The position numbers were made by a program, and so were the translations under genes. Shown here piece after piece: positions 1 to 64,000 of a DNA stretch of 64,000 nucleotides. Within the stretch, counting starts at the first letter, position 1. The number at the start of each line of letters is the position of its first letter. The DNA comes from a virus (taxonomy: Duplodnaviria > Caudoviricetes), in the IMG/VR virus record IMGVR_UViG_3300032232_001415, positions 64,001 to 128,000 of that record; one strand, written 5' to 3'. The notes under the pieces are model-generated. The model was not told the DNA's origin and made no database searches. It saw nothing but the letters and a program-made list of their open reading frames with translations.

Positions 1-2
1 AC

Positions 3-422
3 GCATATGGAAATCCACCCTATTCTCTAGACGATAATCCTGAATGGATTTCAGATTCTGAAGAAGAGATTCTTGGATGCTCAATAACTTGTTCAAAAAT
101 AGATATGTATGATATCAGTATGACAAATACTACTTGTAAAGATTTCAAAAATGGCACAAATAGAGAAAATATTATACTTTGTGCAGAGATCGACAATATT
201 AGTGTGACAAAAACAAAGACTGGAAAAAATCCAGGACTTGAAATGGCATTCGTAACTATGGTTGATAGTTATGGAGTACTTGACTCGGTTGTATTTTTCC
301 CTGAGCAATATAGAACATACAGAAACATGCTTTTTGATAATAATGTTGTTATTATAAAAGGTAATAGGTCTAAAACCGGAGATTCTCTAATAGTGGAGAA
401 AGCGTATATTCCTAAATCTTGA
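3..422 (+). CDS. dnaE: DNA polymerase III alpha subunit (DnaE-like), C-terminal OB-fold part; 5'-truncated by the window
   Basis: The frame is open from base 3 (AYGNPPYSLDDNPEWISDSEEEILGCSIT...), so the ORF-track start at 105 is internal. 'E-E-ILG' followed by 'KTKTG..MAFVTMVDSYGVLDSVVFFPEQY...VIIKG' is the DnaE C-terminal OB-fold pattern. Next to ssb. Confidence 0.8.
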   Translation, partial: AYGNPPYSLDDNPEWISDSEEEILGCSITCSKIDMYDISMTNTTCKDFKNGTNRENIILCAEIDNISVTKTKTGKNPGLEMAFVTMVDSYGVLDSVVFFPEQYRTYRNMLFDNNVVIIKGNRSKTGDSLIVEKAYIPKS

Positions 423-447
423 CACTCGACTTATGGTGTGTTATCAT
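419..447 (+). promoter_or_regulatory. sigma70-type promoter for ssb
   Basis: TTGACA (419-424), 17-nt spacer, TATCAT (442-447), with extended -10 TG at 439-440. AGGAG RBS at 473-477, ATG at 486. Confidence 0.8.
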
Positions 448-485
448 AAGTTTGTAATTTGGTCCATAACTAAGGAGTTTATTCA

Positions 486-857
486 ATGAATATTAATATA
501 TTAAGAGGAAATTTAGCAAGAGATCCAGAAGTTAGAACTGTTAATACAGGTGGCAAGCAAACTACCGTAGTTAATTTTACAGTTGCTGTTTCTAGAGAAT
601 ACACAAAAGCCAATGGAGAGAAGGACAAGGTAACAACGTTTGTTCCTTGTGAAGCATGGGATACTGGAGCCGAGATTATCGCAGAATCATTTAAAAAGGG
701 CGATCTTGTTTTAGTAGAAGGATCTTTAAGAAATGATTCTTGGGAAAAGGATGGAGTAAAGCACAATACTCTCAAGGTTAGAGTAAATAACTTTTCAAAG
801 ATTACTAAACTCTCAAAGAAGAACAAAGTAGATCAAACCGAGCCAGTAGCGTTCTGA
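486..857 (+). CDS. ssb: single-stranded DNA-binding protein
   Basis: MNINILRGNLARDPEVR...FTVAVSR...FVPCEAW...KKGDLVLVEGSLRNDSWEKDG is a canonical SSB OB fold. Short tail ending in Phe; good RBS. Confidence 0.95.
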   Translation: MNINILRGNLARDPEVRTVNTGGKQTTVVNFTVAVSREYTKANGEKDKVTTFVPCEAWDTGAEIIAESFKKGDLVLVEGSLRNDSWEKDGVKHNTLKVRVNNFSKITKLSKKNKVDQTEPVAF

Positions 858-876
858 TATAAGGGGAACCAAGATT

Positions 877-908
877 AGGGGATATAAAAATCCCCTTTTC
901 TTGTGTTT
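877..908 (+). terminator. intrinsic terminator after ssb
   Basis: AGGGGAT-ATAAAA-ATCCCCT stem-loop (877-896) followed by TTTCTTGTGTTT. Confidence 0.7.
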
Positions 909-933
909 CTACATAAGCCAGTACAATAAACAT

Positions 934-2601
934 ATGATAAAAAAACTAAAAATATTAATGTGCTCAGAGGCTAGTTTTTTAAGTTCTGGTTTCGGAACTT
1001 ATGCTAAAGAAATTTTAAGCCGTCTACATAAAACTGGCAAATATGAAATAGCAGAATTTGCATCTTATGGAAAAACTAATGACCCTAAAGATATTGGTAT
1101 AGATTGGAAATATTATGCCAATGCTGTTGATGACAAAGACCCTAGGCATCAAGAATACTCATCGTCTGCAGAAAATCAATTTGGTAGATGGAGATTTGAG
1201 AGGGTTCTATTAGATTTTAAGCCAGACATAGTTTTTGACGTTAGAGACTATTGGATGAGTTCATATCAACAATTTTCTCCATTAAGACCATTTTTCCACT
1301 GGGTCCTTATGCCAACCGTCGATTCCGAACCACAGCAAGAGGATTGGATAGATACTTTTTTACATGCAGATGCCATATTCACCTATTCTGATTTTGGAAG
1401 AGATACTCTTATAAAGCAATCTAATAATCGTATAAATTATATAGATACAACATCTCCAGGTGTTGATCTTAATACATTTATTCCGATGGATAAGAAAAGC
1501 ATAAAACAAAGCTTTAATCTAGATCCAGATATGTTTATTATTGGATCTATTATGAGAAATCAAAAGCGTAAGTTAATACCAGACCTGTTCTATTCTGTAA
1601 AAAAACTATTAGAAAAATGCGAAAAAGAAGGAAATCATAAATTAGGTAAAAATATATATCTATATTTACACACTAGTTATCCTGATGCTGGTTGGGATAT
1701 CCCTCAATTATTGAAAGAATATAAGATAGGCAATAGGGTTCTGTTTACATATACATGTAAAAATTGTGGACATTATTATCCATCATTATTTCAACATCCT
1801 GTGGCACACTGTCAAAGATGCGGACAAAAAAGTTGTTCTATGCCAAACGTAAGTGCCGGCATACCAGCAAATGATCTTGCACGAATTATTAATCTATTCG
1901 ATATCTACGCACAATATGCGATATGCGAAGGTTTTGGAATGCCACAAGTTGAAGCCGCATCTTGTGGAATTCCGATAGCATCTGTAGACTATAGTGCAAT
2001 GAGTGACGTTGTTAGAAAAGTCAATGGATACCCAATTAAGGTTGGTCAATATTTTAAAGAACTAGAAACTAAAGCTATCAGAGTATTTCCAGATAATGAA
2101 GATTTTATTAACATAGTTGAAAATTTTTATAATCTTCCAGATTTTCTTAAAAAACAAAAGTCTTCTGAGACTAGATTATTAACTGAAAAATATTATAATT
2201 GGGATAATATTGCTAAAAAATGGGAAAACTATTTTGATAATATAAAGCTAACAGGATTGCAAGGAAGATGGGACGTAGAAATTCCGCAGATGCCGGAAAT
2301 AACAGAGTTACCAAAAGATCTATCTAATCCCTATGATCTAATTACTAATCTCATATCAAAACATTTGCCAAATCATCACATGGCATCATCAATTTTGTCT
2401 TTAAATATGATAAGAGATCTTACTTATGGATTTGTTGTTAATGGATATCAAACAGAAGGCTATAATATAAATAGAGCTGTTGATACTTTAAATACTATAA
2501 TAAAAAATCATAATATTGCTCAAATAGGAAAATCAAATCATGATAAATTATCAAAAGAAGATTTTATCGATTATGCACATATGAAGGATAGCTTAAAATG
2601 A
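934..2601 (+). CDS. GT-B (GT4-like) glycosyltransferase with internal Zn-ribbon
   Basis: N-terminal 'KILMCSEASFLSSGFG', 'RNQKRK', and the GT4 EX7E motif 'EGFGMPQVEAASCG'. CKNC...CQRC insert at 1756-1821. ATG 934 preferred because the track's TTG 901 lies in the terminator U-tract. Confidence 0.85.
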   Translation: MIKKLKILMCSEASFLSSGFGTYAKEILSRLHKTGKYEIAEFASYGKTNDPKDIGIDWKYYANAVDDKDPRHQEYSSSAENQFGRWRFERVLLDFKPDIVFDVRDYWMSSYQQFSPLRPFFHWVLMPTVDSEPQQEDWIDTFLHADAIFTYSDFGRDTLIKQSNNRINYIDTTSPGVDLNTFIPMDKKSIKQSFNLDPDMFIIGSIMRNQKRKLIPDLFYSVKKLLEKCEKEGNHKLGKNIYLYLHTSYPDAGWDIPQLLKEYKIGNRVLFTYTCKNCGHYYPSLFQHPVAHCQRCGQKSCSMPNVSAGIPANDLARIINLFDIYAQYAICEGFGMPQVEAASCGIPIASVDYSAMSDVVRKVNGYPIKVGQYFKELETKAIRVFPDNEDFINIVENFYNLPDFLKKQKSSETRLLTEKYYNWDNIAKKWENYFDNIKLTGLQGRWDVEIPQMPEITELPKDLSNPYDLITNLISKHLPNHHMASSILSLNMIRDLTYGFVVNGYQTEGYNINRAVDTLNTIIKNHNIAQIGKSNHDKLSKEDFIDYAHMKDSLK

Positions 2602-3719
2602 ATATTTTATACATTGGACCATACAGGCAAAAAGATAGTATGGGACTAACATCGAGAAATCATCTCAAAACTATAGCAAAAAAATATAGCAATATTACTG
2701 TTAGACCGGTATATTTTAAAAAACATGATCCATTTTTTAATGATCAACAAATTTTATCTTTAGAAGATAGCGAATACGAAAATTATGATGTTGTAATACA
2801 ACATAGTATTCCAGGATATTTATTTAGAAATAAGTCCTATTCTAAAAATATAGGATTAATCTCCGTAGAGTCTCATAATCTTAATGATTCTAGTATTATA
2901 TCCAATATTAATACTATGGATGAAATATGGGTATCAACAGATTATGAAAAAAATATACTTATTAAATCTGGAGTTAATAAAAATATAAAAATTATACCTC
3001 CATCTCTAGATATTGATCTGATACAATCCTTTAAGGATCACAAAATACCTTTAAATCCTATTATAGACAGAATGTTTAAATTTTATTTTATTGGAGATTA
3101 TTTAGAAAGAAAAAATCTAACAGATCTAATAGTAGCATTTAATTTAGCATTTGACTATAACGATCAGGTCTGTCTTATTATAAAAACTAATATCGATGAT
3201 ATTAATCCACAAGAAACTAAAAAGAAAATAGAACAAGATATTGTAAACATAAAAAAGAAATTAAGAATTGGTAATAAATATAAACAAGAAATTATAATTA
3301 CTGAAAATATATCATATAAGGATAAAATTGGATTACATAACACATGTGACTGTTTTATAGCCCCATCATATGGAGAATCATTTTGTAAATCCGTTGCCGA
3401 AGCTGTGGTACTGGGGAAAACTCCAATTTTTAATAATAATACAGCAATGAGGGAATATGTTGATGAATCTTCAGGATTTCCCCTGAAGAGTCATAAGATT
3501 CCAGTACTTGTCGATAATGTGGATATAAAAGATTTTGATACCCTTACAGCTAATGAGTATTGGTACAGAATAGACATTTATGATTTAATTGAGAAGATGC
3601 AAGAAGTATATAAAATGCATAAATCAAAAAATGATAAACTAATTAAAAAAATTGAACAAGGCAAACTAAATTCTAACACTTTTTCATTTGAAGAAACTGG
3701 TAAAAAAATATGCATTTAG
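2598..3719 (+). CDS. GT-B (GT4-like) glycosyltransferase
   Basis: 'MNILYIGPY', 'DEIWVS', 'ERKNLTDLI', 'GESFCKSVAEAVVLGK' (EX7E). ATGA overlap with the upstream gene. Confidence 0.85.
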   Translation: MNILYIGPYRQKDSMGLTSRNHLKTIAKKYSNITVRPVYFKKHDPFFNDQQILSLEDSEYENYDVVIQHSIPGYLFRNKSYSKNIGLISVESHNLNDSSIISNINTMDEIWVSTDYEKNILIKSGVNKNIKIIPPSLDIDLIQSFKDHKIPLNPIIDRMFKFYFIGDYLERKNLTDLIVAFNLAFDYNDQVCLIIKTNIDDINPQETKKKIEQDIVNIKKKLRIGNKYKQEIIITENISYKDKIGLHNTCDCFIAPSYGESFCKSVAEAVVLGKTPIFNNNTAMREYVDESSGFPLKSHKIPVLVDNVDIKDFDTLTANEYWYRIDIYDLIEKMQEVYKMHKSKNDKLIKKIEQGKLNSNTFSFEETGKKICI

Positions 3720-4630
3720 GAACAAGTGTAGCTAATATTTTAAATAAATTCAATAATCAACCCATTAATATATTGTATAATCCACAATATAATATGTTTG
3801 ACATGCTCTTAGGGTTGGTCAGCGATAATATATACGTTGTTGATGATAGAATATCCACACTAAATAATAATTCAATTAAAGTATTAAAAAATAATCAAAT
3901 TGATTTATTTTCATACAATGTTGGTATAACGAATAGTATATTTCAATATACGTCAAATAAGTATTTTAATAATCTTCATATTAATGGAATTATACTAACA
4001 CATTCTAATAAACCCAATCAGATAAAAAAAGAAGATTCATTGCTCATGAATCAGAATCTAGAAAAAGAATATAAGATATTTTTTACACAAAAGATAGCTT
4101 CTTCATGGAGATTATCTAATAGCATAGTTGTACCTTATGGGATTCCACTGAACTTATTTAATATTGATGCAAATATAAATAGAAAACCAAATACTGTTCT
4201 TATAATAAATTATGAAAGAATGCCTAATATTAATGCCTTAAAACAATTATTAGAGACCAATGGGATAAAAGTGGATATCTCATCAGAGATTAATTTTAAT
4301 CCTAAGGATGTAAAAAAACTATTCAATCAATATAAAGTATGTATAGATATTAGTGAACATAATATTAGTAATTTATTATGCTCCATAGCTTGTGGATGTA
4401 ATGCTATAACCTATGCGACACCTATGATAATGGAGAATTTTGCTAATACACCAAATCTTTATACTGCAAAATCAGTTGAAGATTTAATAAATGTTATCAA
4501 GAAAATCTTTGAAAAAGAAACAATAAATGATTTTACTGAATATTTTGATAAAAACTATAATTTTGAATTAATGAAAGATAAATTATCAACACTTATTAAG
4601 AAATGTAATCAAGAGGCATTTGTATTATGA
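3710..4630 (+). CDS. divergent glycosyltransferase-like protein (GT-B C-terminal-like)
   Basis: 'VVPYGIPLNLF' and 'LFNQYKVCIDIS...LLCSIACGCNAIT' resemble the GT-B C-domain, but the usual Glu of LLEAMACG is missing. Confidence 0.55.
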   Translation: MHLGTSVANILNKFNNQPINILYNPQYNMFDMLLGLVSDNIYVVDDRISTLNNNSIKVLKNNQIDLFSYNVGITNSIFQYTSNKYFNNLHINGIILTHSNKPNQIKKEDSLLMNQNLEKEYKIFFTQKIASSWRLSNSIVVPYGIPLNLFNIDANINRKPNTVLIINYERMPNINALKQLLETNGIKVDISSEINFNPKDVKKLFNQYKVCIDISEHNISNLLCSIACGCNAITYATPMIMENFANTPNLYTAKSVEDLINVIKKIFEKETINDFTEYFDKNYNFELMKDKLSTLIKKCNQEAFVL

Positions 4631-5046
4631 ATAATATTAAGATCAATATCATGCATGATCATCATGGAGAAGAGATTGATGGTTTTACAAACATACCACA
4701 TGATCAAATAACAAATGTTATTAATGGCACTATTAATGAAATAATTTGTAGTACTCTGGATTATTGTGAATATCAAGATAGAATCAATCTAATAATTACT
4801 CTTTGTAAAAAAATCGCAAATAATGGGACGATAACTTTCAAATTTATTAATGGAACAAAATTACTTAAAGATGCTATCAAAGGCAATTCAAATAGTCAAT
4901 ATCTGTCAAAAATTATCAAAGAGTCAAAATCATTATTTTTGGAATCGGATGTGTTAGAGATAGTATCTCAAATTAATACAGTACAAATACTTAAACAGTT
5001 TAATAGCAATGAATACTCCGTATTAGTTCTTCAAAAGAAACTATGA
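4627..5046 (+). CDS. hypothetical protein, possibly degenerate methyltransferase-like fold
   Basis: ATGA-coupled ORF. 'EIICSTLDY...LCKKIANNGTITF' loosely echoes SAM-MTase motifs. Confidence 0.45.
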   Translation: MNNIKINIMHDHHGEEIDGFTNIPHDQITNVINGTINEIICSTLDYCEYQDRINLIITLCKKIANNGTITFKFINGTKLLKDAIKGNSNSQYLSKIIKESKSLFLESDVLEIVSQINTVQILKQFNSNEYSVLVLQKKL

Positions 5047-5726
5047 AAAAACTAGCTTGTTTTATACTATCCTACGACATAACAAAAGGAATGAAATCAA
5101 TAGGCCCAAAAGCACTATTGAAATCCAAAAAATCAAAAGAACTAATAAATTGTCAAATATCTAGTATTAAAGATAAAAATATAGATATAAATATAATTCT
5201 TGGATTTGGTTCTGAAAAAATTAAGAAAAAAGTAGATCACAATGTTAACTTTATTGATAATCTATTATATGAATCTACTAATCAAGCTTATGCTTTAGAA
5301 CTCATTATGGATAACTATGATTATGAAATTTATGATGGATGTATTATTATTAATAATGGTATACTATTCCATTATGACATAAAAAATATTTTACTACAAG
5401 ATAAAAATATATCGAAGATTTTTTATATGCAAAATTCAAAAAAAAATGAGTTTTCCATAGGTGTTACGATTCACAACGATAATGCATCACATATGTTTTT
5501 TAATTTAGATCATAATTCTTGGTGTGAAATAATATATCTTAATAATGAAACTATGAACTACTACAAAAATACATATATAAAAGAAATGAGAAATATGTTT
5601 TTATTTGAATTATTCAATAAGTCTATTGATGATGGAAATACTTTCAAAGCAGTTAAAATTAATAAAAATAAATTAATAAAAATTTCTTCAATAAAGGATT
5701 CTGAAAAGATAAAAAACATTTTATGA
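5043..5726 (+). CDS. nucleotidyltransferase-like protein (GT-A / NTP_transferase, LicC/GlmU-like), divergent
   Basis: 'ILSYDITKGMKSIGPKALLK', 'IILGFGSEKIK', 'NLLYESTNQAYAL', 'IIINNGILF' parallel the sugar/choline-phosphate nucleotidyltransferase pattern. The LAAG and GD motifs are altered. Confidence 0.6.
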   Translation: MKKLACFILSYDITKGMKSIGPKALLKSKKSKELINCQISSIKDKNIDINIILGFGSEKIKKKVDHNVNFIDNLLYESTNQAYALELIMDNYDYEIYDGCIIINNGILFHYDIKNILLQDKNISKIFYMQNSKKNEFSIGVTIHNDNASHMFFNLDHNSWCEIIYLNNETMNYYKNTYIKEMRNMFLFELFNKSIDDGNTFKAVKINKNKLIKISSIKDSEKIKNIL

Positions 5727-6478
5727 AAATATTAATACATAAAGCAGATCAAAAACTGTATCTCCCTATCATCTCTGTTATTGCTGAAGACAAAAGTAAT
5801 ATTGTTATGACAGGATCATTACACGGCAACGCATTTGATACTTTTAATCAAGTTATGCCGGATATGGTCATATTACCGATATACGAATATACTCAAGAGC
5901 TACATGAACTTGTAAACGCTTTTAAAGATAAAAGTAGATTCGCACTATTTATGGGTGATATTAACAATGACAGCTTAATTGACTATTATAATAAAAATAA
6001 TATTATGATAATATCAAAAGAATCTAAGAAACAACTTAAATTGCCAAATCATATAACATATGACTATCTTTATGATTCCAATTTATTTTCCAATAAAAAT
6101 TTGCAAAGAAATGATAAGTTATTAGTTATTCTATCATCAAATAATGATACTAACCACAAAAAATTAGACAATTTACTTTATCCACACACAAAATCAAAAC
6201 TATGCTTAATCAATAATCCAGACTTTGAACATGCTCAGAATATTGGTCTAGCCAATGAACTAGACATATCTCATCTGATGAATACATACGGGTCATTAAT
6301 AGATATTGATAATAATTATATAGTTGAAGCAAAAGTTTGTGGTATCAAAAACATTGAATTAGAAGATTCTGTACCAATTGGCGAATCAAAAGAAAAGACT
6401 CTAGATATAGACGTTAATAAATGCGATACAAAATATTTTGTGCAAAATAAATTATTACCAATAATACAAGGGAAATAA
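5723..6478 (+). CDS. hypothetical protein, glycosyltransferase-like
   Basis: ATGA-coupled. 'DTFNQVMPDMVIL' and 'YIVEAKVCGIK' resemble degenerate GT-B motifs. Confidence 0.45.
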   Translation: MKILIHKADQKLYLPIISVIAEDKSNIVMTGSLHGNAFDTFNQVMPDMVILPIYEYTQELHELVNAFKDKSRFALFMGDINNDSLIDYYNKNNIMIISKESKKQLKLPNHITYDYLYDSNLFSNKNLQRNDKLLVILSSNNDTNHKKLDNLLYPHTKSKLCLINNPDFEHAQNIGLANELDISHLMNTYGSLIDIDNNYIVEAKVCGIKNIELEDSVPIGESKEKTLDIDVNKCDTKYFVQNKLLPIIQGK

Positions 6479-6479
6479 A

Positions 6480-6944
6480 ATGGATATAGGATTTTATGCT
6501 ATAGATATGGATTATTCTGAAAAAAATAATGATATCGTTAAAGCAATGAATGATATTGTTGAAAATGATATTTATAGCAATGTTATATTATTCAATAATA
6601 CATACAATAGAGCAGATGGTAATAAGAAATTTCCTATCATAAATTTTAATCAAGCAAAATATTTTAAAGGAATATTAATTAGTTTTGACTTAAGAAGCGC
6701 TGCTATAACAAGAACTTTTCCTAGTCCGATAAAACAATTTTTTGTTGTTGATGAGTTGCCATGGATAAATAATACTAAAGCTCCAGTATCATTTTGGAAT
6801 AGCATATATAATAATCAATATATAGATCTGATAGTAAATAATCAAGAAAATTTTGATCTATTAGAAATATGTTGGAAAAAACCAGTTAAAGTCCTGGAAA
6901 AAATAGAAGCGAAAGGTATTTTAGATGTTATTAAAACATTATAA
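6480..6944 (+). CDS. hypothetical protein in the GT operon
   Basis: 154-aa ORF starting 1 nt after the previous stop; no clear motif. Confidence 0.6.
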   Translation: MDIGFYAIDMDYSEKNNDIVKAMNDIVENDIYSNVILFNNTYNRADGNKKFPIINFNQAKYFKGILISFDLRSAAITRTFPSPIKQFFVVDELPWINNTKAPVSFWNSIYNNQYIDLIVNNQENFDLLEICWKKPVKVLEKIEAKGILDVIKTL

Positions 6945-7719
6945 AGATTTGTCTGATACTGAAAAAAAGAACATACTGAATGATAAGTATGTTGCAAAAA
7001 AAATGAGTTTTGCAGATATAGCGTCGGAGTATAAAACATATGCTAATAAAATCAGAAGAGATGCTGTGAAATTTGGAATAAAAATTAGAGATAAAAGTGA
7101 AGCTCAATCAAATGCTTTAAAAAGCGGCAAGCATTGTCATCCAACAAAAGGTAAACAGCGAACCGATGATGTTAAAGAAAAAATTGGTATATCTGTTATG
7201 AAAAACTGGGAAGATTTAACAGACGCTGAGCTTGATCAAAGAAAAAAGAAAAGTAAGTTAGCATGGGAAAATTTAAGCGATGAACAAAAAGAAAATATCA
7301 CATCAGCAGCAAATAAGGCTGTTAGAGTAAGTAGTAAAGTAGGATCAAAACTAGAAAAGTTCATATTGAAAAAACTGCTACAAGATGGATTTGTGGTAGA
7401 GTTTCACAAAGAGCAGATTCTATCAAATACAAAGTTGCAAATTGATCTGTTTCTGCCTACAATGAATGTGGCGATTGAGATTGATGGACCATCACACTTT
7501 CTTCCGGTTTGGGGAGATGATGCTCTAAAGAGAAATCAAAAATATGATCAGAAAAAAACAGGACTGTTACTAGGCAAAGGACTATCCTTAATAAGAGTAA
7601 AACAACAACACGATTATTCGAATGCTAGGGCATTATTAGTTTATAATAAACTAAAAATAGCAATAGATATAATTAAGGACAACACAAATACAACAATCGA
7701 AATAGAGGATTCATTATGA
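6925..7719 (+). CDS. Vsr/DUF559-like endonuclease with N-terminal HTH/NUMOD3-like region (putative homing endonuclease)
   Basis: C-terminal 'SKLEKFI...QIDLFLP..VAIEIDGPSHF...DQKKT..LLGKGLSLIRV'. N-terminal 'MSFADIASEY' HTH-like and 'KGKQRTDDVKEKIG' NUMOD3-like. Confidence 0.7.
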   Translation: MLLKHYKDLSDTEKKNILNDKYVAKKMSFADIASEYKTYANKIRRDAVKFGIKIRDKSEAQSNALKSGKHCHPTKGKQRTDDVKEKIGISVMKNWEDLTDAELDQRKKKSKLAWENLSDEQKENITSAANKAVRVSSKVGSKLEKFILKKLLQDGFVVEFHKEQILSNTKLQIDLFLPTMNVAIEIDGPSHFLPVWGDDALKRNQKYDQKKTGLLLGKGLSLIRVKQQHDYSNARALLVYNKLKIAIDIIKDNTNTTIEIEDSL

Positions 7720-8429
7720 GTAAGGAAAAAGAAATAAAAGTGGTCAAAGAAGAAAAAAGTAAAATCCCATCAATAAATGATCTTGAATGGACAGATCATG
7801 TGCTAGAATTGCTATCTGATGATGAAAAAATTAATGGTAATCCTACAACAGATGGTTTAAGGAGAGTATTCGAAATAGCATTAAATTGCACAGTTATTGG
7901 CTCAGAATCTAGCGTGATTCAATCTCCATCTCCTGACAACGAAAAAAGAGCCACGGTAGTTCATTGTATATCCTTTGTTATAAATAATGAGTCTCAGGAC
8001 GATGCAATTAAATACAGGTCTGTCAGCGGCGCTGCGGACGTTTATTGGGGAAATTGTGACAAGATATATAGAAACCACCCAGTGGCCGTGGCAGAAACAA
8101 GAGCAGAAGGAAGAGCACTCAGGAGAGCACTAAAGTTAAGAAAAGTGGTTGCTGCTGAAGAATTGGCCAAAGAAATAGAAGATGATCCAGATAGGGGAAA
8201 TGTATCAAAAATTAGCAGTAATCAGATCAATTTTATTGATGTGATGTCTAAAAGACTAAATATAAGCGTGGTTGAATTAATGAATTCTCTTGCTATTGTG
8301 AACGACAACATTCATAATATATCTCACGATGACGCTGTGACAGTTATTAAAGAGCTATCACAGCATCAGCAAAAAACCACAGAAATTCCCCAAGATCTCA
8401 TTGGGTATCAACCAACATGGAAAGAGTAG
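7716..8429 (+). CDS. putative Rad52/Sak-like single-strand annealing recombinase
   Basis: 'HPVAVAETRAEGRALRRAL' helix and the C-terminal 'ISSNQINFI' module are typical of phage annealing proteins. Replication context. Confidence 0.5.
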   Translation: MSKEKEIKVVKEEKSKIPSINDLEWTDHVLELLSDDEKINGNPTTDGLRRVFEIALNCTVIGSESSVIQSPSPDNEKRATVVHCISFVINNESQDDAIKYRSVSGAADVYWGNCDKIYRNHPVAVAETRAEGRALRRALKLRKVVAAEELAKEIEDDPDRGNVSKISSNQINFIDVMSKRLNISVVELMNSLAIVNDNIHNISHDDAVTVIKELSQHQQKTTEIPQDLIGYQPTWKE

Positions 8430-8435
8430 GATAAC

Positions 8436-8762
8436 ATGAAACTCAGATACAAACCAAACAACAAGCTAGAATTCGAATTAGAGGGTGCTGGACAAAAAGA
8501 AATTTTCAAAGAATTAGCTGCTGTTCAAGAAATCTTCGGAGAAGAAAAGTGTGGCATTTGTAGCAGCACAAATATAAAATTCGTAGTAAGAAATGTTGAT
8601 GGAAATGATTTTTATGAGATGAGATGCATGGATTGTGGCGCAATATTGGCTTTTGGACAACATAAGAAGGGTGGTACTCTTTTCCCCAAAAGAAAAGATG
8701 ACAATAACAATTGGTTACCACATAATGGTTGGCATAAATGGCAAAAAACAAACGAAGCGTAA
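8436..8762 (+). CDS. Zn-ribbon protein
   Basis: CGIC-x20-CMDC; AGGA RBS upstream. Confidence 0.7.
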   Translation: MKLRYKPNNKLEFELEGAGQKEIFKELAAVQEIFGEEKCGICSSTNIKFVVRNVDGNDFYEMRCMDCGAILAFGQHKKGGTLFPKRKDDNNNWLPHNGWHKWQKTNEA

Positions 8763-9748
8763 AAAACAAAACAAGACAACAATTATCTGAAAAGCTAAAT
8801 ACTACAGTTCTTTACTTATATGATACTGGCGTTATCCATAGCACCATTGTTCATTCTGTAATACTTTTATTATTAGCTATTTCTTTTCCTTTGTTAACAA
8901 ATAATAGGCCCTCGCCTATTGTTATAAGTTTTGCGTCCTTTGATGAAGAAACTATAAATTTTGAGACTATTCAGCCAATAGAAATCAAAATCCCCAAAGA
9001 GCCCAGCAATGATCAGCAAGAAACAGAATCAGAATCTTTTGTTGAAGATAAGCCAAATGATATTATACCAGTATCGATAGATGATGTTGTTGTAGAAGAA
9101 GATGTACAAAATGACTTAATTGAAGATTTATCAGTAGAAGATCTTAGTGAACAATTTGTAGCAGATATTTCGGATACAGAAGCTTCTGAGAAACCTTCTG
9201 TTACGAAAGAAAAAAAGATAGCAAGATCTGAGAAAAAAACATCATCTAATAAAAAAGGGAATCAGCCTGTTTTTGGCGATGGTAACTTGAATGCTAATAA
9301 TGATCAGGGCATAGGTATGATGAAACAGAGGCTGGCCGCATACGGAGCAAAAACCGGAGATGTCCAAATATCTTTATCGTGGGATACTATCGATGATATC
9401 GATCTTCATGTTGAAGTATATCCAATAGCATCTAGAATAAATTGGACCAGAAGATTCGGAAGATGCGGAGGAATGTTGGATATAGACATGAATGCTCATC
9501 CCTCTAGATTAAGTAATGTTCCTGTAGAAAACATTTTTTGGGAAAAAGGATTAGCCCCTTATGGAGAATATGTTATAGGAGTACACAATTATATGAATTG
9601 GTCAAGAAACGGAGCAACAAAAGTTAATCTCTTAATAACTATCGATGGAAAAAGTAAAATGATTCCATTAATAGTAAGATTTGGTGATCCTGTAACAAAA
9701 GTTACTAGTTTTATAAGAGAAAATCCAGCCTCTACGGCTAGTCGATAA
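8738..9748 (+). CDS. membrane-anchored protein with acidic linker and C-terminal YfaP/DUF2135-like domain
   Basis: TM segment 'STIVHSVILLLLAISFPLL', long Asp/Glu-rich linker, then 'DVQISLSWDTIDDIDLHVE...GGMLDIDMN...PVENIFW...GEYVIGVHNY'. Confidence 0.7.
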   Translation: MAKNKRSVKNKTRQQLSEKLNTTVLYLYDTGVIHSTIVHSVILLLLAISFPLLTNNRPSPIVISFASFDEETINFETIQPIEIKIPKEPSNDQQETESESFVEDKPNDIIPVSIDDVVVEEDVQNDLIEDLSVEDLSEQFVADISDTEASEKPSVTKEKKIARSEKKTSSNKKGNQPVFGDGNLNANNDQGIGMMKQRLAAYGAKTGDVQISLSWDTIDDIDLHVEVYPIASRINWTRRFGRCGGMLDIDMNAHPSRLSNVPVENIFWEKGLAPYGEYVIGVHNYMNWSRNGATKVNLLITIDGKSKMIPLIVRFGDPVTKVTSFIRENPASTASR

Positions 9749-10244
9749 TACTTAATATCGGCCCCCACTTATTTGCTGGACAAGATTGATCCTTATGAGC
9801 CAGTTTATTCATATGATTAACTTCTCTAACTATTCTACATCCGCATAATAAACAACTATTATCTTGATAATGTTCACAAGATTCACAAATTGTTAATCTA
9901 GCTGATATTTCTTCTTGAGAACACATATTCTTTTCACTATTATCTATTATAGTTTCATTCTTCTCTTCAGCAATCTCTTTGGATCTTTCTATCACTCTTT
10001 CAAGAACAAGATTTTGCATATTGCTTGGATCATCCACCATCGTTATTCTGTGTTCTTTATAGTTTGGATCGGTAGCTTTTCTTATGGATAGTGAAAAATC
10101 TTGCATTTTTTTAAAACAAATCATTTTAGTATCAGCACTATCTAAACCTATTTTTATATTACAATAATTACATTGGTATACTTTCTTATTATTAAAATAA
10201 GTGTTAGTGTCTATTAAATCACAATGTGGATTCATATCATTCAT
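9738..10244 (-). CDS. Cys-rich small protein (DUF6171-like)
   Basis: C-terminal 'RLTICESCEHY..SCLLCGC...K...SCPANKW'; N-terminal CNYC. Last gene of the - strand block. Confidence 0.65.
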   Translation of the reverse strand: MNDMNPHCDLIDTNTYFNNKKVYQCNYCNIKIGLDSADTKMICFKKMQDFSLSIRKATDPNYKEHRITMVDDPSNMQNLVLERVIERSKEIAEEKNETIIDNSEKNMCSQEEISARLTICESCEHYQDNSCLLCGCRIVREVNHMNKLAHKDQSCPANKWGPILSIID

Positions 10245-13200
10245 CTAAAAATCCTCCGATAAATGGCGTTGTGATGTTTTACAACAAAAATCTTGAGTAT
10301 CACAAGTATCAACTGTAGTATCATAGCATGATGGACTATTGCTGCAATCTGGTGTCTTATATTTTTCTGTAATATTGTGTTTAGAATTAGGGGCCGAAGG
10401 TAGAGCTTCATTACATTTTTTATAATTTGATCCTATTAATATATCATAAATATTTTTTGGTCTTTTATATTTATATTCATAATATGCAACATGTACCCCT
10501 ATTGTTGCTGAAGTTGATTCGCCACCCTCATATCCTGCTCTCCAAGCAGTGGCTGGAAATGAAATAACTTTGAATTTTAAACGGCAACTACCAGGAACTA
10601 CTCCTTCTACTAGATCATTAATATTAATACCCTCAGATGATTTTCTACATATTGCAATATCATTAAATGCTTGTTTCATTAATGATTTCCAATATGCTAC
10701 TTTCGCCCCCTTTACGGCACCATTATCGCTACCAAACTCAAGCCTTATCTGACTACCAATATTAAACAATCCGCCAGCTCCTCTTCCTCTGGTACATGGC
10801 ACAAACTGCATACCAGGAGATCCTGCTAAATCACAGGCAATTCCATAATTCCATACGAATGCGCTATTTCCTGTTTTTCCACACATTCCGACAGCGCCTG
10901 CTCCGTCATAACAAGCATCACCCCAACAAAAAGTAGGCTCAGGAACACTACATATTCCTTTTCCTAAGTGCGCCGTCCCCCCTGCACAAAATGCATCTTT
11001 GTTTAAATCTCCTTCGATAGCAAATGTTCCTAATATCGCTATTTTATTTTCTATTATTGTTTCCCATTTTGGATTTTGTGGAGTCATATTAATTTTTTCA
11101 TTAATAACATCACAGGTGGTACATTCGCTATTTATAGAATCATTAACAGTAAACGTATTATCTGGTACTTCAATAGTGATTTCTGGACAATCGTTTTTTA
11201 TTAAGATATCAAAACAACCGAGTACAGACCCCATACTTAAATTAACAGAAAAATTATCATAAGATATACTACATAATGAAGTTGGACACAATGGTGCGTA
11301 TGGATTTGTTGTTGTTGTTTTTTCAATATATATATCATAGCTTGATGGTGGTGGAAAAATACACTCAGTCCAACCCCAATGCTCTGTTGCGGTTCCATCT
11401 GCTTTGAATTCATATGGAACAAAGCCATTACAATTGCCAATGTCACTTGTTTTACCACTATGTTTGGCCGGCTCTCCATGTTTCATTCGATATATATGGC
11501 CATTTAGATTAAATTTATAATTACAGTCCTCAAATTGATAAGTAAAAATTTTAGGATATCCTTCTGCCCATTGTGGACAAGAACATCTATTTGGCACAAT
11601 CTGACAATATTTTATTTCTGGAAGATTAGAACATTCACAAGGGGTTCCTGCATTTCTATAACCAGCTAATACTGGATCATGAACTTGTTGACCTAAATTA
11701 TTACTATAACTTAATGGATAACAATTTCCTTCACACGGAGCCGGAGCTGCCGAACAATTAGTTCCTCCGCAAAGAGGTTGAACTAATGTACCACCACACA
11801 TATCAAAAAAGTTTCCAACTCTAAATGCTGGACTCAAATCTATATAACCATTTGCCGCTACGCACGTTGCATAAATACTACAGCTAGTACTTCCTCTGCT
11901 AGCTCCACCGGCGGAAACTTCCGCACTTTGTTCATTTATAATGCTACAAGGAGCCTGGGTCGTATATACATCTCCAATAGCATGCTTATCACAGAATAGG
12001 AATCCCATATAGGTATATGATACTAAATTACCAGCAAATGATTGGCAATTACCTGGATCAGTACGACATTGTTCACACTTAGCATATTCTGCTAGAATAT
12101 CATAACCAAAAACAGTAGCTTTCGAAATATAGCCGAATGGATTCCAATCCTTTCTGGGTATATTGTCTCCACATGTTCCTATTAATTGATAAGATATATT
12201 GTCACCAAACGGAGATGGGGCTCCCGGCTTTTGAATTGCCACTAGCCTTTCTTCTATTGTTTTTTCATGATGAATAATAGTTTCATATGTTTTACCACCA
12301 CCAGCTGCTACTATTTTAACTTTTCCTTCGACATTTTTTACTTCAAAATTTATAGTTAGATCACCTATTGTAACTTTTACTTTTGATCCAAGCTTTAATA
12401 CTCCAGCTATGTCTATATTTCCAGATATTTTTCTTCTTGAACTATCACTATTAGATGAATAATCATATGGTATCAAGTCATAAATTTTATCTGGAGTTGT
12501 TCTAATGTCAGCATACTGTAATAAATATCCTACTGATCTATTTTTATTAGTTAATAAATCTACTATTGTTTTCTTTTTAATATTATCATATGATATTTTT
12601 TGTTTTTCACCATATAATACTCTAAATAACATTTCATTAGCTAATATATCAGTATTAGATACTAAAGTACTTTTATCATTATCTACATTACTATTCAATT
12701 CATTCTGATAGTTTTTGTCCATATATGTAAATGGTCTGTCTGGCTTATTTTTGGTCTGAGATGAACAATAATTTGGATTATCTCCATTTTTATCATTTAA
12801 TATAGAATATGGTGGTATTTCAAATCTTTGTATATAAGGTATACTCTGATATCCTATACCGTTAAAAAGTCCTTCATCAAAAGAAAGATAATATTCAACA
12901 GAATCATTTGTTAAATCGCTACCCTTGATATATTTATAATCATAGTTTTGATAGCTAGCACTTAGTCTTGTATATCCTGCTGTTTTCATAGAACAAGTTA
13001 ATTGATCACATGGGCCTAATTTATCAGAATCACAATATATTGGCAAATCAAGAAATGGTTTACCATCAATACCAGTTACAGGATTGGTTAAACTTCCTAT
13101 ATTAAAATAAGGACCAATATTTTCACTAGCAACAGATAAATTTGGTCTATAATATGTTGTGCAATCTGTGCTGTTTGATTCGGTATCTTTTCTAGTATAT

Positions 13201-16200
13201 TTTGACAAAACATAGTACGGCTGATCAACCCTTAACGTATCATGGTAAAACGTCTTATCAAAAATTAAAGGTTTTAATAAAGCATTTTTATCTATATTAA
13301 TAAAAAATCCAGACGTTTTTATAGGGTCTGCTGGAAGACTTGATCGTGGCATTTTTTCTCTAATTCCACTAAAATAAATATTACCAGTAGATAATAAGTG
13401 GTTATCAAAATTAGTTTTTAAATTAGATATCAAGTCAGAAGCTTGTGAATTATATCTGATTCCACTCAAATTCATAAAATTAATATCTAAAAATGGCAAA
13501 TAGTTGTTAACATCTTGCTGAGATGATGATAAGTATATAGGATCAACATTGCTTATATCTTGTCCTATATTATATTTTTGATGTATCGTAAAGTAGGTTT
13601 CGCCATGATATGATATATTTATTTTTGTTGATTGTTTTTGGGGGTCGCTAGTTGTTAAAATAAAATTTATTAATCCAGTATTAGTATCATTAATTACAAG
13701 ATTATTATACATATTCTGGTATGGTACTTTAGGATATGAATAATTAATTTTATCATATAAAAATCTAGAATTTAAAATATCTGTATATTGATTTTTATTA
13801 TCAAATCTTGCCAGATCTCCCCATTTAGTAGAATACAATATTTGAGCTAAATAACTATCATACTCTGATCTTAAAGAATTTCCCATGTTGTCATATATAA
13901 CAAATGATTCTACTCCAATAGGATTCTGACTTTTAATCATTGAAAAATCAATCACGCCCTCAGCTAAAGGAATTTCACAACTAGAACAAAGATCTAACTC
14001 AAAAACAGTAAAAATTTTGCGATATTGTTTTTGTTTATTGCTATCAAATATGGTTATTTTTTTACCACCTTCGTCAACCAGCTGTGAATATAAAGATTTT
14101 GATTTAATTTTAGCATCATATTGTATAGTAGAATCATTTAGATCAATTAATTTAACTGATGTTAATATACATTTTAAATCAGTATTAGCAATATAACCAT
14201 CTTTATTTGTTTTTAAATAGTCTATACTAGATTCATAAAAATTATTATCATAATAGTTTCTTGGGGGCAGAGAAACATATGATTCTTTTGTCATTTTGTC
14301 TCCAATACCCTTATATTTCCATCTTTTATTATTGTCGTCTACTATTATAGTATTTTCAATTATTTTCTCCAAATCTTCTTCCGATATATTCTCTATACTG
14401 TTTATTGCTATGGCAGAATCAGCCTCCTTAACCATAAAATATGCTCTTGATCCATCAACTATAATTTTGGTTGTTGAGTCTTTATCTATGTAAAATTTAT
14501 TTGTGGAAATAGGATATAGTCTAGGACCATATGTATAAATATCATCATAATGAGGAACTGAAATGGATCCCGTAGCTCCAACATTCGGCATGTTATACAT
14601 ATATGACAGTTGAACATTTTTCTTTGCTTGGGCCGGTATTAGTGGTCCATAGGTATAGTCTAAATCATTAGTATAATTGAATAATAGAGGATATCCTGGA
14701 TAAGTTTCGTCTTTATCTGGATTATAAAAACCAAAAATATTTGAATTTAAATATTCATACCAATTATTTTTTACTTTTAAATAAAGTCTAATTTTTTTAT
14801 GATTATCTAATTGATTTAGCACTTTTATAAAATTTTTGACTCCATCATTCAAATCTCCTTTAAACATTATTCCACTATCACTATATATAACTGAATCTAA
14901 AAATAGTTTTCTTTCATAGTCAAAATCAAAAGTACAAGTATCTTTATTAAATAACAGAGATGTTTTATCTTTAAAATTACTAGCTGATACTATGCCACTA
15001 TTTGGGTGAAAAAAGGACTTAGTTAAAGTTCCCATGGACTTGATCTTTGGATCCATATTAAAAGCTAATATATGTTTTCTGGGAATTTGTTTGATTGTGA
15101 TACCAACATTTATTAATCTAGGATCTAAGTTATTATATGAAACATCAGTAGTACAATTCAATGGAGTATATAAAATATTTGTCTCAGATGGTTCTTCTCC
15201 GTTATTAAGAGCAGCTTCTAAAAAAGGATTTAATAATTCTATATTAATTTTGGGTTCAAATTTATTTGATTTATCGAATAGTGTTTTTTGCTGTCTATTC
15301 CATAGTACTAAATTGTTGATTGTTGTTTTAGTTGTAAATCTTCTAAAATTTGGATTATTTCTTGTTGTAAGCTCTTCATCATCCCAAACAATTATACTAG
15401 GATTTAATAAATTAGATCCATCTGATACGCTAACCCAAATATCAGAATGGTTAGTATTCAAATTTGGTAGTGTTAAATTCCATAATGTTTTAACATAATT
15501 TGGCAAAGAAAAAGATACATTTTTTGTACACTCATAAGGATTCAGAGGATCTATTTTTTTATCAACTGTGGGAATATTTGAACCAACTGCTGGATGATTA
15601 GGTATTCTAGTATCACCTATTAATTCAGTAACATAGGATAGCGGATATCCTCCATAAGATTTTAAACTTGGACTATTTAAGGTAGATATATTTGGAGTAT
15701 ATAAAATATTACTAGCGTTTGTATATATTAGTTTTCCATCACAATTATATGGATGAGAAGTAATCCTACTTAATGGAAAACATTTACAAGGCTGATCTGT
15801 TGGAAAAGTGGGACATCTAGCATTTCCAGAAGTAGAATCTCTTAATTTATTTAATGAAAATTCGTATAGTTTTATACCAACATTTTTTGTTGTAAATTTA
15901 ATTTCACAAATACCATCAGAAAAGGTTGTGCCTTGAACGAAAACAACATTACCGGAACCAAAAATATTGCTATCATAATATACTCCACCATCTCTATGAA
16001 AACCCAAACGATCAATATTAGTACTATATGCTATTGCTGGATAAGACCTTGTTAAATTAAAAGCTTTTTCATTATTAAATACTGACACTTTTCTTTGATT
16101 CGGAGTATTCCATAAACTTTTATTATTGTTGACTGTAAAAGCTGACTGAGCATCACAAAGATAGTTTTCATCGCACAGTTTATACTTGCCACCAACAGCA

Positions 16201-18134
16201 TTTGCTGCTGATTCATAAGATGGAGCTAATTCATACTTATTATTAAATAAAGTATATCCACTAGCAATAGAAATATGATTTAATAATTGTCCATTTAAAT
16301 GAGCACTAGTAGTATTAATAATATTTCCAATAGTAAAAACTCCACTATTGCAACTATTATTGTAATGTCTAGCATCGCCTGACGTGCTAAATATAGCATC
16401 TCCTAATTGTACTGATTGTTGATAACTAAAATTTTTCTTGATCGGAGTATTTCGACACACTTTGGGTATTGTTCCGGTATCTGTTGGAGCAAACTTAATA
16501 TCTGATGCATTAATAGACATTTCAAAATCAAGATTTAAGTAAGCGTGAGCTGGCAGCAATTCTTTTTTTAGCTTTAATGAAGTTGTAGAATTTGGCGGGA
16601 ACCATAAATAACATCCGTATTTATTAGCTATGGTATTGATAAAATCAATTTTAGTTTTTACTATATTTAAATTATTAGCAGTATTAATTGGTTTTTTTAG
16701 CATCTGAGATTCAAACAAATCAATCTGATTATATATATTTCTAGTATAAGTTATACCAGATATATTTTCAAATTTTGGTTGTTTTAATAGATCAACTGTA
16801 ACTTCATCGAAATTAGGTCCGGTAGCTAATAATGCTGCTAGTTTTAATTTATTCAGTGGTGATGTTTTTTTAGTATCTGGAATATCTAGTGAACTTTCTA
16901 AAAAATCTAGTCTATTTAATATATTGAAGCACTTGTTATAGATATTAGTAGACATATAAATAAATTCTGATCCACTAGGAATAACTCCACTAATAACATT
17001 ATTCTTAATTAATTTTAAACCTGATGGACAAGTTTTTATATTTCCATTTATCGATGAGCCTTGAAGATTTAAGGGTTCTGGACCATCATTTGTAGCATAA
17101 AACATATCTCCAGGAGATATATACAAGTCAACGCCAGGTATCATTCTTTTATCTTGATCTTTTGGTATATCTTTATCAAAATATCTATACCAACATAAAA
17201 CCCCTGAACTATAATTCCATTTCCAATAAGATCCAAGTTTTTCTGTTTTTACAAAAATATTATAATGATCTTCATTTGAAAAACCGTAAGGCATAGTAAA
17301 TTTCGATGGTTCTGGTAACAAGTATTTATATGTGCCAGTTTTTGCTATATCTCCTATATTGCCGCTTAATACTGGAAAATCCCCACCATTAGTGAGATAA
17401 TTAGCGTGTGGTTTTAGTAAAATAAAATTACCAGCTGTTTTATTATTTCTTAGATATCTATTATATGATTGTTCATGAACATCTATTGTATCATGATAAG
17501 TATCCATATCATTAGGAGGTATTTCACCTATTCGTTCTTGAATTTTCCAATCACACCTTAATTCCGGAGAAGAGCTAAAAGAATTTAATGTTCTAGTAGT
17601 AAATATCTTTTCAAAACCTAATGATCTATTATTACATGCTGGAAATTGACGCATATATTTAAAATCATGAAAATGATCAATATAAGTAGAATTCAATACC
17701 GGCAATTTTGCAAGATAGTCATCTTTATATGTTCTGGTATCACAAGCTCCGGAACAACATGAAGCATATATATTGGGACTTTTATGTCCAGATGTATCCG
17801 TTAAACTCCATGTAAAACTATGTGGGCTATTTGGATCTTGACAATATGAGCAATCTAAAGATGTTTTTTCTACATCAATCTCATCATAAGTATCTCCAGC
17901 ATTAATACAGTTACAAGGATTGACGGCAACAGATTCAGATCGTGCTCTTATAAATGGTTCAACATAATTAATATTTGATTTAGAAGCTTCAATAAAAATA
18001 GGTCGCCAAATTCCACTCAATAATGGATTATACGAAGGTATTAAAGATACTAGTTTAGAAGAATCAACTGTGCAAGAGTCTAAATCTGATATATCTTGAA
18101 AAAAATCTTTTTTATATATGTCGCAGCATCCCAT
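10245..18134 (-). CDS. giant Cys-rich putative virion protein (2629 aa)
   Basis: Uninterrupted 7.9-kb ORF in the tail module, with Cys-dense N- and C-terminal regions; no recognisable family. Confidence 0.75.
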   Translation of the reverse strand: MGCCDIYKKDFFQDISDLDSCTVDSSKLVSLIPSYNPLLSGIWRPIFIEASKSNINYVEPFIRARSESVAVNPCNCINAGDTYDEIDVEKTSLDCSYCQDPNSPHSFTWSLTDTSGHKSPNIYASCCSGACDTRTYKDDYLAKLPVLNSTYIDHFHDFKYMRQFPACNNRSLGFEKIFTTRTLNSFSSSPELRCDWKIQERIGEIPPNDMDTYHDTIDVHEQSYNRYLRNNKTAGNFILLKPHANYLTNGGDFPVLSGNIGDIAKTGTYKYLLPEPSKFTMPYGFSNEDHYNIFVKTEKLGSYWKWNYSSGVLCWYRYFDKDIPKDQDKRMIPGVDLYISPGDMFYATNDGPEPLNLQGSSINGNIKTCPSGLKLIKNNVISGVIPSGSEFIYMSTNIYNKCFNILNRLDFLESSLDIPDTKKTSPLNKLKLAALLATGPNFDEVTVDLLKQPKFENISGITYTRNIYNQIDLFESQMLKKPINTANNLNIVKTKIDFINTIANKYGCYLWFPPNSTTSLKLKKELLPAHAYLNLDFEMSINASDIKFAPTDTGTIPKVCRNTPIKKNFSYQQSVQLGDAIFSTSGDARHYNNSCNSGVFTIGNIINTTSAHLNGQLLNHISIASGYTLFNNKYELAPSYESAANAVGGKYKLCDENYLCDAQSAFTVNNNKSLWNTPNQRKVSVFNNEKAFNLTRSYPAIAYSTNIDRLGFHRDGGVYYDSNIFGSGNVVFVQGTTFSDGICEIKFTTKNVGIKLYEFSLNKLRDSTSGNARCPTFPTDQPCKCFPLSRITSHPYNCDGKLIYTNASNILYTPNISTLNSPSLKSYGGYPLSYVTELIGDTRIPNHPAVGSNIPTVDKKIDPLNPYECTKNVSFSLPNYVKTLWNLTLPNLNTNHSDIWVSVSDGSNLLNPSIIVWDDEELTTRNNPNFRRFTTKTTINNLVLWNRQQKTLFDKSNKFEPKINIELLNPFLEAALNNGEEPSETNILYTPLNCTTDVSYNNLDPRLINVGITIKQIPRKHILAFNMDPKIKSMGTLTKSFFHPNSGIVSASNFKDKTSLLFNKDTCTFDFDYERKLFLDSVIYSDSGIMFKGDLNDGVKNFIKVLNQLDNHKKIRLYLKVKNNWYEYLNSNIFGFYNPDKDETYPGYPLLFNYTNDLDYTYGPLIPAQAKKNVQLSYMYNMPNVGATGSISVPHYDDIYTYGPRLYPISTNKFYIDKDSTTKIIVDGSRAYFMVKEADSAIAINSIENISEEDLEKIIENTIIVDDNNKRWKYKGIGDKMTKESYVSLPPRNYYDNNFYESSIDYLKTNKDGYIANTDLKCILTSVKLIDLNDSTIQYDAKIKSKSLYSQLVDEGGKKITIFDSNKQKQYRKIFTVFELDLCSSCEIPLAEGVIDFSMIKSQNPIGVESFVIYDNMGNSLRSEYDSYLAQILYSTKWGDLARFDNKNQYTDILNSRFLYDKINYSYPKVPYQNMYNNLVINDTNTGLINFILTTSDPQKQSTKINISYHGETYFTIHQKYNIGQDISNVDPIYLSSSQQDVNNYLPFLDINFMNLSGIRYNSQASDLISNLKTNFDNHLLSTGNIYFSGIREKMPRSSLPADPIKTSGFFINIDKNALLKPLIFDKTFYHDTLRVDQPYYVLSKYTRKDTESNSTDCTTYYRPNLSVASENIGPYFNIGSLTNPVTGIDGKPFLDLPIYCDSDKLGPCDQLTCSMKTAGYTRLSASYQNYDYKYIKGSDLTNDSVEYYLSFDEGLFNGIGYQSIPYIQRFEIPPYSILNDKNGDNPNYCSSQTKNKPDRPFTYMDKNYQNELNSNVDNDKSTLVSNTDILANEMLFRVLYGEKQKISYDNIKKKTIVDLLTNKNRSVGYLLQYADIRTTPDKIYDLIPYDYSSNSDSSRRKISGNIDIAGVLKLGSKVKVTIGDLTINFEVKNVEGKVKIVAAGGGKTYETIIHHEKTIEERLVAIQKPGAPSPFGDNISYQLIGTCGDNIPRKDWNPFGYISKATVFGYDILAEYAKCEQCRTDPGNCQSFAGNLVSYTYMGFLFCDKHAIGDVYTTQAPCSIINEQSAEVSAGGASRGSTSCSIYATCVAANGYIDLSPAFRVGNFFDMCGGTLVQPLCGGTNCSAAPAPCEGNCYPLSYSNNLGQQVHDPVLAGYRNAGTPCECSNLPEIKYCQIVPNRCSCPQWAEGYPKIFTYQFEDCNYKFNLNGHIYRMKHGEPAKHSGKTSDIGNCNGFVPYEFKADGTATEHWGWTECIFPPPSSYDIYIEKTTTTNPYAPLCPTSLCSISYDNFSVNLSMGSVLGCFDILIKNDCPEITIEVPDNTFTVNDSINSECTTCDVINEKINMTPQNPKWETIIENKIAILGTFAIEGDLNKDAFCAGGTAHLGKGICSVPEPTFCWGDACYDGAGAVGMCGKTGNSAFVWNYGIACDLAGSPGMQFVPCTRGRGAGGLFNIGSQIRLEFGSDNGAVKGAKVAYWKSLMKQAFNDIAICRKSSEGININDLVEGVVPGSCRLKFKVISFPATAWRAGYEGGESTSATIGVHVAYYEYKYKRPKNIYDILIGSNYKKCNEALPSAPNSKHNITEKYKTPDCSNSPSCYDTTVDTCDTQDFCCKTSQRHLSEDF

Positions 18135-18136
18135 AA

Positions 18137-19780
18137 TTAATTACAGTTATAAGAAGTTAATGTCCAGTAACCATCCAAAAAAGTAAACAAGCCAATACCA
18201 CCTGGAGAAATTGCAAAATTTAATGGATTTTTATATGTTGTAGTATATTTTTGTAAATTTGGATCATCAGATAGTTTTATACTAGGATTATTTGGTTTAG
18301 TATATATTTTATATATTTCTACGCTGTTAGTAGAATTAACAACTCCGGAAGTAACAAATGGTCTGTGGCCTATCGGCTCATAAAAACCATTATTTGAATT
18401 GTATTTACAATATAGTGTGCCTCCTCTGGGAGCGGGGAAAAGACCCAATTGATCTCTTACAAAAACTAATCTTCTTAATCCTGTTGGGAGTGGACTATTA
18501 TCATAAGAAGAATCTATAATTTCAGCTCTTACTGGTGATGTATTAACAAGATCCTCCTCTATTACAACAAATACTGGTTTATAATTAGCTCCAACAGTCC
18601 ACACCCTTCCTGCTTCGTCCCATCTCAAATCAATAGGACCAACAGGCCATGTTCCTGGAGATTGAGCCCATCCTTTATAAAAAGTATTTTCTTTATATGG
18701 TTTTGACCAATATCCACTACCAGTTGATGTTGATATAAACTTCTGATTTTTACCAATAATATTACCATTGCTATCTCTTACTATGCTTCCTCCTTGAGTT
18801 TTTGGTTCTCCAGAAGAATTTGGAACAGGATATCCTTCTAGGTCATATCCCCAGCCATGAACCATCAATGGACCACGTAATCCAAAAAATCTCATATTAT
18901 TCATTACAGTAGGATCTGGTGGTATACTAACTCCTTGTGCTCGTAAATTCTTATACCATTCCGTCATATTTACATCATAATCCAGATATGATCTTTCTAT
19001 ATTAGCAGAATATATAGCTCTTAATCCATTATCTCCTGTGGGTGGAATCATACTAAATCCAACCAAATCAATACAGTGTCCACATACGTCCCCCTTCTGC
19101 TTATTAGTAAAATTACTAAATTCTCCAGTAGTAAGTACTATAGGATTCAATGTAGAATAGTTTATTACCGGAGAACCATTACCTGTTACTGGTATGATAT
19201 TAGATATAATAGTTAAATCATTTCCACTAGCTATTACATACGGAGGATACGATTCTTTTGGAGATGAGCTTGTGCTCATTTTTGATAATTTTTCTTCTAA
19301 TGTTTCACAAAAAGTACATATAATAGATTTTGTATCATATGATGATACTATGGCTGTTGCTCCTTGATTTTGTGTTATACTAGCTTGATCTTGAGGAATT
19401 TTGTATGTATATGTTTTTGTTCCATTACAAAATGGACAACCACTAGTTAAATATTTGCTAATATGAAAAGTACTAGAGTACGGCGTCGGATAAAAAGATA
19501 CTGGAGAAAATAATCCATCTAAACTCATGAATGATTTATGAGCATAATTATTTCCAATTTCGCTATTTGCTTCATGATTACTAAATATGTTAACATCAGA
19601 CTGAAGTCTCGGAAATTCTCTTGGATTACAATTTAATGAGCCCAATGAATATGGTTTAGTTGACCATTCTGGATTATAATTTAATTGTTGTTGTTTTAAA
19701 ATCGTAGCATCCTGATGAACAACAAAGTAATTATTTCCTATTAATACATTAATATTGTCTGTTTTTTTATTTTTTTTCAT
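18137..19780 (-). CDS. putative tail-tip/baseplate protein with CxxC motifs
   Basis: Lies downstream of the TMP. CPFC, CTFC and CGHC motifs; Gly/aromatic-rich 'GLRGPLMVHGWGYD', 'WPVGPIDLRWD'. Confidence 0.5.
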   Translation of the reverse strand: MKKNKKTDNINVLIGNNYFVVHQDATILKQQQLNYNPEWSTKPYSLGSLNCNPREFPRLQSDVNIFSNHEANSEIGNNYAHKSFMSLDGLFSPVSFYPTPYSSTFHISKYLTSGCPFCNGTKTYTYKIPQDQASITQNQGATAIVSSYDTKSIICTFCETLEEKLSKMSTSSSPKESYPPYVIASGNDLTIISNIIPVTGNGSPVINYSTLNPIVLTTGEFSNFTNKQKGDVCGHCIDLVGFSMIPPTGDNGLRAIYSANIERSYLDYDVNMTEWYKNLRAQGVSIPPDPTVMNNMRFFGLRGPLMVHGWGYDLEGYPVPNSSGEPKTQGGSIVRDSNGNIIGKNQKFISTSTGSGYWSKPYKENTFYKGWAQSPGTWPVGPIDLRWDEAGRVWTVGANYKPVFVVIEEDLVNTSPVRAEIIDSSYDNSPLPTGLRRLVFVRDQLGLFPAPRGGTLYCKYNSNNGFYEPIGHRPFVTSGVVNSTNSVEIYKIYTKPNNPSIKLSDDPNLQKYTTTYKNPLNFAISPGGIGLFTFLDGYWTLTSYNCN

Positions 19781-19796
19781 ATATATATATTCCTAA

Positions 19797-22700
19797 TTAC
19801 ATGAATCTAATGGTTCCGCCACCCATCGCTCTCATTTTATCTGTTAAATTATTTAATTTACTATTAAATTCTTTTCTTCTTTTTATAGTTTCTTGATTAA
19901 GCTGTTTTATTCTTTCGGCATTCTCTTTATTAAATAGTCCTAATTTTCTTTGATATGTTCTAAAATTATATGTAGTCGTTATACCACCACCCTCAGCAAT
20001 TTGAACAACAATACTGCTAACAATAGGGCCATTAAATACAGCCCCATAATATTGTATCATATCACCAATTTGAAAATTATCAAATCCTGGTATTTGTACA
20101 GAACCAGCTTCTAATGTTTGCTGATAATTAACATCTTCTGTAATTTTTGTCATAACATAATCATCTAATGCATTCATACCTCCAAAATTCCATGGTACTA
20201 AATTCTCATCAACTTGTACCTTTACTCCTCCAATCAAATTCTCAACCTCTTGTTCTGCTATATTTTTTCCATAATCTGGGAAAATGTCAGTAGCTATTAA
20301 ACCAGGATGATTAATCCATGGTCCATAAACATGAGTATTTATTTGAAGTGGCAATGCACAAAATAGAGGAGTCGCTGCTTTTTGAGCAAAATTATTATCA
20401 TCATCATAACTACTCGGAGATGATGTTAAGGCAGCATCCATATGATTGGCTAATCCTAATACATATCCTCTAAAATTATATGGGTTATACATATGGGCTA
20501 ATCTTAATATGCTCCTTAATTTTAATCCATTATTTACTGTTTGTTCGCTAGTTCTTCCTGGTAATAGAGCTAATGGACTATTTACCACTTTTGACATTCC
20601 TTGAGGAATACTTACTCCTTTAAAAACTCTAGCAAAGCTATCCATAGCTATAACAGCAGAAAGATTATTATCTGTTGGATTAATATTTGAGCCTATATTA
20701 ACCTTGTCTGATACCTTTAATATTGCTCTAGGTTTTCCGTTATCCGCCATCAAAAAATGTATATCTTGATCCGCAGTTGCTTTCACATAAAATTTATATC
20801 GTCCTTGTGTGCCTGTGTTATCATCAGAATTTAGGGTTTGAGGCACTGTCACACCATAAGCGTCTGGTATGTTTAATTGTACACACGGATATTCTATCAG
20901 CTTACATTCTTCTGATGACAATTTATGGTTTATTGATAGATAAAAATTAGATTCATGATTTGCATTTTGTGATGGATCAGAAAGATCTGCACCTATTTGA
21001 GCCCACCAATTAGATTCACAAAATCTACTATCAGGGGTAGTCCAAGGATTGCCAACATAGACATTTTTGTATAATAATTTTTTAAAACGTTTTGAATGGT
21101 TTTTTTCTACAGAAGCGTTATATCCTAATAATGCTGGGGTTTTGCCGCTTTCATCAGCAAAATGAGACCAATTAAAACCCCCAACAACCATAGTATCGTC
21201 TATCCAATTTCCAGCTTCTTCCCAGGCTCCATCTGTTGATATTTCATAGTTTGTATAAACCTTTCCACTTCCTTCTATAGCATAAATATCGTTTCCATTC
21301 TCATCCTGTCCTAAAACGATAAATGATCCATCATTGTTTGTTGCTGTTTGATAATCTTTATACCATCCCATGTCTGGGATTTTAACCATAAATTGTTTAC
21401 CATAATATTGATTACCAATATCTTGAAAAAATCTATGAATATTTTTTAAATCATTATATAGTGCTTTTGTTTCAGGAGCGAATCCATCGAGATTAACTTG
21501 TAAAGGACGACCATTAGCGTCTCTTCTGCTTCCAATAGCAATTATATCTCCTAATGATCTAATATAATAATTATATGATCCTGTTTTACCAATACCGTAC
21601 TTTGTTCTGAAAGCTTTATATAAAACTTCTGATATGTCTGTGGTAAAAATTAAATTATTAGTATCAAAAACATAAGACATCCATTCTGAAAATCCTGTTA
21701 TGGCTGCTCTTATTTCATTTTCTAAAACTACGAAATAAGGAGAAGTGGATTCTGTATCAGTACCATCTCCTCTTCCATCTGCCCAAAAATTAGGATTAAA
21801 ATGTGCTGCCCATGATGGTCCCCAAACTCCACCAAACAATGAATCTATCCAACTTTCGTAAGGAGTAAATTTGTTTAATGGCAAACTACATAATTCTTGT
21901 ATGTCAGCTATTCCGAATAATATTTGCAACTGTCCCATATTTTTATCTAAAAATACAGGGCGTATAAGATTATTCCATCCTACTCCAAAGTATGGAGAGA
22001 TCTGATCTTCAAAAAGTGGCACATTAGCACCAATATTAAATGGGGCACTTCCTTCGAATAGTATTCCATTATTTGCTACATTTCCAGCGAGATAATAATT
22101 TCCTTTTTTAATAGCATTTGATGTGCCAGCAGTAGCAAAGTATGTTTGATTATTAAAATCATCAGAAGCACTAAAAACAGCTGCTCCATTTTTATACTTA
22201 AAAGTATAAGATCTGGTAGAATATAAGTTAGGTTGTCTTATCTGATTAGGAGTAGCAAAATTCAAAAAGGCAGATGAATCATAGCTTATAAAAGATCCTC
22301 CACCAAAGTTTGCAAAAGGATCATATATCATAGTATTTTGTTTATATGCTAATCTTGTATTTTTTATTTGTAATAATCTCTTTTGCTTTCCTCCTATATA
22401 CATGGTTCTGGTATTAGAGTCAGAATATTCTTTACCCTGATTTGCACTATTAACTCCGCATTGAGTTTTATAATAATTTACTAATGCTTGTATTTGATTT
22501 TTTTTGGGTTGTGTTCTTCTTGAAACAGTTCTAATTTTAATAATGCCACATATTCCATTCTGAAGCTGAGAGGTTGTTGGAAATAGAAAATCTACTATAA
22601 AATCAAACCCGGCACCATCACAAATTTCTGTAATAAAATCTAAAATACTAATATTTGGCCCTGGTATTCTCACCCATTTCGGTGGCCTCGGAACATCAGA

Positions 22701-23858
22701 AATATCAATTTTTAACAAACACCTTCTTTGACTATCATAAGCTATTGTATTGGGACATATACCCATATGAGTAAGATTTAACGATGCGCCCAAACTTCCT
22801 ACTGAAGCAGCAAGAGGATCAATATCCGAAGAAGTATCATTTTCTCTAATAGTTCTACAAACAATAGCCCCATAAGGAGAAAATGGACTAATACAATCTG
22901 GATTGCTATTAGAATTTGGTCCTAGCATATTAACTAATGTATCATAAATAAATTGCGCAGACATTCCATTTTCATTTACTCTTGCATTTCCATATATTTT
23001 ATTTTTATATCCTTGATATTCTAAATAACCATATATATTAAAAATGTTAGGAATATTGCCTTGTGTTATAGTTGCATTATATGGATAATAATGGAAAGTT
23101 GGAGGAGTTGTTGATCCATCCACATTGTATGCTATTGGTCCAGCTAAGTTTTTTGTAGTAGGATTATTATTAGTATTTGGCCAAATACCACATACTGTTC
23201 CAGCGTAATGATCTATTATTAATTCACACCCTTTTAATAAATTAGAAAAACTTTTTAATTCGACATCATATGTTAGTATTCCACCCTGTGATGAATTTTC
23301 TTTCCATGATGATACAATTCCTCCAAAGCTAAAGTCTTTAAATTTAAATCTTACAGGAGTTCCTATTATTTCATATCCTTTGCTATTGAAGGTATTCAAA
23401 GATCCTGTTGAAGGCAAAAATCCTATATCTGGTCCTTGCCAAAATGCGTAATTACCGTCAAAACCATAACATACTTTTCCATTATCTTTCCATTCTGGCG
23501 ACAGAGATATATTTTCAGTGTCTCTACCATCTTCTTGTGCTTTCATTGCAAAAATAAGAGATTTATGCAAAGCTTTTGTCGGATCTTCAGTTGTATAATT
23601 ACCATCATTTTGCTTATTGAATGCTGTTCCACCAGCAACGCTGTCTGGCTGTTGAGCCCAATTATTGATAGCATTATCAACAGTTCCAGCGAACGCTGAC
23701 TGAGGATGATAACATGGATCATGTGCTAATGTTATATTTAAACTACTTTGATCTCCTCCCCATCCAAGATTACAATTAAAATTAACAACACTGCATCCTA
23801 AAAATAATGTTTGATTATACGGTCCTGCTGTAGTAAGTGGAATATTACAATATGTCAT
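19797..23858 (-). CDS. putative tail-tip/hub protein (1353 aa)
   Basis: Position after the TMP and Dit-like genes, beta-rich composition, AAGGA RBS. The C-terminal 'VSSIVVQIAEGGGITTTYNF' plus coiled coil resembles tail hub proteins. Confidence 0.5.
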   Translation of the reverse strand: MTYCNIPLTTAGPYNQTLFLGCSVVNFNCNLGWGGDQSSLNITLAHDPCYHPQSAFAGTVDNAINNWAQQPDSVAGGTAFNKQNDGNYTTEDPTKALHKSLIFAMKAQEDGRDTENISLSPEWKDNGKVCYGFDGNYAFWQGPDIGFLPSTGSLNTFNSKGYEIIGTPVRFKFKDFSFGGIVSSWKENSSQGGILTYDVELKSFSNLLKGCELIIDHYAGTVCGIWPNTNNNPTTKNLAGPIAYNVDGSTTPPTFHYYPYNATITQGNIPNIFNIYGYLEYQGYKNKIYGNARVNENGMSAQFIYDTLVNMLGPNSNSNPDCISPFSPYGAIVCRTIRENDTSSDIDPLAASVGSLGASLNLTHMGICPNTIAYDSQRRCLLKIDISDVPRPPKWVRIPGPNISILDFITEICDGAGFDFIVDFLFPTTSQLQNGICGIIKIRTVSRRTQPKKNQIQALVNYYKTQCGVNSANQGKEYSDSNTRTMYIGGKQKRLLQIKNTRLAYKQNTMIYDPFANFGGGSFISYDSSAFLNFATPNQIRQPNLYSTRSYTFKYKNGAAVFSASDDFNNQTYFATAGTSNAIKKGNYYLAGNVANNGILFEGSAPFNIGANVPLFEDQISPYFGVGWNNLIRPVFLDKNMGQLQILFGIADIQELCSLPLNKFTPYESWIDSLFGGVWGPSWAAHFNPNFWADGRGDGTDTESTSPYFVVLENEIRAAITGFSEWMSYVFDTNNLIFTTDISEVLYKAFRTKYGIGKTGSYNYYIRSLGDIIAIGSRRDANGRPLQVNLDGFAPETKALYNDLKNIHRFFQDIGNQYYGKQFMVKIPDMGWYKDYQTATNNDGSFIVLGQDENGNDIYAIEGSGKVYTNYEISTDGAWEEAGNWIDDTMVVGGFNWSHFADESGKTPALLGYNASVEKNHSKRFKKLLYKNVYVGNPWTTPDSRFCESNWWAQIGADLSDPSQNANHESNFYLSINHKLSSEECKLIEYPCVQLNIPDAYGVTVPQTLNSDDNTGTQGRYKFYVKATADQDIHFLMADNGKPRAILKVSDKVNIGSNINPTDNNLSAVIAMDSFARVFKGVSIPQGMSKVVNSPLALLPGRTSEQTVNNGLKLRSILRLAHMYNPYNFRGYVLGLANHMDAALTSSPSSYDDDNNFAQKAATPLFCALPLQINTHVYGPWINHPGLIATDIFPDYGKNIAEQEVENLIGGVKVQVDENLVPWNFGGMNALDDYVMTKITEDVNYQQTLEAGSVQIPGFDNFQIGDMIQYYGAVFNGPIVSSIVVQIAEGGGITTTYNFRTYQRKLGLFNKENAERIKQLNQETIKRRKEFNSKLNNLTDKMRAMGGGTIRFM

Positions 23859-23889
23859 TTATTTTCCTTTTATATATTATATTAACTAA

Positions 23890-25455
23890 TTAATATAGAC
23901 CTAATGGAGATATTTGCTGTCCATCACATCTTGTCCATTGCCATGTTTTTTGTTTGACAAATCTTCCTTCGCTAATAAACCAATTTTCACTATTAGCCTT
24001 TACAAAAGCTTTACACGATCCTCCAGCTCCAAATATATATGATGGATTAAGAGATTCAACAATTCCGGTTATAGCTTGATATGCTGTTCTTGGAAATTTT
24101 AGCCCACTTAAACTTGATGGTTTTGGCATAACAACCTCGAAAGTTACATCTCTATTTGAAGTTGTCCATGTTCCTAAATCTTGTAAAATTGGACCAAGTC
24201 TTCTTCCAAGAATAAATATTTCTGCAATTTGTTGAGTAGGAAAACTATCATTAACACTTAAAGTTTCACTTATTGATCCACTAATTAAATTTAATGGACG
24301 ATTATTATAAGTCCAACTATAAGTAACGGTACCTTCTGTTGGATTAAAGCCTTCTGTTATTCCATATGGTACTGGATTCAATGGAGATTCATTTCTACCA
24401 AAGAACCTTCTCATTATACCACTAGCATCGTTAGGATTATCTATAAAAGATCTTGCACGATCAAACATAACATTTTTAATACCAGAATATCCACTAATAG
24501 CATTTTTAAATTTACTTTCTAAAGCTATTCTTCCAGGATTAGCCATTAATGAACCACTTGCAGAAGTCCCTATGTTTGTACTATTATATATTAATCCAGT
24601 ATTAAATGGCTCTAAACCTTTTACAGTGCCTTGTATGGTTATTGTTTTTTGAAAACTATTATCATAAGCAGTATCAATACTAAAACTTTCAGCATATCCA
24701 GAAACGGCTCCGCTGGGAGTTGCTAGCCATGTATCTGTTATTCTATATGATCCATCTTTATCATTTACAGAAGTTGATCTTATAAAATTATATAACTGTA
24801 GACCAGATAACATTCCTGTTATTGAAATTCCACTAGCTATTTGGTATTTAACCCAATCTTTAGCATTTTCTATTGATGATTTACCACTTGGAATATATTT
24901 ACCAACCGCACCCAAAACTCTAGTTACTCTATAATGAGGATATCCTGTACCATTATTAAATTGTAAGTTTGGAGTTAATGAAGCTATTGGACTATTAACA
25001 TATGATGCATCTTCTAATGTTTCCATACTCCATTCGTCTTGAACACTAGAGACATAATATATTCCACTACCAGTAACTGCTATATTTATTTCTAACTCAA
25101 TAGTATATCCAATAGTATTAAGCCATCTATCGTTAGTTTTATCTGCTGAATATCTTAAAATTTTTGCTATACCAGTTACTAATGGAGTAGTTCCTCCACC
25201 AACACCAGTACAACCCAATTCAAAATTTTTGCCATCCACAAAGTTTTGTCTTAATCCGCTCTCAGCTTGTAAAAGTAATTGAAATCCTCTTTCTCCACTA
25301 GAATAATATATCTGACCTTCTAATCCTATGATTAATTTTTCAGCAATTTGTTTTCCAGCACCGTCTCTCTCATATTCTCTAGAAATAGAAACCTGAGGAA
25401 CCGGATATCCGCTTACAGCAGCAAATTGAAAACTTCCATATTTAATATATGACAT
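23890..25455 (-). CDS. putative distal tail / tail structural protein
   Basis: Beta-rich repeats (TI(T/S)I.G, GT(V/I)TYS.TY); AGGA RBS; synteny. Confidence 0.45.
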   Translation of the reverse strand: MSYIKYGSFQFAAVSGYPVPQVSISREYERDGAGKQIAEKLIIGLEGQIYYSSGERGFQLLLQAESGLRQNFVDGKNFELGCTGVGGGTTPLVTGIAKILRYSADKTNDRWLNTIGYTIELEINIAVTGSGIYYVSSVQDEWSMETLEDASYVNSPIASLTPNLQFNNGTGYPHYRVTRVLGAVGKYIPSGKSSIENAKDWVKYQIASGISITGMLSGLQLYNFIRSTSVNDKDGSYRITDTWLATPSGAVSGYAESFSIDTAYDNSFQKTITIQGTVKGLEPFNTGLIYNSTNIGTSASGSLMANPGRIALESKFKNAISGYSGIKNVMFDRARSFIDNPNDASGIMRRFFGRNESPLNPVPYGITEGFNPTEGTVTYSWTYNNRPLNLISGSISETLSVNDSFPTQQIAEIFILGRRLGPILQDLGTWTTSNRDVTFEVVMPKPSSLSGLKFPRTAYQAITGIVESLNPSYIFGAGGSCKAFVKANSENWFISEGRFVKQKTWQWTRCDGQQISPLGLY

Positions 25456-25479
25456 ATTATTTCCTAATATATATTCCTA

Positions 25480-28400
25480 TTAAGGATTAGTATTTGGATC
25501 TACATTTGCAAACCAATTTAATTGATTAACTTGAGCCGTTGCACTCCATAACATAGTACCAGTACCAGAAACCTGAATATCAATAGCATGAGTATTGCTG
25601 CCATCATATCCTGTAGGCACAATTCTAACTCCAATAGCTTCGCTACCATTACTTAGTTTTGGACTATTAGCTGGTAAAAATCCTGTAATAAAAGGGGTAC
25701 CAACATTATATACTGTACCACCAGCACTCATAATTGTTCCTTCGCAAATAAAACCTCCAGCATTCCAATTTCCTCCATCACCATATCTCACACAAGATAT
25801 CATAATTTTATAGGTATATGCTCCAATAAATCCACCATTATTAGAATTAGTTAGATCAGTATTTCTGAAACAAATAGTATTAGTAGGACTTGGACCAGAG
25901 TCAAAATTAGTTTGCCAATCTGTTGTTAATGATTTAAGACTCGTATTTATTGTTCTGGTTCTTAAGTAATATTGGGCATATTGAGATAGTCCTTGAACAC
26001 CAGGAACATAGGTATTTGTTGGATTGGGTCTTAAGAAAGATCCTGCAGAAAAAGCGTGCATATGTTTGGTAAGATTCAACTTGGATTGATATCCAAAATT
26101 TATGCCAACGGGGGCATCAAGACTTGTGGTGGACAATCCGCTTCCATGCAATTGAAGTTGTTCTGATATGTTCCATGATCCAGCATTTGTGAAGGCAATC
26201 ACCTTGCCTCTGTCTGATATTGCACTTAGTGTTGTTCCATTACTTCTGAAAGTGCTAAGAGAAACAGTATAACTTCCAACATCTTCTGTGACTCTAATTG
26301 GATATGTTCCAGCAAAATTAGCTGTAACAGTAGCGGCTGTAGCCTCAACTAGACCATTTGCTCCAATTCTAAGATAATTACCACTAGTTAAAGTACTTGG
26401 CAGTCTTAAAGATCTAGTATACGTACTTCCATTAACATATAGTGCAGCCGGTGTTTCTATTGTATAATCATTATAACTAGTATTAATTAATACGCTACCA
26501 CTTGGAAGAACATGAAAAGCACGATTACTATTTCCCTGGTATGTTCCAACACCAGATTGATATATGCTAAATTTATTACTATATCCTTTTTTATTAAATA
26601 CAGTATCAACAACTCCTGTTGAACTTAATACAATATTATATAAGCCTTGAACATCAAAATCTGTAGATGAATCATCTTGTGTTGATACTATATTACTATT
26701 AGTTCCTATAGTTAATAAATTATAGTTATTATTAAATCTTAATTTACTATTACCACTTAATGATGCACTGTTATTATTAAAAGCTATAGAGTTAGGACCA
26801 ATTTGCCTATTAATAAATTGTCCATTATTATCTATTGATAAAATACCACCAGTTAATGATACCGGGCCTCTCAATGATTCTGTAATATTAAATCCTTCTG
26901 TGGTTCCACTATATGAAACTATATTATAGAAATTGACTTTTTCATTTTCTGGAGTAACATCAGCATGCATCACTCTTATCGCTTGTGCTCCTCCTGATCC
27001 CCAAATAGTAAAGGGCATTGTGGCAGCATCTGTTCCTTTTGAAGCATTTATTGTAAAACCAAAATCATTATCTGTAGGATCTTGTATAATAAAAATATTA
27101 TCATATAAATTAAGTCCATCATTATTTGGCATATATTTAATAGAGTTTATGCCACTACCAGCTTTATTATTAATTTTTACTAGTATTCCATTATTTGTGC
27201 CAGATAATTTAACAGGCAGCTGCCATGTGCCTTCTCCGTCAGATCCTGCTGTTAATACATGGTCAGCAGTTGTTGATGATCCGAGTCTTATGCGAGATGT
27301 TGTTGTTAATCCATTAATATCTAGTGTTGAATCTGGTGATGTTTTATTAATTCCGACTCTACTATTTGTTAGATCATGATGCTCCATAATATTACCAGCA
27401 GTATTCATAACAAATAATGCTGTTTGAGCAGTGCCGCTGTTAATAACCACCTTAGTATTATCTATAACTAATTTGTGTAGATTAGATGGTCCTATAACAA
27501 CAGAATAGTCATTGTTATTGGGTATAGAGATATTATTTCCAATAATTACCGATCCTATACCAGATGATATATTATTATTTCCAATAATAATTCCACTATT
27601 ATATAATACAGAATTAGAATTACCCAAAGCAATATTGTCTAATCCATAAATTTTACTATCTCTACTAATAGGATATATAACCCCACTATATACATTATTA
27701 CCTAGAATATTATCATCAAAAGTACTGTTAATAGCTAATGGTTTTCCTGATGGTATAGATCCAAAAGTAACATCTGATAGATCTAATAGGGTATAATCTC
27801 CATCATTAGAGTATTCTTGAACATTAGTTATTGTGGTAATAAATGTGGCATTTTTATTTGTTGGACTTCTTAATTGTACTAAAGCCGTATCGCTAACAAT
27901 ATAATTTAGATTATGAGAATTAACTCTTATTCTGCTTTGAGCCAAGTCTGGTACTGTGAAATTATTAATCTTCGATCCTAGTTTATTATTTCGCCCAAAT
28001 ACTAAACCAGATTGTCCATATACGCTATTAGAATTACCAACAACTATTCCATTGATAACATAAGAATTATTTCCAACAACAATAGATCCGCTACCAAAAA
28101 TTTCTGATGATTGAGAAGAATTATTTATACCTATAGAATTTGTTCCTAAAACAACTGTTTTTTGACCAATGGCGACAGAATTATCAGATTCTATATAGTT
28201 AGAATTTCCAAGTACTGAAGATTTATCAGTATTAATAATTTTATTATAAGAACCAACAACATTAATATTAGAACCAGAAATAGTATTCTTGTTTCCAATA
28301 AACAAATTAGAATTACTATATTTTGATAAATTATTGGTACCAATAGATATAGTATTTGTATTTATAGCATCATATGCTACAGGATTTCCAACAGCACTAC

Positions 28401-29844
28401 CATAAGAGTCTATATAAACTCCTGTTTGATTATTTAGTGCGCCTATAATAACATTATTATTACTAGCATTTATTAATGAATTTCCGCTGCCCAATATGAT
28501 ATTATTATTAAGAGTTCCACTAGCATTATTAGAATTGCCAATAATTAATAATATAGAACCATCCTGAGTTTTATTATTTTGTCCTATTAATAAAAGATCA
28601 GTTAATGATCCATTACTAAGTTCATTCCTGGCTCCTAATATAACTGTATTATCTAATCCATCCGATGTGGCATTATCAAACCCGATTAATATAACATTAG
28701 AAGTATCTGCTAAACTAATATCATTACTAATTAAAACTCCATTAGAAATATTATTAATATCATTCATTGATCCTATAGATATTAGACTATTTCCACTAGC
28801 ATTTACAAAATTACCATATATTAAATTTTCATTCCCTGATGATGTAACACTAGAACCAAAAACTGCATTATTATGTCCTTTTAAATTAGTATTATTTCCT
28901 ATATGTATATTATGATTACCAGAACTATCAGAATTAGATCCTATGAATATGCCGGATAATCCTCTGATAGTACTATTTTTAGAAAGTCCAAAAGAATCTG
29001 ATGTACTTAGAGTGGTATTGTCTATTAGAAAAATATTATTGATACCAGTAACATAGGAATTAGTTCCATATAATAAATTATTATTTCCAGTTACAGCATT
29101 TGAGAAACCTATAACTGCTAATCCACTACCATTTAATAAAGAATCATTAGAAATTGAGATTATTTTTGGTCCAGTTAATCTATTATTATTACCAACAGAA
29201 ATACTATTATTTATAGATACTCCAGTATTATTAGATCCTACTAGAGAAAATAATACTCCGGTAGCAGTATTTTTTTGACCAACTATAGAGTATTGAACGC
29301 TTCCTGATGATTTATTATCTCCTCCTAAAATAATATTAGATAGATTACCAACAAATATTTCTTTGCTTATTCCAGTATTATCAACCAAGAATTGAATTTC
29401 TCCACTAGTTTGTCCACCTTTCCAGTCTAAAATTCTTGATCTAATTTGAGCATAAGGTATTTCTCTATAACTATTGTCTCTTCCAGCAAGAGTTATAATT
29501 GCCGGATAACTTCCTGATACTGGAGTTGTTTGTGGATTATGAACTAATAATAAAGTAACTCCTGTTGGACAATTAGTTATACTTTCCACAATCATACCAT
29601 CTTTTGCACAGGGGGCGACAACATGAAGAACAGCGTCTGGAACACCTGTTCCTATTCCTAATCTACCATAAGCGGAATCAAAGTATACTTGGGCGCGATT
29701 TCCTGTTCCATAAATACCAAATGAGCCGCTAAGTGAAATTTCTCCACCAGATAATGGATTAATAATATTAGTTCTAATTCCACTATTAAAAGTTATGATT
29801 CCACTAATAGTTTGATCACCACTTGTATAAACGATATCAGGCAT
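25480..29844 (-). CDS. tail fibre / beta-helical adhesin-like virion protein
   Basis: Dozens of (I/V)(I/V)GNxN repeats (beta-roll/YadA-head-like), plus 'GRLGIGTGVP' and 'RVGINKTSP' fibre motifs. GAGG RBS. Confidence 0.75.
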   Translation of the reverse strand: MPDIVYTSGDQTISGIITFNSGIRTNIINPLSGGEISLSGSFGIYGTGNRAQVYFDSAYGRLGIGTGVPDAVLHVVAPCAKDGMIVESITNCPTGVTLLLVHNPQTTPVSGSYPAIITLAGRDNSYREIPYAQIRSRILDWKGGQTSGEIQFLVDNTGISKEIFVGNLSNIILGGDNKSSGSVQYSIVGQKNTATGVLFSLVGSNNTGVSINNSISVGNNNRLTGPKIISISNDSLLNGSGLAVIGFSNAVTGNNNLLYGTNSYVTGINNIFLIDNTTLSTSDSFGLSKNSTIRGLSGIFIGSNSDSSGNHNIHIGNNTNLKGHNNAVFGSSVTSSGNENLIYGNFVNASGNSLISIGSMNDINNISNGVLISNDISLADTSNVILIGFDNATSDGLDNTVILGARNELSNGSLTDLLLIGQNNKTQDGSILLIIGNSNNASGTLNNNIILGSGNSLINASNNNVIIGALNNQTGVYIDSYGSAVGNPVAYDAINTNTISIGTNNLSKYSNSNLFIGNKNTISGSNINVVGSYNKIINTDKSSVLGNSNYIESDNSVAIGQKTVVLGTNSIGINNSSQSSEIFGSGSIVVGNNSYVINGIVVGNSNSVYGQSGLVFGRNNKLGSKINNFTVPDLAQSRIRVNSHNLNYIVSDTALVQLRSPTNKNATFITTITNVQEYSNDGDYTLLDLSDVTFGSIPSGKPLAINSTFDDNILGNNVYSGVIYPISRDSKIYGLDNIALGNSNSVLYNSGIIIGNNNISSGIGSVIIGNNISIPNNNDYSVVIGPSNLHKLVIDNTKVVINSGTAQTALFVMNTAGNIMEHHDLTNSRVGINKTSPDSTLDINGLTTTSRIRLGSSTTADHVLTAGSDGEGTWQLPVKLSGTNNGILVKINNKAGSGINSIKYMPNNDGLNLYDNIFIIQDPTDNDFGFTINASKGTDAATMPFTIWGSGGAQAIRVMHADVTPENEKVNFYNIVSYSGTTEGFNITESLRGPVSLTGGILSIDNNGQFINRQIGPNSIAFNNNSASLSGNSKLRFNNNYNLLTIGTNSNIVSTQDDSSTDFDVQGLYNIVLSSTGVVDTVFNKKGYSNKFSIYQSGVGTYQGNSNRAFHVLPSGSVLINTSYNDYTIETPAALYVNGSTYTRSLRLPSTLTSGNYLRIGANGLVEATAATVTANFAGTYPIRVTEDVGSYTVSLSTFRSNGTTLSAISDRGKVIAFTNAGSWNISEQLQLHGSGLSTTSLDAPVGINFGYQSKLNLTKHMHAFSAGSFLRPNPTNTYVPGVQGLSQYAQYYLRTRTINTSLKSLTTDWQTNFDSGPSPTNTICFRNTDLTNSNNGGFIGAYTYKIMISCVRYGDGGNWNAGGFICEGTIMSAGGTVYNVGTPFITGFLPANSPKLSNGSEAIGVRIVPTGYDGSNTHAIDIQVSGTGTMLWSATAQVNQLNWFANVDPNTNP

Positions 29845-29877
29845 TATTAACCTCTTTTATAAAAAAATGTATATTAT

Positions 29878-32800
29878 TTAATTAATACTAATACCACCCT
29901 CAGTACTTGCTCTTAATTTATCAAACGCATTTTTAACACTATCTCTGACTAAATCTCCTATCGGTCCCTGTAATATATTCTGTAATGCTGATGCTCCATT
30001 AATAACTACTTCTACTTTATGAGTACCTTCTACATTAATTATTGGTGGTAAATTAATTTTTTGTAATTCTGATACAAAATTATTAAATTTATCAGTAAAT
30101 TGGCTCAATCCATCTAGTCCAATATTATTTGGTGCTCCATTATTAGATACACTATTTCCAGTAGTCGCACCACCAGAAACTATCTGTCTTTGATAGTCTT
30201 GTAACGCTTTAGTTGCTACTGTTATAGCATTATTAAAATCTCTAGAAGATTGTGTTAATGTTGTCAATATTTGACCAAATTCAGGAGAATCATTCTTTGT
30301 GGTATTCTGACTATTAGTTAAAGAAGGTGCCATATAACCAAGGTTAGCGTTATAATTTCTCATAGTGTTATATGTTAGTGGATCTCTATCCTGAATAGAA
30401 CTTAGTCTGCTTTGAAGACCACTTGGAAGAGAACGTCCGCTATCTTCATATTTTCTAGCAGAGACAAGGGATCTCATATCTTTATCTTCTCGATATGATC
30501 GTCTTCTTCTTTCCATTTCGTCTTGATATGCTTTTCTCTTTCTTTCTGCTTCTTCTTTGTATACTTCTCCGCCAGTAGCATACGCCCCAGCATTGATGCT
30601 CTTTAATAATGGTAGGTGTTTCTGAGTAGATTCTCTGTTTACTACAAATTCGCCCGGAGTTAACATGGCCGGAACAGTATCTGTGCCTTTTGGTTGATAT
30701 GGAACTAACGTTCCAGCAGAAGCATATACTATGCCTCCTCTCTTATATCCCATAGATTTCATTATTAGTTTTAAGGTATTATCATATAAATTATTAAAAT
30801 CATTAATATTTACTGTGTCGGCATCATTATACATTGCTCTGTCTATATCTTGTTGACTAGATCCTTTAATCAAATCCATAAATTGAACCATATTGGTAAA
30901 TACTTCCATACCGGGCATTTGTGTTTGATATAAGGTGTCGTGGCCAGTACGGCCTCTATGTAATTTTTGAACTAATGACCAACCAGCTTTGTTAGTTAAA
31001 TAATTATTCACATCAGCAGAAATATCAGTTTTCTTGCCGTATCCATCACTAATTTTTCCTTCATACATATCTTGCGTATATCCCATTCCTCCTCTAGTGC
31101 TAATGTCTTGTAGGGCGTGTGCCATTTCATGTTGAACTACTCCTTTTTGTATCTGTTCTTTGTTGAACATCATCCCATTATCTGTTTCTGGCAGACCCCT
31201 TTTTTCAGCACCAGCTCTGCCCATAAATCTTCCACGACCCCACTCAGACTCAGGAAATTCTTTTAAATCAACCCCATAATTTAATGATCCTCCAAAACCA
31301 ATACGGTTTTTATGCTTATTTTCTCCACTTTTAGACTTACTAATCAATTTTTTTGCACCCTCTGGGCTACTAGTATATGGTAGTAGCTTTTGAATGAATT
31401 CTTCTCTCGCAGCTATCATCGTATCAAAATCCGTTACGTTTATTTTAGCATATTGTCCTGCTCCCGCGAAGGTTGATTCCTGTCGATTCGGTCTAGGAGG
31501 CGGAGTATTAACAGCAGGATCACGAGGCCCCATTGTTTCGTGGGGCAAGCTCTCTGTTTTTGGATTTAATCTTTTTACGCCAGCTTCAGGATCCAGAGAT
31601 CCAATTTCTGGATCCAATATATTTTGTTTAGGTCTTAGTGACTTATTTAGTATGTCTGGTAGTTTTCTATTTTGCGGATCTAACTCATTTGCTTGTAATA
31701 GTCCATCTTTGTTGATATCCCAAAATTTAAAAATAACAGAAAGTTCATCTTTGGTTAAATATCCATCTTTTAAGCGAGTTAGATTAGTATCACTATCAAT
31801 CATGAATCCCATAATAAAGTCGGTTTTATCATATCCTTTGAATTCCTCCTTCCTTCTTTGGGTCTGTGTTTGGGCAGACCTGAACACGTTATCAAAAGAT
31901 GCTTGAGTCTTTGACATCCCCTCAGGAGTATATAATTTTTCATCTCTTATTCTTTTTAATGCTTCAATATTGTTTGGAAGTTTTGCATATTCTCCCTTCC
32001 ATCTTCCATCATAACCGGATCCGCGGTCTTTGCCAAATAGGCCCTCGCCACCGCCATTTGGTTTTGGGCCCAAAATATTTACTTTTAACTCACTTATAGC
32101 TTCTCTTCTTTCAGCTATTTCTTTTTTTCTTAGCTCTTTCTCCATTCTTCGTTTTTCTATTCCTTCTCTTTTTGGTCTTTCTGCTTCCCATTTCGCGCGT
32201 TCTCTGATGTCTCTATCAATTTTTTCTCTAAGAGCCATATCATCAGACGAAAGTCCTCCATTTTGTAAATAATTAACCATTCCACCATATTGTTTTGACT
32301 GTGGTGTTAAATGAGGTAAAGGGGGAGGTAATTGTGGAGTATTTCTTCTTCTTGTTTTCTCGGCTTCGCTATCAAATTTATTATTTACCGGAATTTGACT
32401 ATACTGAAAACGCTTGTATTCTTCTATCATATCTAGAGCAAATTTAATTTGCTCATATTCTTCTTTGTCTATCGCAGCATCTTTGCGCTGTTTTTTACCT
32501 TCCAAATAACCAGATGCTCGTAATCTTTGCTGTAGTTCGGACATTGCTCGATTACCTGTAGGAGCTAATTCAGCATTTAATTGTTTTCTTAGTCTATCAA
32601 GCATTGCTGCTTTTTGTTTTTCTTCTTGTACTTTTTCTCCTTGTATTCTTCTGTCATTTAAAGCTTTAGCTCTGGGGCTTTTAAATGGAATATAAGATCC
32701 TTCTTGAGCATAAACAATACCACCCTTATATAATGACATATAATCTTCTGGAAGAGTTATTGGCTTTTCTAAAGTTTTCTGGACTCTTCTGGTAAGATCG

Positions 32801-35800
32801 AATTCTTCTTTATCTAAAGCTTCCATTCGTCGCTTCATATGAGGAGCATCTTTATCAACGTGTCCATTATCAATCATTCTTTGATACTCTGCTCTTCTAG
32901 CTTTATAAATTTCTCTTATTAAATCTAGTGGTCTATCATGAAATTTATCTTGTGAATCTCTGGTAGCAGCATATTCTCTACGTCCTGATGTCATTATGTC
33001 AGACAGTTGTCTACTAGCCAAACTAGTCTTTAAATCTGGAGTTAATTCATCAACAGACAATGTCCTTGATTTTTCGGCAACTTCTGGCGGGAATAAAAAT
33101 TCATGCTGTTTCATTCTGCTATGCTGGGCTAGTGGATCTTTTTTCATTGAAGCATGAGACAGTCTGTATCTTTCTGCTTCTTTTATGGGCATTTCTAACA
33201 TTCTTAGTTGTAAACTCAGCTTGTCTAAATCTGTTAAATCATCTGAATCTTGGGTTTGTGATCTTGATTGAGCATAAAATCTTAATGCTTTTGGAGCTTC
33301 ACTCTCATCCATTGGGAAGAACCATCTTCTTCTGTTCGCTAAAATACCTCCTGGTTGTTCTGATAATGTTTGACTGTACTCTGATGAGCCTTTTTTGTCG
33401 CTTGGATTAGACGCTTCAACTCTCAAGAATCTAACAACTTCATCCAGTTTTGTATGTTGACCAGCGTATGGATACATTTTTTCATATCCTGGCTTAACAC
33501 GCATATTAAGAGATCTAATTTGATCAGCAGTAGAGTATTGTATTGATGGCTCGTCTATATTAGACTGTCTTCTATTTCTTCCTATGGGGGATCCTTTTTG
33601 TCTAAGATTTGATCCAACGGAGGCTAATTGAAGCATATCTTCAGCAACTTGTAATCTTCCATGAAAAGATCCTAATTGTTGACTTTCGTGGAATGGACTA
33701 AGAACCCTGTTTGGTCCTTTACCCTGAGCATGTATCGATGGTATTCCTTGTTTATCTACTACTGTCTTTGTCATAGCATCATACCAACCATTATATTTTC
33801 CACTATTTTTTCCACTATCTAACCATGTTGTATAGTTGGGTGCGAAAGGTCTCTGGTCTTGTTTATTTATAGATGGCGATTCGGTTCCTTCTGTAATCTT
33901 AACATTTTCACTATGATAATATGGTTTTCCGCCTTTTTGTAAATAATTAACCATTCCGCCTTTCTTGAATCCATAAGCTTTCATAACTTTTTTTAACATT
34001 TCTTGAGCCAAAGCATTTTGTCCAAATTTTGGATGATCCATTTTTTCAATCAGGCTAGTAAATAATTCATTTGGCTTAGCCCAAATATCATCAGAACTAT
34101 AATCTTTTTGACCAGAATAAAGATCTGGCCAACCTTTTGGATCATATAGAAAATCTTTAATATCATTTTTTATGACGCCTAACTTTCCTGCTTTGTATTG
34201 TGTTAAAGAATCTGTGCTGCGAAAAGTATGAGCACCACTAGAATGTTGTATAGCATGACCCATCTCATGTTGAACCATAGCTTCTGTGCTATTTCTATCT
34301 TTAAAAGCAAGGTGTGTTCCCCTGGGATCTAAAGTATTTGTTGTAGCTTCACCCATCGCTGTAGGATGACCAATAGCACCTGGACCCCAAGATGTTGATC
34401 TAATTCCAAAGTCTTGTTTTCTAAGAGCTAGTAATCTAGCTACTCCTTTCGGACCACTAGTATATGGCATTAATCTTGAGACGAGATCATTAGCAGATGC
34501 ATGCATTTGATCAGAATTACTAACATCAATTAATTTTCTATTGCCATAAGTTTCGGTATTTTGAGGATCCTGATCATATTTTTGTTCAGAAGGTTGCATA
34601 TCGCCAGGAAGTTGCATACCGCCAGGAAGTTGCATACCGCCAGGAAGTTGACTATTACGACTACCGCCACCAACAGGTCGGTAGTTACCATTGGCTCCTG
34701 GAAGAGTAAACCCTCCATCTTGTAGATAAGCAACTAATCCTCCCAAACTCTTATTTTGCGGTTTCATACCAGCAGCAGCTCTGTCTTTATCATTTGCAAA
34801 ACGACCAAAAGATTTCTTATCAAGAAGCAATGGTCTACCATCTGGTCTAATAATTCTAATATCACCATCAGATGTTACACTATCAAAACGACCCATAATA
34901 GATTCTTCTTCCTTACCATCATTATTTAAGTCCCATTTTTTATCACCATACCAAACTCTTTCGCCAAAAGCCAAGTTCGGCATTTCTCCTCTTCCAACAG
35001 AGCCAGATAAATATGGATACTTTTCTGCTTGTTTTTGTTTCATATCTCTTCCAGCTTTGCCAGATAAATATGGATATTTATCATCAAAATTAGGAGCACT
35101 AACCGGTGGCTTCGGAGCAGGAGTTGGTGACGGTTTTGATGGAGCACTAACCGGTGGCTTCGGAGCAGGAGTTGGCGACGGTTTTGATGGAGCACTAACC
35201 GGTGGCTTCGGAGCAGGAGTTGGCGACGGTTTTGTGTTAGTGCCAGTTGTAGGCGTGGGCGACCCCCCAATACTGCCCCATTTTACAGTATCTCTGATCG
35301 TTAAATCATCCGGCCCTCTGCCAGTTTTGGATAAATCCACCGGCTGAGATCTTCTATCTTTATCTTGTTGTTCTTTGATAGGTTGCTCTTTTAAGAATTT
35401 ATTTCTGGCTTCTATTTGCTGTTTGAGCAACATTAATCTTTGCTTCAAACTTAAGTTTTCTGGATCCGGATAGCGACCAGACAATATTTCATCTAGGGTG
35501 GGACGTCTTCCTTTTAAGAAATCTCCATCTTTATCTCTTGGCATATTATCAGCAGAAGATTCTCCAAAAAATCTTCTTTTTGCATTAATTCTATCTGTCT
35601 GTGCTTTTCTATCTTTTGTATTCCATGGATTATATTCTCCTGGACGCAATGGTCTGTCTTTACCGACACCCTGAACTTCATCAAGAAGTGACGTTACATT
35701 TTTACGAGCATAGGACTCATCATCTTGATGCATCATAGGTAGCCTATCCCATGCTTGGGAATTCATTCTGTCTTTCATTATCTTAGCATATACTGTATCA

Positions 35801-38800
35801 ACACCAATATTATTACCTTTTTTATCTGTTTTAAATAAATCTTGTCCTAAAATAGAGCGGAATGTTTTTTCATACCATGTACTAACCACCGGTGCTGGGC
35901 CGTATGGTTTGGGACGAGGACCACCATACTTGTCCTCCAGATATCCTTGAGTAACAGTAGGCACCTTCAAACCCCATTGAGCATAAACTACTCCACCATT
36001 ATTCAAATGTTTAACATCTCCTCCCTTACTACTATTAATAGCTTTTAATAAAGGAAGATGTTGAGAGGTAGATCGCGCATTAACAACAAATTCTCCGGGT
36101 GTAAGCATCGCGGGAACAGTATCCGTTCCCTTAGGTTCAAAATTAATTAATTTACCCGAACTAGCGTATACTACTCCGCCACTGCTAAAACCACTACTAG
36201 CAGCAACTTTATCTAATGTCTTTTTAGTATCAGATGTTGTTCCATTTATATTTTTTAATAATGGATTAGCATAGTTTTGGTTTTTAATATTATTATCATA
36301 AATTTTACTACTAGTATCTTTACTAGATATACTGTTTATTCTAGTATCAGAAACTAGTTTCTTAACATCTTTTATTTCTTTCAAGGCATTTTGATTATTA
36401 ATATTTTGAGAAAAATCTGATCTAATTTTAGATGATGCTAATCCTCCATCGGCCAAATAATTTACTGATCCACCTTTGTTTTTATTAATAGACTGCAATA
36501 GTGGAAGATTTTCTTTGGTTGCTCGTGCATTAACTACAAATTCTCCAGGAGTAAGCATAGCAGGAACAGTATCCGTGCCTTTTGGTTCAAAATTAATTAA
36601 TCTACCAGAACTAGCATATATCACACCTCCATTACTAAAGTTACCAGCAACCATTCCAGTAACAGTATTTGGAAATAAGAATTGAGCAGTTTGTTGGCTT
36701 ACTCCAAGATTATTTAATCGGGCCGCTGAAGTATTTGCATCTTCTCCTCTTTTAATAAATCCTTTGTCAATCATTCTATTAATTAAATTCATTCTAAGAT
36801 TAGCTTGTTGTGCTCTGGTAAGTGAACTTCCTCTGGCTGCGGCTTTTTCAAAACTAGACATAGTAGCAAGAGACTTTACGGCCAATGCTTGTTGTTGTCT
36901 TTCTAATAATGGTCTTCTTTGAATAGCAATTGCTTTGTCTCTGGGATTAGCAAGCTGTGTTATTTCATCATTACTAAGTTTAAGTATCTTTTTATCTGTT
37001 GCGCTTATTGTTCCTTGCTGAGACATAACATCTGCCCAAGCGCTAAGCTGTCTATCATTAAATGGCATGAATATAGCTTGAGCAGTATCTGCACTCATAT
37101 TGTAGTTTTTTACAAAATATTCAATATTATCCTTAGCCAAACCACCAATATTCCATTTATCCTGTAATCTTCTTAATACATTTTTTCTCCATCCTTCTGC
37201 TCTTCTCGGATCAGTTGGAGGATTCATCCCTGATATACCGGCCACTAATTTAAATCTTTGTAAACTTCTTCTTTCAGCTTGAGAAGCTTCTCTTCTGTCT
37301 CTCATTCTTCTGGCAGACTCTGCTCGCGCTTCATCTTTTTTATCTGCTTCTATTTTAGCTTTTTCATCACTCTTAGCCTTATCATATTCGTCCCATTTTT
37401 GTTTTCTTTCTTCAGGACTAAGATCTTTAAATTTAGCATTAGTATCTACAATCTGAGTATTTACTTCATTTATTTTTCTACCATAATATGTTTCTATCTC
37501 TTTGATTTTTTTTGCATGGTCTGCTCTTTTACGTTCTAATATGATAGCATTATTTTCTTTAGAATATCTACCCTCAGGTTTAATATCTGATCCATATAAT
37601 TCATAATCTGCCATAGTAAGAACGGAACCTTGATCATCCATCTTTCTTTGTAAGCTTGCTCTAGCTTCAGTCATTTGTTGTTGCAGATATGCTCTTTGTC
37701 TTGCAAGCTTATCTACTTCTTCTATTTTTTCTGGTATTATTGGTTTATTTATATATTGATCAGCTTGTTTTGCTACAGCGGATGGAATTCTAACATTATT
37801 ATATGTAGAAACTAAAGAACTTCCCAGATTTAACAAATTTTGTCCAGCATTCTGTATTCCTTCAATTCCTTGATTAATATTTTGTTCTAATCCTGGTCTT
37901 TCATAAGTATTAAACATAAATGTTTCATTTGCTTTGTGAGCTCTTTCTTCTTCTTTTCTTTTTTGCTCACTTTTAATCTCTTGTTCTTTCTGAAGGACAA
38001 TATAATCATTAGTTAGTCTTTCTAACTTAGCATCTTCATCAGTATATCCTGATCCACCTAAATATGGATTTTGATGCACCGGTAATGATCCATTCATGAA
38101 AAGAGAATTTCTTTCTCCATTCTGATTATATATTTCTTCCTTAAAGTTTTTATCAAGATATTTATCAACATAGCCGATTGGATTGTTACTACTTAATGCT
38201 TGATCTATTGTGGATTGAGATAATCCTTGTTCTTGAGCAAATCTTGTAAAGCGGATTTCAAAAGTTAAGGTGTCTGTATCATACTTGCCTATTTCATTTC
38301 TTGCTTTTTCAATATCTCTTTTTACTCTTGCTCGTCTACGTGCCCATCTAATCGCGGTTGTTGTGAATCCTTGTGTCATTTGAAATTCGCGACCACTAGC
38401 TGTACCAATTTCAGCAGATGGTAGTCCATAATTTCTTCTTTCAGTTTCCTGTCTAAGTCTTTCGGCTTCCGCGCTAGCGGAGGCAGCGCCACCAATAGCT
38501 ACTGATGTTCTTCCTACTGCTGCTGGTATTCCTCTTCCTGGTATCCATGTGCTAGGACGAGAAATGCTCATATCTGTACCAAAAACATTTCCAACAATAT
38601 TGGTTCCAATATTTCCTTCTTCCATTTGTTGTCTGGTTTCTTCGTTTTTTGCTCTAATATATGCTGGAGTATCATATACTGCTGATCCTATTTCATAAGC
38701 TGACTGCACACCAATTTCCGTAAGAATCATAGCAGGACCTTGAGGGGCACGTAATGGTGCTGGAGCATTAGGCCATATCACAGATGGCCTAGTTACTGGC

Positions 38801-41800
38801 ATATTAGCAGCTGGTATTGCTGCTCTAAGTCCTTGTCTTCCTCCGCTTCTATAGGCAGTATTTGCCGCTTGTGCTGTTAAACCAGATGCTCTTGATGGTA
38901 AACCAGCTGACTGAGCTGCTGTGACACCAATATCAGAAATTGCACCAATTTCTTCAACAACAATTCCTGCGTTTTCACCAGCCACAGCAGATACTGCTGC
39001 ACCTCCAGCTGTTCTCAAAACATTTCTAGCAACATTACCACTAACTCCTGATGAAGTAGCAGCGCTAAAAGCAGCAGAACCAGCCCTTGCTGCTCTTTGT
39101 CTCGCTGTTGGTTTGGGTTTTCCTGGTTTTGGCTGAGCATCCATATCTGCAAGAGCATCAGCAGCAGCATCAGCTGCTGTTACTGGCTTACTGCTTCCTT
39201 TTTTCAGATAAACTGGTCCACCACTATTTTTATTAATAGCATTTAATAATGGAAGATTATTTTTTGTGGCTCTTGAATTAACAACAAATTCTCCGGGACT
39301 CAACATTGCGGGAACAGTATCAGTTCCTCGTGGTATAAATTTACCAGAACTAGCATATACCATACCGCCGCTAGCTTTATTCATTACATTTCCTGGTCTT
39401 TGTATTCCTAATCCAATTTCTCTTAATTGTTGAGTATTAAAATTAATAGTTGTTTCGCTAATAGCTTTGCGAATAGCCTCTCCAGCAGTTTGAATTAATG
39501 TTATTTGCTGCTCATTTAATGTTCCAGCCAGAGCCTGAGTAGCATCACTCAATGCTGTTTGTTGAACATCTATTAAAGCATTAAGTTGCTTTACTATAGG
39601 ATCTTCACCAGTATCTTTTTCTAAAAGACTCAATGCTTTTGTAACAAATGGATCATTTTGTAATCCATTATTTCTAGCCATACCTCTAATCATATCTGCT
39701 CTTAATTGATTACTTTCCTTGCCCTCAAGACCCATCATCTGAAGCATTTCATTAAATGTAGCAAAAGCTTGTTTATTTTCATTAGAATATGCTTCTTGAG
39801 CAGCAGTCATAGCTTCCTGTTGTGTTCCACCATCTTTAATAATCTTACTATAAGCTTCATTAGCAGCTGCTGATTGTTGAATAGTTCTTATTTGACCATT
39901 TAATGTATTAGTGACTAATTCATATGAATTCCTCATATCCATAAGTTCTTGAGGAGTTCCAGTAACCATTTTTTCCGCAAATCCGACACTAGCTTGTCTT
40001 ACTGTTTCTATTTTTGCAACTCTTTTTTGTATTTCATTCATAGCATCTTCAATACTAGATTGTATGTTAGATGCTATATTTTTTAATCCATCTTTTGTTT
40101 TAGTTATCTGATTATTTAAGTCAGCAATTTGTCTTATAAAAGATTGTAGTTGAGCTTGAACTCTAGGATCAGCTAAGTTTGCACCAGAAGATTCAAAGGA
40201 TCTTTTTTGTTCGCTAACTCTATTTAATTCTTGAGAAGCTATTTTATATGCTGCCATTAAATCAGTTGTATTTAAAGATCCTGTTTTAACACCAGCTTTA
40301 ATTTCTGCTGCCTGAACTCTTGCTGATCCCCTTTCGCTTACTCCTACTTCTTTACCTAGTAATTCTTTTTGACGAATATCTATATTTTTTTGATTGACTA
40401 TATTCTCTGCATATAAATTATTAATTTCGCTTTGTAAAGCTATTGATTTTTCAATTGCGTTAGCATAAATATTTAATCCTTCTTCTACTGCTGTTATGAT
40501 CTTAGTAGTAGATTCCATTAATTGTTTATTAGCTTCTGTTAAATCATTTAGTCCAGTTAACTCATTAATAAACGCATCTAAGTCGAATTCTCCGCCCTCT
40601 TGTTTTTTAGCTCGTTGAGCATCAATAGCTGATGCTATTTGTTTACGCAGATTATCTGTTAATCTATTATCTCCAAAAGATTTAATAAGCTTATCAGTTA
40701 ATGCTCTTTGAATATTTTCAGCAGCTAATTCTGGATCAGTTCCTGCCTGTTGGGCCTGAGCGGCCATACTAGACGCTATGGTTCTAGCATCTCCACCAAA
40801 GGATGCTAATTGTTCAACAAATTTAGCATCAGAACCAAAGAAGCCACTAACTTGACGCATAGCCCCAGATTGTTGATTAGAACTATATGCATTAGGATTG
40901 CTAATTATATTTTTAGCATTGAACGATGTTTTTAAAGAAACCGTTCCATTAGCGATATCTTCTAATCTTGAACTAACATTTTGCAAAGAAACAGAAGTTT
41001 TTGCAACAGCAGAGTCCATATTTGCAAATGTACGACTAATAGAAACGGTTGACATATTAATAGCTTTTGCTAGCTTTGATGAAGCTTTAGCTCTTTCAGC
41101 ATCTGCTGCTGCTATTTGTAGTCCCGCCGTTTCTTGCTTAAAGTATGTTTCTATAAGTGCTTTTTGTTCATTTCTGATTTCTTCCTTTGTAGCATCATCA
41201 GTATATTTATCTGCTAATGCTCTTTCTAGTTTAGCATTTTTTGCCTGAAATTCAGCACTACCTTCTGCTATCTGTTTTTTAACCGCATCTTGATTTGGAC
41301 CTAAAGAACCCATGGCTGCTCCAAACCCTTTTCCGCTATATGCTGTAACTTGGTTACTCAATAATTTAATTGCAGCATCTGCACCCGCCCTATTTGTTGC
41401 TGCTCTTTCTTGACCAAGTTCAGTATCATTTTGTTTTGTAGTATTAAACATATATCCGGCAGTTATATAATTACCGAATTTTTGCAATACTCCTGGTTGT
41501 TTAAGTTGATCATTTTTAGTTTGAATTTTACCTTCTTCTTCTGATATTGTTTTTATTCCTTGTAATACAGAGTTAGTTGCTGCTGTATCTTTTGCATTTC
41601 TTGATAGTCTTTCAAAATTTTTGTCAATACCAGCACTAGTATTTTCTATTTTCTTTTCACTTAATTCTTTTTCTGCTTGAGCTACTCCTTTATTATATCC
41701 TTCAACAGCTAAAACTGTTCCTGCTATAGCTCCAACTAAAGCACCGTATGGACCAAATTGAGAACCTATGGAAACTGCTGTACCAAAAGCTGTTCCGCCA

Positions 41801-44800
41801 GCAGCAACTCCGGCGCCCTTTGCTCCTCCTATTGATGATCCAATATTTTCAGCAGCCATCGGAATAGCAAATGCTGCTGCTAGTCCTTTATTTTGCCAAC
41901 TTGAAGTACTGTTTCTTCTAGCTTCTATTTGATCTTCGGTTAAAACTTTACCAGTTAATGTTGTTTTGCCAGTTACAAATCCTTTAACATTCTTTAGCAT
42001 TCCTCCTGTTGTGCTAGCGGTTACCGAAGCGGCCTTGGATATTTGTTGGAAAAATCCAGCAGACTGCTTAGCGCTATTAGTCATGCTATTCACTATTTGA
42101 TCTAAACGCGCCTGAGACATAGTAGAAGAAGATCTATTAATAAAAGGCGGAGGAGCAGCAATCTGACTTCCCCTAACTCGTCCTTCTGCTGGACCAAACA
42201 ATGATTCATATTGATAAGTATATCCTATACCCCTATTTGGAGCAGAGGCTTCAAAAGCTTCTTGGCTGCCTCTAGTACCAACTTTTGTTGTATCTGCTCC
42301 TGGTCCTGTGATTCTACGATTACCTTTTACTCTGCCTCGTTCGTCAACCTCAAATCCTCCAACAACATCTCCTCTGGAGGCTGCTCTTCTTTCTAGTCTT
42401 GCTTGTTCTATATCTGCTCTGTTTACAGGTATGGCAGTAGAAGCTTTTTGTTCATCAGTTAATCTACTACCGCTAGAAGTTTTCAATTGTTGAGGAACCA
42501 TAGACGTTGGTCCCTTAGGAGGACCTTGTATACTATCTGTAACTTCTTTTCTAGCCTTATCCAAAGCTTCTCCAAGACTCATTCCTCCCTTAATTAATTG
42601 TGCCGCAAGTTTTTTAGCCTGTTGCTCAAGACCCATATCATCCAAACTTTTTGTAAGTCCTCCATCAACAAATTTTTGCACAGTACCGACACTTCCACCC
42701 TTATTAAATCCTAGTATTTTATCAGCACGATTTAATTTATTTAATCTTGGTAATCCTATACTTTGTGCCGCTCTTTTATTAATAACAAATTCACCAGGAG
42801 TTAAAAGAGCAGCAACAGTATCTTCTGAATGTCCTCCACTAGCAAATTTTCTAAACATTCCAGAATAACCCACTTTGCCGCCAGTATGAAATTTTGCCAC
42901 TTCTTTTGACTCTGGAATTCCATATTGTTGTCTAAAATATCTTTGAAATTCTTTTATGGCTTTTCCTCTGCTTCCACTATCAATGGTTCTTTTAACTTCT
43001 GTGGGGATATTAGGATCAATACCAAATATTTTTGCTGCTTTAGGCCCAATACCCATTGGGAAGTCAATTGGGCGAGTTCTTAAAGCATCATCTAATATTG
43101 TAGCATCTGCTGATCCAAAAATTTGCTCTAATAAAGCACCCTCAATATTACCTTGTCCTAATGTTTCTCGTTGTTTTTTTGTTAATTTCTTGGGAGATAT
43201 TCCCAGAAGTTTGGATGCTCCTCCTACAATTTCTTCTGTTTTTCCACTAAGATAATCAATTACATTTTGATATTGATTTGGTAAGCCTCTTTGAACTATT
43301 GAAGCATCTATTGATCTTTCTTGTCCAGATGAATCGACTCCAAGATTCCAAGTTTCTGGCCCTAATAGTCCAGTATAACCCAACGGATTTAATCCAACTA
43401 GCCCCAACTGCTGAGACGATAACACCGCACTAGTAGTATCTGATAATGCTTGTGCTGATTTGGTTCCTTGAGATTCATTAAATTTTTGTATTAAGTAATC
43501 TCTAGTAGCAAAATAATATGCTTGTTTTTCGGGATTAGTTGCTGGAGGTAAGCTGGTTTGCCAATATTTTAATTTACCTCCATCAGCAGTGTCTCTTACT
43601 GTTTTTCCTCCGAATGGACCAAAACTTGGATCACTTGGTAGTCTTTCAGATCCAAATCTTTTTAATATCTCTGTTCCTTGTGTTGGTAATATTCCAGAGG
43701 ATTTCTTGACCTGGGTGGCCTTTTCTACATTTTGTAGTATTGCCGCTTCTAGTCCAGAAGGCATCGCTGTTGAAACTCCTCCAAATTCACCACTCATCTG
43801 TTCTGATAATTGCGATGCTATAGCTTCCTTTGTTATATCTGATGGCTGTGCGGATACTGAGGATTTTCTTGACGGATCTATTCCATAAGTTTCTGGATAT
43901 TTAGCAGATAATGCTCTGATTATATTATGCGCCCTATATCCAAATGCTCCTTTAGACACTCTGTCTCTTTTATCTCTTATCTGTTTAACTTGATCAGCTA
44001 TTTCTGGATAATTCTTCTTTAAATCAGCACTAACATTACCATAAGGACCACCAGGAGCATTTGATAATATTTCTGTAACCTCAGTATTGGATCGTGCTTT
44101 ATCTTGATCAACAAATTTTTGTATTTCTTCAATTAGCATAGGAACCATAGTGCTACGATTACGTAATTGTGCTCTATTGCCCATTAATACTGATGCTATA
44201 TCAGGATGCAAGAGGCTAGTTAGTGTTTTATCATCGCCATGAAATAACGCATCTCTAACTTTGGTAGCGCTAATATCTTCTATTCTAGGAATGTCTTTAA
44301 CATCTATTCCTGCTCTTTGGTATTTACCTAATGTTTTATCATCTTTACCAGAAGTTATTGCCATAGCTCCTTTTAGTTTAGCGAATTTTCTTCTATCTCC
44401 ACTACCAGCAACTTCCATAAATTTTGATAAACCGCCAGCAGGCTGACCTTGAGTGCTAATCATAGCATTTCCAAAATTAATTTGGCTGAATAAAGCTCTT
44501 AAATCTTCTTGAAAAATACCATATCGTGCAGCATGATCTATTCCTTCTTTACCAACAACCATTGGAAGATCCGTGGCAACATTAACAACAATATCTTCTA
44601 AAGAAGCGTTTGGATTTTTAGCTAACATATTCTCTAATAAGGTATCTAATGCTCCTCTGTGTCCTCTGGTTGGAGGAGCAAAACCGCCCATATAAAATCC
44701 ACCAGCCTGAACCATTTCCGGTAATTCACTATCTTTTTTACGTCTTAAACCAAAACTATCTTTTTTTCTTCCAAGAACAGTGGCTTTTTTACCCAATTCG

Positions 44801-47800
44801 TCTCGTAGTATAGTTTCTTCCAAAGCAAAATCAGCGTCAGCTCCTCTTGTGGTTCCTGGTTTACGACCATATAAGCCTTCTCCTGTAGTATCTCTACTAT
44901 CTCTATTTAATCTAATCTGATCTTGCTCACCTCTATTATTAGAACTTAATACATATGCTCTATCAACATCTTTTAAATAAGCATCTAGCTTAGACTGACT
45001 AGCTGTGGAAGTTAATACAATGACTTCATTAACTTTTTCTATATCTTCGGGCGTTAATATTTGAGAGCGAACTGTTTTTCTTAAAGTCGCATCATCAGTT
45101 GCTCCTTTGCCAGTTGCCAAACTACTTTTTCCACTTCCAGCAGCTCCAGCAATAGCTCTAAACTTAGATAATGATCCAGTTTTTCTGGCTTTAGCAGCTA
45201 ACTCTCCAAGCTTTGTTGTATAATCACTAACATCTGTTATTCCAAGTTTTTCCATTGCTTTATCAACAATACTAGCATTTGCAGGATCTCTTAAAACATC
45301 AGTATCAACTATCCCGATATTTCTTAATACCTGTCCTCCAGCACCATAAGCTTGTCTTTTAATACCAGCATTACTGAATAATTCATTTAGCGTAGAATCT
45401 AAAATTCCCTGCATATTAGAGTCTAGTTTAGGAGCGTTCTGAATAAGAGTAGTTAAAAATTCTTCTTTACCATAATCTTCTACTTTTCCTATCGTATCTT
45501 GTCTCTGTCCACCTTTTAACAGTATCTCATTAATTTTTGGATTGATTGGTCGATACTCTCTAGCATTTTTCTTTTGTCCAGACTCTACCCACATAGAGTA
45601 TGCTTCTTTAGATAGTTCAGGATTTGCGCCTCTTCCCCCGAAGTTCATAGTTTCTTGTCTCAAATTTTGTAAAACAGTATCAAGTAAACCATTCTTATAA
45701 GAGCGTCCATAAACAACATCAGCACTATTATAACTTCCACCCAATGCATCAAATGCGTCTGCAAGACCATCATTGTCTCCATTAAATAATTGAGACACTC
45801 TTTCTTTATATTTTGTAAAACTATCTTCTGATTGGGTTCGTAAAGAATTCAATAATTGATGTGTTAATTCATGATATAAAACATTTTTTGGTTGATTACG
45901 ATCAAAAGCATTACTAGCCATCGAAACAAATCCTCGACCTGTTGATTCTAAAATGCCCTTCTTTTGCTCCATAAGACCTTTACGAGCAACTGCTTTTTTG
46001 CTCATTATATCTGATACTTTCTTACCCAATGCCATTTTTTCATCCATAGATTTATTAAAAGCCACAGTATCATAACTGAATGATCCATCTTCATATGTTG
46101 TTACTGGTGTTTTTAAGATTTTTTTGGTTTCTTTTGTTTTTTCATCTAGTAGTTTTTGGTATCCAAATAAATCTTGTTCATCAGCTTGTGTGAATCCAAA
46201 AGGTTCTAATCCTTTATCGTCATATCCCTGAGCCCCAAAAGGATCTCTACTAAATTTTCCACGATATCCATAAGTTTGTAATTTACCACCAAAATCTATA
46301 GTTTGTGGTAAAACTTTACTTAAGTCTTCTTCTGGTAATCCTATAAATTTAGCAAAATCTGATAGATTACCCAATAATTCATTACGGCTAATTTTGGTAT
46401 TAAATAAACTTAAAAATCTTTTACGATCAAAAGGTTCGCTCTGGAATTTTTGTTGTACTTCTGCAGGATCGACCGTTATTCTTTCATTGGTAGGATAAGG
46501 ATCGAAAGCATTATTTACTCTTTCTAGATCTAGTTTTTTCTGCAATTCTTTAGCATAAGCATTAGTAATACGCTTAGGAAATTTTGTCTCTCCTGTTCCA
46601 AAGGGTATAGCTTCTGCTTTTCCTCCAGCCATAAATTTTTGAATCATTCCTCCAATATTTTTCTTTTGTATTTTTGAAGATCCAGCTGGAGAAAAGTCTT
46701 TAATTGTCTCTTCAACAGTTTTTCCAGGAAATCTTTTTTTATATTCTTCTTTTGTCATTGAGCTAGCAGCGCCACTACCATATGGTACTGCTAATCCAGA
46801 ACTCATTAATTTATTAGCTAATTCATTATCTTCTAATAAAATTCTACCATATTTTTCATTTTTTTTATTTCCTGATGGTCTCAATAATTTTAATATATCT
46901 TGATTAGATTTTGTTTTATAATGATCTGTAGCAACTTCTTTAGCTTTTAAGCCCAATGTTTTTTGCCAACTATTTTTTCTTCCTCCTTTATTTGTTACTT
47001 CAAAAGCATCAACTCCTAAGAGTCTTGTTCCTGTATCAAAAGGATCATCTGTTGGAGTTACATTGATATTCAATGTATCTCCATCAGTAACTCTATTTAA
47101 GTTATTGACAGAAACTATTCCTCCAATAGCATATTTTTTTCTTTTTCTTGATGCTCCAGACTTAATAGTGCCTCCAATTCCATATTTATTCATTCTATGT
47201 AAATTACTAGCCCCTATAGTCTGCACAGCCCTTTTGCGTATAACAAATTCTCCAGGCTCTAACATTGCTGGAACAGTATCTCCATCACCGCTACCAGGAA
47301 CAACTCCTCCTCTGGCAAATTTATGTATCATTCCACCACTATTTTTTTTTGTTGTTCTTAAACCTCCTGCAAAACCGGTTGCAAATTGACCTAAAGCACT
47401 TACTCCTCTAATAGCAGTAATAGCAGTTAGTGCTGGAATAACACCCTTAGCAGCATCTGCTATTCTTATAAGTCCACTAGTTAAATCAAGAGACATTTTA
47501 ATAAAGTTTTGGAATCCACTATCATTTCCAATTGATCTAATTAAAGCTGTAAACTCTTCTCTTACTTTTGTAAGCTGAACAGCAAATGCTTGTTGTGCTG
47601 TGGTAGCATCTCTTGCCAATGAACCTTGTCCTCTTTGAGCAACTACCAATGCTTGTTGTGCTGTTGCAAATTCTTGAATAAGTGGTATAACTTTACCAAT
47701 TTGTCGGAATCCACCAAGTTCTTCAACTATTCTACTAAATCTTAGATCTCTAGGATCTAATTGACTAAGACCAGCACTTAGTCTTTTAACAGCTTCATAT

Positions 47801-48900
47801 GGCCCAACGAATTTTCCTTGTAAATCTGTTAAGTTAACTCCAAATTCTTTTAAGGCCTCTATAGTTCCGCCTCTTTGAACACGAGTAAAAATTGTTCTTA
47901 AACCAGTAGCAATAGTTTCTGCGCTTTCACGAGTTGTTGCTCTTACACTAGTAAATACTGCTAAAAATTCATTCAATGCGTCTTTACCTTCGCTAACTCC
48001 TCTGCTAGATGCGGCAAAAACACCACCGGTACGCTGAATAGCAGTAATTAAGTCGCTAGATTCAACGGCGAATTTAGCAGCAACAGCATTGACAGATCCT
48101 AGTGCTGATCCGAGATCTTTAGCACTAATACCGAACTGTCTCATAAGGGCGATACTTCCTTCTACTGTCTCACTTAAATTATCGAAAGATGGAGCAAGAG
48201 CACTTTGGGCCAAAGCTTCTAGGGCCTTTTCTGTATCTCTTGCGCTCAAACCAGCCTGAGCTAGTGTGCTGGAAACACTGATTAATTCTCTAGATGAAAC
48301 ACCAAGGCTTGTGGATAGTCCAGTAATTTGATTAACAAGCTTGCTAAGATCTGATATGGAGGTATCTGTTACCTGAGAAACTCTAACTAACTCTCTATTA
48401 AAATCAATAAAATCTTTAGATGCTGATGATATTGCATTTCCAATTTTATATACAGCCCCGGTAACAGTTGCAAATGCGGCAAATCTACGAATAGCAAGAG
48501 CGCCTTGTCTTCCAAATTCTTCAAATTCTGTTCTAGCCTGTTGTACAGCTTTTGCTGATTTATTAGCATTACTAGTCAATTGATTATTAGCACTAGCAGC
48601 ACTTTGAATAGCTCTTGGTAAAGAACTAATATTAGATACTGTTTGTTGTGCAGTTCTTGATAACGTGGCTAAACTAGTATTAGCTTGTCTAGATAATGTG
48701 GAAGTATTTCTTAGACTATCATTAAGTCTATTAAATGCTTGAGAAAGATTAGAGACATTTCTTGCCACACTAGGATCTATTTTTACACTAACATTAGCAT
48801 CAATTGTTCCTAGCTGTCTACGAATATCTGCAACTACTGTGCGAATATTTGATGGACCACGAAGATTAATTTCTGCTGTTAAATTAAATCCTTTAGCCAT
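29878..48900 (-). CDS. giant polyvalent tail tape measure protein (6340 aa) with embedded enzyme modules
   Basis: N-terminal TMP core ('ELVRVSQVT...LAQAGL...VAAKFAVESSDL...TRESAETIATGLRTIFTRV'). Follows the tail tube and chaperone genes. Six GG...DTVPAML(T/S/E)PGEFV motifs. AGGA RBS. Confidence 0.9.
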   Translation of the reverse strand: MAKGFNLTAEINLRGPSNIRTVVADIRRQLGTIDANVSVKIDPSVARNVSNLSQAFNRLNDSLRNTSTLSRQANTSLATLSRTAQQTVSNISSLPRAIQSAASANNQLTSNANKSAKAVQQARTEFEEFGRQGALAIRRFAAFATVTGAVYKIGNAISSASKDFIDFNRELVRVSQVTDTSISDLSKLVNQITGLSTSLGVSSRELISVSSTLAQAGLSARDTEKALEALAQSALAPSFDNLSETVEGSIALMRQFGISAKDLGSALGSVNAVAAKFAVESSDLITAIQRTGGVFAASSRGVSEGKDALNEFLAVFTSVRATTRESAETIATGLRTIFTRVQRGGTIEALKEFGVNLTDLQGKFVGPYEAVKRLSAGLSQLDPRDLRFSRIVEELGGFRQIGKVIPLIQEFATAQQALVVAQRGQGSLARDATTAQQAFAVQLTKVREEFTALIRSIGNDSGFQNFIKMSLDLTSGLIRIADAAKGVIPALTAITAIRGVSALGQFATGFAGGLRTTKKNSGGMIHKFARGGVVPGSGDGDTVPAMLEPGEFVIRKRAVQTIGASNLHRMNKYGIGGTIKSGASRKRKKYAIGGIVSVNNLNRVTDGDTLNINVTPTDDPFDTGTRLLGVDAFEVTNKGGRKNSWQKTLGLKAKEVATDHYKTKSNQDILKLLRPSGNKKNEKYGRILLEDNELANKLMSSGLAVPYGSGAASSMTKEEYKKRFPGKTVEETIKDFSPAGSSKIQKKNIGGMIQKFMAGGKAEAIPFGTGETKFPKRITNAYAKELQKKLDLERVNNAFDPYPTNERITVDPAEVQQKFQSEPFDRKRFLSLFNTKISRNELLGNLSDFAKFIGLPEEDLSKVLPQTIDFGGKLQTYGYRGKFSRDPFGAQGYDDKGLEPFGFTQADEQDLFGYQKLLDEKTKETKKILKTPVTTYEDGSFSYDTVAFNKSMDEKMALGKKVSDIMSKKAVARKGLMEQKKGILESTGRGFVSMASNAFDRNQPKNVLYHELTHQLLNSLRTQSEDSFTKYKERVSQLFNGDNDGLADAFDALGGSYNSADVVYGRSYKNGLLDTVLQNLRQETMNFGGRGANPELSKEAYSMWVESGQKKNAREYRPINPKINEILLKGGQRQDTIGKVEDYGKEEFLTTLIQNAPKLDSNMQGILDSTLNELFSNAGIKRQAYGAGGQVLRNIGIVDTDVLRDPANASIVDKAMEKLGITDVSDYTTKLGELAAKARKTGSLSKFRAIAGAAGSGKSSLATGKGATDDATLRKTVRSQILTPEDIEKVNEVIVLTSTASQSKLDAYLKDVDRAYVLSSNNRGEQDQIRLNRDSRDTTGEGLYGRKPGTTRGADADFALEETILRDELGKKATVLGRKKDSFGLRRKKDSELPEMVQAGGFYMGGFAPPTRGHRGALDTLLENMLAKNPNASLEDIVVNVATDLPMVVGKEGIDHAARYGIFQEDLRALFSQINFGNAMISTQGQPAGGLSKFMEVAGSGDRRKFAKLKGAMAITSGKDDKTLGKYQRAGIDVKDIPRIEDISATKVRDALFHGDDKTLTSLLHPDIASVLMGNRAQLRNRSTMVPMLIEEIQKFVDQDKARSNTEVTEILSNAPGGPYGNVSADLKKNYPEIADQVKQIRDKRDRVSKGAFGYRAHNIIRALSAKYPETYGIDPSRKSSVSAQPSDITKEAIASQLSEQMSGEFGGVSTAMPSGLEAAILQNVEKATQVKKSSGILPTQGTEILKRFGSERLPSDPSFGPFGGKTVRDTADGGKLKYWQTSLPPATNPEKQAYYFATRDYLIQKFNESQGTKSAQALSDTTSAVLSSQQLGLVGLNPLGYTGLLGPETWNLGVDSSGQERSIDASIVQRGLPNQYQNVIDYLSGKTEEIVGGASKLLGISPKKLTKKQRETLGQGNIEGALLEQIFGSADATILDDALRTRPIDFPMGIGPKAAKIFGIDPNIPTEVKRTIDSGSRGKAIKEFQRYFRQQYGIPESKEVAKFHTGGKVGYSGMFRKFASGGHSEDTVAALLTPGEFVINKRAAQSIGLPRLNKLNRADKILGFNKGGSVGTVQKFVDGGLTKSLDDMGLEQQAKKLAAQLIKGGMSLGEALDKARKEVTDSIQGPPKGPTSMVPQQLKTSSGSRLTDEQKASTAIPVNRADIEQARLERRAASRGDVVGGFEVDERGRVKGNRRITGPGADTTKVGTRGSQEAFEASAPNRGIGYTYQYESLFGPAEGRVRGSQIAAPPPFINRSSSTMSQARLDQIVNSMTNSAKQSAGFFQQISKAASVTASTTGGMLKNVKGFVTGKTTLTGKVLTEDQIEARRNSTSSWQNKGLAAAFAIPMAAENIGSSIGGAKGAGVAAGGTAFGTAVSIGSQFGPYGALVGAIAGTVLAVEGYNKGVAQAEKELSEKKIENTSAGIDKNFERLSRNAKDTAATNSVLQGIKTISEEEGKIQTKNDQLKQPGVLQKFGNYITAGYMFNTTKQNDTELGQERAATNRAGADAAIKLLSNQVTAYSGKGFGAAMGSLGPNQDAVKKQIAEGSAEFQAKNAKLERALADKYTDDATKEEIRNEQKALIETYFKQETAGLQIAAADAERAKASSKLAKAINMSTVSISRTFANMDSAVAKTSVSLQNVSSRLEDIANGTVSLKTSFNAKNIISNPNAYSSNQQSGAMRQVSGFFGSDAKFVEQLASFGGDARTIASSMAAQAQQAGTDPELAAENIQRALTDKLIKSFGDNRLTDNLRKQIASAIDAQRAKKQEGGEFDLDAFINELTGLNDLTEANKQLMESTTKIITAVEEGLNIYANAIEKSIALQSEINNLYAENIVNQKNIDIRQKELLGKEVGVSERGSARVQAAEIKAGVKTGSLNTTDLMAAYKIASQELNRVSEQKRSFESSGANLADPRVQAQLQSFIRQIADLNNQITKTKDGLKNIASNIQSSIEDAMNEIQKRVAKIETVRQASVGFAEKMVTGTPQELMDMRNSYELVTNTLNGQIRTIQQSAAANEAYSKIIKDGGTQQEAMTAAQEAYSNENKQAFATFNEMLQMMGLEGKESNQLRADMIRGMARNNGLQNDPFVTKALSLLEKDTGEDPIVKQLNALIDVQQTALSDATQALAGTLNEQQITLIQTAGEAIRKAISETTINFNTQQLREIGLGIQRPGNVMNKASGGMVYASSGKFIPRGTDTVPAMLSPGEFVVNSRATKNNLPLLNAINKNSGGPVYLKKGSSKPVTAADAAADALADMDAQPKPGKPKPTARQRAARAGSAAFSAATSSGVSGNVARNVLRTAGGAAVSAVAGENAGIVVEEIGAISDIGVTAAQSAGLPSRASGLTAQAANTAYRSGGRQGLRAAIPAANMPVTRPSVIWPNAPAPLRAPQGPAMILTEIGVQSAYEIGSAVYDTPAYIRAKNEETRQQMEEGNIGTNIVGNVFGTDMSISRPSTWIPGRGIPAAVGRTSVAIGGAASASAEAERLRQETERRNYGLPSAEIGTASGREFQMTQGFTTTAIRWARRRARVKRDIEKARNEIGKYDTDTLTFEIRFTRFAQEQGLSQSTIDQALSSNNPIGYVDKYLDKNFKEEIYNQNGERNSLFMNGSLPVHQNPYLGGSGYTDEDAKLERLTNDYIVLQKEQEIKSEQKRKEEERAHKANETFMFNTYERPGLEQNINQGIEGIQNAGQNLLNLGSSLVSTYNNVRIPSAVAKQADQYINKPIIPEKIEEVDKLARQRAYLQQQMTEARASLQRKMDDQGSVLTMADYELYGSDIKPEGRYSKENNAIILERKRADHAKKIKEIETYYGRKINEVNTQIVDTNAKFKDLSPEERKQKWDEYDKAKSDEKAKIEADKKDEARAESARRMRDRREASQAERRSLQRFKLVAGISGMNPPTDPRRAEGWRKNVLRRLQDKWNIGGLAKDNIEYFVKNYNMSADTAQAIFMPFNDRQLSAWADVMSQQGTISATDKKILKLSNDEITQLANPRDKAIAIQRRPLLERQQQALAVKSLATMSSFEKAAARGSSLTRAQQANLRMNLINRMIDKGFIKRGEDANTSAARLNNLGVSQQTAQFLFPNTVTGMVAGNFSNGGVIYASSGRLINFEPKGTDTVPAMLTPGEFVVNARATKENLPLLQSINKNKGGSVNYLADGGLASSKIRSDFSQNINNQNALKEIKDVKKLVSDTRINSISSKDTSSKIYDNNIKNQNYANPLLKNINGTTSDTKKTLDKVAASSGFSSGGVVYASSGKLINFEPKGTDTVPAMLTPGEFVVNARSTSQHLPLLKAINSSKGGDVKHLNNGGVVYAQWGLKVPTVTQGYLEDKYGGPRPKPYGPAPVVSTWYEKTFRSILGQDLFKTDKKGNNIGVDTVYAKIMKDRMNSQAWDRLPMMHQDDESYARKNVTSLLDEVQGVGKDRPLRPGEYNPWNTKDRKAQTDRINAKRRFFGESSADNMPRDKDGDFLKGRRPTLDEILSGRYPDPENLSLKQRLMLLKQQIEARNKFLKEQPIKEQQDKDRRSQPVDLSKTGRGPDDLTIRDTVKWGSIGGSPTPTTGTNTKPSPTPAPKPPVSAPSKPSPTPAPKPPVSAPSKPSPTPAPKPPVSAPNFDDKYPYLSGKAGRDMKQKQAEKYPYLSGSVGRGEMPNLAFGERVWYGDKKWDLNNDGKEEESIMGRFDSVTSDGDIRIIRPDGRPLLLDKKSFGRFANDKDRAAAGMKPQNKSLGGLVAYLQDGGFTLPGANGNYRPVGGGSRNSQLPGGMQLPGGMQLPGDMQPSEQKYDQDPQNTETYGNRKLIDVSNSDQMHASANDLVSRLMPYTSGPKGVARLLALRKQDFGIRSTSWGPGAIGHPTAMGEATTNTLDPRGTHLAFKDRNSTEAMVQHEMGHAIQHSSGAHTFRSTDSLTQYKAGKLGVIKNDIKDFLYDPKGWPDLYSGQKDYSSDDIWAKPNELFTSLIEKMDHPKFGQNALAQEMLKKVMKAYGFKKGGMVNYLQKGGKPYYHSENVKITEGTESPSINKQDQRPFAPNYTTWLDSGKNSGKYNGWYDAMTKTVVDKQGIPSIHAQGKGPNRVLSPFHESQQLGSFHGRLQVAEDMLQLASVGSNLRQKGSPIGRNRRQSNIDEPSIQYSTADQIRSLNMRVKPGYEKMYPYAGQHTKLDEVVRFLRVEASNPSDKKGSSEYSQTLSEQPGGILANRRRWFFPMDESEAPKALRFYAQSRSQTQDSDDLTDLDKLSLQLRMLEMPIKEAERYRLSHASMKKDPLAQHSRMKQHEFLFPPEVAEKSRTLSVDELTPDLKTSLASRQLSDIMTSGRREYAATRDSQDKFHDRPLDLIREIYKARRAEYQRMIDNGHVDKDAPHMKRRMEALDKEEFDLTRRVQKTLEKPITLPEDYMSLYKGGIVYAQEGSYIPFKSPRAKALNDRRIQGEKVQEEKQKAAMLDRLRKQLNAELAPTGNRAMSELQQRLRASGYLEGKKQRKDAAIDKEEYEQIKFALDMIEEYKRFQYSQIPVNNKFDSEAEKTRRRNTPQLPPPLPHLTPQSKQYGGMVNYLQNGGLSSDDMALREKIDRDIRERAKWEAERPKREGIEKRRMEKELRKKEIAERREAISELKVNILGPKPNGGGEGLFGKDRGSGYDGRWKGEYAKLPNNIEALKRIRDEKLYTPEGMSKTQASFDNVFRSAQTQTQRRKEEFKGYDKTDFIMGFMIDSDTNLTRLKDGYLTKDELSVIFKFWDINKDGLLQANELDPQNRKLPDILNKSLRPKQNILDPEIGSLDPEAGVKRLNPKTESLPHETMGPRDPAVNTPPPRPNRQESTFAGAGQYAKINVTDFDTMIAAREEFIQKLLPYTSSPEGAKKLISKSKSGENKHKNRIGFGGSLNYGVDLKEFPESEWGRGRFMGRAGAEKRGLPETDNGMMFNKEQIQKGVVQHEMAHALQDISTRGGMGYTQDMYEGKISDGYGKKTDISADVNNYLTNKAGWSLVQKLHRGRTGHDTLYQTQMPGMEVFTNMVQFMDLIKGSSQQDIDRAMYNDADTVNINDFNNLYDNTLKLIMKSMGYKRGGIVYASAGTLVPYQPKGTDTVPAMLTPGEFVVNRESTQKHLPLLKSINAGAYATGGEVYKEEAERKRKAYQDEMERRRRSYREDKDMRSLVSARKYEDSGRSLPSGLQSRLSSIQDRDPLTYNTMRNYNANLGYMAPSLTNSQNTTKNDSPEFGQILTTLTQSSRDFNNAITVATKALQDYQRQIVSGGATTGNSVSNNGAPNNIGLDGLSQFTDKFNNFVSELQKINLPPIINVEGTHKVEVVINGASALQNILQGPIGDLVRDSVKNAFDKLRASTEGGISIN
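30638..30750 (-). repeat. TMP linker motif copy 6 (GYKRGGIVYASAG...KGTDTVPAMLTPGEFVVN)
   Basis: Read directly in the translation and DNA. Confidence 0.9.
32261..32283 (-). repeat. 23-nt exact repeat in GG linker (GGMVNYLQNGG), copy B
   Basis: ttttgtaaataattaaccattcc, identical to 33935-33957. Confidence 0.9.
33935..33957 (-). repeat. 23-nt exact repeat in GG linker (GGMVNYLQKGG), copy A
   Basis: Identical to 32261-32283. Confidence 0.9.
34593..34650 (-). repeat. 18-nt tandem repeat x3.2 encoding QLPG(G/D)M
   Basis: gttgcata(c/t)cgccaggaa units. Confidence 0.9.
35093..35234 (-). repeat. 48-nt tandem repeat x3 encoding the Pro-rich linker KPSPTPAPKPPVSAP(S)
   Basis: ggagcactaaccggtggcttcggagcaggagttgg(t/c)gacggttttgat units, nearly identical. 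Confidence 0.95.
36080..36190 (-). repeat. TMP linker motif copy 5 (FSSGGVVYASSGKLINFEPKGTDTVPAMLTPGEFVVN)
   Basis: Near-identical protein sequence to copy 4. Confidence 0.9.
36530..36640 (-). repeat. TMP linker motif copy 4 (FSNGGVIYASSGRLINFEPKGTDTVPAMLTPGEFVVN)
   Basis: Read directly. Confidence 0.9.
39278..39375 (-). repeat. TMP linker motif copy 3 (ASGGMVYASSGKFIPRGTDTVPAMLSPGEFVVN)
   Basis: Read directly. Confidence 0.9.
42781..42847 (-). repeat. TMP linker motif copy 2 (FASGGHSEDTVAALLTPGEFVI)
   Basis: Read directly. Confidence 0.85.
47242..47320 (-). repeat. TMP linker motif copy 1 (FARGGVVPGSGDGDTVPAMLEPGEFVI)
   Basis: Read directly; marks the end of the N-terminal TMP core. Confidence 0.9.
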
Positions 48901-48915
48901 AATTATTTATTTCCT

Positions 48916-48958
48916 AAAAAATAACACCACACTGCATAGAATACAGTATGGTGCTATT
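48916..48958 (-). terminator. terminator/attenuator hairpin immediately upstream of the TMP RBS
   Basis: On the - strand AATAGCACCATACTGTA-TTCTA-TGCAGTGTGGTGTTATT forms a 17-bp stem with 3 G-U pairs, followed by a T run and then AGGA. Confidence 0.7.
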
Positions 48959-48983
48959 GGTATTATCTAATGAAAGAAAATTT

Positions 48984-49892
48984 TTAACTATTTGAAGCAG
49001 GCGATTCTGGACCATTTGTTGATTCGACGGAAGTTTTAGTCTCTTCTGAGTTTTTAACTTCTGCTGCTTCAACTGATGGTTGTGGTGTTGTTTCATTTTC
49101 TAGTACTACCGGATTTCCGTCGTCATCTAAAAATGGTTGTGAATCAACAATATAATCTCCATCTTTATCTACCTTATTACCAAATTTATCCACAAAGTTA
49201 CCAGCTTCGTCAATATATCTGCCACTCTCATCAACTAGTCTGCCTTCAATATCAACCAGTCTGCCTTCTTTGTTAATGAGCCTTAGTTTATCATCAACGA
49301 ACTTAAATTTTTGTAAAAATTTATTTTCTGGTAAACTCTTTTCAAAATTGTTATCCAAACCATAAATCATGTTAGCCAATTTTTGAGCACCAACAAGAGC
49401 GACGGGGTCATCTGTTCTATTTAAATAGTCTTCTAAACTCTTAAAATAGCGCTCATTATTCTCTTTATACACCACACATGATGATACAAGATAGTTAAAT
49501 CTCGCATTATCAGCTTGACCTTCTGCGCTATGATTATCCAAACTAGTTCTAACACTAATTAAATCTCTTATTTCTTCTCTTGTTTTTTTCATTTCAAGAG
49601 CAAGATTTTTAGCCTCTTTAAGATTAAATCCTCCTTTAGCTAGTCTTTTTTCACCATCAAGAATTTGCTGTTGTAGTTCAGTGAACTTAGCCTGTTTTTC
49701 TTGATTCCATAGCCCTTGCTCTTCCAAAAGATCATCAAGTTTTGCTCTAACAACAGCCTTAGATTTTATAGCATCAGTAAATGCTTGATTATATGCTTTC
49801 TGAGCTTCTCTTTGATCATTCAAAGTAGGAGAACGAACGGTAAATTCTTTGTCTTTGCTATCAACGGTAACTTTAAAATTTTCAGTTTTCAT
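48984..49892 (-). CDS. putative tail assembly chaperone
   Basis: Directly upstream of the TMP. Helical N-part ('FTVRSPT'), 7-aa DxxGxxVD repeats and an acidic tail. Confidence 0.55.
   Translation of the reverse strand: MKTENFKVTVDSKDKEFTVRSPTLNDQREAQKAYNQAFTDAIKSKAVVRAKLDDLLEEQGLWNQEKQAKFTELQQQILDGEKRLAKGGFNLKEAKNLALEMKKTREEIRDLISVRTSLDNHSAEGQADNARFNYLVSSCVVYKENNERYFKSLEDYLNRTDDPVALVGAQKLANMIYGLDNNFEKSLPENKFLQKFKFVDDKLRLINKEGRLVDIEGRLVDESGRYIDEAGNFVDKFGNKVDKDGDYIVDSQPFLDDDGNPVVLENETTPQPSVEAAEVKNSEETKTSVESTNGPESPASNS
49150..49280 (-). repeat. 7-aa D/N-x-x-G-x-x-(V/I) repeats in the chaperone
   Basis: INKEGRLVDIEGRLVDESGRYIDEAGNFVDKFGNKVDKDGDYI. Confidence 0.8.
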
Positions 49893-50185
49893 AGATCTTC
49901 ATCCTTTTTAATTGGAAAATTATATGTATAATTATTTTTAAATACTCCACCATATTTATAAAAGTCATCATTCAACTGTCTAATCTGTCTATTTCCATAG
50001 TTCAGAATATCATTTCTTAAAAATTCCCATCTGTCTAAAAAATCTTCTTCCAATGATGACAATTCGCCATCTTTATCTTGTCCCCATAGATGACCAAAAT
50101 GTTGTTCTATTCGAGCTAGTGCTCCTATCATAGTAGTCTGAATTCTTTTTTGTAATGTAAATTTTAATCTTTCTGGATTATACAT
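49889..50185 (-). CDS. hypothetical protein (98 aa)
   Basis: AAGGA RBS; 4-nt overlap with the downstream gene. Confidence 0.7.
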   Translation of the reverse strand: MYNPERLKFTLQKRIQTTMIGALARIEQHFGHLWGQDKDGELSSLEEDFLDRWEFLRNDILNYGNRQIRQLNDDFYKYGGVFKNNYTYNFPIKKDEDL

Positions 50186-50188
50186 ATA

Positions 50189-51220
50189 TTATATTCCTTT
50201 GATTTGTTCATGTATCTTTTGTCTAACATCCGGCAGATGAGAATCAGGCACTGCTTTATCTTGAGAAGTTACAACGCTCACCTTCTGCTTAAGATTATAT
50301 AATGACTGATCAGTATTAAAATCCAAAATAGTATCCGCAGTTTCCTTATTAGAAGCCATGAGGAAAATTTCCGATGAATTCCTAATTTTATCCGTCAACA
50401 TATTATCTACACCTTTTTCTTGTTTCTGCTTGATATTTTTCTTCTTTTGATCTATCATCCATCCGTCCAAAGCATCATCATCAGCTATAATTTCTTCTGG
50501 TGGAGCTTCAGGATGTTCATGAACTCTATCATACATTGTGGATATGTTCATTAATGTTTTTTGCTCATCTGACCACTGATCCACAGATTCTGTTAAAATA
50601 TTAGATTTATTATTTGACCAATAATTTCTCCAATATTCATTTCTTGCTATTTCTTTATATGTTTCAACAGATATAATCTCATTAGAAATTTGAGATATAA
50701 TCTCATTAAAAAAATTATATTCTATATAATTAGGGTCAAAGACTAATTTATTACTTTGAAAATAATATAATGTATGTGTTATTAAAAATTCATTTTTAAT
50801 TTTTTCACAATAGTGTTCCAAAGATAAATAATCTAAACAATGCAAATTATGATACTGTATATTAAGTTGTTTTTTAATTTGTTCTAGATTAAATCTATTT
50901 TTCTTTTTTTTATTAATATCTAGATATTGTTGATATAGTATTAATTTACTATTTTCTAATTTTTTTTCTATCCTTGATATTTGTTGGTTATAATCAAAAG
51001 ACAATAATCCTAATTCTATAGCAAGATTTGGAATATCTTCTATTAACCAAAAATCATCAAATAAACTAGATTCATAAATATCCTTATACAAAATATCTGA
51101 TTCTAGCTTAAGATCCAAACTTGGCTTATGTAGACAATATATAATATCTTTATATTTAAAGATTAATTTTCCAGATAATATCCTATGAACTAGCTGTTCT
51201 ATGACTCTTGATTCTGCCAC
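50189..51220 (-). CDS. hypothetical protein, possible tail assembly chaperone
   Basis: 343-aa helical ORF with GTG start between the tail tube and TMP genes; 'YDRVHEHPEAPPEEIIADDDALDGW'. Confidence 0.6.
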   Translation of the reverse strand: MAESRVIEQLVHRILSGKLIFKYKDIIYCLHKPSLDLKLESDILYKDIYESSLFDDFWLIEDIPNLAIELGLLSFDYNQQISRIEKKLENSKLILYQQYLDINKKKKNRFNLEQIKKQLNIQYHNLHCLDYLSLEHYCEKIKNEFLITHTLYYFQSNKLVFDPNYIEYNFFNEIISQISNEIISVETYKEIARNEYWRNYWSNNKSNILTESVDQWSDEQKTLMNISTMYDRVHEHPEAPPEEIIADDDALDGWMIDQKKKNIKQKQEKGVDNMLTDKIRNSSEIFLMASNKETADTILDFNTDQSLYNLKQKVSVVTSQDKAVPDSHLPDVRQKIHEQIKGI

Positions 51221-51348
51221 TTAGGATCCCATTTATCCGAAGATAAATTTTCCTGATTTTTAAGTTGTTTTTGTAAACTATCTATGATCCCCTGAGATCT
51301 CAAGAGATCATAGTATAGCTTACCTATTACTAAAAATAGTTCATCCAT
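51199..51348 (-). CDS. small coiled-coil protein (49 aa), missing from the ORF track
   Basis: AGGAATATAATT-ATG. Translates to MDELFLVIGKLYYDLLRSQGIIDSLQKQLKNQENLSSDKWDPKWQNQES*. Fills the apparent gap and overlaps the next start by 22 nt. Confidence 0.65.
   Translation of the reverse strand: MDELFLVIGKLYYDLLRSQGIIDSLQKQLKNQENLSSDKWDPKWQNQES
51273..51323 (-). other. 23-bp strand-specific RNA hairpin
   Basis: GTAAGCTATACTATGATCTCTTGA-GATC-TCAGGGGATCATAGATAGTTTAC: 23 pairs (3 G-U) and 1 bulge; no U-tract. Confidence 0.6.
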
Positions 51349-51419
51349 AATTATATTCCTAATTTCTTATTAACTTTACATTAGATCTTAATTCTTATTA
51401 ATTAACTATCACTAATTGC

Positions 51420-52442
51420 TCAGTCACCAGCCGACTCAGCATAGGTTAAGTAACCAGTACTGCCTGTTGGAGGAGTATAGGTGAAGTTGTTATATGATAT
51501 ATAACTATATGTTATAGTAGCATTACCACCACCAGTATCTCCACCAGTATAGTTAACACTGGTGAGCTTATTCTTTTTACCAAGATCAATTTGCATTCCA
51601 TCACATAGCTTGATAACAATCTCTTTGTCAGAAAGGGCTTTTGGATTATTGCAAGCAGTAGTGCTTGATCCACTAACTCCTACCATATCTCCAGTACTAG
51701 CAACAACTTGAATTTCTGTTGTTACTTGAACTGGGAAATTAACATAACGAACAAATGGTGTTCTGCTTCCTAGTTCACGAATTTGTTCGCGGCCAAGATT
51801 CATACTAACACTAACTTGACTAATCTTACTACCTGTTGGAATACCTCCAGAAACTGATTGAACAGTCATGTCACCAGCAGATCCTGTTGGAAGAACTGAG
51901 GCTGTGCTCCACATTCCTCTTCTAGCAATAGTTGTGGTACCACTATTTTCTGGAGCACCAGCTATAACTCCAACATTGGCTACCCAACTCTTGTCATTAC
52001 TAACTATTGTTACTTCTTCAGTAAAATTACCTTCTGTTGGGAAAGTATAACTCACACTTGATAAGTATGCTGGCACACACTCAACAGCTGCTGTTGCTTG
52101 TCCAGTTGCTGCTATGTTAGTATCTGGATAAAGTATTAATTTTACTCCACAACGATTATTCGCTGTTGCTGATAGTGTGCCCGAACCCATAGCCATACCA
52201 TAGATGGTATTACTTCCGTCTAGCACTTTATTAAGAGTAATTTCAACTTCTGGAATTTCTTCATAATTATCATAAAGATCCAACTGACCGAGCTGATAGA
52301 TTGGCTCAAGATTAAAGTTGGTGTTCATTCCAACACTCTGAAGACCCTGGATTGTATCATACAATGGATTAGCAGTACTGTCTCCACTTGGTCCGTTAAT
52401 TTGAACTGCTTGACAAGCATAAAAAATACGATTATTTGGCAT
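51420..52442 (-). CDS. major tail (tube) protein
   Basis: GGAG RBS. 'IQGLQSVGMNTNFNLEPIYQLGQ' and 'VSVSMNLGREQIRELGS' form a two-fold tube-like repeat. Synteny neck-tube-chaperone-TMP. Confidence 0.7.
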   Translation of the reverse strand: MPNNRIFYACQAVQINGPSGDSTANPLYDTIQGLQSVGMNTNFNLEPIYQLGQLDLYDNYEEIPEVEITLNKVLDGSNTIYGMAMGSGTLSATANNRCGVKLILYPDTNIAATGQATAAVECVPAYLSSVSYTFPTEGNFTEEVTIVSNDKSWVANVGVIAGAPENSGTTTIARRGMWSTASVLPTGSAGDMTVQSVSGGIPTGSKISQVSVSMNLGREQIRELGSRTPFVRYVNFPVQVTTEIQVVASTGDMVGVSGSSTTACNNPKALSDKEIVIKLCDGMQIDLGKKNKLTSVNYTGGDTGGGNATITYSYISYNNFTYTPPTGSTGYLTYAESAGD

Positions 52443-52475
52443 GGTATAACTCCAGAATTGTATTGGTTTTTAAAA

Positions 52476-53438
52476 TTACATTATCACTTGAGCTGTCAAA
52501 CGTATTGTACACCAAAAAAGACTGTTATTTGCTGTTTCCATATCCATAATACTTACTTCTTTAAAAAAACATTTATTCCAACGATAATTTTCATTATTAA
52601 CAATATCACAATATATTTTTCCATTAATATTTTTATTACCTTTATAATTTAATCCATTTATACCACTATTGATTATTTTATTAATATCATAAAGCCATAT
52701 TGTTTTATGTTTTTGCATTCTTATTATATCGGTCAAAATATTTTTATCCGATGATCTTTCAGTAAAAATATGTAATAGCATATCTTGATCATATATAAAG
52801 TCTGTTGCCCCCAGTTGCCAAGGAGTAGAATTGCTTCTGGCCACAGATTCTATAACAATACACGGCATTTGAACTCTATGGTTAGCCGTAATATTAAAAT
52901 CTCCTTTATCACTCTGATTGAATTGTGTTGATGGATTTAACAGATCTCCTTGTAATTCTGCCCACCATGGTGAGGCATTTGCTTTATGCACTTGACACCA
53001 CCTATAGGAGTGTGCCATATTAACCACAGAACCGGTTGCTAGACCACTATTAAAAATCACTCTACCAAGAGGATAGTTTATTTCATATTTATAACTACCG
53101 CTTCCTGTTGGCGCTGGATAGTATGTATTATTAACAGTAACTCCACTTATATTAATTGGTGAAAATCCATTATATGATATTCCAGTTTCCCATACTAAAT
53201 CTTTATGAATAGTTTGCCAAACCATACCATTAGAATATGCTGGATCATTAGTTTGTTTCAGAATGTGTGTGGGATTTTGGCTAATTCCAGATGTTGGGAT
53301 ATTAATATTTATAAATCCGCCAATATTCAAAAATCCCCAATCCAAAAAACTTTTTAAATTATCTTCTAGCTGATCTAATAAAGAATTTTGACCTAAATTA
53401 GTAACATTATTAAATTTTGTATAATCTTCACAACTCAT
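52476..53438 (-). CDS. putative tail terminator / tail completion protein
   Basis: Immediately upstream of the tube gene; 'RVQMPCIVIE...DMLLHIFTE' is terminator-like. Confidence 0.5.
   Translation of the reverse strand: MSCEDYTKFNNVTNLGQNSLLDQLEDNLKSFLDWGFLNIGGFININIPTSGISQNPTHILKQTNDPAYSNGMVWQTIHKDLVWETGISYNGFSPINISGVTVNNTYYPAPTGSGSYKYEINYPLGRVIFNSGLATGSVVNMAHSYRWCQVHKANASPWWAELQGDLLNPSTQFNQSDKGDFNITANHRVQMPCIVIESVARSNSTPWQLGATDFIYDQDMLLHIFTERSSDKNILTDIIRMQKHKTIWLYDINKIINSGINGLNYKGNKNINGKIYCDIVNNENYRWNKCFFKEVSIMDMETANNSLFWCTIRLTAQVIM
52502..52513 (-). promoter_or_regulatory. putative late-promoter motif GGTGTACAATAC
   Basis: 11/12 identical to the motif at 63951-63962; 59 nt upstream of the major tail gene. 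Confidence 0.4.
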
Positions 53439-54094
53439 ATAGACTTCTCCAATTCTGATTCTAATATTGATATAATTTTATCATCTAGTTTATTTATAGC
53501 TCTAGTTACCCAATTATTTGTTAATATTCCAGCAAACTCTGGTGGAACTCTCCAATTATTACCCTCGGACTCAACCATAATAGCCATTCCTGTTCTAGAA
53601 TTCCTGTTACTGCCCATTCTTACTTTATAATTTTTTACTATAATTTTACCACCATATAATAATAACCACTCCAACCAAGGCAAAGTAATACCAGAAACAG
53701 AATCAACAACAATAGCTGATTCATTACCAAGAACATCATCAAAATTATCTCTAATCATACTTAATGAGAATCCACCGGATAATCCTCTATTAGTAATTTT
53801 TATTGGTTTATATTCTATATTAATATTGTTACTCCATATTTCAATAATATTATTAACTTTATCAGATGTTGGAATACCAAATTCATATTTTAATTGTCCA
53901 GAAATTAATGATTGATATTCTGGCTCACTCATTAGTGCTTTTTTAACTTCTTCAATTATTCTGGTTCTTATGGGTTTTATACTTTTTTTAAAAATCGTAT
54001 CTACTTCTAAAACTAAAGCATCCAGTATTCTTCTATTAATTTCAGCATCATTCTCTAGAAGTTTTAGTGAAATTTTCATTATGCTCTTTTCCAT
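53435..54094 (-). CDS. putative neck / tail completion protein
   Basis: Synteny; 'LPWLEWLL', 'NSRTGMAIM', 'WRVPPEFAG..NNWVTRAI'. Confidence 0.5.
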   Translation of the reverse strand: MEKSIMKISLKLLENDAEINRRILDALVLEVDTIFKKSIKPIRTRIIEEVKKALMSEPEYQSLISGQLKYEFGIPTSDKVNNIIEIWSNNINIEYKPIKITNRGLSGGFSLSMIRDNFDDVLGNESAIVVDSVSGITLPWLEWLLLYGGKIIVKNYKVRMGSNRNSRTGMAIMVESEGNNWRVPPEFAGILTNNWVTRAINKLDDKIISILESELEKSI

Positions 54095-54612
54095 ACTGTA
54101 AAAACATATCGTGTATCACCAAAACCGGCAAATTCTGGATCATTAGCTCTAATATAATAATATGCTCCATATCCAGATCTAGAATTATCAATCATTATTT
54201 TATCTGCTGTTTTAATTTTTGGAAGTAAATCTGTTTTACATATTGTTTGCACCATACCATCAACAACATGTATCGGATTAGATTTAGAATTCCAATTAAA
54301 CCAATATTTACTATCAAATAATACTGCAAGATAAATTATTTCTTCTGAGCTTGTAGAATCAAATCCCAAACCATTGCAAACTGGACATATGCTATATTCA
54401 GCAAATGGTGATGTTCCACTACCATTGTATTTATTTAATGATCTACTATTTATAGGATCAAATATACAATTAGAACATAATGTTGGATTATTATTTGAGT
54501 ATAATAAAGTGCATGGTAAACTTAATCCATTTTGAGAAATCAAAGAGTCTATAGCATCATTATAGACAGTTTTTAAACTACCATAATTAATATTATCAAA
54601 TATATTTGTCAT
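54079..54612 (-). CDS. putative head-closure/neck protein with Zn-finger
   Basis: CSNC...CPVCNGLG; AGGA RBS; synteny. Confidence 0.5.
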   Translation of the reverse strand: MTNIFDNINYGSLKTVYNDAIDSLISQNGLSLPCTLLYSNNNPTLCSNCIFDPINSRSLNKYNGSGTSPFAEYSICPVCNGLGFDSTSSEEIIYLAVLFDSKYWFNWNSKSNPIHVVDGMVQTICKTDLLPKIKTADKIMIDNSRSGYGAYYYIRANDPEFAGFGDTRYVFTVWKRA

Positions 54613-54634
54613 ATAAGTCCTAATGTAAAAATAG

Positions 54635-54656
54635 GTATTCTATTTTAGAATACACC
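54635..54656 (-). promoter_or_regulatory. palindrome GTATTCTA-N3-TAGAATAC overlapping a GGTGTA motif
   Basis: Intergenic 8-bp inverted repeat (54635-54653). GGTGTATTCTAA at 54645-54656, 32 nt before the ATG. Confidence 0.4.
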
Positions 54657-54666
54657 CCTACAAATT

Positions 54667-55005
54667 CTATGATGGATTACCACTTGGTGGAAGTATGGTT
54701 ACTGTGCCATCTTCATTCATGGTAAATTGGCCAACAACCGATGATCCTTCAGCTATAGCAGCAGCATCTATTGTGGAAATTAATTGACCTAATTTATAAT
54801 GAAGACTAAATAATTCTTTACCATTATTGCCCAAGGCTAAAGCTATTTGTTCAGGAGTAGCATTAGGATTGTCCCAAAACATTTTAGACCCTCTATTAAA
54901 TACTCCAAGCATATTATTATATATATTTTTTGCTTGTAATTTTAGTGATTCTGCAATTTCAGTTGGTGTTTTTGGTGGCTCTTTTCTGCTTAAATCTAGT
55001 GGCAT
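54667..55005 (-). CDS. hypothetical protein (112 aa)
   Basis: AAGGAG RBS; overlaps the sulfotransferase stop. Confidence 0.7.
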   Translation of the reverse strand: MPLDLSRKEPPKTPTEIAESLKLQAKNIYNNMLGVFNRGSKMFWDNPNATPEQIALALGNNGKELFSLHYKLGQLISTIDAAAIAEGSSVVGQFTMNEDGTVTILPPSGNPS

Positions 55006-55727
55006 GATAGTTCTCCTTGTGGTAATATTAACTGACCGGGTTGATTAATACTATTAAAAAGTTTTATATCTTTATTATAATAGTTTTCTACTAAGTTTCT
55101 TTGATCTTGTGATAATGTTGGTTTGGTTCTTTTTGCCTTGTTAGCTACTAATGATTCATTTTCGTTTATTCCTATAAACTTCAAACAGTCACTTAAATTA
55201 TCAGGAAAGTTAAAGACATAAGTTTCTCTTTGAATATATTTATGCTGGTGAAAAAAATGTACATCGTCTCTCAGATATCCAAATCGTTTGAAATCTCTTA
55301 CTGGTAATCCTTGATCTATTCTGTTTTGTCTAGTTTCTAGCTTTTTAGCATTTATTTTTTCTAGATTAGCTAGTTGGTTTGATGCTTCAATATCTTCTCT
55401 TGTTCGAAGAAAAGCACTATCATCAACTAAAGAGTCTATTACTTTATCAATATCTTCTGATTTGATGTTTATTTGCTGACAAGCAGTAATAAATCGATCA
55501 ACTGGATTTCGTACCATCAGCACTATGGGCTTGTCTGGTGTTGTTGATCCTGGACACATCCAGTGCCATTGTTTTTGGTTTTCTGTTATTCCGTTGGGAA
55601 ACCTAGCATAGCTAATTTTTTGATGTTCTTTTGGATAAAACTCTTTAATGATCAATCGAGCCATAGTTGAAGAGCCAACTTTGGCATTGAGGGCGACACT
55701 ATAATTTGGAGTATTATAATAGTACAT
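54996..55727 (-). CDS. sulfotransferase family 2 protein
   Basis: 5'-PSB 'NAKVGSSTM', 3'-PB 'VRNPVDRFITA', 'HFFHQ', C-terminal 'YYNKDIKLF'. Confidence 0.8.
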   Translation of the reverse strand: MYYYNTPNYSVALNAKVGSSTMARLIIKEFYPKEHQKISYARFPNGITENQKQWHWMCPGSTTPDKPIVLMVRNPVDRFITACQQINIKSEDIDKVIDSLVDDSAFLRTREDIEASNQLANLEKINAKKLETRQNRIDQGLPVRDFKRFGYLRDDVHFFHQHKYIQRETYVFNFPDNLSDCLKFIGINENESLVANKAKRTKPTLSQDQRNLVENYYNKDIKLFNSINQPGQLILPQGELSCH

Positions 55728-58273
55728 TATGGATAAACTGCTAATTGTGAAGTTGGGGGGGTGAAATTAGTATTATATAACGAAGCTCCTCTTACTATTC
55801 TCAAATCGTCTATATATCCAAAAAATTCTTGGCCACCAGTAGCTCCACCAGCACCTATAACAACATTATCTGTATTTGTACTAATAATAAAATCTTCTAT
55901 AGTTTGAGAACCTTCTAGATTGCCATCTATAAATATTTTAAAGGTATCATATAATCGAGTAACTGCAACGTGATACCAAGTATTGGTCGATAAAGTACTA
56001 GTAGAATCTAAATTAATTCCCCAGCTACTTCCATCGTTTGTTGCTATTATATTTAGTTTGTTATCGTTACATTGAAAAATAAATCCTCCATAGGTTCCGG
56101 TATTTGCTCGTTTACTAAATATCACTCTTGCTCCAGTAACATTGCTAGGTCTTATCCAGCACTCTATTGTGAAATTACTATTAAGGAAATTAAAATTATC
56201 TTTTCCTGTGCTATAGCTAATATAGTCTCCTGTTCCGTCAAAATATATGCTTGCAGTACCATACTTATATTGTGTTGTACTAGTAATTGTGTTGCCATTT
56301 CGAGTTGCTGTTAATGCTTTATGCCCATCATCCGTAAATATGGTACCATTATTTGTTCCGTTGCCCTTTAATAATAGTATTGTGGTTCCCTGAGTTGCTG
56401 CTGTTGTGCTCGTAGTGGCTTCTGCTGATGGTACAACGAAGTCTTGATAGTAAGCACATTTTCCTCTAACAAGTTTAAAATCATCAATATATGCTGAGGA
56501 CGCACTACTTGCCCAAAATCCATATGATCTTCCTAATCTTAACTTATATGGTCCTGCTGGAGTTGGTTGTTCAGCAACTCCGACTAAAATTCCATTAAAA
56601 TAAACTTTCTTATATTTAGAATCTTGAGCACAAACAACATGGTGCCATGTCCCGCTAGACACATTACAACTTGATGTTACAGCACCTGTTCCATTATTAT
56701 TAAAATGAATATCATTACTAGTGTAAAGATGAATATTTACTCCACTATTATTATCTACTCCTGTTGAGTTTGCAAGATAAACTATACCTTCATAAGCGGC
56801 AGTTGCTGTTGGCCTATATATCCAAAACTCTATGCTCCAATCCATATTAGATAAATCTGGAATTATATAAGACTCATTTCCTATTGAGCCACTATTTATA
56901 CTCAAAGAAGCACTGCCATATTTTTTAGTTGTGGTATTCAAACTAGGCGAACCAGTTTGTAATGTTATGCTTCTGGAGTTGCTACTTGAATCTGTGAATG
57001 TTGTACTTCCATTCGATCCATTTAAATTTAATAATAGTTCTACTATTGGAGATAATGATCCGAATACTGTATATCCTTTATTTGTTGCTATGGTGGGATC
57101 ATCAGCGTCTCCACCAGTATTATCACTAACTTCTATACTTCCGTTTCCATTTAACAAATCGGTATATAGCTGATTTAAATCAGACGAGCTTAGATTATTA
57201 GAACTGATATTTAGTGAATATTTTATCTCTGGAGAGCCGACCACTGTCTGTCTCCACCAAAAACTGCTCGCAGTATAATAATAAGTGTAGCCCTGTGGAG
57301 CTACTGAGGGACTAGTTAAAAACTTTGAATAAAAAGGTCGTACTGAAGTTAAATTATTATTTGAAACGTCAGTATTGTAAAAATATCCATCTAAAGATCC
57401 GTTTGATGACGATGGATAAATTGTTATACTTTGATTTCCTCCAATTGCTGCTTTAGCAAAATTAGCTCCACTAACATAAGTAGTTTTTGTTCCATCCCAC
57501 CAGTTTACAGTATAGTATCCGCTACTGGTAGAAACATATCCAGTTATATCTCCACTACTTTTGGTGCTAGTCATAACAATATGATTATATAGTTTTGGTG
57601 CTATTGTGGCATTTTTACTAGGTGGACTACTTGGTATAACAAATGATTGCCCAGTATAAAGAGCAACCCCTTTAATTATTCTGAGACTATCTATATGTCC
57701 ATTCAATCCCTCGGCAGTAGAATGGGACGATGCTCCAATAGTTACATTTCGAGTTGCCCCTAAATCGGCGTTGTTATAGCCTGACAAAATTTTAAATCCA
57801 TTAACGTATATAGAAAAATTTCCATTTTCTCTAGTAATAGCAATATGATTCCATTGTGATATTGGACAATTAGTAGAAGAATACCAATTATACGATGTCC
57901 CATTGATATAAAAAGAATTAGTAGACGCTTGATGTCTAAACAAAATACCATTAGTATAGTCTCCAATACTAATAATTCCTTGAGTACTTCCTTCACTTAT
58001 CATATACAGCCAAAATTCTATTGTAAATGATCCTGTTCCAAATCCAAAAGCAGCGTTGGTAGAGTACTGAACATAGTCTCCAGACGAATCAAAGTATCCG
58101 CTGCTATTATCAAACTTACTTTGTGCTGTGCTTATTTTAGCAGTTCCATAAACTGTTCCAGTATGATTATAAATACTACTATCAGTAAAAGTAGTACTGT
58201 TATTGGCCCCATCAAAATTTAATAATAAACTTGCTGGATAAGTTCGTGGTATTGATGCTAATAAACTACTCAT
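55727..58273 (-). CDS. virion protein with three LamG/ConA-like lectin domains
   Basis: Three repeats of 'LLL..G.N.ST.FTD.S...FTIE(F/C)W...W(N/H/Y)H(I/V)A...G(Y/H)ID.LRI..G'. Confidence 0.85.
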   Translation of the reverse strand: MSSLLASIPRTYPASLLLNFDGANNSTTFTDSSIYNHTGTVYGTAKISTAQSKFDNSSGYFDSSGDYVQYSTNAAFGFGTGSFTIEFWLYMISEGSTQGIISIGDYTNGILFRHQASTNSFYINGTSYNWYSSTNCPISQWNHIAITRENGNFSIYVNGFKILSGYNNADLGATRNVTIGASSHSTAEGLNGHIDSLRIIKGVALYTGQSFVIPSSPPSKNATIAPKLYNHIVMTSTKSSGDITGYVSTSSGYYTVNWWDGTKTTYVSGANFAKAAIGGNQSITIYPSSSNGSLDGYFYNTDVSNNNLTSVRPFYSKFLTSPSVAPQGYTYYYTASSFWWRQTVVGSPEIKYSLNISSNNLSSSDLNQLYTDLLNGNGSIEVSDNTGGDADDPTIATNKGYTVFGSLSPIVELLLNLNGSNGSTTFTDSSSNSRSITLQTGSPSLNTTTKKYGSASLSINSGSIGNESYIIPDLSNMDWSIEFWIYRPTATAAYEGIVYLANSTGVDNNSGVNIHLYTSNDIHFNNNGTGAVTSSCNVSSGTWHHVVCAQDSKYKKVYFNGILVGVAEQPTPAGPYKLRLGRSYGFWASSASSAYIDDFKLVRGKCAYYQDFVVPSAEATTSTTAATQGTTILLLKGNGTNNGTIFTDDGHKALTATRNGNTITSTTQYKYGTASIYFDGTGDYISYSTGKDNFNFLNSNFTIECWIRPSNVTGARVIFSKRANTGTYGGFIFQCNDNKLNIIATNDGSSWGINLDSTSTLSTNTWYHVAVTRLYDTFKIFIDGNLEGSQTIEDFIISTNTDNVVIGAGGATGGQEFFGYIDDLRIVRGASLYNTNFTPPTSQLAVYP

Positions 58274-58274
58274 G

Positions 58275-61200
58275 TTAGTTGGTCTTATTGCCTATATAGT
58301 GTCCTTGCATGGTTCCGCTTCCAACTGATCGTAACAGCACAATATGTCTGCCGCTTGGTAACGGAGAATCTGGTTGTCGGTACCAATCGTTAACTATGGT
58401 CCAAGTAATGCTAGTATTTCCACTAGAGAAAATATTAAGCGTGGTTTCTCTTGCTACAGAACTGCTTGAAGGCCAACCAGTTCCTGTTGTAAATGTTGTG
58501 GCAACACCATTTAGTGTTAAAGTCTGGATTTGACGATCTTGACCACAATTAATAGCGTTACTTCCACTTATAGTTCCAAGATTAAATACTGAAGTATCAT
58601 ATAAACCAACGCCAGACCCATTCAGATTTAATGATCCGCTAACACTTAAACCACTAGCTATTATTCCACTACCAATAACGTGAAGTTGAGATGTTGGAGA
58701 TGTTGTTCCTATACCAACAGCCCCAGTATAACCATTAATTACTGTTCTTGGCGTCCATGTAGCCCCAGAGTGATATCCAAATTGAACAAACCTAAAGGTG
58801 CTACCGTCATTGGCGGTAGAGATTCCTAAATGATTACCTTCTTTACCAATAGTATAATCATTAGCGGTTCCTCCTCCTCTATTAAATTGTAATTTATTTC
58901 CTATACTTGTTGCTGTATCACTCAATCTTATATTTCCATCAACTGTTAATTTTTCTGGAGGAGTTGTTGCTTGAACTCCCGTACCAATACCAACATTCCC
59001 ATTAGTTCTATCCATTGTCATTACAGATGACCAAGAAGATGCCCCACCTTTTCGTTGTATATTTAGAAAACCATCAGTTCCTCTGTCAAAAAATCCCCAT
59101 CCGTATGTGGATGCTGAAATATCCCCATTAAGACTAGAGAAAAATGGAATAGTATCACTATTTCCAACACCTAAATAAGTTCTAGTCACTGTAGGCCCAG
59201 AAATCATTAATGAAGCATTATTTGTAACACTGCCACTAACATGTAATACTGATAATGGAGATGTAACAGCTGATGTTGGACTAATACTTAGTCTTCCATC
59301 AACCAACCCTGTTCCAAGAACGTGTAGTCTACCACTTGGAGAAGCTGTTCCTATGCCAACATTAGTACCATTATCAAAAATGATTCCACTACTAACACTA
59401 TTAGATCCGCTCCATCGTGTTAAATATCCACTAGTTCCAATTCCAGTAATAGGATTAGTTAGAGCTAATTGATAAGGAGTTAACAGTCCACTGACACTAC
59501 TATTAAAATTACTAATATCTGATGAAGTATGACTATGTCCGCTAATACTAACACCAGTACCATTAACTTGTAAAGATTGAGTAAAATTTCCACTATTGGC
59601 TGTTATCAGTCCGCTAACTTGTAACGTGCTAGATGGACTACTTGTTCCAATACCTACTCTTCCAACACTATCTATTCGTAATCTTTCAACGCCGCTAGTG
59701 CTAATACCAAAAGTATTTGCTGATGGGCTAAACATTCCAGTATCAGGATCGTTAACAAACTCAAAAGAAGGTAAGGCGGCAGTTCCTGATCCACCGATGA
59801 ACGATCCTGTTGCTAAAATGTCTCCAGCAACGTGAAGTTTACTAGACGGAGAACTTGTTCCTATTCCTACATTACCAACGTCTGTTATTCTTACTCTTTC
59901 TTGTAAACTTGATCCACCGTTGGTATGAAAAGCCAACATGCCTTCAGTTGGACTGCCCTCGGTAGAAACATCTATTTGTGCTATAACACTATTTATATCG
60001 TTAATAGTATTATACCATGTTATTGGTGCTATATTATTAGATGCATCAGGAATAGCAAATGTATGCCTTATAGAACCATTAATATTTATATTTCCAACAA
60101 CATCCAAAGCTTCTGATGGAGTTGCTGTTCCTATTCCAACGGTAGCATTACCATTAGCATTACTATTAACTATTAAAGTATTCTCTATTATAGCGCCATA
60201 ATCTCCTAATAGTTGACACGCACTACCTCCATTTCCTCCTCCGTTGTTAACAACCAATCCATTGGTATCCATAACAACAGCATTGCCAGGAGTGTCTACT
60301 TTTTCTCCCACTCCAAGAGTATTAAATATAGCAGACCCATTATTGATCCATGTGTAATCAAATCCATTATCTATTGGACCAATTTGTAAAGCATTATGAA
60401 TCCATGCTACTGAATTAATAGATAGATCAGCCTCACCACCAGCTGACAAATTATTAAAAGCATAATTAGTGGTTCCTATTCCAACATTTCCAACATTATT
60501 TATTCGTAATCTTTCAACTCCGCTAGTACTAATACCTAAAGTATTTGCTGCTGGAGAGAATAAACCAGTATCTGGATCTCCAGTAAATTCAAAGGATGGA
60601 TTACCAGCAGTACCAGATCCGGCTATGAAAGATCCTGTTGCCAAAACGTCTCCAGCAACATGAAGCTTAGATATTGGGTTGACTATACCTATTCCTATAT
60701 TACTTCCACTCTGATAAATATTACTATTTATTAATCCACTAGTACTATTCCATTGTGGTAAATATCCTGATGTTGAAGCTCCAGTACCAGTACCAGTAAC
60801 AGGATTTGTTAATAAAGCTTGTTTATTATTAAAAGTACTCCAGTCGGTGCTGCTCAAGACTCCCCTATTAGAAGCTGATGCGGTTGGAATATTTAATGTA
60901 ATAACTGGAGTCGTAGTATTTGTCGCTACTGTGCTAGTAATATCAGTTCCAGTAGTGCCGACAGTTAAAGCCGCTACACTAGTAACAGTCCCAACATTAG
61001 TTGTATATCCACTCGGATTACTAGAGGGATAACCTCTAATATCGCCCAATAATTCAGCTGCTGTTCTTGAAGATATGGCCTGAGCGCTACCGCTAGGATT
61101 AGTTACCCATACTGGAAAATAAGTTCCAGAGACTAATCCATTAGGAGATCTTACAGAAATTCTGTCAGTAATTCTTAAAATATCTGTAGTAGTATCGTTG

Positions 61201-63926
61201 TCATAGAAAGAGACATTTTCTCCACCCGCAGACCAATAATTAAATGATGTGTTGCTAGCAGAAAAGGATAGATTGTCACTTATGCCGATACTAGCACCAT
61301 CAGTAGACGATATACTATTATGAGTTAAAGTTAGCAGTACATCTGGTAATCCGTCGCTAAGTGTGATGCCAGAGTTAAAGACTGGTCGATTATTAAATGT
61401 TTTGACTCCACCTACGCTTTGAGTTCCTGTTGTATAAACTAAATTAGATGGTAATAGTCCGCTCACGCCGCTACCAAAATTAGTAATATTAGAGACTGTG
61501 TGGGTATGCCCACTAATACTAACTCCAGTTCCATTGACAAACGGAAGGTCACTAAAAGTTTTAACTCCACTAATAGTCTGATTACCACTTGTATAAACAA
61601 TATTGTCTGGAAATAATGCTAGTGATCCATCACCCTTTAGGTATTGAGAAGAGGTTCCCCCTTGAGTAATGAACTTATCTGCATTAATATATTGAAAATA
61701 ATCGATAGAATTAGTAGATCCACCAGTTGCAGACAACGCTACTAGTGTTGAATTTGTTTTATCATATACGCAATTTAATATTGAATAAAATCCACTTAGT
61801 ACAACTGGGGCGACATTACTTAATGCCGAAGTTAACATTTGACAGTTGGCTAAAGTAATGACACTTGAAGAGGCTGATGTGATAGCATTTGTCACAGCAG
61901 CAACTACTATAGAATCTACAAGACTTAAAGTTCCAGAAGTTAAAACTGGAGCCACAGTAACAGCGCTTTTAATAATTATATTTGCGCTAGCATTATTTAC
62001 TGTTGTAAAATTTGGATTACCACCAAAAATAGCAACTAAACCTGCACCAGTAATACTTGCGGAGCCATAGTCACATAAACGAAGAACAGTGTAGTCGGCG
62101 TTACTGCTTTTTGTAAGTGTGCCAGAAATCTCACAATTTAAAATATTTACATTTCCTGCACCGGTTGGCGTAGCTATGGTCAGGTTTGTCATCTTTATTC
62201 CAGCAATTGTACAACCAGTATTTGTGCTTAATGTTCCAGAAATTACTATATTACCGCCAATAAGCCCCGGACCAGTTATAGTTGTATATTGAACTGTTAT
62301 TGATGGATTTTCAGTATAAGTACCGGGATGAACAATAATTGTTTTGCGTTGAGATCCTACTAAAGTTAAAGCCTTGGTAATACTAGCAACTGGATTTAAT
62401 AAGTCACCATTACCAGTAGTATCATTTCCATCTATTTGGCTAACGTGGATTTCATAGTCATAACCACCATTAATTAATGGAATTCCACTAGCTGTTAATG
62501 AAGTAAAGTTACCGCTTGGTGCGCTAATGTTCCCTGTAAATATTGCTCCGCTTAAAGCGGCTTTTGATCCTAGTCCAGAAGCTACAGTTGTTGAAAAGTT
62601 AGCATCACTTCCTAGAGCTAATGCTAATTCATTTAATGTATCTAATGTGGCCGGTGCAGAATTAACTAAATTGCTAATCTCTGTTCTAACAAAAGATGTT
62701 GATGCTATTTGATTAGTGTTTGTCCCACTTGATGCAGTCGGAGTAAGTGGAACACCGGTTAAAGTTGGGCTACTTAATGGAGCATATATACCATTAATTA
62801 ACCCACTAACCGAAGTATTAAAATCTGTTATATTAGAACTAGTGTGAGTATGACCGCTAATACTTACGCCAGTACCATTTACTTGTAAAGAATTTGTAAA
62901 ATTACCACTATTACTTGTTATTAAACCAGTAACAGCAAGACCACTAGCAAATAATCCGCTACCAATAACGTGTAATTGTCCGCTTGGTGTTGTTGTTCCA
63001 ATACCAACATTTCCCTCAATAATTAAGCCATTTGTTGGAGGAGTTAAATTATAGTTTGATCCTATTGATGCTCCGCCACTAATTGCTACTCGGCCGCTAG
63101 GAGATGGAAATCCTATCCCAAAATTTCCCCCACCATTACAAACATAAGAATAAGAATTACTATTAGCAGTACTACTCAGATTATAACGAATAGCTGCAAA
63201 ATCTGTGCTTTGACCAACAATGCCTCCTCCAATATTCATTTGTCCTCTTAAAACACTAGCGCCTTGAACATCTAATTTAAAACCATTTTGAGGAGAATTT
63301 CCTATTCCAACATTCCCAATATTATCTATTCTTACTCTTTCTACTCCGCTTGTGGATAATGCTATAGTGTTAGCGGCTGGACTAAACAATCCAGTATCAG
63401 CATCTCCAGTAAATTCAAAAGATGGATTACCAGCACTGCCAGATCCTGCTATAAAAGATCCTGTTGAAGATACATCACCATTAAAAGTGCTAGTTCCTAA
63501 TACATGGAATTTTGATGATGGAACGCCCGTTCCAATTCCAATATTTCCACCACTAGTCATCGCAAAATCATTTTGACCAAAACGACCAGCAACTACTCGG
63601 TCATCACTAAAAACTTCAAATACCGGAAGTCCCGCATTATTATTAACACTCATGAGTGTTCCACTCAGATTGTCTATAACGCTGAATAAACTACCGTTGG
63701 TCCCCTCAATATTTAAGAGTGTTGCACCAGAAGTAGCAGAGTACGCATGAAAGGTGGCATTGGGAGAAGATGAGTTAATAGATAGACCACTGCCACTGAC
63801 AGCAACAAAGCCAGAAGGATTAACTATATTTATAGTATTACCAGATCCCTCAATTCGGCCAACTCTCGTTGAAACCGGAAAGAAGTCTATGATTCCACTA
63901 CTTGGCGTTATAATAATATCTGGCAT
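58275..63926 (-). CDS. mosaic long tail fibre protein (1883 aa)
   Basis: Many GNVGIGTxxP repeats, a P2 gpH-like 'SAPATLDTLNELALALGSDANF' segment and a beta-helix-like 'IHVSQIDGND...IIVHPGTYTE' insert. GGAG RBS. Confidence 0.85.
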   Translation of the reverse strand: MPDIIITPSSGIIDFFPVSTRVGRIEGSGNTINIVNPSGFVAVSGSGLSINSSSPNATFHAYSATSGATLLNIEGTNGSLFSVIDNLSGTLMSVNNNAGLPVFEVFSDDRVVAGRFGQNDFAMTSGGNIGIGTGVPSSKFHVLGTSTFNGDVSSTGSFIAGSGSAGNPSFEFTGDADTGLFSPAANTIALSTSGVERVRIDNIGNVGIGNSPQNGFKLDVQGASVLRGQMNIGGGIVGQSTDFAAIRYNLSSTANSNSYSYVCNGGGNFGIGFPSPSGRVAISGGASIGSNYNLTPPTNGLIIEGNVGIGTTTPSGQLHVIGSGLFASGLAVTGLITSNSGNFTNSLQVNGTGVSISGHTHTSSNITDFNTSVSGLINGIYAPLSSPTLTGVPLTPTASSGTNTNQIASTSFVRTEISNLVNSAPATLDTLNELALALGSDANFSTTVASGLGSKAALSGAIFTGNISAPSGNFTSLTASGIPLINGGYDYEIHVSQIDGNDTTGNGDLLNPVASITKALTLVGSQRKTIIVHPGTYTENPSITVQYTTITGPGLIGGNIVISGTLSTNTGCTIAGIKMTNLTIATPTGAGNVNILNCEISGTLTKSSNADYTVLRLCDYGSASITGAGLVAIFGGNPNFTTVNNASANIIIKSAVTVAPVLTSGTLSLVDSIVVAAVTNAITSASSSVITLANCQMLTSALSNVAPVVLSGFYSILNCVYDKTNSTLVALSATGGSTNSIDYFQYINADKFITQGGTSSQYLKGDGSLALFPDNIVYTSGNQTISGVKTFSDLPFVNGTGVSISGHTHTVSNITNFGSGVSGLLPSNLVYTTGTQSVGGVKTFNNRPVFNSGITLSDGLPDVLLTLTHNSISSTDGASIGISDNLSFSASNTSFNYWSAGGENVSFYDNDTTTDILRITDRISVRSPNGLVSGTYFPVWVTNPSGSAQAISSRTAAELLGDIRGYPSSNPSGYTTNVGTVTSVAALTVGTTGTDITSTVATNTTTPVITLNIPTASASNRGVLSSTDWSTFNNKQALLTNPVTGTGTGASTSGYLPQWNSTSGLINSNIYQSGSNIGIGIVNPISKLHVAGDVLATGSFIAGSGTAGNPSFEFTGDPDTGLFSPAANTLGISTSGVERLRINNVGNVGIGTTNYAFNNLSAGGEADLSINSVAWIHNALQIGPIDNGFDYTWINNGSAIFNTLGVGEKVDTPGNAVVMDTNGLVVNNGGGNGGSACQLLGDYGAIIENTLIVNSNANGNATVGIGTATPSEALDVVGNININGSIRHTFAIPDASNNIAPITWYNTINDINSVIAQIDVSTEGSPTEGMLAFHTNGGSSLQERVRITDVGNVGIGTSSPSSKLHVAGDILATGSFIGGSGTAALPSFEFVNDPDTGMFSPSANTFGISTSGVERLRIDSVGRVGIGTSSPSSTLQVSGLITANSGNFTQSLQVNGTGVSISGHSHTSSDISNFNSSVSGLLTPYQLALTNPITGIGTSGYLTRWSGSNSVSSGIIFDNGTNVGIGTASPSGRLHVLGTGLVDGRLSISPTSAVTSPLSVLHVSGSVTNNASLMISGPTVTRTYLGVGNSDTIPFFSSLNGDISASTYGWGFFDRGTDGFLNIQRKGGASSWSSVMTMDRTNGNVGIGTGVQATTPPEKLTVDGNIRLSDTATSIGNKLQFNRGGGTANDYTIGKEGNHLGISTANDGSTFRFVQFGYHSGATWTPRTVINGYTGAVGIGTTSPTSQLHVIGSGIIASGLSVSGSLNLNGSGVGLYDTSVFNLGTISGSNAINCGQDRQIQTLTLNGVATTFTTGTGWPSSSSVARETTLNIFSSGNTSITWTIVNDWYRQPDSPLPSGRHIVLLRSVGSGTMQGHYIGNKTN

Positions 63927-63950
63927 TTAGTTTTCTCCATTATTGATATA

Positions 63951-63962
63951 GTATTATACACC
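63951..63962 (-). promoter_or_regulatory. putative late promoter GGTGTATAATAC
   Basis: Intergenic, 24 nt upstream of the fibre ATG. Contains TATAAT with no clear -35. Recurs upstream of other structural genes. Confidence 0.5.
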
Positions 63963-64000
63963 TATAGGTTAAAACGGCTTTTGAGAGCATTATAGTTTTG

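Follow-up and report, generated by a model that had tools for sequence, protein, structure and literature searches.

Tape measure proteins (TMPs) carry, to our knowledge, wall-degrading domains at most; the multi-enzyme polyvalent proteins that are injected belong, as far as is known, to other proteins of the virion. In the TMP of phage TM4, an embedded 114-aa enzyme motif is dispensable and counts as ruler, its deletion leaving a tail ~20 nm shorter (PMC1796659). The lambda TMP, gpH, exits the tail and forms a periplasmic channel, and its residues 724-785 adjoin the Gly-rich region, known approximately, where gpH is cut to gpH* (PMC12617516). P74-26, a relative of Thermus phage P23-45, is reported to have a tail of nearly 1 µm (PMC10034513). 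Polyvalent proteins of phages and conjugative elements contain interspersed HExxH-plus-Glu metallopeptidase-like modules (Iyer et al. 2017, PMC5512222), and the term "tape measure" has 0 occurrences in that article. Here we compare these systems with a TMP gene of an uncultured, low-GC, large long-tailed phage, which lies in a 64,000-nucleotide window of virus record IMGVR_UViG_3300032232_001415 (positions 64,001 to 128,000 of that record).

The gene and its backbone

A single uninterrupted reading frame (translation table 11) spans 29878..48900 on the (-) strand of the window, the strand of all features described below, and encodes a protein of 6,340 aa and 694 kDa with a pI of 9.4 and no cysteine. 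Its N-terminal core (aa 1-516; 47353..48900) matches PF10145 at aa 191-384 (E 1.8e-23, 83.9 bits; curated cut-off 33.2) and TIGR01760 (E 6e-25, 87.9 bits; curated cut-off 28.8), and several TMP PHROGs match aa 36-532. These profile matches identify the frame as a genuine TP901-type TMP, in agreement with a first-pass annotation that had proposed one 6,340-aa TMP with a normal core at ~47350-48900. The second backbone element consists of a variable lead-in followed by a conserved helical block (aa 2085-3172; 39385..42648). From aa ~2350 to 3170 this block, which 37-80 of 105 giant relatives conserve, is low in Pro and Gly and rich in helix formers, and it holds a hydrophobic Gly/Ala-rich segment at aa 2382-2400, features that fit the earlier suggestion of a second helical/TM TMP-like block; an Atlas feature search with it was uninformative. 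A C-terminal domain (aa 6121-6340; 29881..30540) is common to part of the family, and its profile gave nothing significant against PDB sequences.

The immediate neighbours of the TMP gene have no family match, and a block of large genes on the same strand together with upstream fibre-like proteins fits a tail module. Gene order is the same in the relative L002, including a 302-aa gene just upstream of the TMP. Among 50,697 phage records, no relatives at the DNA or cargo level were found, and cultured relatives of the TMP core are distant (<27% identical). As to the host, one 4.8-kb contig in the bin of a Chitinophagia MAG is the sole hint, too weak to name one.

GEFV linker modules bracket the variable segments

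Six copies of a Gly-rich DTVPAMLTPGEFV module ("DTVPAMLxPGEFV"), here called the GEFV module, bracket the variable segments of the protein, with PGEFV at aa 549, 2035, 3202, 4118, 4268 and 6082. A linker HMM delimits modules 1 to 6 at aa 517-597 (47110..47352; i-E 1e-25), aa 2002-2084 (42649..42897), aa 3173-3238 (39187..39384), aa 4086-4156 (36433..36645), aa 4236-4306 (35983..36195) and aa 6050-6120 (30541..30753), respectively. Module 5 lies only 79 aa past module 4, and the DNA copies of the two are only 76% identical. Short double-GG linkers occur in addition at aa 750 (aa 746-764; 46609..46665; NIGGMIQKFMAGG), 4981, 5393 and 5539.

Within the gene, the linker DNA copies are 62-87% identical, and the longest near-identical pair spans 33 nt at 91%; because the DNA copies agree to this limited degree only, the linker appears to be conserved by selection at the protein level. 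The linker is a family-wide element with 908 copies in 226 proteins, and its copy number correlates with protein length (r 0.65). In these 226 proteins, residue 517 is roughly where the first copy begins, and a median of 157 aa separates the end of the last copy from the C-terminus.

The linker profile scores 25.0 bits on lambda gpH 724-785 (maximum 5.4 in 2,000 shuffles) and 29.1 bits on JAWS gp21, and phrog_25241 and phrog_17300 match the linker near their profile ends. By these scores the GEFV module is homologous to lambda gpH 724-785; ordinary TMPs have a single such module near the C-terminal end. A connection between the module and cleavage is suggested by one thing, its position in lambda gpH; T5 pb2 has no GEFV module, so the known T5 cleavage cannot calibrate it. 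The homology to the lambda processing region nevertheless offers a concrete, repeated element for studying where and how TMPs are cut.

A constant core and swappable modules across the family

More than 200 full-length relatives of 1.9-7.9 kaa are present in metagenomes, the longest having 7,872 aa, with no cultured phage close to any of them. They include 105 giant relatives (3.5-7.7 kaa), and a further 2,555 shorter matches to the core were found. The core, ~500 aa, is constant across 203 full-length members and was found in ~100 of the 105 giant and in all 97 shorter relatives. When segment sharing was measured as per-residue prevalence across the family, 54% of non-linker residues fell in segments common to <20% of the 203 full-length members. 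In the 97 relatives of 1.9-3.5 kaa, whose cores are 53-74% identical, the HExxH module Zn1, the kinase/nucleotidyltransferase and most of module M5 (see below) are each present in at most two, and TMPs with cores identical to this degree differ ~fourfold in length through different modules.

The first-pass annotation had suggested asking whether cassette content varies across aligned relatives between conserved linkers. Content does vary; module order is permuted in the relative P0035; and the 30% of the chain that lies close to linker marks contains 78% of 1,751 homology breakpoints. ADP-ribosyltransferases (ARTs) are placed between or after linkers in relatives: in P0105, two linkers flank a Pfam ART-PolyVal domain (E 9e-12), and P0104 has ADPrib_exo_Tox (E 8.5e-19). 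As far as family comparison goes, then, the TMP is a constant ruler backbone with swappable enzyme modules, and the proposed architecture, in which accessory modules that a recurring linker brackets are interleaved with a TMP backbone, stands. The comparison also supports reading the TMP as a polyvalent carrier, a likeness to polyvalent proteins that the ART-PolyVal and ADPrib_exo_Tox domains of relatives make concrete.

The scarcity of cysteine extends to the family: 106 giant TMPs totalling 550,271 aa have 27 such residues, compared with 0.3-3% cysteine in most neighbouring genes. Cysteine is likewise absent from lambda gpH, T5 pb2, P23-45 gp96 and a Nodularia phage TMP; its avoidance is family-wide, as in ordinary TMPs. 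Near-absence of cysteine, cargo included, points to storage and tail passage as a shared constraint.

Nuclease, kinase and nucleotidyltransferase modules

A staphylococcal-type thermonuclease domain (aa 598-745; 46666..47109) is indicated by phrog_452 and by a profile of 14 homologues, which matched PDB thermonuclease 2pw5 with an E of 2.1e-7 over profile positions 11-128. The catalytic set, with its Asp ligands of Ca, comprises D14, D16, R34, D39, E42 and R94 (DGD / R / D..E / R), which are invariant in the 14 sequences even though homologues are as low as 21-40% identical, so the thermonuclease assignment made from motifs is upheld. With the single sequence, Pfam PF00565 gave no match at E <= 0.1, and there is a weak NCBIfam match to "calcium-activated nuclease". 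The high Ca2+ that staphylococcal-type nucleases require speaks for a site of action outside the cytoplasm.

Of all the cargo, a kinase fused to a nucleotidyltransferase has the strongest support and the widest distribution, being found in 60 of the 105 giant relatives. It comprises a zeta-toxin/AvrRxo1-like P-loop kinase (aa 1190-1396; 44713..45333), an NMNAT/PPAT-like (HIGH-type) nucleotidyltransferase (aa 1397-1583; 44152..44712) and long helices attached to the latter in the AF2 secondary structure (aa 1584-1699; 43804..44151). The AF2 model of the two enzymes (pLDDT 88.9) has compact alpha/beta enzyme folds. Walker A (GAAGSGKS, aa 1252) is invariant among homologues, and the kinase model matches zeta toxin 6epg (VIA Z 8.3, borderline at ~8), 4z8q (Z 6.0) and 6eph (Foldseek E 1.5e-3), with nucleotide kinases at Z 5.5-6.5. 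The nucleotidyltransferase model aligns 152 of 164 residues with NMNAT 1f9a (VIA Z 11.5, rmsd 2.8), followed by 4nah (Z 11.1) and 2qjo (Z 11.0; Foldseek E 2e-4), with NMNAT, PPAT and NadM within 1 Z unit of one another as matches. The "GGFAPPTRGH" of the translation belongs to this modelled domain, and the columns of its G..PxTxGH (G216, P220, T222, G224, H225) and ISxTxVR (I354, S355, T357, V359, R360) motifs are invariant in 34 sequences. Since catalytic residues of both domains are invariant in homologues down to 36% identical, and the models agree, the P-loop kinase and HxGH-type nucleotidyltransferase recognized earlier from motifs are confirmed, at the level of predicted structure, as a real enzyme module with a kinase that is probably zeta/AvrRxo1-like and an NMNAT-like nucleotidyltransferase. 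No stand-alone kinase/nucleotidyltransferase homologues were found at 281-895 aa.

Modules recognized by motif

Three modules contain HExxH motifs (aa 1010, 4878 and 5924). In Zn1 (aa 765-1189; 45334..46608; AF2 pLDDT 91.7), HELTH and a downstream SxDxxYG are invariant in 31 sequences, and HELTH sits on a predicted helix (241-259) after a strand (227-230). Searches for the Zn1 fold in PDB Foldseek, VIA wide, ESM Atlas and BFVD returned nothing above noise, the VIA list being filled by a helical hairpin. Zn2 (aa 4760-4985; 33946..34623), which runs straight into a GG linker, is a paralogue of Zn3 (aa 5810-6049; 30754..31473; BLAST 4e-15), which lies just before the last linker, the usual place of Zn3-type modules in relatives. 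H119, E120 and H123 and a Glu ~63 aa downstream of HExxH, E186, are invariant in 13 Zn2/Zn3 sequences, of which three match Pfam eCIS_core weakly (best E 0.17). Zn1 and Zn2/3 are alignable over only 25 columns around the motif, and neither profile gave anything significant against PDB sequences. In a search of 1.84 billion cluster representatives, the Zn2/3 profile matched no more than 40 clusters, many of which belong to multi-kaa proteins. Because stand-alone kinase/nucleotidyltransferases were not found and Zn2/3 clusters are so few, both module types look TMP-specific and not captured from elsewhere.

Module M5 (aa 1700-2001; 42898..43803) is a candidate PD-(D/E)XK nuclease by its E..D..ExK signature, in which E226 is invariant and D247, E269 and K271 are near-invariant in 33 sequences; its profile had no match in PDB sequences, and an Atlas feature search was likewise uninformative. 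For the proposed three zincins and possible PD-(D/E)XK nuclease (aa ~1700-2005), the motifs hold in their alignments and a matching fold or family was not recovered; we keep Zn1, Zn2, Zn3 and M5 as candidates at the motif level. With no known fold or family matched by the HExxH modules or M5, roughly two thirds of the list of "enzymes" is motif-based.

An EF-hand loop at aa 5728-5740 (31681-31719; DINKDGLLQANEL) follows a PROSITE-type pattern that occurs 36 times in relatives, compared with twice in shuffles. The EF-hand noted before is thus retained as a single canonical 12-residue Ca-binding loop pattern, without a Pfam match. Two other domains of the first-pass annotation were rejected. The possible ART has no Pfam match in this TMP, and the P0104 and P0105 ARTs as BLAST queries gave E >= 0.057. 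For the SHD1-like domain, Pfam PF03983 had no match at E <= 0.01 in aa 4600-4760, and the SHD1 of the relative P0029 (5428-5486) adjoins the BLAST-similar stretch (5511-5547) and does not overlap it.

Other inserted sequence includes variable array B (aa 3239-4085; 36646..39186), an Ala/Gly-rich stretch, an unassigned region and Lys/Glu-rich helices common to 0-11 of the 105 giant relatives; variable array C1 (aa 4307-4759; 34624..35982), with three 16-aa Pro/Thr-rich tandem repeats and short duplications; and unassigned modules split by the short GG linkers at aa 5393 and 5539 (aa 4986-5809; 31474..33945). Most inserted sequence has no family match, and large parts of it are low-complexity or Lys/Glu-rich helices.

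Cargo and tail length

Cargo had been thought probably not all to act as ruler, a view contradicted by the TM4 deletion, by the precedent of P23-45 and P74-26 and by the volume of the tail lumen. By a volume estimate, six 694-kDa chains packed solid would still take up no less than ~400 nm of a lumen 4 nm wide, and the backbone alone as ruler would give a tail of only ~340 nm. Because exempting cargo from the ruler conflicts with the TM4 deletion and the lumen volume, a tail near 1 µm is likely by analogy. The TMP of P23-45 reaches 5,002 aa without the linker, so a long chain does not in itself indicate cargo. At 7,872 aa, the longest family member surpasses this TMP of the longest-tailed known virus, and the design predicts tails from ~0.3 to >1 µm within one lineage.

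Proposed storage and delivery of the cargo

On balance, we favour an explanation in which a TMP backbone is loaded with enzyme cargo, the whole chain serves as ruler and the cargo is delivered into the host ahead of the DNA. From the anatomy, homologies and folds given above we infer how the chain would be stored, ejected and cleaved and what it would target. The core, helical block and C-terminal domain would assemble the tail, set its length and, on the model of lambda gpH*, form an envelope channel, with accessory modules inserted between these parts in arrays that are each bounded by a GEFV module. The whole cysteine-free chain would lie extended in the tail lumen, and so count as ruler, and would precede the DNA out of the tail tip, with its C-terminus leading, after which the modules would become folded and active inside the host. 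Because a ~4-nm lumen is too narrow for three or six folded domains of this size side by side, the chains are assumed to unfold and later refold. The ATP-dependent kinase/nucleotidyltransferase and the NAD-dependent ARTs of relatives would have to act in the cytoplasm, the envelope may be the site of action of the nuclease and perhaps of the HExxH modules, and cutting at GEFV modules, as beside their lambda gpH counterpart, may free the modules. The tail would then probably also store proteins that enter the host before DNA.

A more specific proposal, which we offer tentatively, is that the TMP processes itself, with GEFV modules as programmed cut sites and the abutting HExxH modules as proteases, combined with unfolded storage, a tail of at least 1 µm whose length is set by cargo, and cytoplasmic effectors. 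In this joint and equally tentative proposal, the effector set would be lineage-specific, consisting of the nuclease, a NAD- or nucleotide-directed kinase and adenylyltransferase and, in relatives, ARTs.

The modules might instead remain outside the cytoplasm as an envelope-breaching toolkit, an enlarged muralytic set directed at peptidoglycan, capsule, matrix DNA or outer layers that would help DNA from a very long tail to cross a difficult envelope, and not serve as effectors for counter-defence or takeover. Known TMP enzymes are muralytic (PMC1796659), and JAWS has an NlpC/P60-like motif right after its linker. A nuclease of the Ca-dependent secreted type would suit this role, as would cysteine avoidance and an EF-hand loop in an oxidising, Ca-rich compartment, and the HExxH modules could be peptidoglycan peptidases, with the Zn3 type near the end that leaves first. 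We consider such a toolkit unlikely, as the top cargo, a kinase with an NMNAT-like adenylyltransferase, needs ATP and the relatives' ARTs need NAD, neither of which is available outside the cytoplasm, and as no muralytic family was detected in the TMP. It is quite improbable, too, that the protein is mostly ruler, its inserts supplying the length of a ~1-µm tail and its enzyme-like domains being non-catalytic relics or spacers. Each residue in the lumen adds length, as the TM4 deletion and the volume bound indicate, a cultured phage has a 5,002-aa TMP, most inserted sequence has no family match, and large parts of it are low-complexity or Lys/Glu-rich helices; however, catalytic residues are invariant at 21-40% (nuclease) and 36% (kinase/nucleotidyltransferase) identity, the models show compact alpha/beta enzymes and not a helical ruler, a ~fourfold spread of lengths produced by differing modules would be odd as mere length tuning, and relatives contain bona fide ART toxin domains.

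Part of the frame, above all aa 4320-6050, could instead be a chimera of phage variants joined at linkers during assembly. The linker recurs six times, and joins there would preserve the frame. The arrangement of aa 4320-6050 is peculiar to this sequence; its junctions are not bridged by any relative, and no independent copy turned up in the collections searched with the exact protein, with a 40-nt probe or with peptide patterns from the region. Yet the linker DNA copies are only 62-87% identical, and their longest near-identical pair, 33 nt at 91%, is short for mis-joining by an assembler; single alignments to independent assemblies span the junctions of aa 1-4310, of Zn3 with linker 6 and of linker 6 with the C-terminus; more than 200 independent assemblies yield multi-kaa TMPs of the same design; and GC content is smooth along the gene. 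We therefore regard an assembly artefact as very improbable, and return to the cargo-loaded TMP in the comparison that follows.

Comparison with known systems

The nearest likenesses for an enzyme domain inside a TMP are JAWS gp21 (cluster K), in which the GEFV module lies directly upstream of an NlpC/P60-like motif ("KPYVWGG..DCSG"), and the mt3 motif of TM4 gp17. These mycobacteriophage TMPs combine one module with one muralytic enzyme in ~1.2-1.3 kaa, whereas the 6,340-aa TMP has six modules and >10 inserted segments, and its enzymes are a nuclease and ATP-dependent nucleotide enzymes in place of wall hydrolases. Lambda gpH, at 853 aa, has one GEFV module, no enzyme and no cysteine. P23-45 and P74-26 share with our phage a multi-kaa TMP without cysteine; the P23-45 TMP differs in having neither a GEFV module nor HExxH and in being more uniform, with a helix-former fraction of 0.56 compared with 0.44, and its record notes one metallopeptidase domain.

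Outside TMPs, effectors are attached to or stored in a fired tube in evolved VgrG/PAAR proteins of type VI secretion systems (T6SS) and in the tube-lumen cargo of extracellular contractile injection systems (eCIS). The TMP cargo resembles these by analogy only, and both kinds of machine differ from the phage tail in being contractile and in lacking DNA. The closer likeness is to polyvalent proteins, which also place many unrelated enzymatic domains on one giant polypeptide, here a nuclease, a kinase and a nucleotidyltransferase, with HExxH modules interspersed in the manner of their metallopeptidase-like modules and ART-PolyVal in relatives. Domain families typical of polyvalent proteins were not detected in the 6,340-aa TMP itself, ARTs being confined to relatives, and the carrier differs, since in this family it is the TMP in the tail lumen. 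If the explanation that we favour is true, the tail lumen is a cargo hold, and TMP enzymes and injected polyvalent proteins merge in one design.

A giant tape measure protein in one open frame

The giant tape measure protein (TMP) is encoded by a single open frame of 6,340 codons on the minus strand (window 29878..48900), within a block of very large genes that all lie on the same strand; at about 36% GC, chance cannot explain so long a frame. Residues 1-516 constitute a TP901-type tape measure domain, matched by PF10145 (E 1.8e-23) and TIGR01760 (E 6e-25), and several TMP PHROGs cover residues 36-532. The first-pass annotation had described the protein as a TMP built as an array of enzyme cassettes, and the motifs on which it drew were all recovered by motif search: six Gly-rich 'DTVPAMLxPGEFV' modules (hereafter GEFV linkers; PGEFV at aa 549, 2035, 3202, 4118, 4268 and 6082), short double-GG linkers (aa 750, 4981, 5393 and 5539), HExxH motifs (aa 1010, 4878 and 5924) and a Walker A loop (aa 1252). 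Between aa ~2350 and 3170, helix formers are abundant and Pro and Gly scarce, and within this helical block aa 2382-2400 are hydrophobic and rich in Gly/Ala.

A chimeric assembly could also produce so long a frame. The arrangement of aa 4320-6050 is found in this sequence alone, with no copy recovered by exact-protein, 40-nt probe or peptide-pattern look-ups; single alignments from independent assemblies run across every junction between aa 1 and 4310 and across the final two. The six linker copies are 62-87% identical as DNA and thus offer little purchase for mis-assembly, and the GC profile is smooth across the gene, which together make a chimera unlikely. The same divergence implies that selection on the protein maintains the linker module. 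Near-perfect repeats in the gene are confined to three 48-nt tandem repeats (94-100% identical; window 35093-35236) encoding a Pro/Thr-rich 16-mer and three 18-nt repeats (window 34587-34650) encoding QLPGGM, both of which are likely sites of length variation.

Upstream, the 848-aa (window 55727-58273 (-)) and 1,883-aa (window 58275-63926 (-)) proteins, which contain repeated domains, strongly match baseplate wedge, virion structural and tail fibre PHROGs (E down to 1e-95). A protein of 243 aa encoded amid the structural genes (window 54996-55727 (-)) weakly matches a PHROG annotated galactose-3-O-sulfotransferase (E 2e-5) and could be an enzyme that modifies the virion or host surface.

The linker resembles a processed region of lambda gpH

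A profile built from the linker copies and run on the family proteins yields 908 copies in 226 proteins, with one to nine per full-length protein. Copy number correlates with protein length (r 0.65), the first copy begins at about residue 517, and a median of 157 residues separates the end of the final copy from the C-terminus. The profile also scores 29.1 bits against residues 760-837 of mycobacteriophage JAWS gp21, where the module lies immediately upstream of a 'KPYVWGG..DCSG' motif that we take to be NlpC/P60-like, and 25.0 bits against residues 724-785 of lambda gpH (maximum 5.4 in 2,000 gpH shuffles). The lambda stretch belongs to the Gly-rich portion close to the C-terminus in which gpH is processed to gpH* (roughly residues 1-710), and is not resolved in cryo-EM maps (PMC12617516). 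Additionally, two TMP PHROG profiles have the module close to their C-terminal end, and it occurs in 220 cultured-phage records, in annotated TMP genes throughout among the matches listed; the linker profile did not find it in P23-45 gp96 or T5 pb2. By sequence, the linker is a known TMP element that has been multiplied in the giant TMP. The 3,310-aa TMP of the cultured Baltic cyanophage Nodularia phage vB_NspS-kac68v162 (MK605246; L006 9265-19197) carries the GEFV module twice (aa 906-946 and 984-1027), making this phage a possible laboratory model for the module.

Enzyme modules and candidate enzyme modules of the giant TMP

The thermonuclease, P-loop kinase and HxGH-type nucleotidyltransferase (NTase) proposed earlier are borne out. 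A 14-sequence profile of aa 598-745 matches PDB thermonucleases over the whole domain (E 2e-7), with Ca-ligand and catalytic residues invariant. For aa 1190-1700, a confident AF2 model (pLDDT 88.9, pTM 0.83) was compared with known folds, also using Foldseek. Model residues 208-394 resemble NMN adenylyltransferase 1f9a (Z 11.5, 152 aligned, rmsd 2.8), PPAT (Z 11.1) and NadM (Z 11.0), and residues 4-205 resemble zeta toxin 6epg (Z 8.3) and AvrRxo1 (Z 6.0), placed ahead of nucleotide kinases (Z 5.5-6.5); all 34 kinase/NTase sequences compared keep Walker A, PxTxGH and ISxTxVR unchanged. The nucleotidyltransferase assignment of the second half is firm and the zeta-like subtype of the kinase tentative. 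That an AvrRxo1/zeta-like kinase is joined to an NMNAT-like domain may point to NAD or nucleotide-sugar chemistry.

For the three proposed HExxH zincins, the motifs are invariant, and neither fold nor family matches accompany them. Zn1 (aa 765-1189) is modelled very confidently (pLDDT 91.7) and found no fold match in the four libraries searched; its invariant HELTH is the sole support for a peptidase, and the invariant SxDxxYG downstream resembles the aspzincin motif. Zn2 and Zn3 are paralogues (E 4e-15) in which HExxH and, about 63 residues further on, a Glu are invariant, and each runs straight into a 'KGGxVY' linker at its end. They have no significant family or PDB match, and fit the minimal description of the polyvalent-protein metallopeptidase (PMC5512222). 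Searched against 1.84 billion representatives, their profile hits only 40 clusters, of which many belong to multi-kaa proteins, where the module usually lies about 170-280 residues from the C-terminus, just ahead of the last linker. In M5 (aa 1700-2001), the possible PD-(D/E)XK nuclease, an E..D..ExK pattern is conserved, and profile and Atlas searches added nothing to it. A canonical EF-hand loop is indeed present at aa 5728, and its pattern is over-represented among family proteins (36 matches vs 2 in shuffles). The suggested ART and SHD1-like domains were found in the giant TMP neither by Pfam search nor, for ART, by comparison with the ARTs of two metagenomic relatives, P0104 (ADPrib_exo_Tox, E 8.5e-19) and P0105 (ART-PolyVal between two linkers, E 9e-12).

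A constant core with a variable load

No close relative was found among cultured phages. In metagenomes, 105 relatives measure 3.5-7.7 kaa and come from contigs as long as about 250 kb, and another 2,555 shorter proteins match the TMP core; the largest family members are P0042 (7,724 aa) and P0246 (7,872 aa). A TMP core 57% identical to ours is encoded on a 4.8-kb contig (L005, RFVO01000110.1) assigned to a Chitinophagia MAG, the sole and weak hint of a Bacteroidota host.

Conservation along the giant TMP is strongly modular. Among the 105 giant relatives, core and linkers are common to about 90-101, the kinase/NTase to 60, the nuclease to about 46-57, the helical block to 37-80, Zn1 to 31, and aa 3250-4000 and 4300-6050 to 0-15. 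In 97 relatives of 1.9-3.5 kaa, with core identity of 53-74%, the core, helical block, linkers and C-terminus are all retained, and Zn1, kinase/NTase or most of M5 is present in at most two. Across 203 full-length members, the core spans about 500 residues regardless of total length, and 54% of non-linker residues lie in segments common to <20% of members. Module order also varies, as P0035 places kinase, NTase and M5 upstream of Zn1. Stretches near linker marks make up 30% of the chain and contain 78% of 1,751 homology breakpoints, an enrichment expected in part because the linkers are themselves conserved islands.

Cysteine exclusion

The giant TMP contains no cysteine in 6,340 aa, and the 106 giant TMPs contain 27 in 550,271 residues (94 have none), whereas most other genes of the window encode 0.3-3%. 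Lambda gpH (853 aa), T5 pb2 (1,219 aa), P23-45 gp96 (5,002 aa) and the Nodularia phage TMP (3,310 aa) likewise have none, and JAWS gp21 (1,277 aa) has one. Cysteine exclusion thus looks like a general TMP property, inserted enzymes included; to our knowledge, it has not been described as a general rule. Since the inserted enzymes are also cysteine-free, we infer that the constraint is the carrier's, whether extended storage and passage, contact with an oxidising compartment, or the two together. The opposite is seen downstream in the block of same-strand genes: a 2,629-aa protein (window 10245-18134 (-)) has 78 cysteines (3%), and cysteine makes up 6.5% of the 168-aa protein next to it (window 9738-10244 (-)); a short unknown-function PHROG match to the smaller protein was the only one for either.

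Ruler, cargo and delivery

The first-pass annotation held that the cargo is probably not all ruler; three lines of evidence point the opposite way. Loss of a 114-residue enzyme motif from the TM4 TMP shortens the tail by about 20 nm, as a ruler model predicts (PMC1796659). The Thermus phage P23-45 TMP has 5,002 aa, and the tail of its relative P74-26 is reported as nearly 1 µm long (PMC10034513). Finally, three to six solid-packed copies of the 694-kDa chain are calculated to fill 200-400 nm of a 4-nm lumen, and a ruler made of nothing but the backbone, with its roughly 2,270 residues, would yield a tail of only about 340 nm; the lambda tail tube holds six gpH copies (PMC12617516). Most likely, the giant TMP is both ruler and cargo. 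Its phage would have a tail of about 0.95-1.1 µm, and tails across the lineage would range from about 0.3 µm to over 1 µm; at 0.15 nm per residue, P0042 and P0246 would imply tails of about 1.2 µm, beyond any described virus tail.

In the giant TMP, the TMP backbone is combined with repeats of a gpH-type module and with true nuclease, kinase and nucleotidyltransferase domains, whose presence varies among close relatives. The chain would be extended in the tail lumen and exit C-terminus first, ahead of the DNA, as TMPs do, and its modules would then fold and act in the host. Because a kinase/NTase needs ATP and the relatives' ARTs need NAD, some of the chain, if not all, would have to reach the host cytoplasm; for a Ca-type nuclease, the periplasm or the exterior of the cell is the better setting. 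The GEFV modules may also be cleavage sites, as suggested by the place of the module in gpH, next to the cleavage region, and by the HExxH modules abutting linkers.

Our literature searches turned up muralytic motifs in TMPs, and polyvalent proteins whose carriers are not TMPs, but no description of TMPs loaded with arrays of non-muralytic enzymes. The interest of the giant TMP lies mainly in its family size, the homology of its linker to gpH, and its testable predictions on tail length and processing.

Follow-up and report, generated by a model that had tools for sequence, protein, structure and literature searches.

A 6,340-aa tape measure protein (TMP) encoded in the 64,000-nucleotide window (the whole stretch of DNA analysed) carries six copies of a module of about 78 aa that is covered by no Pfam or NCBIfam model. 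The module recurs at cassette boundaries, is under purifying selection as a peptide and is homologous to an element of the lambda tape measure protein, gpH. We consider it very probable that this is a conserved, uncatalogued TMP junction module that marks the boundaries of cassettes. The best overall explanation, to which we give moderate credence, is that the module is a partner-dependent joint and perhaps also a marker for cutting of the chain.

A giant cysteine-free tape measure protein

On its sequence, the product of the 6,340-aa ORF is a TP901-type TMP, as it matches TIGR01760 (87.9 bits against a cut-off of 28.8, aa 152–495), PF10145 (83.9 bits against 33.2) and five or more TMP PHROGs. 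None of its 6,340 residues is a cysteine, compared to 1.39 per cent in the other window ORFs, and 182 of 205 relatives are also cysteine-free, a composition compatible with passage in extended form. Large same-strand ORFs (1454, 521, 1353, 547 and 2629 aa) flank the TMP on one side, and further along its other side lie same-strand ORFs of 848 and 1883 aa, with Laminin_G_3 and BppL_N matches. In searches of the window ORFs, the immediate neighbours of the TMP gene gave no family matches. Within the TMP, a second hydrophobic stretch (aa 2381–2400) lies at the start of the conserved helical body (Table 1). By its position, the C-terminal region is a candidate tail-tip docking end, a role suggested by analogy with residues 818–849 of lambda gpH (PMC10721106).

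Table 1. Features of the giant TMP; nucleotide positions refer to the window.
Feature	TMP residues	Position	Strand	Evidence
Giant TMP ORF	1–6340	29878..48900	(-)	single ORF, cysteine-free; translation of window
TP901-type TMP core	152–495	47416..48447	(-)	TIGR01760 E 6.4e-25; PF10145 E 1.8e-23; phrog_28 and other TMP PHROGs
Hydrophobic stretch, then Gly-rich run to 523	486–504	47389..47445	(-)	directly upstream of module 1; same element order in lambda gpH
Module 1, first-position (F) type, KYGIGG/KYAIGG flanks	517–600	47101..47352	(-)	alignment; F-type profile matches lambda gpH 724–801
SNase-like nuclease cassette	~598–745	46666..47109	(-)	phrog_452 E 1.5e-7, aa 598–720
Isolated linker NIGGMIQKFMAGG	748–760	46621..46659	(-)	GG listing, regex; breakpoint cluster here
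Linker AYGAGG	1183–1190	45331..45354	(-)	GG listing, regex; breakpoint cluster at aa 1175
Module 2	2003–2085	42646..42894	(-)	PGEFV and module alignment
Conserved helical body, between modules 2 and 3	2350–3169	39394..41853	(-)	covered by 72–163 of 229 relatives
Module 3	3170–3247	39160..39393	(-)	PGEFV and module alignment
Module 4	4086–4163	36412..36645	(-)	PGEFV and module alignment
Module 5	4236–4313	35962..36195	(-)	PGEFV and module alignment
Isolated linker SLGGLVAYLQDGG	4718–4730	34711..34749	(-)	GG listing, regex
Isolated linker FKKGGMVNYLQKGG	4978–4991	33928..33969	(-)	GG listing, regex; breakpoint cluster at aa 4975
Isolated linker YKGGIVYAQEG	5391–5401	32698..32730	(-)	GG listing, regex
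Isolated linker QYGGMVNYLQNGG	5537–5549	32254..32292	(-)	GG listing, regex
Module 6, last-position type, 213 aa before C-terminus	6050–6127	30520..30753	(-)	PGEFV and module alignment
C-terminal region, partly conserved	6128–6340	29881..30519	(-)	covered by 34–78 of 229 relatives

Anatomy and conservation of the module

The pentapeptide PGEFV occurs six times in the TMP (aa 549, 2035, 3202, 4118, 4268 and 6082; codon positions 47256, 42798, 39297, 36549, 36099 and 30657), separated by irregular gaps of 1486, 1170, 914, 150 and 1813 aa. Six full motifs had been reported in a sequence-only reading of this DNA, and all six were found, the low end of each lying no more than 5 nt from where that reading had placed it. 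The copies align as a module with 17 invariant columns, in which a first GG strand leads into the DTVPAMLTPGEFVV core and a helix separates this core from another GG strand. The core, (G)TDTVPAMLTPGEFVV(N), is followed by an amphipathic helix that ends in an invariant Asn, and then by the second GG-flanked strand. Across 820 module copies, residues D25, A29, L31, G34, E35, V37 and N54 are kept in at least 98 per cent and both GG pairs in about 95 per cent; conservation is thus highest in a 13-residue core and lower at the GG pairs. The spacing from the helix to the second GG varies across copies, with up to four gap-prone columns. AlphaFold2 predicted only one helix (pLDDT 60) and no autonomous fold for the module, a result that fits a partner-dependent element. 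A prediction for modules in tandem gave no pairing between them, which counts against a register-keeping role.

In modules 4, 5 and 6, the 18-aa core is identical, but 7–12 of its 18 codons differ. Between modules, DNA identity is 62–78 per cent, and 40 per cent overall of the codons for identical residues differ. Identical protein cores encoded by DNA that has diverged at synonymous sites indicate that selection acts on the peptide. The earlier suggestion that the motif had been multiplied calls for qualification: the copies are repeated, but they are old, have diverged at synonymous sites and include a first-position type that is distinct from the internal and last ones.

The full module reads flank, core, helix, flank. 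The short linkers correspond to its flanks, which are also found by themselves: six further isolated GG linkers are located at cassette joints. Every short linker named in the sequence-only reading is present in our listing of GG motifs, namely KYGIGG/KYAIGG, NIGGMIQKFMAGG, AYGAGG, FHTGG, FNKGGSV..FVDGG, NKGGSVNYLADGG, SKGG..NNGGVVYAQWG, SLGGLVAYLQDGG, FKKGGMVNYLQKGG, YKGGIVYAQEG, QYGGMVNYLQNGG and YATGG. The TMP has 71 GG dipeptides, compared to 47.7 ± 6.4 in shuffled sequences, and 15 matches to a short-motif regular expression, where 1,000 shuffles averaged 0.63 and gave 5 at most. Chance is therefore not the explanation of the modules and linkers.

Distribution among phages and relationship to lambda gpH

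The module profile matches 17,997 cluster representatives at E ≤ 1e-3 and 918 at E ≤ 1e-30, and siphophages and T4-like cyanophages alike have TMP-like proteins with the module. Cultured phages have one copy per record (a few have two), which, together with the lambda match described below, agrees with the sequence-only reading, in which TMPs commonly have one copy near the C-terminus. In the giant metagenomic TMPs, which number more than 200 and belong to a family of uncultured TMPs of 3.5–7.9 kaa, there are mostly 3–8 copies. All 230 collected proteins have the module, in numbers that range from 1 to 10, with 4–5 the commonest. In the giants, the first copy is usually situated at aa ~450–690 and the last ~70–310 aa before the end. 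Every giant has a copy behind the TMP core and another, as a rule, ~100–260 aa from the C-terminus.

A profile of 175 first-position modules matches residues 724–801 of lambda gpH (30.8 bits, E 1.4e-6, Z = 177,635), and hhalign, blastp and a PDB profile search agree on this match, more weakly. The Pfam domain PF09718 ends at gpH residue 701, upstream of the module. Lambda gpH is cut to gpH* and gpHC, fragments of 78 and 14 kDa (PMC12617516). These masses place the cut near residues 705–722 (about ±10 residues), in a glycine-rich zone just N-terminal of the module, so that the module (residues ~724–790) is situated between the hydrophobic/glycine-rich cut zone and the C-terminal docking helix. 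The gpH order (hydrophobic stretch, Gly-rich run, module, C-terminal docking helix) resembles that around module 1 of the giant TMP, the only module with the hydrophobic stretch and Gly-rich run, which are absent before its internal modules. The region of gpH that carries the module is missing from lambda tail maps (PMC10721106, PMC12617516; PDB 8IYK). In contrast to the giant TMP, gpH is 853 aa long, has one module and no cargo, and lacks both the DTVPAML part of the core and the invariant Asn (in a profile-profile alignment, Met occupies the position of N54).

Cassette boundaries and cargo

Homology breakpoints in the TMP, taken from alignments to 229 relatives, are concentrated at the modules and linkers, as the sequence-only reading had anticipated in calling them cassette boundaries. 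Sixty-six per cent of HSP ends are within 25 aa of a motif, zones that make up 18 per cent of the TMP length (circular-shift p ~0.0015), and 20 of 26 end clusters are at motifs. For 40 other family members, 52 per cent of alignment ends are at motifs, compared to 16 per cent of the length. Cassette order in the family is largely syntenic, not freely shuffled.

The SNase-like nuclease, situated between the GG motifs at aa 593 and 750, is the only cargo with a solid family match in the TMP (Table 1); its matches to PF00565 (E 0.0048) and NF047969 are each below their own cut-offs. All kinase/nucleotidyltransferase, zincin and EF-hand matches in the TMP are below the curated Pfam cut-offs.

Proposed mechanism and alternatives

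A module carried once by ordinary TMPs is repeated, mostly 3–8 times, in giant cysteine-free metagenomic TMPs, where the copies and the isolated GG flanks delimit slots that are filled either by the conserved helical body or by cargo that varies and looks enzyme-like. We propose that the module, without a fold of its own, is a partner-dependent joint: where one kind of segment gives way to another, it would hold the oligomeric TMP chains in register as they lie stretched out inside the tail lumen; we infer this register-keeping role. It may also mark sites at which a protease encoded outside the TMP can cut the chain, in analogy with lambda gpH and T5 pb2, and the cut pieces would then remain in the tail and exit one after another on infection.

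That some or all modules are actually cut is a tentative suggestion that draws on these analogies. The earlier claim of a cleavage signal gains from the lambda cut just upstream of its module, but no cut was seen in this analysis, no multi-module TMP is known to be cut, and neither a prohead protease nor a protease of another family was found among the window ORFs. Residues upstream of the first GG are loosely conserved (position -3 is basic in ~39 per cent and hydrophobic in ~32 per cent) and form no clear protease site. Furthermore, a module of ~80 aa is larger than a cleavage site needs, and its invariant part is the core, which counts against a cleavage role. Substrates of double-glycine proteases (C39 leaders; Ub-like, JAB or ULP sites) were considered and rejected, given the variable spacing, the loosely conserved upstream residues and the lack of a peptidase in the window ORFs.

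In the strongest form of cleavage, which we think unlikely, the giant TMP would be a true tail-lumen polyprotein: each module would direct a cut, made by the module itself or by a host or phage protease, one gene would load the tail with separate cysteine-free enzymes (nuclease, kinase/nucleotidyltransferase and peptidases), ranged in order and injected ahead of the DNA, and the processing of lambda gpH to gpH* would be the single-copy ancestral case. At the other extreme, the module would be purely structural and never cut, each copy binding a conserved partner (for example another TMP chain, the hub, the lumen of the tube or a tail assembly chaperone), so that one chain is delivered and its cargo acts tethered. 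An invariant 13-residue core plus a helix is typical of a binding interface, and the missing autonomous fold, the presence of the module in siphophages as well as T4-like cyanophages (two groups with common hub and tube folds), the lack of a protease in the window and a giant TMP fusion that works uncut (Thermus phage P23-45 gp96; PMC10770324) all favour such docking. However, the irregular spacing makes periodic docking to tube rings unlikely, the absence of the region from the lambda tail maps indicates no ordered symmetric contact there, and lambda does cut beside its own module; docking alone is, on balance, somewhat unlikely. If the motifs instead mattered as DNA only, as micro-homology joints for cassette exchange that encode a functionless peptide, breakpoints at motifs would be expected, and two short linkers (32254..32292 and 33928–33960) are indeed 91 per cent identical over 33 nt. 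At the sequence level, this idea appears largely refuted by the synonymous divergence between modules, and the peptide is kept across very distant phages; we find it barely credible.

Cleavage by the HExxH zincins embedded in the TMP, which the sequence-only reading had put forward for testing, is very unlikely. The TMP has three HExxH motifs (aa 1010, 4878 and 5924), the family has 0.68 per protein compared to 0.005 expected, and zincin processing has been proposed for phage polyvalent proteins (PMC5512222). Nevertheless, 109 of 206 giant relatives (53 per cent) have no HExxH at all, yet all carry modules, which rules out these zincins as a general protease. The zincin regions of the TMP are covered by only ~40, 12–19 and 14–62 of 229 relatives, Pfam gives only one zincin match, itself sub-threshold, and the zincins may simply be cargo. 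Self-cleavage of the module, for example by cyclisation of the invariant helix-terminal Asn, for which the invariant Asp or Glu would serve as base, would resemble capsid maturation or pretoxin junctions. It would accord with the near-invariance of D25, E35 and N54 (each ~99 per cent of 820 copies), the flexible Gly-rich segment after N54, the lack of an evident external protease in the window and the fact that the lambda gpH protease is not known (PMC12617516). However, no predicted fold unites the three residues, and lambda, the phage known to be cut, has Met in place of N54 and is cut upstream of the module, not after the helix. We therefore regard self-cleavage as extremely improbable.

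Comparison with other systems

In T5, the cut that separates pb2* from pb2C follows R1127 (PMC10038345), and a GGMMY motif begins after two further residues. A hydrophobic stretch lies on one side of this cut; on the other is a C-terminal piece that carries an enzyme and remains in the tail. By eye, the residues after the cut (AEGGMMYPG...GEHGTEVV) resemble a GG flank and a GE..VV core; the module profile has no significant match in pb2, and homology is without statistical support. In pb2 there is only one such site.

P23-45 gp96, which joins a TMP to a virion RNA polymerase in 5,002 aa, is the only studied giant cargo-bearing TMP, and western blots show it to be full-size in virions (PMC10770324). 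It is likewise a giant TMP, and it carries an active enzyme through an extremely long tail, along with a metallopeptidase and membrane segments. It belongs to a different TMP lineage, is not matched by the module profile and has neither a GEFV-type core nor HExxH. As gp96 lacks the module, its uncut state bears only indirectly on cleavage of the giant TMP.

Polyvalent proteins combine many enzyme domains, frequently with zincin-like peptidases proposed to process them, on one virion-delivered polypeptide (PMC5512222), a layout that the giant TMP may share. The survey of these proteins contains no occurrence of tape measure proteins or of the words 'linker' and 'glycine', and describes no conserved inter-domain joint; in the giant TMP, by contrast, the array is organised around a TMP core and by a module that recurs. 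Some mycobacteriophage TMPs, such as TM4 gp17, carry an inserted peptidoglycan-hydrolase motif, and processing of TM4 gp17 has been suspected (PMC1796659). The TMPs of many mycobacteriophages, for instance JAWS, have a module in mid-protein (aa ~754–839 of 1,277), but only one, with one small motif and an ordinary length.

Significance

Few short elements of TMPs are as well conserved as this module, which matches about 18,000 cluster representatives and yet has neither an assigned function nor a family model in Pfam or NCBIfam. It links the half-century-old cut of lambda gpH to gpH*, the insertion of enzymes into TMPs, and a large family of 3.5–7.9-kaa cysteine-free proteins that apparently take enzymes through the tail as cargo. 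Even if it serves as nothing more than a joint, the module remains the unit around which modular TMP evolution is organised, and it merits a family model. If it directs cleavage or ordered release, these TMPs would constitute a delivery system with modular slots, which would bear on the biology of phage counter-defence and on engineered tail-like injection devices.

The module and its conservation

The gene for the giant tape measure protein (TMP) is a single unbroken open reading frame (ORF) of 19,023 nt, which translates into 6,340 residues and has at its N-terminus a genuine TP901-type tape measure core (TIGR01760, 87.9 bits, aa 152–495), matched also by PF10145 (83.9 bits) and several TMP PHROGs. 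The six PGEFV-type motifs are where the sequence-only reading placed them, to within a few nucleotides, and all of its short linkers are found in the protein, in which the short-motif regular expression has 15 matches (versus 0.63 on average, and never more than 5, in 1,000 shuffles). The layout is more regular than that reading described: the motifs belong to six copies of a module alignable over approximately 78 residues, with 17 invariant columns, and the isolated "double-GG linkers" are the flank of this module standing alone. A full module opens and closes with a GG-flanked strand (GGhVYAxxG and GGxVxYLxxGG, respectively); between the two lie, in order, a loop, the core, which reads (G)TDTVPAMLTPGEFVV(N), and the helix ATxxNLPLLxxIN. 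Across 820 copies, D25, A29, L31, G34, E35, V37, and N54 are retained in at least 98 per cent, and both GG pairs are present in about 95 per cent. There are two module types, a distinct first-position type (…PGEFVirKkAV..Ga.nLh.mNk) and one common to internal and last modules.

Selection acts on the module peptide. The modules share only 62–78 per cent DNA identity, and 40 per cent of the codons for identical residues differ overall. The 18-residue core is the same in modules 4, 5, and 6, yet 7–12 of its 18 codons differ between them, so this identity cannot stem from recent duplication or gene conversion. The synonymous divergence also argues against a role of the DNA alone, although two short linkers, with 91 per cent DNA identity across 33 nt, run counter to this.

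No Pfam or NCBIfam model spans the module. AlphaFold2 gave low-confidence models (pLDDT 60) both for the module, from an 84-sequence alignment (pTM 0.26, a single helix), and for modules 4 and 5 in their natural tandem arrangement, where no pairing was predicted; both models were kept out of fold searches. These predictions suggest that the module becomes ordered only with a partner. Resemblances of the core, seen by eye, to an S24/S26 peptidase hairpin, to C39 double-glycine leaders, and to adenain or PLpro sites were rejected, given no Pfam match at E ≤ 10, no conserved Lys partner, and spacing that is wrong or variable.

Cassette boundaries and cargo slots

In a BLASTP comparison of the giant TMP with 229 relatives, the conservation map is stepped, and the steps coincide with the modules (see the table). 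HSPs of 150 aa or longer have 1,164 ends, of which 66 per cent fall no more than 25 aa from a module or an isolated linker. These zones make up 18 per cent of the protein (the circular-shift control averaged 0.18; p ~0.0015), and 20 of the 26 end clusters are at motifs. When 40 randomly chosen relatives served as queries, 52 per cent of ends were near motifs versus 16 per cent of the length, with more than two-fold enrichment in 38 of them. The proposal that the motifs are cassette boundaries is therefore borne out: the module marks cassette boundaries and fences off the cargo slots in the giant family.

Features of the giant TMP and of other genes in the window
Feature	Window positions (strand)	Residues	Observation
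Giant TMP gene	29878–48900 (-)		
Modules 1–6		PGEFV at 549, 2035, 3202, 4118, 4268, 6082	
Core		1–560	Common to ~200/229 relatives
First cargo slot		600–2000	Common to 40–76/229
SNase-like nuclease		598–720	phrog_452, E = 1.5e-7
Helical body		2350–3170	Common to 72–163/229
Two long stretches		3250–4050 and 4350–6000	Nearly unique to this TMP (229 relatives)
C-terminus			Common to 34–78/229
Second hydrophobic segment	41700–41860 (-)	~2340–2400	Gly/Ala-rich (2381–2400 and flanks); opens the helical body
48-nt repeats	35093–35236 (-)	~4555–4602	Three in tandem, 94–98 per cent identical; Pro/Ser/Thr-rich unit (KPSPTPAPKPPVSAPS)
18-nt repeats	34587–34650		PGGMQL units, near the 48-nt repeats
EKYPYLSG unit	34989–35082		Duplicated, near the 48-nt repeats
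EF-hand matches	31700–31760 (-)	~5720–5740	Sub-threshold (best E = 0.0068), on the 'DINKDGLLQANELD' loop of the last variable slot
Glycosyltransferase group 1 genes	901–3719 (+)		Two adjacent, strand opposite the TMP; low-GC block (25–29 per cent)
168-aa ORF	9738–10244 (-)		6.55 per cent Cys; weak DUF6171 match; adjoins the 2,629-aa ORF
2,629-aa ORF	10245–18134 (-)		2.97 per cent Cys (78 residues)
848-aa and 1,883-aa proteins	55727–63926 (-)		Three Laminin_G_3 (concanavalin-like) stretches, E = 5.8e-56 (848 aa); BppL_N lower-baseplate motif (1,883 aa)

The SNase-like nuclease, the only cargo for which the family match is firm, starts four residues past the GG at aa 593–594 and ends before the linker at aa 748–760. 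A related-locus search found no relatives of the zincin-2 and SNase cassettes usable for deeper alignments. The order of the cassettes is not freely shuffled: SNase, zincin-1 (the first of three cargoes with an HExxH motif), and the kinase/NTase block are nearly always behind module 1, the helical body sits between modules 2 and 3, and zincins 2 and 3 are mostly in the last slot. With cassettes in synteny, the architecture is a conserved scaffold with variable slots. Gene fissions at modules were also sought. One relative (P0195) begins at a contig edge. In another (P0226; L084:3-5197, on a contig of JGI 3300033064), a stop and a 23-nt gap interrupt the TMP frame within the helical body rather than at a module; this may reflect either genuine fission or an error in sequencing.

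The segment at aa 2381–2400 is possibly membrane-active, by analogy with other TMPs. Elsewhere in the window, the 848-aa and 1,883-aa proteins are likely receptor-binding or fibre proteins.

Distribution of the module and its link to phage lambda

A search with the cargo part of the protein yielded 105 relatives (3,487–7,724 aa), which come from metagenomic contigs, often 100–250 kb long. Against 1.84 billion representative sequences, the module profile had 17,997 matches at E ≤ 1e-3, of which 918 reached E ≤ 1e-30; the top-scoring proteins bear 5–11 matched stretches each. The module is present in all 230 collected proteins, in 1–10 copies (most commonly 4–5); in the giant TMPs examined, the first copy is usually at aa ~450–690, directly behind the core, and the last usually ~70–310 aa before the C-terminus. 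Megablast of the giant TMP gene and tblastn of the helical body matched nothing in 50,697 records of cultured phages, where matches at DNA or protein level are confined to the short module. The giant-TMP family is known from metagenomes only. The internal-type module, used as a query against cultured phages, matches 214 records, in exactly one place each and always within annotated TMPs; the hosts include Mycobacterium, Nodularia, Gordonia, Burkholderia, and several alphaproteobacteria. The first-position query matches 255 places in 165 records, including a 766-aa protein that T4-like cyanophages encode within their baseplate gene cluster. Gordonia phages and the Synechococcus MA01/S-H34 group have two such places per record.

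In searches of the PDB, a broad profile of 84 module sequences has no match at E ≤ 10, and a small paralogue profile matches gpH, the TMP of phage lambda, marginally (8iyk_H, E = 0.13). Hhalign (probability 62 per cent) and pairwise BLASTP (E = 1e-6) point to the same gpH region. Besides the small paralogue profile, just one other reaches lambda: that of the 175 first-position modules, which matches gpH 724–801 with 30.8 bits (E = 1.4e-6, even when computed with the database size of the PDB sequence set) and settles the match. The lambda C-terminal Pfam family, PF09718, ends at gpH residue 701, and the module is thus uncatalogued in lambda too. The ESM Atlas gave unnamed clusters and a weak lead to PF09718, a family that in lambda lies upstream of the module.

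Possible threading and cleavage

The giant TMP has no cysteine in its 6,340 residues, versus a mean of 1.39 per cent in the 27 other ORFs of the window (Poisson P ~6e-39); the 2,629-aa ORF and the adjacent 168-aa ORF contrast sharply with it. Among relatives longer than 3,000 aa, 182 of 205 are cysteine-free and the maximum is 0.11 per cent, a pattern that holds across enzyme-like cargo. This fits a chain that is stored and extruded in extended form, without disulfide cross-links, and is consistent with the earlier suggestion that the motif serves in threading. Periodic docking of the modules to tube rings was rejected, since module spacing is irregular.

The same reading had proposed that the motif is a processing site. 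In lambda, gpH is cut to gpH* of ~78 kDa, and gpH residues ~690–817 are unresolved in maps (PMC12617516, PMC10721106). A mass calculation places the cut near residues 705–722, immediately N-terminal to lambda's own module, and module 1 of the giant TMP shares the upstream context, with a hydrophobic stretch (aa 486–504) followed by a Gly-rich run. The T5 TMP, pb2, is cut after R1127 (PMC10038345), and the sequence that follows (AEGGMMYPG…GEHGTEVV) resembles by eye the module flank and core; the module profile has no match in pb2, so T5 is an analogy rather than a homologue. Among giant TMPs that bear cargo, only gp96 of Thermus phage P23-45 has been characterised; it is full-size in virions by western blot (PMC10770324), but it lacks the module and belongs to another lineage. 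Self-processing by the embedded zincins would suit the frequency of HExxH in the family (0.68 per protein versus 0.005 expected), yet HExxH is absent from 109 of the 206 giants, all of which carry modules, and this argues against it as a general mechanism. Twenty other ORFs of the window, scanned against PHROG and Pfam, yielded no protease or peptidase family and hardly any other match, and sequence conservation ahead of the first GG is only loose. Given the position of the lambda cut and the T5 analogy, it is reasonable to propose that the module is a cleavage signal, though we regard this as rather doubtful.

The module is a real, ancient, and strongly selected junction unit of TMPs, single in ordinary TMPs, that of lambda included, and present in multiple copies across a large uncultured family.

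Follow-up and report, generated by a model that had tools for sequence, protein, structure and literature searches.

A kinase and nucleotidyltransferase cassette inside a giant phage tape measure protein, a candidate effector delivered to the host

The tape measure protein and its cassette

The window, a stretch of 64,000 nucleotides from a virus of the Caudoviricetes, encodes the 6,340-aa tape measure protein (TMP) P0001, which carries the cassette described here (Table 1). By its sequence, the N-terminus of P0001 is a genuine tape measure domain. It matches TIGR01760 (89.9 bits; cut-off 28.8), PF10145 (87.9 bits; cut-off 33.2) and many TMP PHROGs, and tblastn with P0001 finds TMPs annotated in cultured phages at 20–26% identity. 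P0001 also carries HExxH modules, and TMPs of the same group bear toxin-like cassettes, namely ART and nuclease.

An earlier note on this DNA had described a P-loop kinase followed by a HIGH-superfamily nucleotidyltransferase within the TMP, at 44160–45330. AF2 models and the TMP profile matches bear out this arrangement. Translation places all motifs quoted in the note (Walker A and both transferase signatures among them) on the minus strand within the P0001 ORF, no more than a few bases from the positions it gave, and these motifs are far beyond chance as sequence. The motifs do lie in the interval named, but the functional unit is wider: the transferase is followed by a conserved helical extension that contains the invariant R403, and the unit therefore spans about 45339 to about 43879.

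Table 1. Features of the cassette and of the protein that carries it. Residue numbers are those of the module unless P0001 is named.
Feature	Coordinates	Strand	Basis or remark
ORF of P0001, 6,340-aa TMP with the cassette inside	29878..48900	(-)	single ORF, no interruption
P-loop kinase domain, zeta-toxin/ng_zeta1-like; residues 9-215 (P0001 aa 1188-1394)	44719..45339	(-)	AF2 and VIA
Invariant D-x-D, D20/D22 (P0001 D1199/D1201), on N-terminal beta-strand	45298..45306	(-)	candidate catalytic base
Walker A GAAGSGKSS, K79 (P0001 K1258)	45121..45147	(-)	translation
Conserved Arg-bearing lid segment, R157 to G166-R167	44863..44895	(-)	conservation and AF2 model
HIGH-superfamily nucleotidyltransferase; residues 216-400 (P0001 aa 1395-1579)	44164..44718	(-)	AF2, Foldseek, VIA, profile
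First signature GGFAPPTRGH, (T/H)xGH motif, H235 (P0001 H1414)	44659..44688	(-)	conservation and alignment
Second signature RIEDISATKVR, R-x4-ISxT-x2-R (R360, S365, T367, R370)	44254..44286	(-)	conservation and alignment
C-terminal helical extension; residues 401-495, invariant R403, R463	43879..44163	(-)	AF2 and conservation

Spread and conservation

An exhaustive HMMER search found the module, about 500 aa long, in 88 cluster representatives (73 of them below 1e-30), across which it aligns whole, as one unit. Nearly all of these are giant, TMP-like proteins of 3,000–7,300 aa. No published description of the module was found in a literature search. Residue conservation is counted below over 73 aligned homologues with 28–88% identity.

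Among the 120 closest giant TMPs, the cassette is present in 43. It is thus an accessory, a piece of optional equipment that is gained and lost among related phages. The block at aa 801–1200 goes along with it (42–51% versus 1–3%), and the NAD+-using ART cassettes are not associated with it (10/43 versus 17/77). A dN/dS of about 0.14 (0.11–0.19 against close relatives) indicates purifying selection on the module.

The domains could be structural relics that have no catalysis and serve the tape measure only as spacers or plugs. The 77 related TMPs that dispense with the cassette would suit this idea, as would the few homologues in which Walker A or the first HIGH position is lost (GAAANRKSS in L007; GSTKST and GPVHAGY in L016). 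However, K79, G234-H235, R360, S365 and R370 are kept in all 73 homologues over their whole range of identity, and together with the low dN/dS this makes the idea scarcely credible. The enzyme pair is apparently active.

The kinase domain

The AF2 model of the kinase (pLDDT 86.8, pTM 0.85) has ng_zeta1 as its best structural match (6epg; VIA Z 7.7–8.5 over 153–157 aligned residues), the Z of 8.5 lying about 1.7 above the next class. Other VIA matches are adenylate kinases (Z 6.3–6.8) and AvrRxo1 (Z 6.2). For human NRK1 the Z falls to 4.6, and the VIA matches listed include no NadR chain. The ng_zeta1 Z of 7.7–8.5 is itself modest, and Pfam searches with the module and its homologues gave no sequence match to Zeta_toxin.

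All 73 homologues have K79, and 70 of them the complete GxxxxGK[ST] motif. No clear Walker B had been seen earlier; its absence is normal in this zeta-type class of kinases, and what the domain does have is an invariant acidic pair on the strand before the P-loop. D20 and D22, each kept in 72/73, sit 57–59 residues ahead of K79. In the VIA alignment (register 6..208 = 48..232), D22 falls on Asp56 of ng_zeta1, the zeta toxin of Neisseria gonorrhoeae, where this residue precedes Lys115 by 59 residues (PMC5923241). The N-terminal strand is covered by the ng_zeta1 alignment and left out of those with classical zeta toxins and AvrRxo1. The lid-like 'IRLNRDSR' of the earlier note is indeed present, at module residues 150–157; the lid segment is modelled as a helix end plus loop, with R157 conserved in 71/73 and R167 in 73/73. 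Its counterpart in ng_zeta1 may be the Arg175/Arg181 patch (PMC5923241).

The module therefore resembles ng_zeta1 (6EPG/6EPH/6EPI; PMC5923241) and the zeta/PezT/AvrRxo1 class in its nucleotide-kinase fold, in which helices precede the P-loop, and ng_zeta1 also in the spacing of the acidic strand and in the Arg-rich lid that follows. It differs in its identity of only 12–16%, in having neither a Zeta_toxin match nor an epsilon antitoxin nor an OB-fold C-terminal domain, and in its setting, a virion protein in which the kinase is joined to a nucleotidyltransferase. The domain is read as an ATP-dependent P-loop kinase of the zeta-toxin class that shares the rewired topology of ng_zeta1, with the catalytic Asp strand before the P-loop; this is part of the reading of the whole cassette given below, which is favoured by a little.

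In known kinases of the zeta class, the group phosphorylated is a sugar hydroxyl on a nucleotide-linked metabolite, NAD included, and AvrRxo1 is a NAD 3'-kinase. UDP-sugars are among the substrates of the class (PMC5923241). A toxin-like attack is thus conceivable, in which the kinase would turn UDP-MurNAc, UDP-GlcNAc or NAD into dead-end products and so stall cell-wall synthesis or metabolism at infection, while the transferase would supply, regenerate or modify the substrate. The best kinase match is UNAM-bound and has the same rewired topology, AvrRxo1 is matched as well, and ART and nuclease toxin-like cassettes occur in the same TMPs. A few enzyme molecules could matter here, given the small size of UNAM-type precursor pools. 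Nevertheless, such an attack is unlikely: Zeta_toxin is unmatched, poisoning the cell wall early is of no obvious benefit to a lytic phage, and the strictly conserved fusion to the transferase is left unexplained.

The nucleotidyltransferase domain and its helical extension

By the earlier note, a fold other than that of a Rossmann-like HIGH nucleotidyltransferase would refute its assignment. The AF2 model (pLDDT 85) has this fold, with a VIA Z of 12.3 to the archaeal NMNAT 1f9a. The comparisons suggested there with CoaD, NadM, NadD and NadR gave Z 12.1 (PPAT, 4nah), 11.9 (NadM, 2qjo), about 10 and 9.5–9.8, respectively; HldC, TagD and CCT follow at about 8–9. The three best matches, NMNAT, PPAT and NadM, differ by less than 1 Z, and because NMNAT and PPAT are statistically tied, the substrate is not readable from the fold. 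Foldseek matches are to NadM and PPAT (E 3e-5 to 1e-3), and profile matches at both motifs are to NMNAT, TagD, NadD and PPAT.

The motif had been called HxGH. The GH stands, being invariant (G234 and H235, 73/73), but the first position is Thr (T232, 69/73), which gives TxGH; G226 and P230 are each kept in 72/73. In the second signature, R360, S365 and R370 are each found in 73/73 and T367 in 72/73, and the profile aligns it with 'RLEGISGTKIR' of MJ0951 and 'RTEGISTTKI' of TagD. The domain shares its fold and the (T/H)xGH and ISxT-xx-R motifs with NMNAT, NadM, NadD and PPAT/CoaD; unlike them, it has an extra conserved helical extension, its identity to them is 11–17%, and PF01467 is matched by 5/15 members, at sub-threshold scores only. 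Enzymes of the HIGH superfamily transfer an NMP onto an acceptor that carries a phosphate. Fold and signatures support membership of the NMNAT/PPAT/cytidylyltransferase superfamily.

The extension is modelled as long helices (397–434 and 453–488, pLDDT 85–93), with R403 kept in 73/73, R463 in 67/73 and a dN/dS of 0.08–0.23. PF16581 is matched by 13/15 module members; it represents the C-terminal region of the TmcAL family, since the T. maritima and M. jannaschii controls match it. A TmcAL/CitC-like ligase could therefore be considered, whose HIGH domain would adenylate a carboxylate (e.g., acetate) for transfer to RNA or protein, while the helical extension would serve as the binding site for the macromolecule. 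As in TmcAL/UPF0348 (HIGH_NTase1; 3gmi, 5y0r, 5y0n), a helical region comes after the catalytic domain; TmcAL aligns over 193–208 residues, reaching into the extension (219..494), and the nearest named clusters in the Atlas include phage citrate-lyase-ligase-like proteins. The best sequence-level PDB match is also of this family (MJ0951, 3gmi; profile E 3e-6), but it is confined to the shared ISxT (ISGT) motif and the helix after it. The N-terminal half has no sequence match, nor does the module match the N-terminal HIGH_NTase1 Pfam model. The structural fit (Z 9.7–10.4, rmsd 4.0–6.7) is below that of NMNAT and PPAT, and the fused kinase would have no role. A ligase of this kind is highly improbable.

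Rebuilding of NAD+

The earlier note proposed a NadR-like pairing. In a NadR/NARP3-like route, the kinase would convert NR to NMN and the transferase NMN to NAD+, countering NAD+-depleting defences (Thoeris, DSR and Sir2-HerA, for example). NMNAT 1f9a is the top transferase match, with NadM, NadD and NadR at Z 9.5–11.9, and phage enzymes that combine kinase and NMNAT do restore NAD+ (PMC13464706). One of these, the counter-defence enzyme Bas30_86 (9X6F/9X6H; PMC13464706), likewise carries a P-loop kinase and a HIGH-type adenylyltransferase on one polypeptide, as does NadR; its motif is nearly identical to GxFAPxTRGH, which the profile aligns to its NMNAT (9x6f, E 0.009). The NMN-binding loop of Bas30_86 is, however, not aligned by the profile. 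NadR and Bas30_86 have the NMNAT before the RNK (PMC13464706), whereas the kinase comes first in the module and is of the zeta type, as the ng_zeta1, NRK1 and NadR comparisons indicate. The module has no PnuC partner, and it lies in a virion protein, whereas Bas30_86 is a free cytoplasmic enzyme. The reversed order and the zeta-type kinase led to the rejection of a NadR-type identity. NAD+ rebuilding as such is doubtful: PPAT ties with NMNAT, the ART cassettes that use NAD+ are unassociated with the module, and a millimolar NAD+ pool is more than the few TMP copies of a virion would be expected to replenish.

Proposed function and delivery

The cassette could instead work in the producing cell, activating a sugar or alcohol, kinase first and transferase second, for decoration of the virion or DNA (cf. 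the HldE, choline and glycerol pathways), or be released from the polyprotein by HExxH modules during assembly. A kinase with a HIGH-type transferase is the classic make-up of such activation pathways (HldC, TagD and CCT are matched), the TMP is a late, highly expressed protein, and HExxH modules and the co-occurring aa 801–1200 block lie in the same ORF. Given these modules, processing of the giant P0001 before assembly could occur. Known zeta-class kinases, though, do not act on free sugars, there is little reason for a metabolic enzyme to lie within a TMP if delivery plays no part, and the precedent of Thermus phage P23-45 points to delivery. A role in the producing cell is very unlikely.

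The reading preferred here, at slightly better than even chances, is a self-contained, catalytically competent two-enzyme pair that is built into the TMP and delivered as an effector. The two domains may catalyse successive reactions of a single nucleotide-linked small molecule. Most likely, the transferase would make an NDP-linked or dinucleotide compound that the kinase then phosphorylates (cf. PPAT followed by dephospho-CoA kinase); conceivably, the kinase would instead act before the transferase. The TMP leaves the tail before the DNA; the pair, which probably goes into the host together with the phage DNA, would therefore act in the newly infected cell. There, near the entry pore, it would be a pre-made effector that alters a host metabolite or signal. 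The folded module, at 55 kDa, should be too large for the lumen of the tail tube and would thus have to be stored unfolded or elsewhere.

The 5,002-aa TMP of P23-45, gp96, is likewise a giant TMP with an enzyme, an N-terminal RNA polymerase that works in the newly infected cell, whereas the module described here is an internal, swappable pair of metabolic enzymes (PMC10770324). The TMP-fused polymerase of P23-45 is thus a precedent for the delivery of enzymes by giant TMPs.

Tape measure scaffold and cargo

The module under study spans aa ~1188-1690 (43831-45339, minus strand) of P0001, a giant tape measure protein (TMP) whose first ~560 residues form a genuine tape measure domain. Both TIGR01760 (89.9 bits, cut-off 28.8) and PF10145 (87.9 bits, cut-off 33.2) match aa 150-500, many TMP PHROGs match the N-terminus, and tblastn aligns P0001 with TMPs annotated in cultured siphophages (20-26% identity). 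The flanking minus-strand ORFs match tail-fibre and baseplate-wedge PHROGs, and the tail-gene order around the TMP is kept across phage contigs of 100-240 kb. At least 547 cluster representatives, with lengths of 3,487-11,095 aa, were found to share this domain in a search with the P0001 N-terminus. Over the domain, the best 120 of these relatives are 53-73% identical to P0001; they lie on contigs of up to 238 kb, and one carries a Sphingobacteriia MAG label. Nearly all related TMPs contain the scaffold segments aa 1-600, ~2000-2100, 2600-3200, 4100-4300 and ~6000-6100, and the remainder of the protein is variable cargo. A staphylococcal-nuclease-like domain inside P0001 matches phrog_452 endonuclease (E 3.6e-8) and the calcium-activated nuclease family NF047969 (0.004).

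Features of P0001 and of the kinase-nucleotidyltransferase module, with positions in the window
Feature	Position	Strand	P0001 residues (aa)	Remark
Tape measure protein P0001	29878-48900	-		single ORF, 6,340 aa
Staphylococcal-nuclease-like domain	46740-47110	-	~598-720	inside the TMP
Upstream block with HELTH (HExxH)	45361-46500	-	~801-1180	co-occurs with the module
Walker A GAAGSGKSS	45121-45147	-		from translation
First signature GGFAPPTRGH	44659-44688	-		from translation
Second signature RIEDISATKVR	44254-44286	-		from translation
Region directly after the module	42865-43803	-	~1700-2012	conserved 'KYW...AYYxATRDYL...GLVGLxP' part

Conservation and distribution of the module

The Walker A, GxFxPxxxGH and ISAT motifs were found by translation of the minus strand close to where the earlier note had placed them. 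P0001 aa 1180-1700 served as query for an exhaustive HMMER search over 1.84 billion representatives, which matched 88 proteins; of these, 73 fell below 1e-30. The homologues are almost all 3,000-7,300 aa long, the short ones being fragments. Every one of them aligns to the full ~500-aa query in a single block, which usually falls at residues 600-2,100. Kinase and transferase are always fused, kinase first, inside a TMP, with the catalytic signatures intact and under selection. In the 73-sequence alignment (28-88% identity), Walker A is intact in 70 homologues and its lysine, K79 in module numbering, in 73/73. The pair G234-H235 is likewise present in 73/73, with Thr at the first HIGH position in 69/73, and the S-x-T-x-x-R motif is intact in 73/73, as is each of R360, S365 and R370. 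Invariance, or something close to it, also holds for D20, D22, D107, D134, R157, R167, R280, R289, Y348 and R403. Measured against five close IMG/VR relatives, dN/dS is 0.11-0.19 in both enzyme domains. Given this motif conservation, block-wise recurrence and low dN/dS, the module is a conserved and selected protein unit and not a chance pair of motifs.

The module had no nucleotide or protein match in 50,697 GenBank phage records (blastn, tblastn) and no NCBIfam match, and its single sequence had no PDB match (phmmer). Scans of IMG/VR with single proteins brought in just 2 further loci. A word-indexed profile search of proteins of 174-961 aa returned only a TMP fragment and no clean free-standing homologue. 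The 279-aa protein P0089, from a 1.7-kb metagenome contig (L018:1-1740), was considered as a stand-alone gene and rejected, being a very divergent copy with in-frame stops. Its module frame is broken by TAA, TGA and TAA, the first of which is the Walker A lysine codon, and runs on in frame into the helical extension and the 'EVK' domain; the copy may have decayed, or the stops may reflect an oddity of the assembly or of the code. Degenerate motifs also occur elsewhere: the homologues L007 (8197-9843), P0014 and P0020 have GAAANRKSS in place of Walker A, and L016 (501-2015) has GSTKST together with GPVHAGY, so that inactive copies are possible.

Among the best 120 N-terminus-matched relatives, only 43 (36%) hold the module, which is therefore an accessory cassette on a conserved TMP scaffold. 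The aa 801-1200 block with HExxH occurs in 42-51% of module-positive TMPs but in 1-3% of module-negative ones, and the cassette may thus travel as a larger unit that includes it. Similarly, the aa 1701-1900 block occurs in 65-67% of module-positive TMPs, as against 1-3% of module-negative ones. Between the start of the module (GAGG, aa ~1187) and aa ~2035, P0001 has no full GG/DTVPAMLTPGEF linker; the linker-bounded unit therefore consists of kinase, transferase, helical extension and then a region of ~300 aa. This last region had no PDB sequence match and ends in a ~95-aa mini-domain whose E...IDFP...EVK spacing looks like that of a PD-(D/E)xK nuclease.

The nucleotidyltransferase domain

An AlphaFold2 model of the module was built from a 15-sequence alignment (pLDDT 85, pTM 0.77). 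In this model, residues 216-400 adopt a Rossmann-like alpha/beta nucleotide-binding fold of the HIGH type. Foldseek matched the transferase model to NadM and PPAT (E 3e-5 to 1e-3, probability 1.00), and the structural alignments with VIA-align agree, NadD and NadR following at somewhat lower Z. The earlier note had called a kinase and a HIGH-type nucleotidyltransferase and had named NadD, NadM, NadR and CoaD for fold comparison; both domain calls were right. NMNAT, PPAT and NadM are tied as fold matches, and the acceptor substrate is not readable from these Z values.

Structural matches of the transferase model (VIA-align)
Structure	Z	Alignment
Archaeal NMNAT 1f9a	12.3	154 aligned, rmsd 2.9
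PPAT 4nah	12.1	
NadM 2qjo	11.9	
NadD	~10	
TmcAL	9.7-10.4	193-208 aligned, including C-terminal helices
NadR	9.5-9.8	
TagD, CCT, HldC	~8-9	

At the sequence level, the alignment profile matches the TmcAL-family protein MJ0951 (3gmi) at its ISGT motif (E 3e-6). The profile's matches to NadD, PPAT and the phage NMNAT-RNK enzyme Bas30_86 (9x6f; 0.009) fall on the first motif, and that to TagD (0.014) falls mainly on the second. The (T/H)xGH motif of the module aligns with NMNAT, PPAT and NadD, and RIEDISATKVR with 3gmi and TagD. In the protein atlas, the transferase adjoins small phage CTP_transf_like and citrate-lyase-ligase-like clusters (0.92). PF01467 had no match in the window's own sequence at E<=0.1 and was matched by 5/15 homologues, each at E>=0.004, below or near threshold. 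PF16581, which control genomes identify as the TmcAL-family C-terminal region, reached a sub-threshold E of 0.025 in the window (15 bits, cut-off 26.7); it matches 13/15 homologues (best 4e-7), below or near threshold and only over profile positions ~64-109. A link to a cyanophage 'cytidyltransferase' was dropped, since PF16581 is absent from S-PM2 and really represents that TmcAL-family region. Because the PF01467 threshold is not reached, assignment of the modelled domain to the HIGH-signature (cytidylyltransferase-like) nucleotidyltransferases rests on fold and motifs; it is secure at the superfamily level only.

The kinase domain

Residues 9-215 have a P-loop nucleotide-kinase fold (kinase-only AlphaFold2 model, pLDDT 86.8, pTM 0.85). 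The top VIA-align match is ng_zeta1, a Neisseria gonorrhoeae zeta toxin (6epg), with a modest Z of 7.7 when searched widely and of 8.5 when Foldseek's list was re-aligned (153-157 residues aligned, rmsd 3.8-3.9, identity 12-16%). Adenylate kinases (6.3-6.8) and AvrRxo1 (6.2) follow, then dephospho-CoA kinase and PNK (~5.6-5.8) and NRK1 (4.6). Foldseek itself gave no match to the kinase model at E<=0.001, and ng_zeta1 is set apart from the other kinases by VIA-align only. PF06414 (Zeta_toxin) had no match at E<=0.1 in the window or in 15 homologues. The modelled resemblance to zeta toxins is thus one of fold level only.

The earlier note saw no clear Walker B motif, and the ng_zeta1-type arrangement accounts for this, because a strand bearing the candidate catalytic Asp precedes the P-loop. 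ng_zeta1 differs from other zeta toxins in that two blocks of its sequence have changed places, so that catalytic Asp56 lies upstream of P-loop Lys115 (PMC5923241). The VIA-align alignment with ng_zeta1 starts at model residue 6 and so takes in the N-terminal strand; for AvrRxo1 and the classical zeta toxins, the first aligned residue is 18-19. In the module, K79 corresponds to K115, and D20-x-D22 lies on the N-terminal strand (12-19/20), 57-59 residues before K79, the Asp56-Lys115 distance being 59. D22 (P0001 D1201) falls on Asp56 in the VIA register (6..208 = 48..232), an equivalence by register only. Invariant R157 and R167 lie in a lid-like segment after the P-loop, and ng_zeta1 has a phosphate-binding patch formed by Arg175/Arg181 (PMC5923241).

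This arrangement points to a kinase that is active and belongs to a class with nucleotide-linked compounds as its known substrates. For AvrRxo1, these are reportedly NAD/NAAD; for ng_zeta1, they are UDP-MurNAc, UDP-GlcNAc and UDP-Glc (PMC5923241). No separate gene for a cognate epsilon antitoxin is expected for an embedded domain.

Proposed reaction, delivery and function

Taken together, the cassette is a real, conserved and probably active bifunctional enzyme pair in a giant TMP. HIGH transferases make NMP-phospho-X linkages, and zeta-class kinases phosphorylate a sugar hydroxyl on nucleotide-linked compounds. Most likely, the pair would run consecutive steps on one nucleotide-linked small molecule, in which the transferase would form the NMP-phospho-X linkage and the kinase would then phosphorylate a sugar hydroxyl of the product. 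The nearest logical analogue would be PPAT followed by dephospho-CoA kinase, or NMNAT followed by an AvrRxo1-type kinase. The opposite order, kinase then transferase as in NadR, would also be possible.

The NadR-like pairing proposed in the earlier note was not borne out in domain order, and probably does not hold for kinase type. In the NadR type, represented by Bas30_86 with its NMNAT at 1-166 and RNK at 167-351 (PMC13464706), NMNAT is N-terminal to RNK, whereas in the module the kinase precedes the transferase. The profile alignment to Bas30_86 covers the first motif only, and among the kinase matches listed ng_zeta1 is best (Z 8.5, against 4.6 for NRK1). NadR chains do not appear among those listed matches, which says no more than that they were not listed; a relationship may still exist.

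A role in NAD+ salvage, also suggested by the earlier note, is one among several hypotheses and seems unlikely. ADP-ribosyltransferase (ART, PF03496) cassettes occur in the related TMP P0196 (aa 1381-1720) and in 38 other related TMPs, and in at least eight relatives they lie directly upstream of the module, abutting its N-terminus; P0001 had no match to the P0196-type ART. A functional link between the two was rejected, as ARTs are present in 10/43 module-positive and 17/77 module-negative TMPs (odds ratio 1.07, p=1.0), an independence that argues against a dedicated NAD+ supply. Moreover, siphophage tails hold few TMP copies per virion, which makes it more plausible that the target is scarce, for example a signal or a small pool of precursor, than that a bulk pool such as NAD+ is refilled.

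Tape measure proteins exit the tail before the DNA. For this reason, and because the TMP-fused RNA polymerase of P23-45 shows that an enzyme carried by a TMP is able to work inside the infected cell (PMC10770324), the cassette would be delivered into the cell with the TMP. It is conceivable, if rather unlikely, that it is a virion-delivered metabolic effector: at the entry pore it would make, or phosphorylate and thereby inactivate, some nucleotide-based molecule of low abundance. The enzyme pair, tethered to the TMP, would then act within seconds of DNA entry, and candidate molecules would be an immune second messenger, a phosphorylated dinucleotide antimetabolite or a cell-wall precursor. 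Host defence would thereby be pre-empted without phage gene expression.

Conclusions

Tape measure proteins are usually viewed as rulers and channel formers. The TMP of P23-45 carries a polymerase, whereas P0001 carries a kinase-nucleotidyltransferase pair and is an enzyme-bearing TMP built from known folds; the literature search turned up no account of a TMP with a cassette of this kind. The module is compact (~500 aa) and has a confident in silico fold, so an in vitro test should be direct. If the rare, rewired ng_zeta1-type kinase topology is indeed present, it extends outside toxin-antitoxin systems. A large clade of uncultured phages (contigs of 70-240 kb) loads swappable enzymes on the same TMP scaffold, and about one third of the closest TMP relatives hold the strictly conserved pair. 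If delivered and active, this pair would be injected together with the genome and serve as an effector that modifies small molecules. It would then be relevant to phage counter-defence, conflicts over NAD+, nucleotide signals and cell-wall precursors among them.
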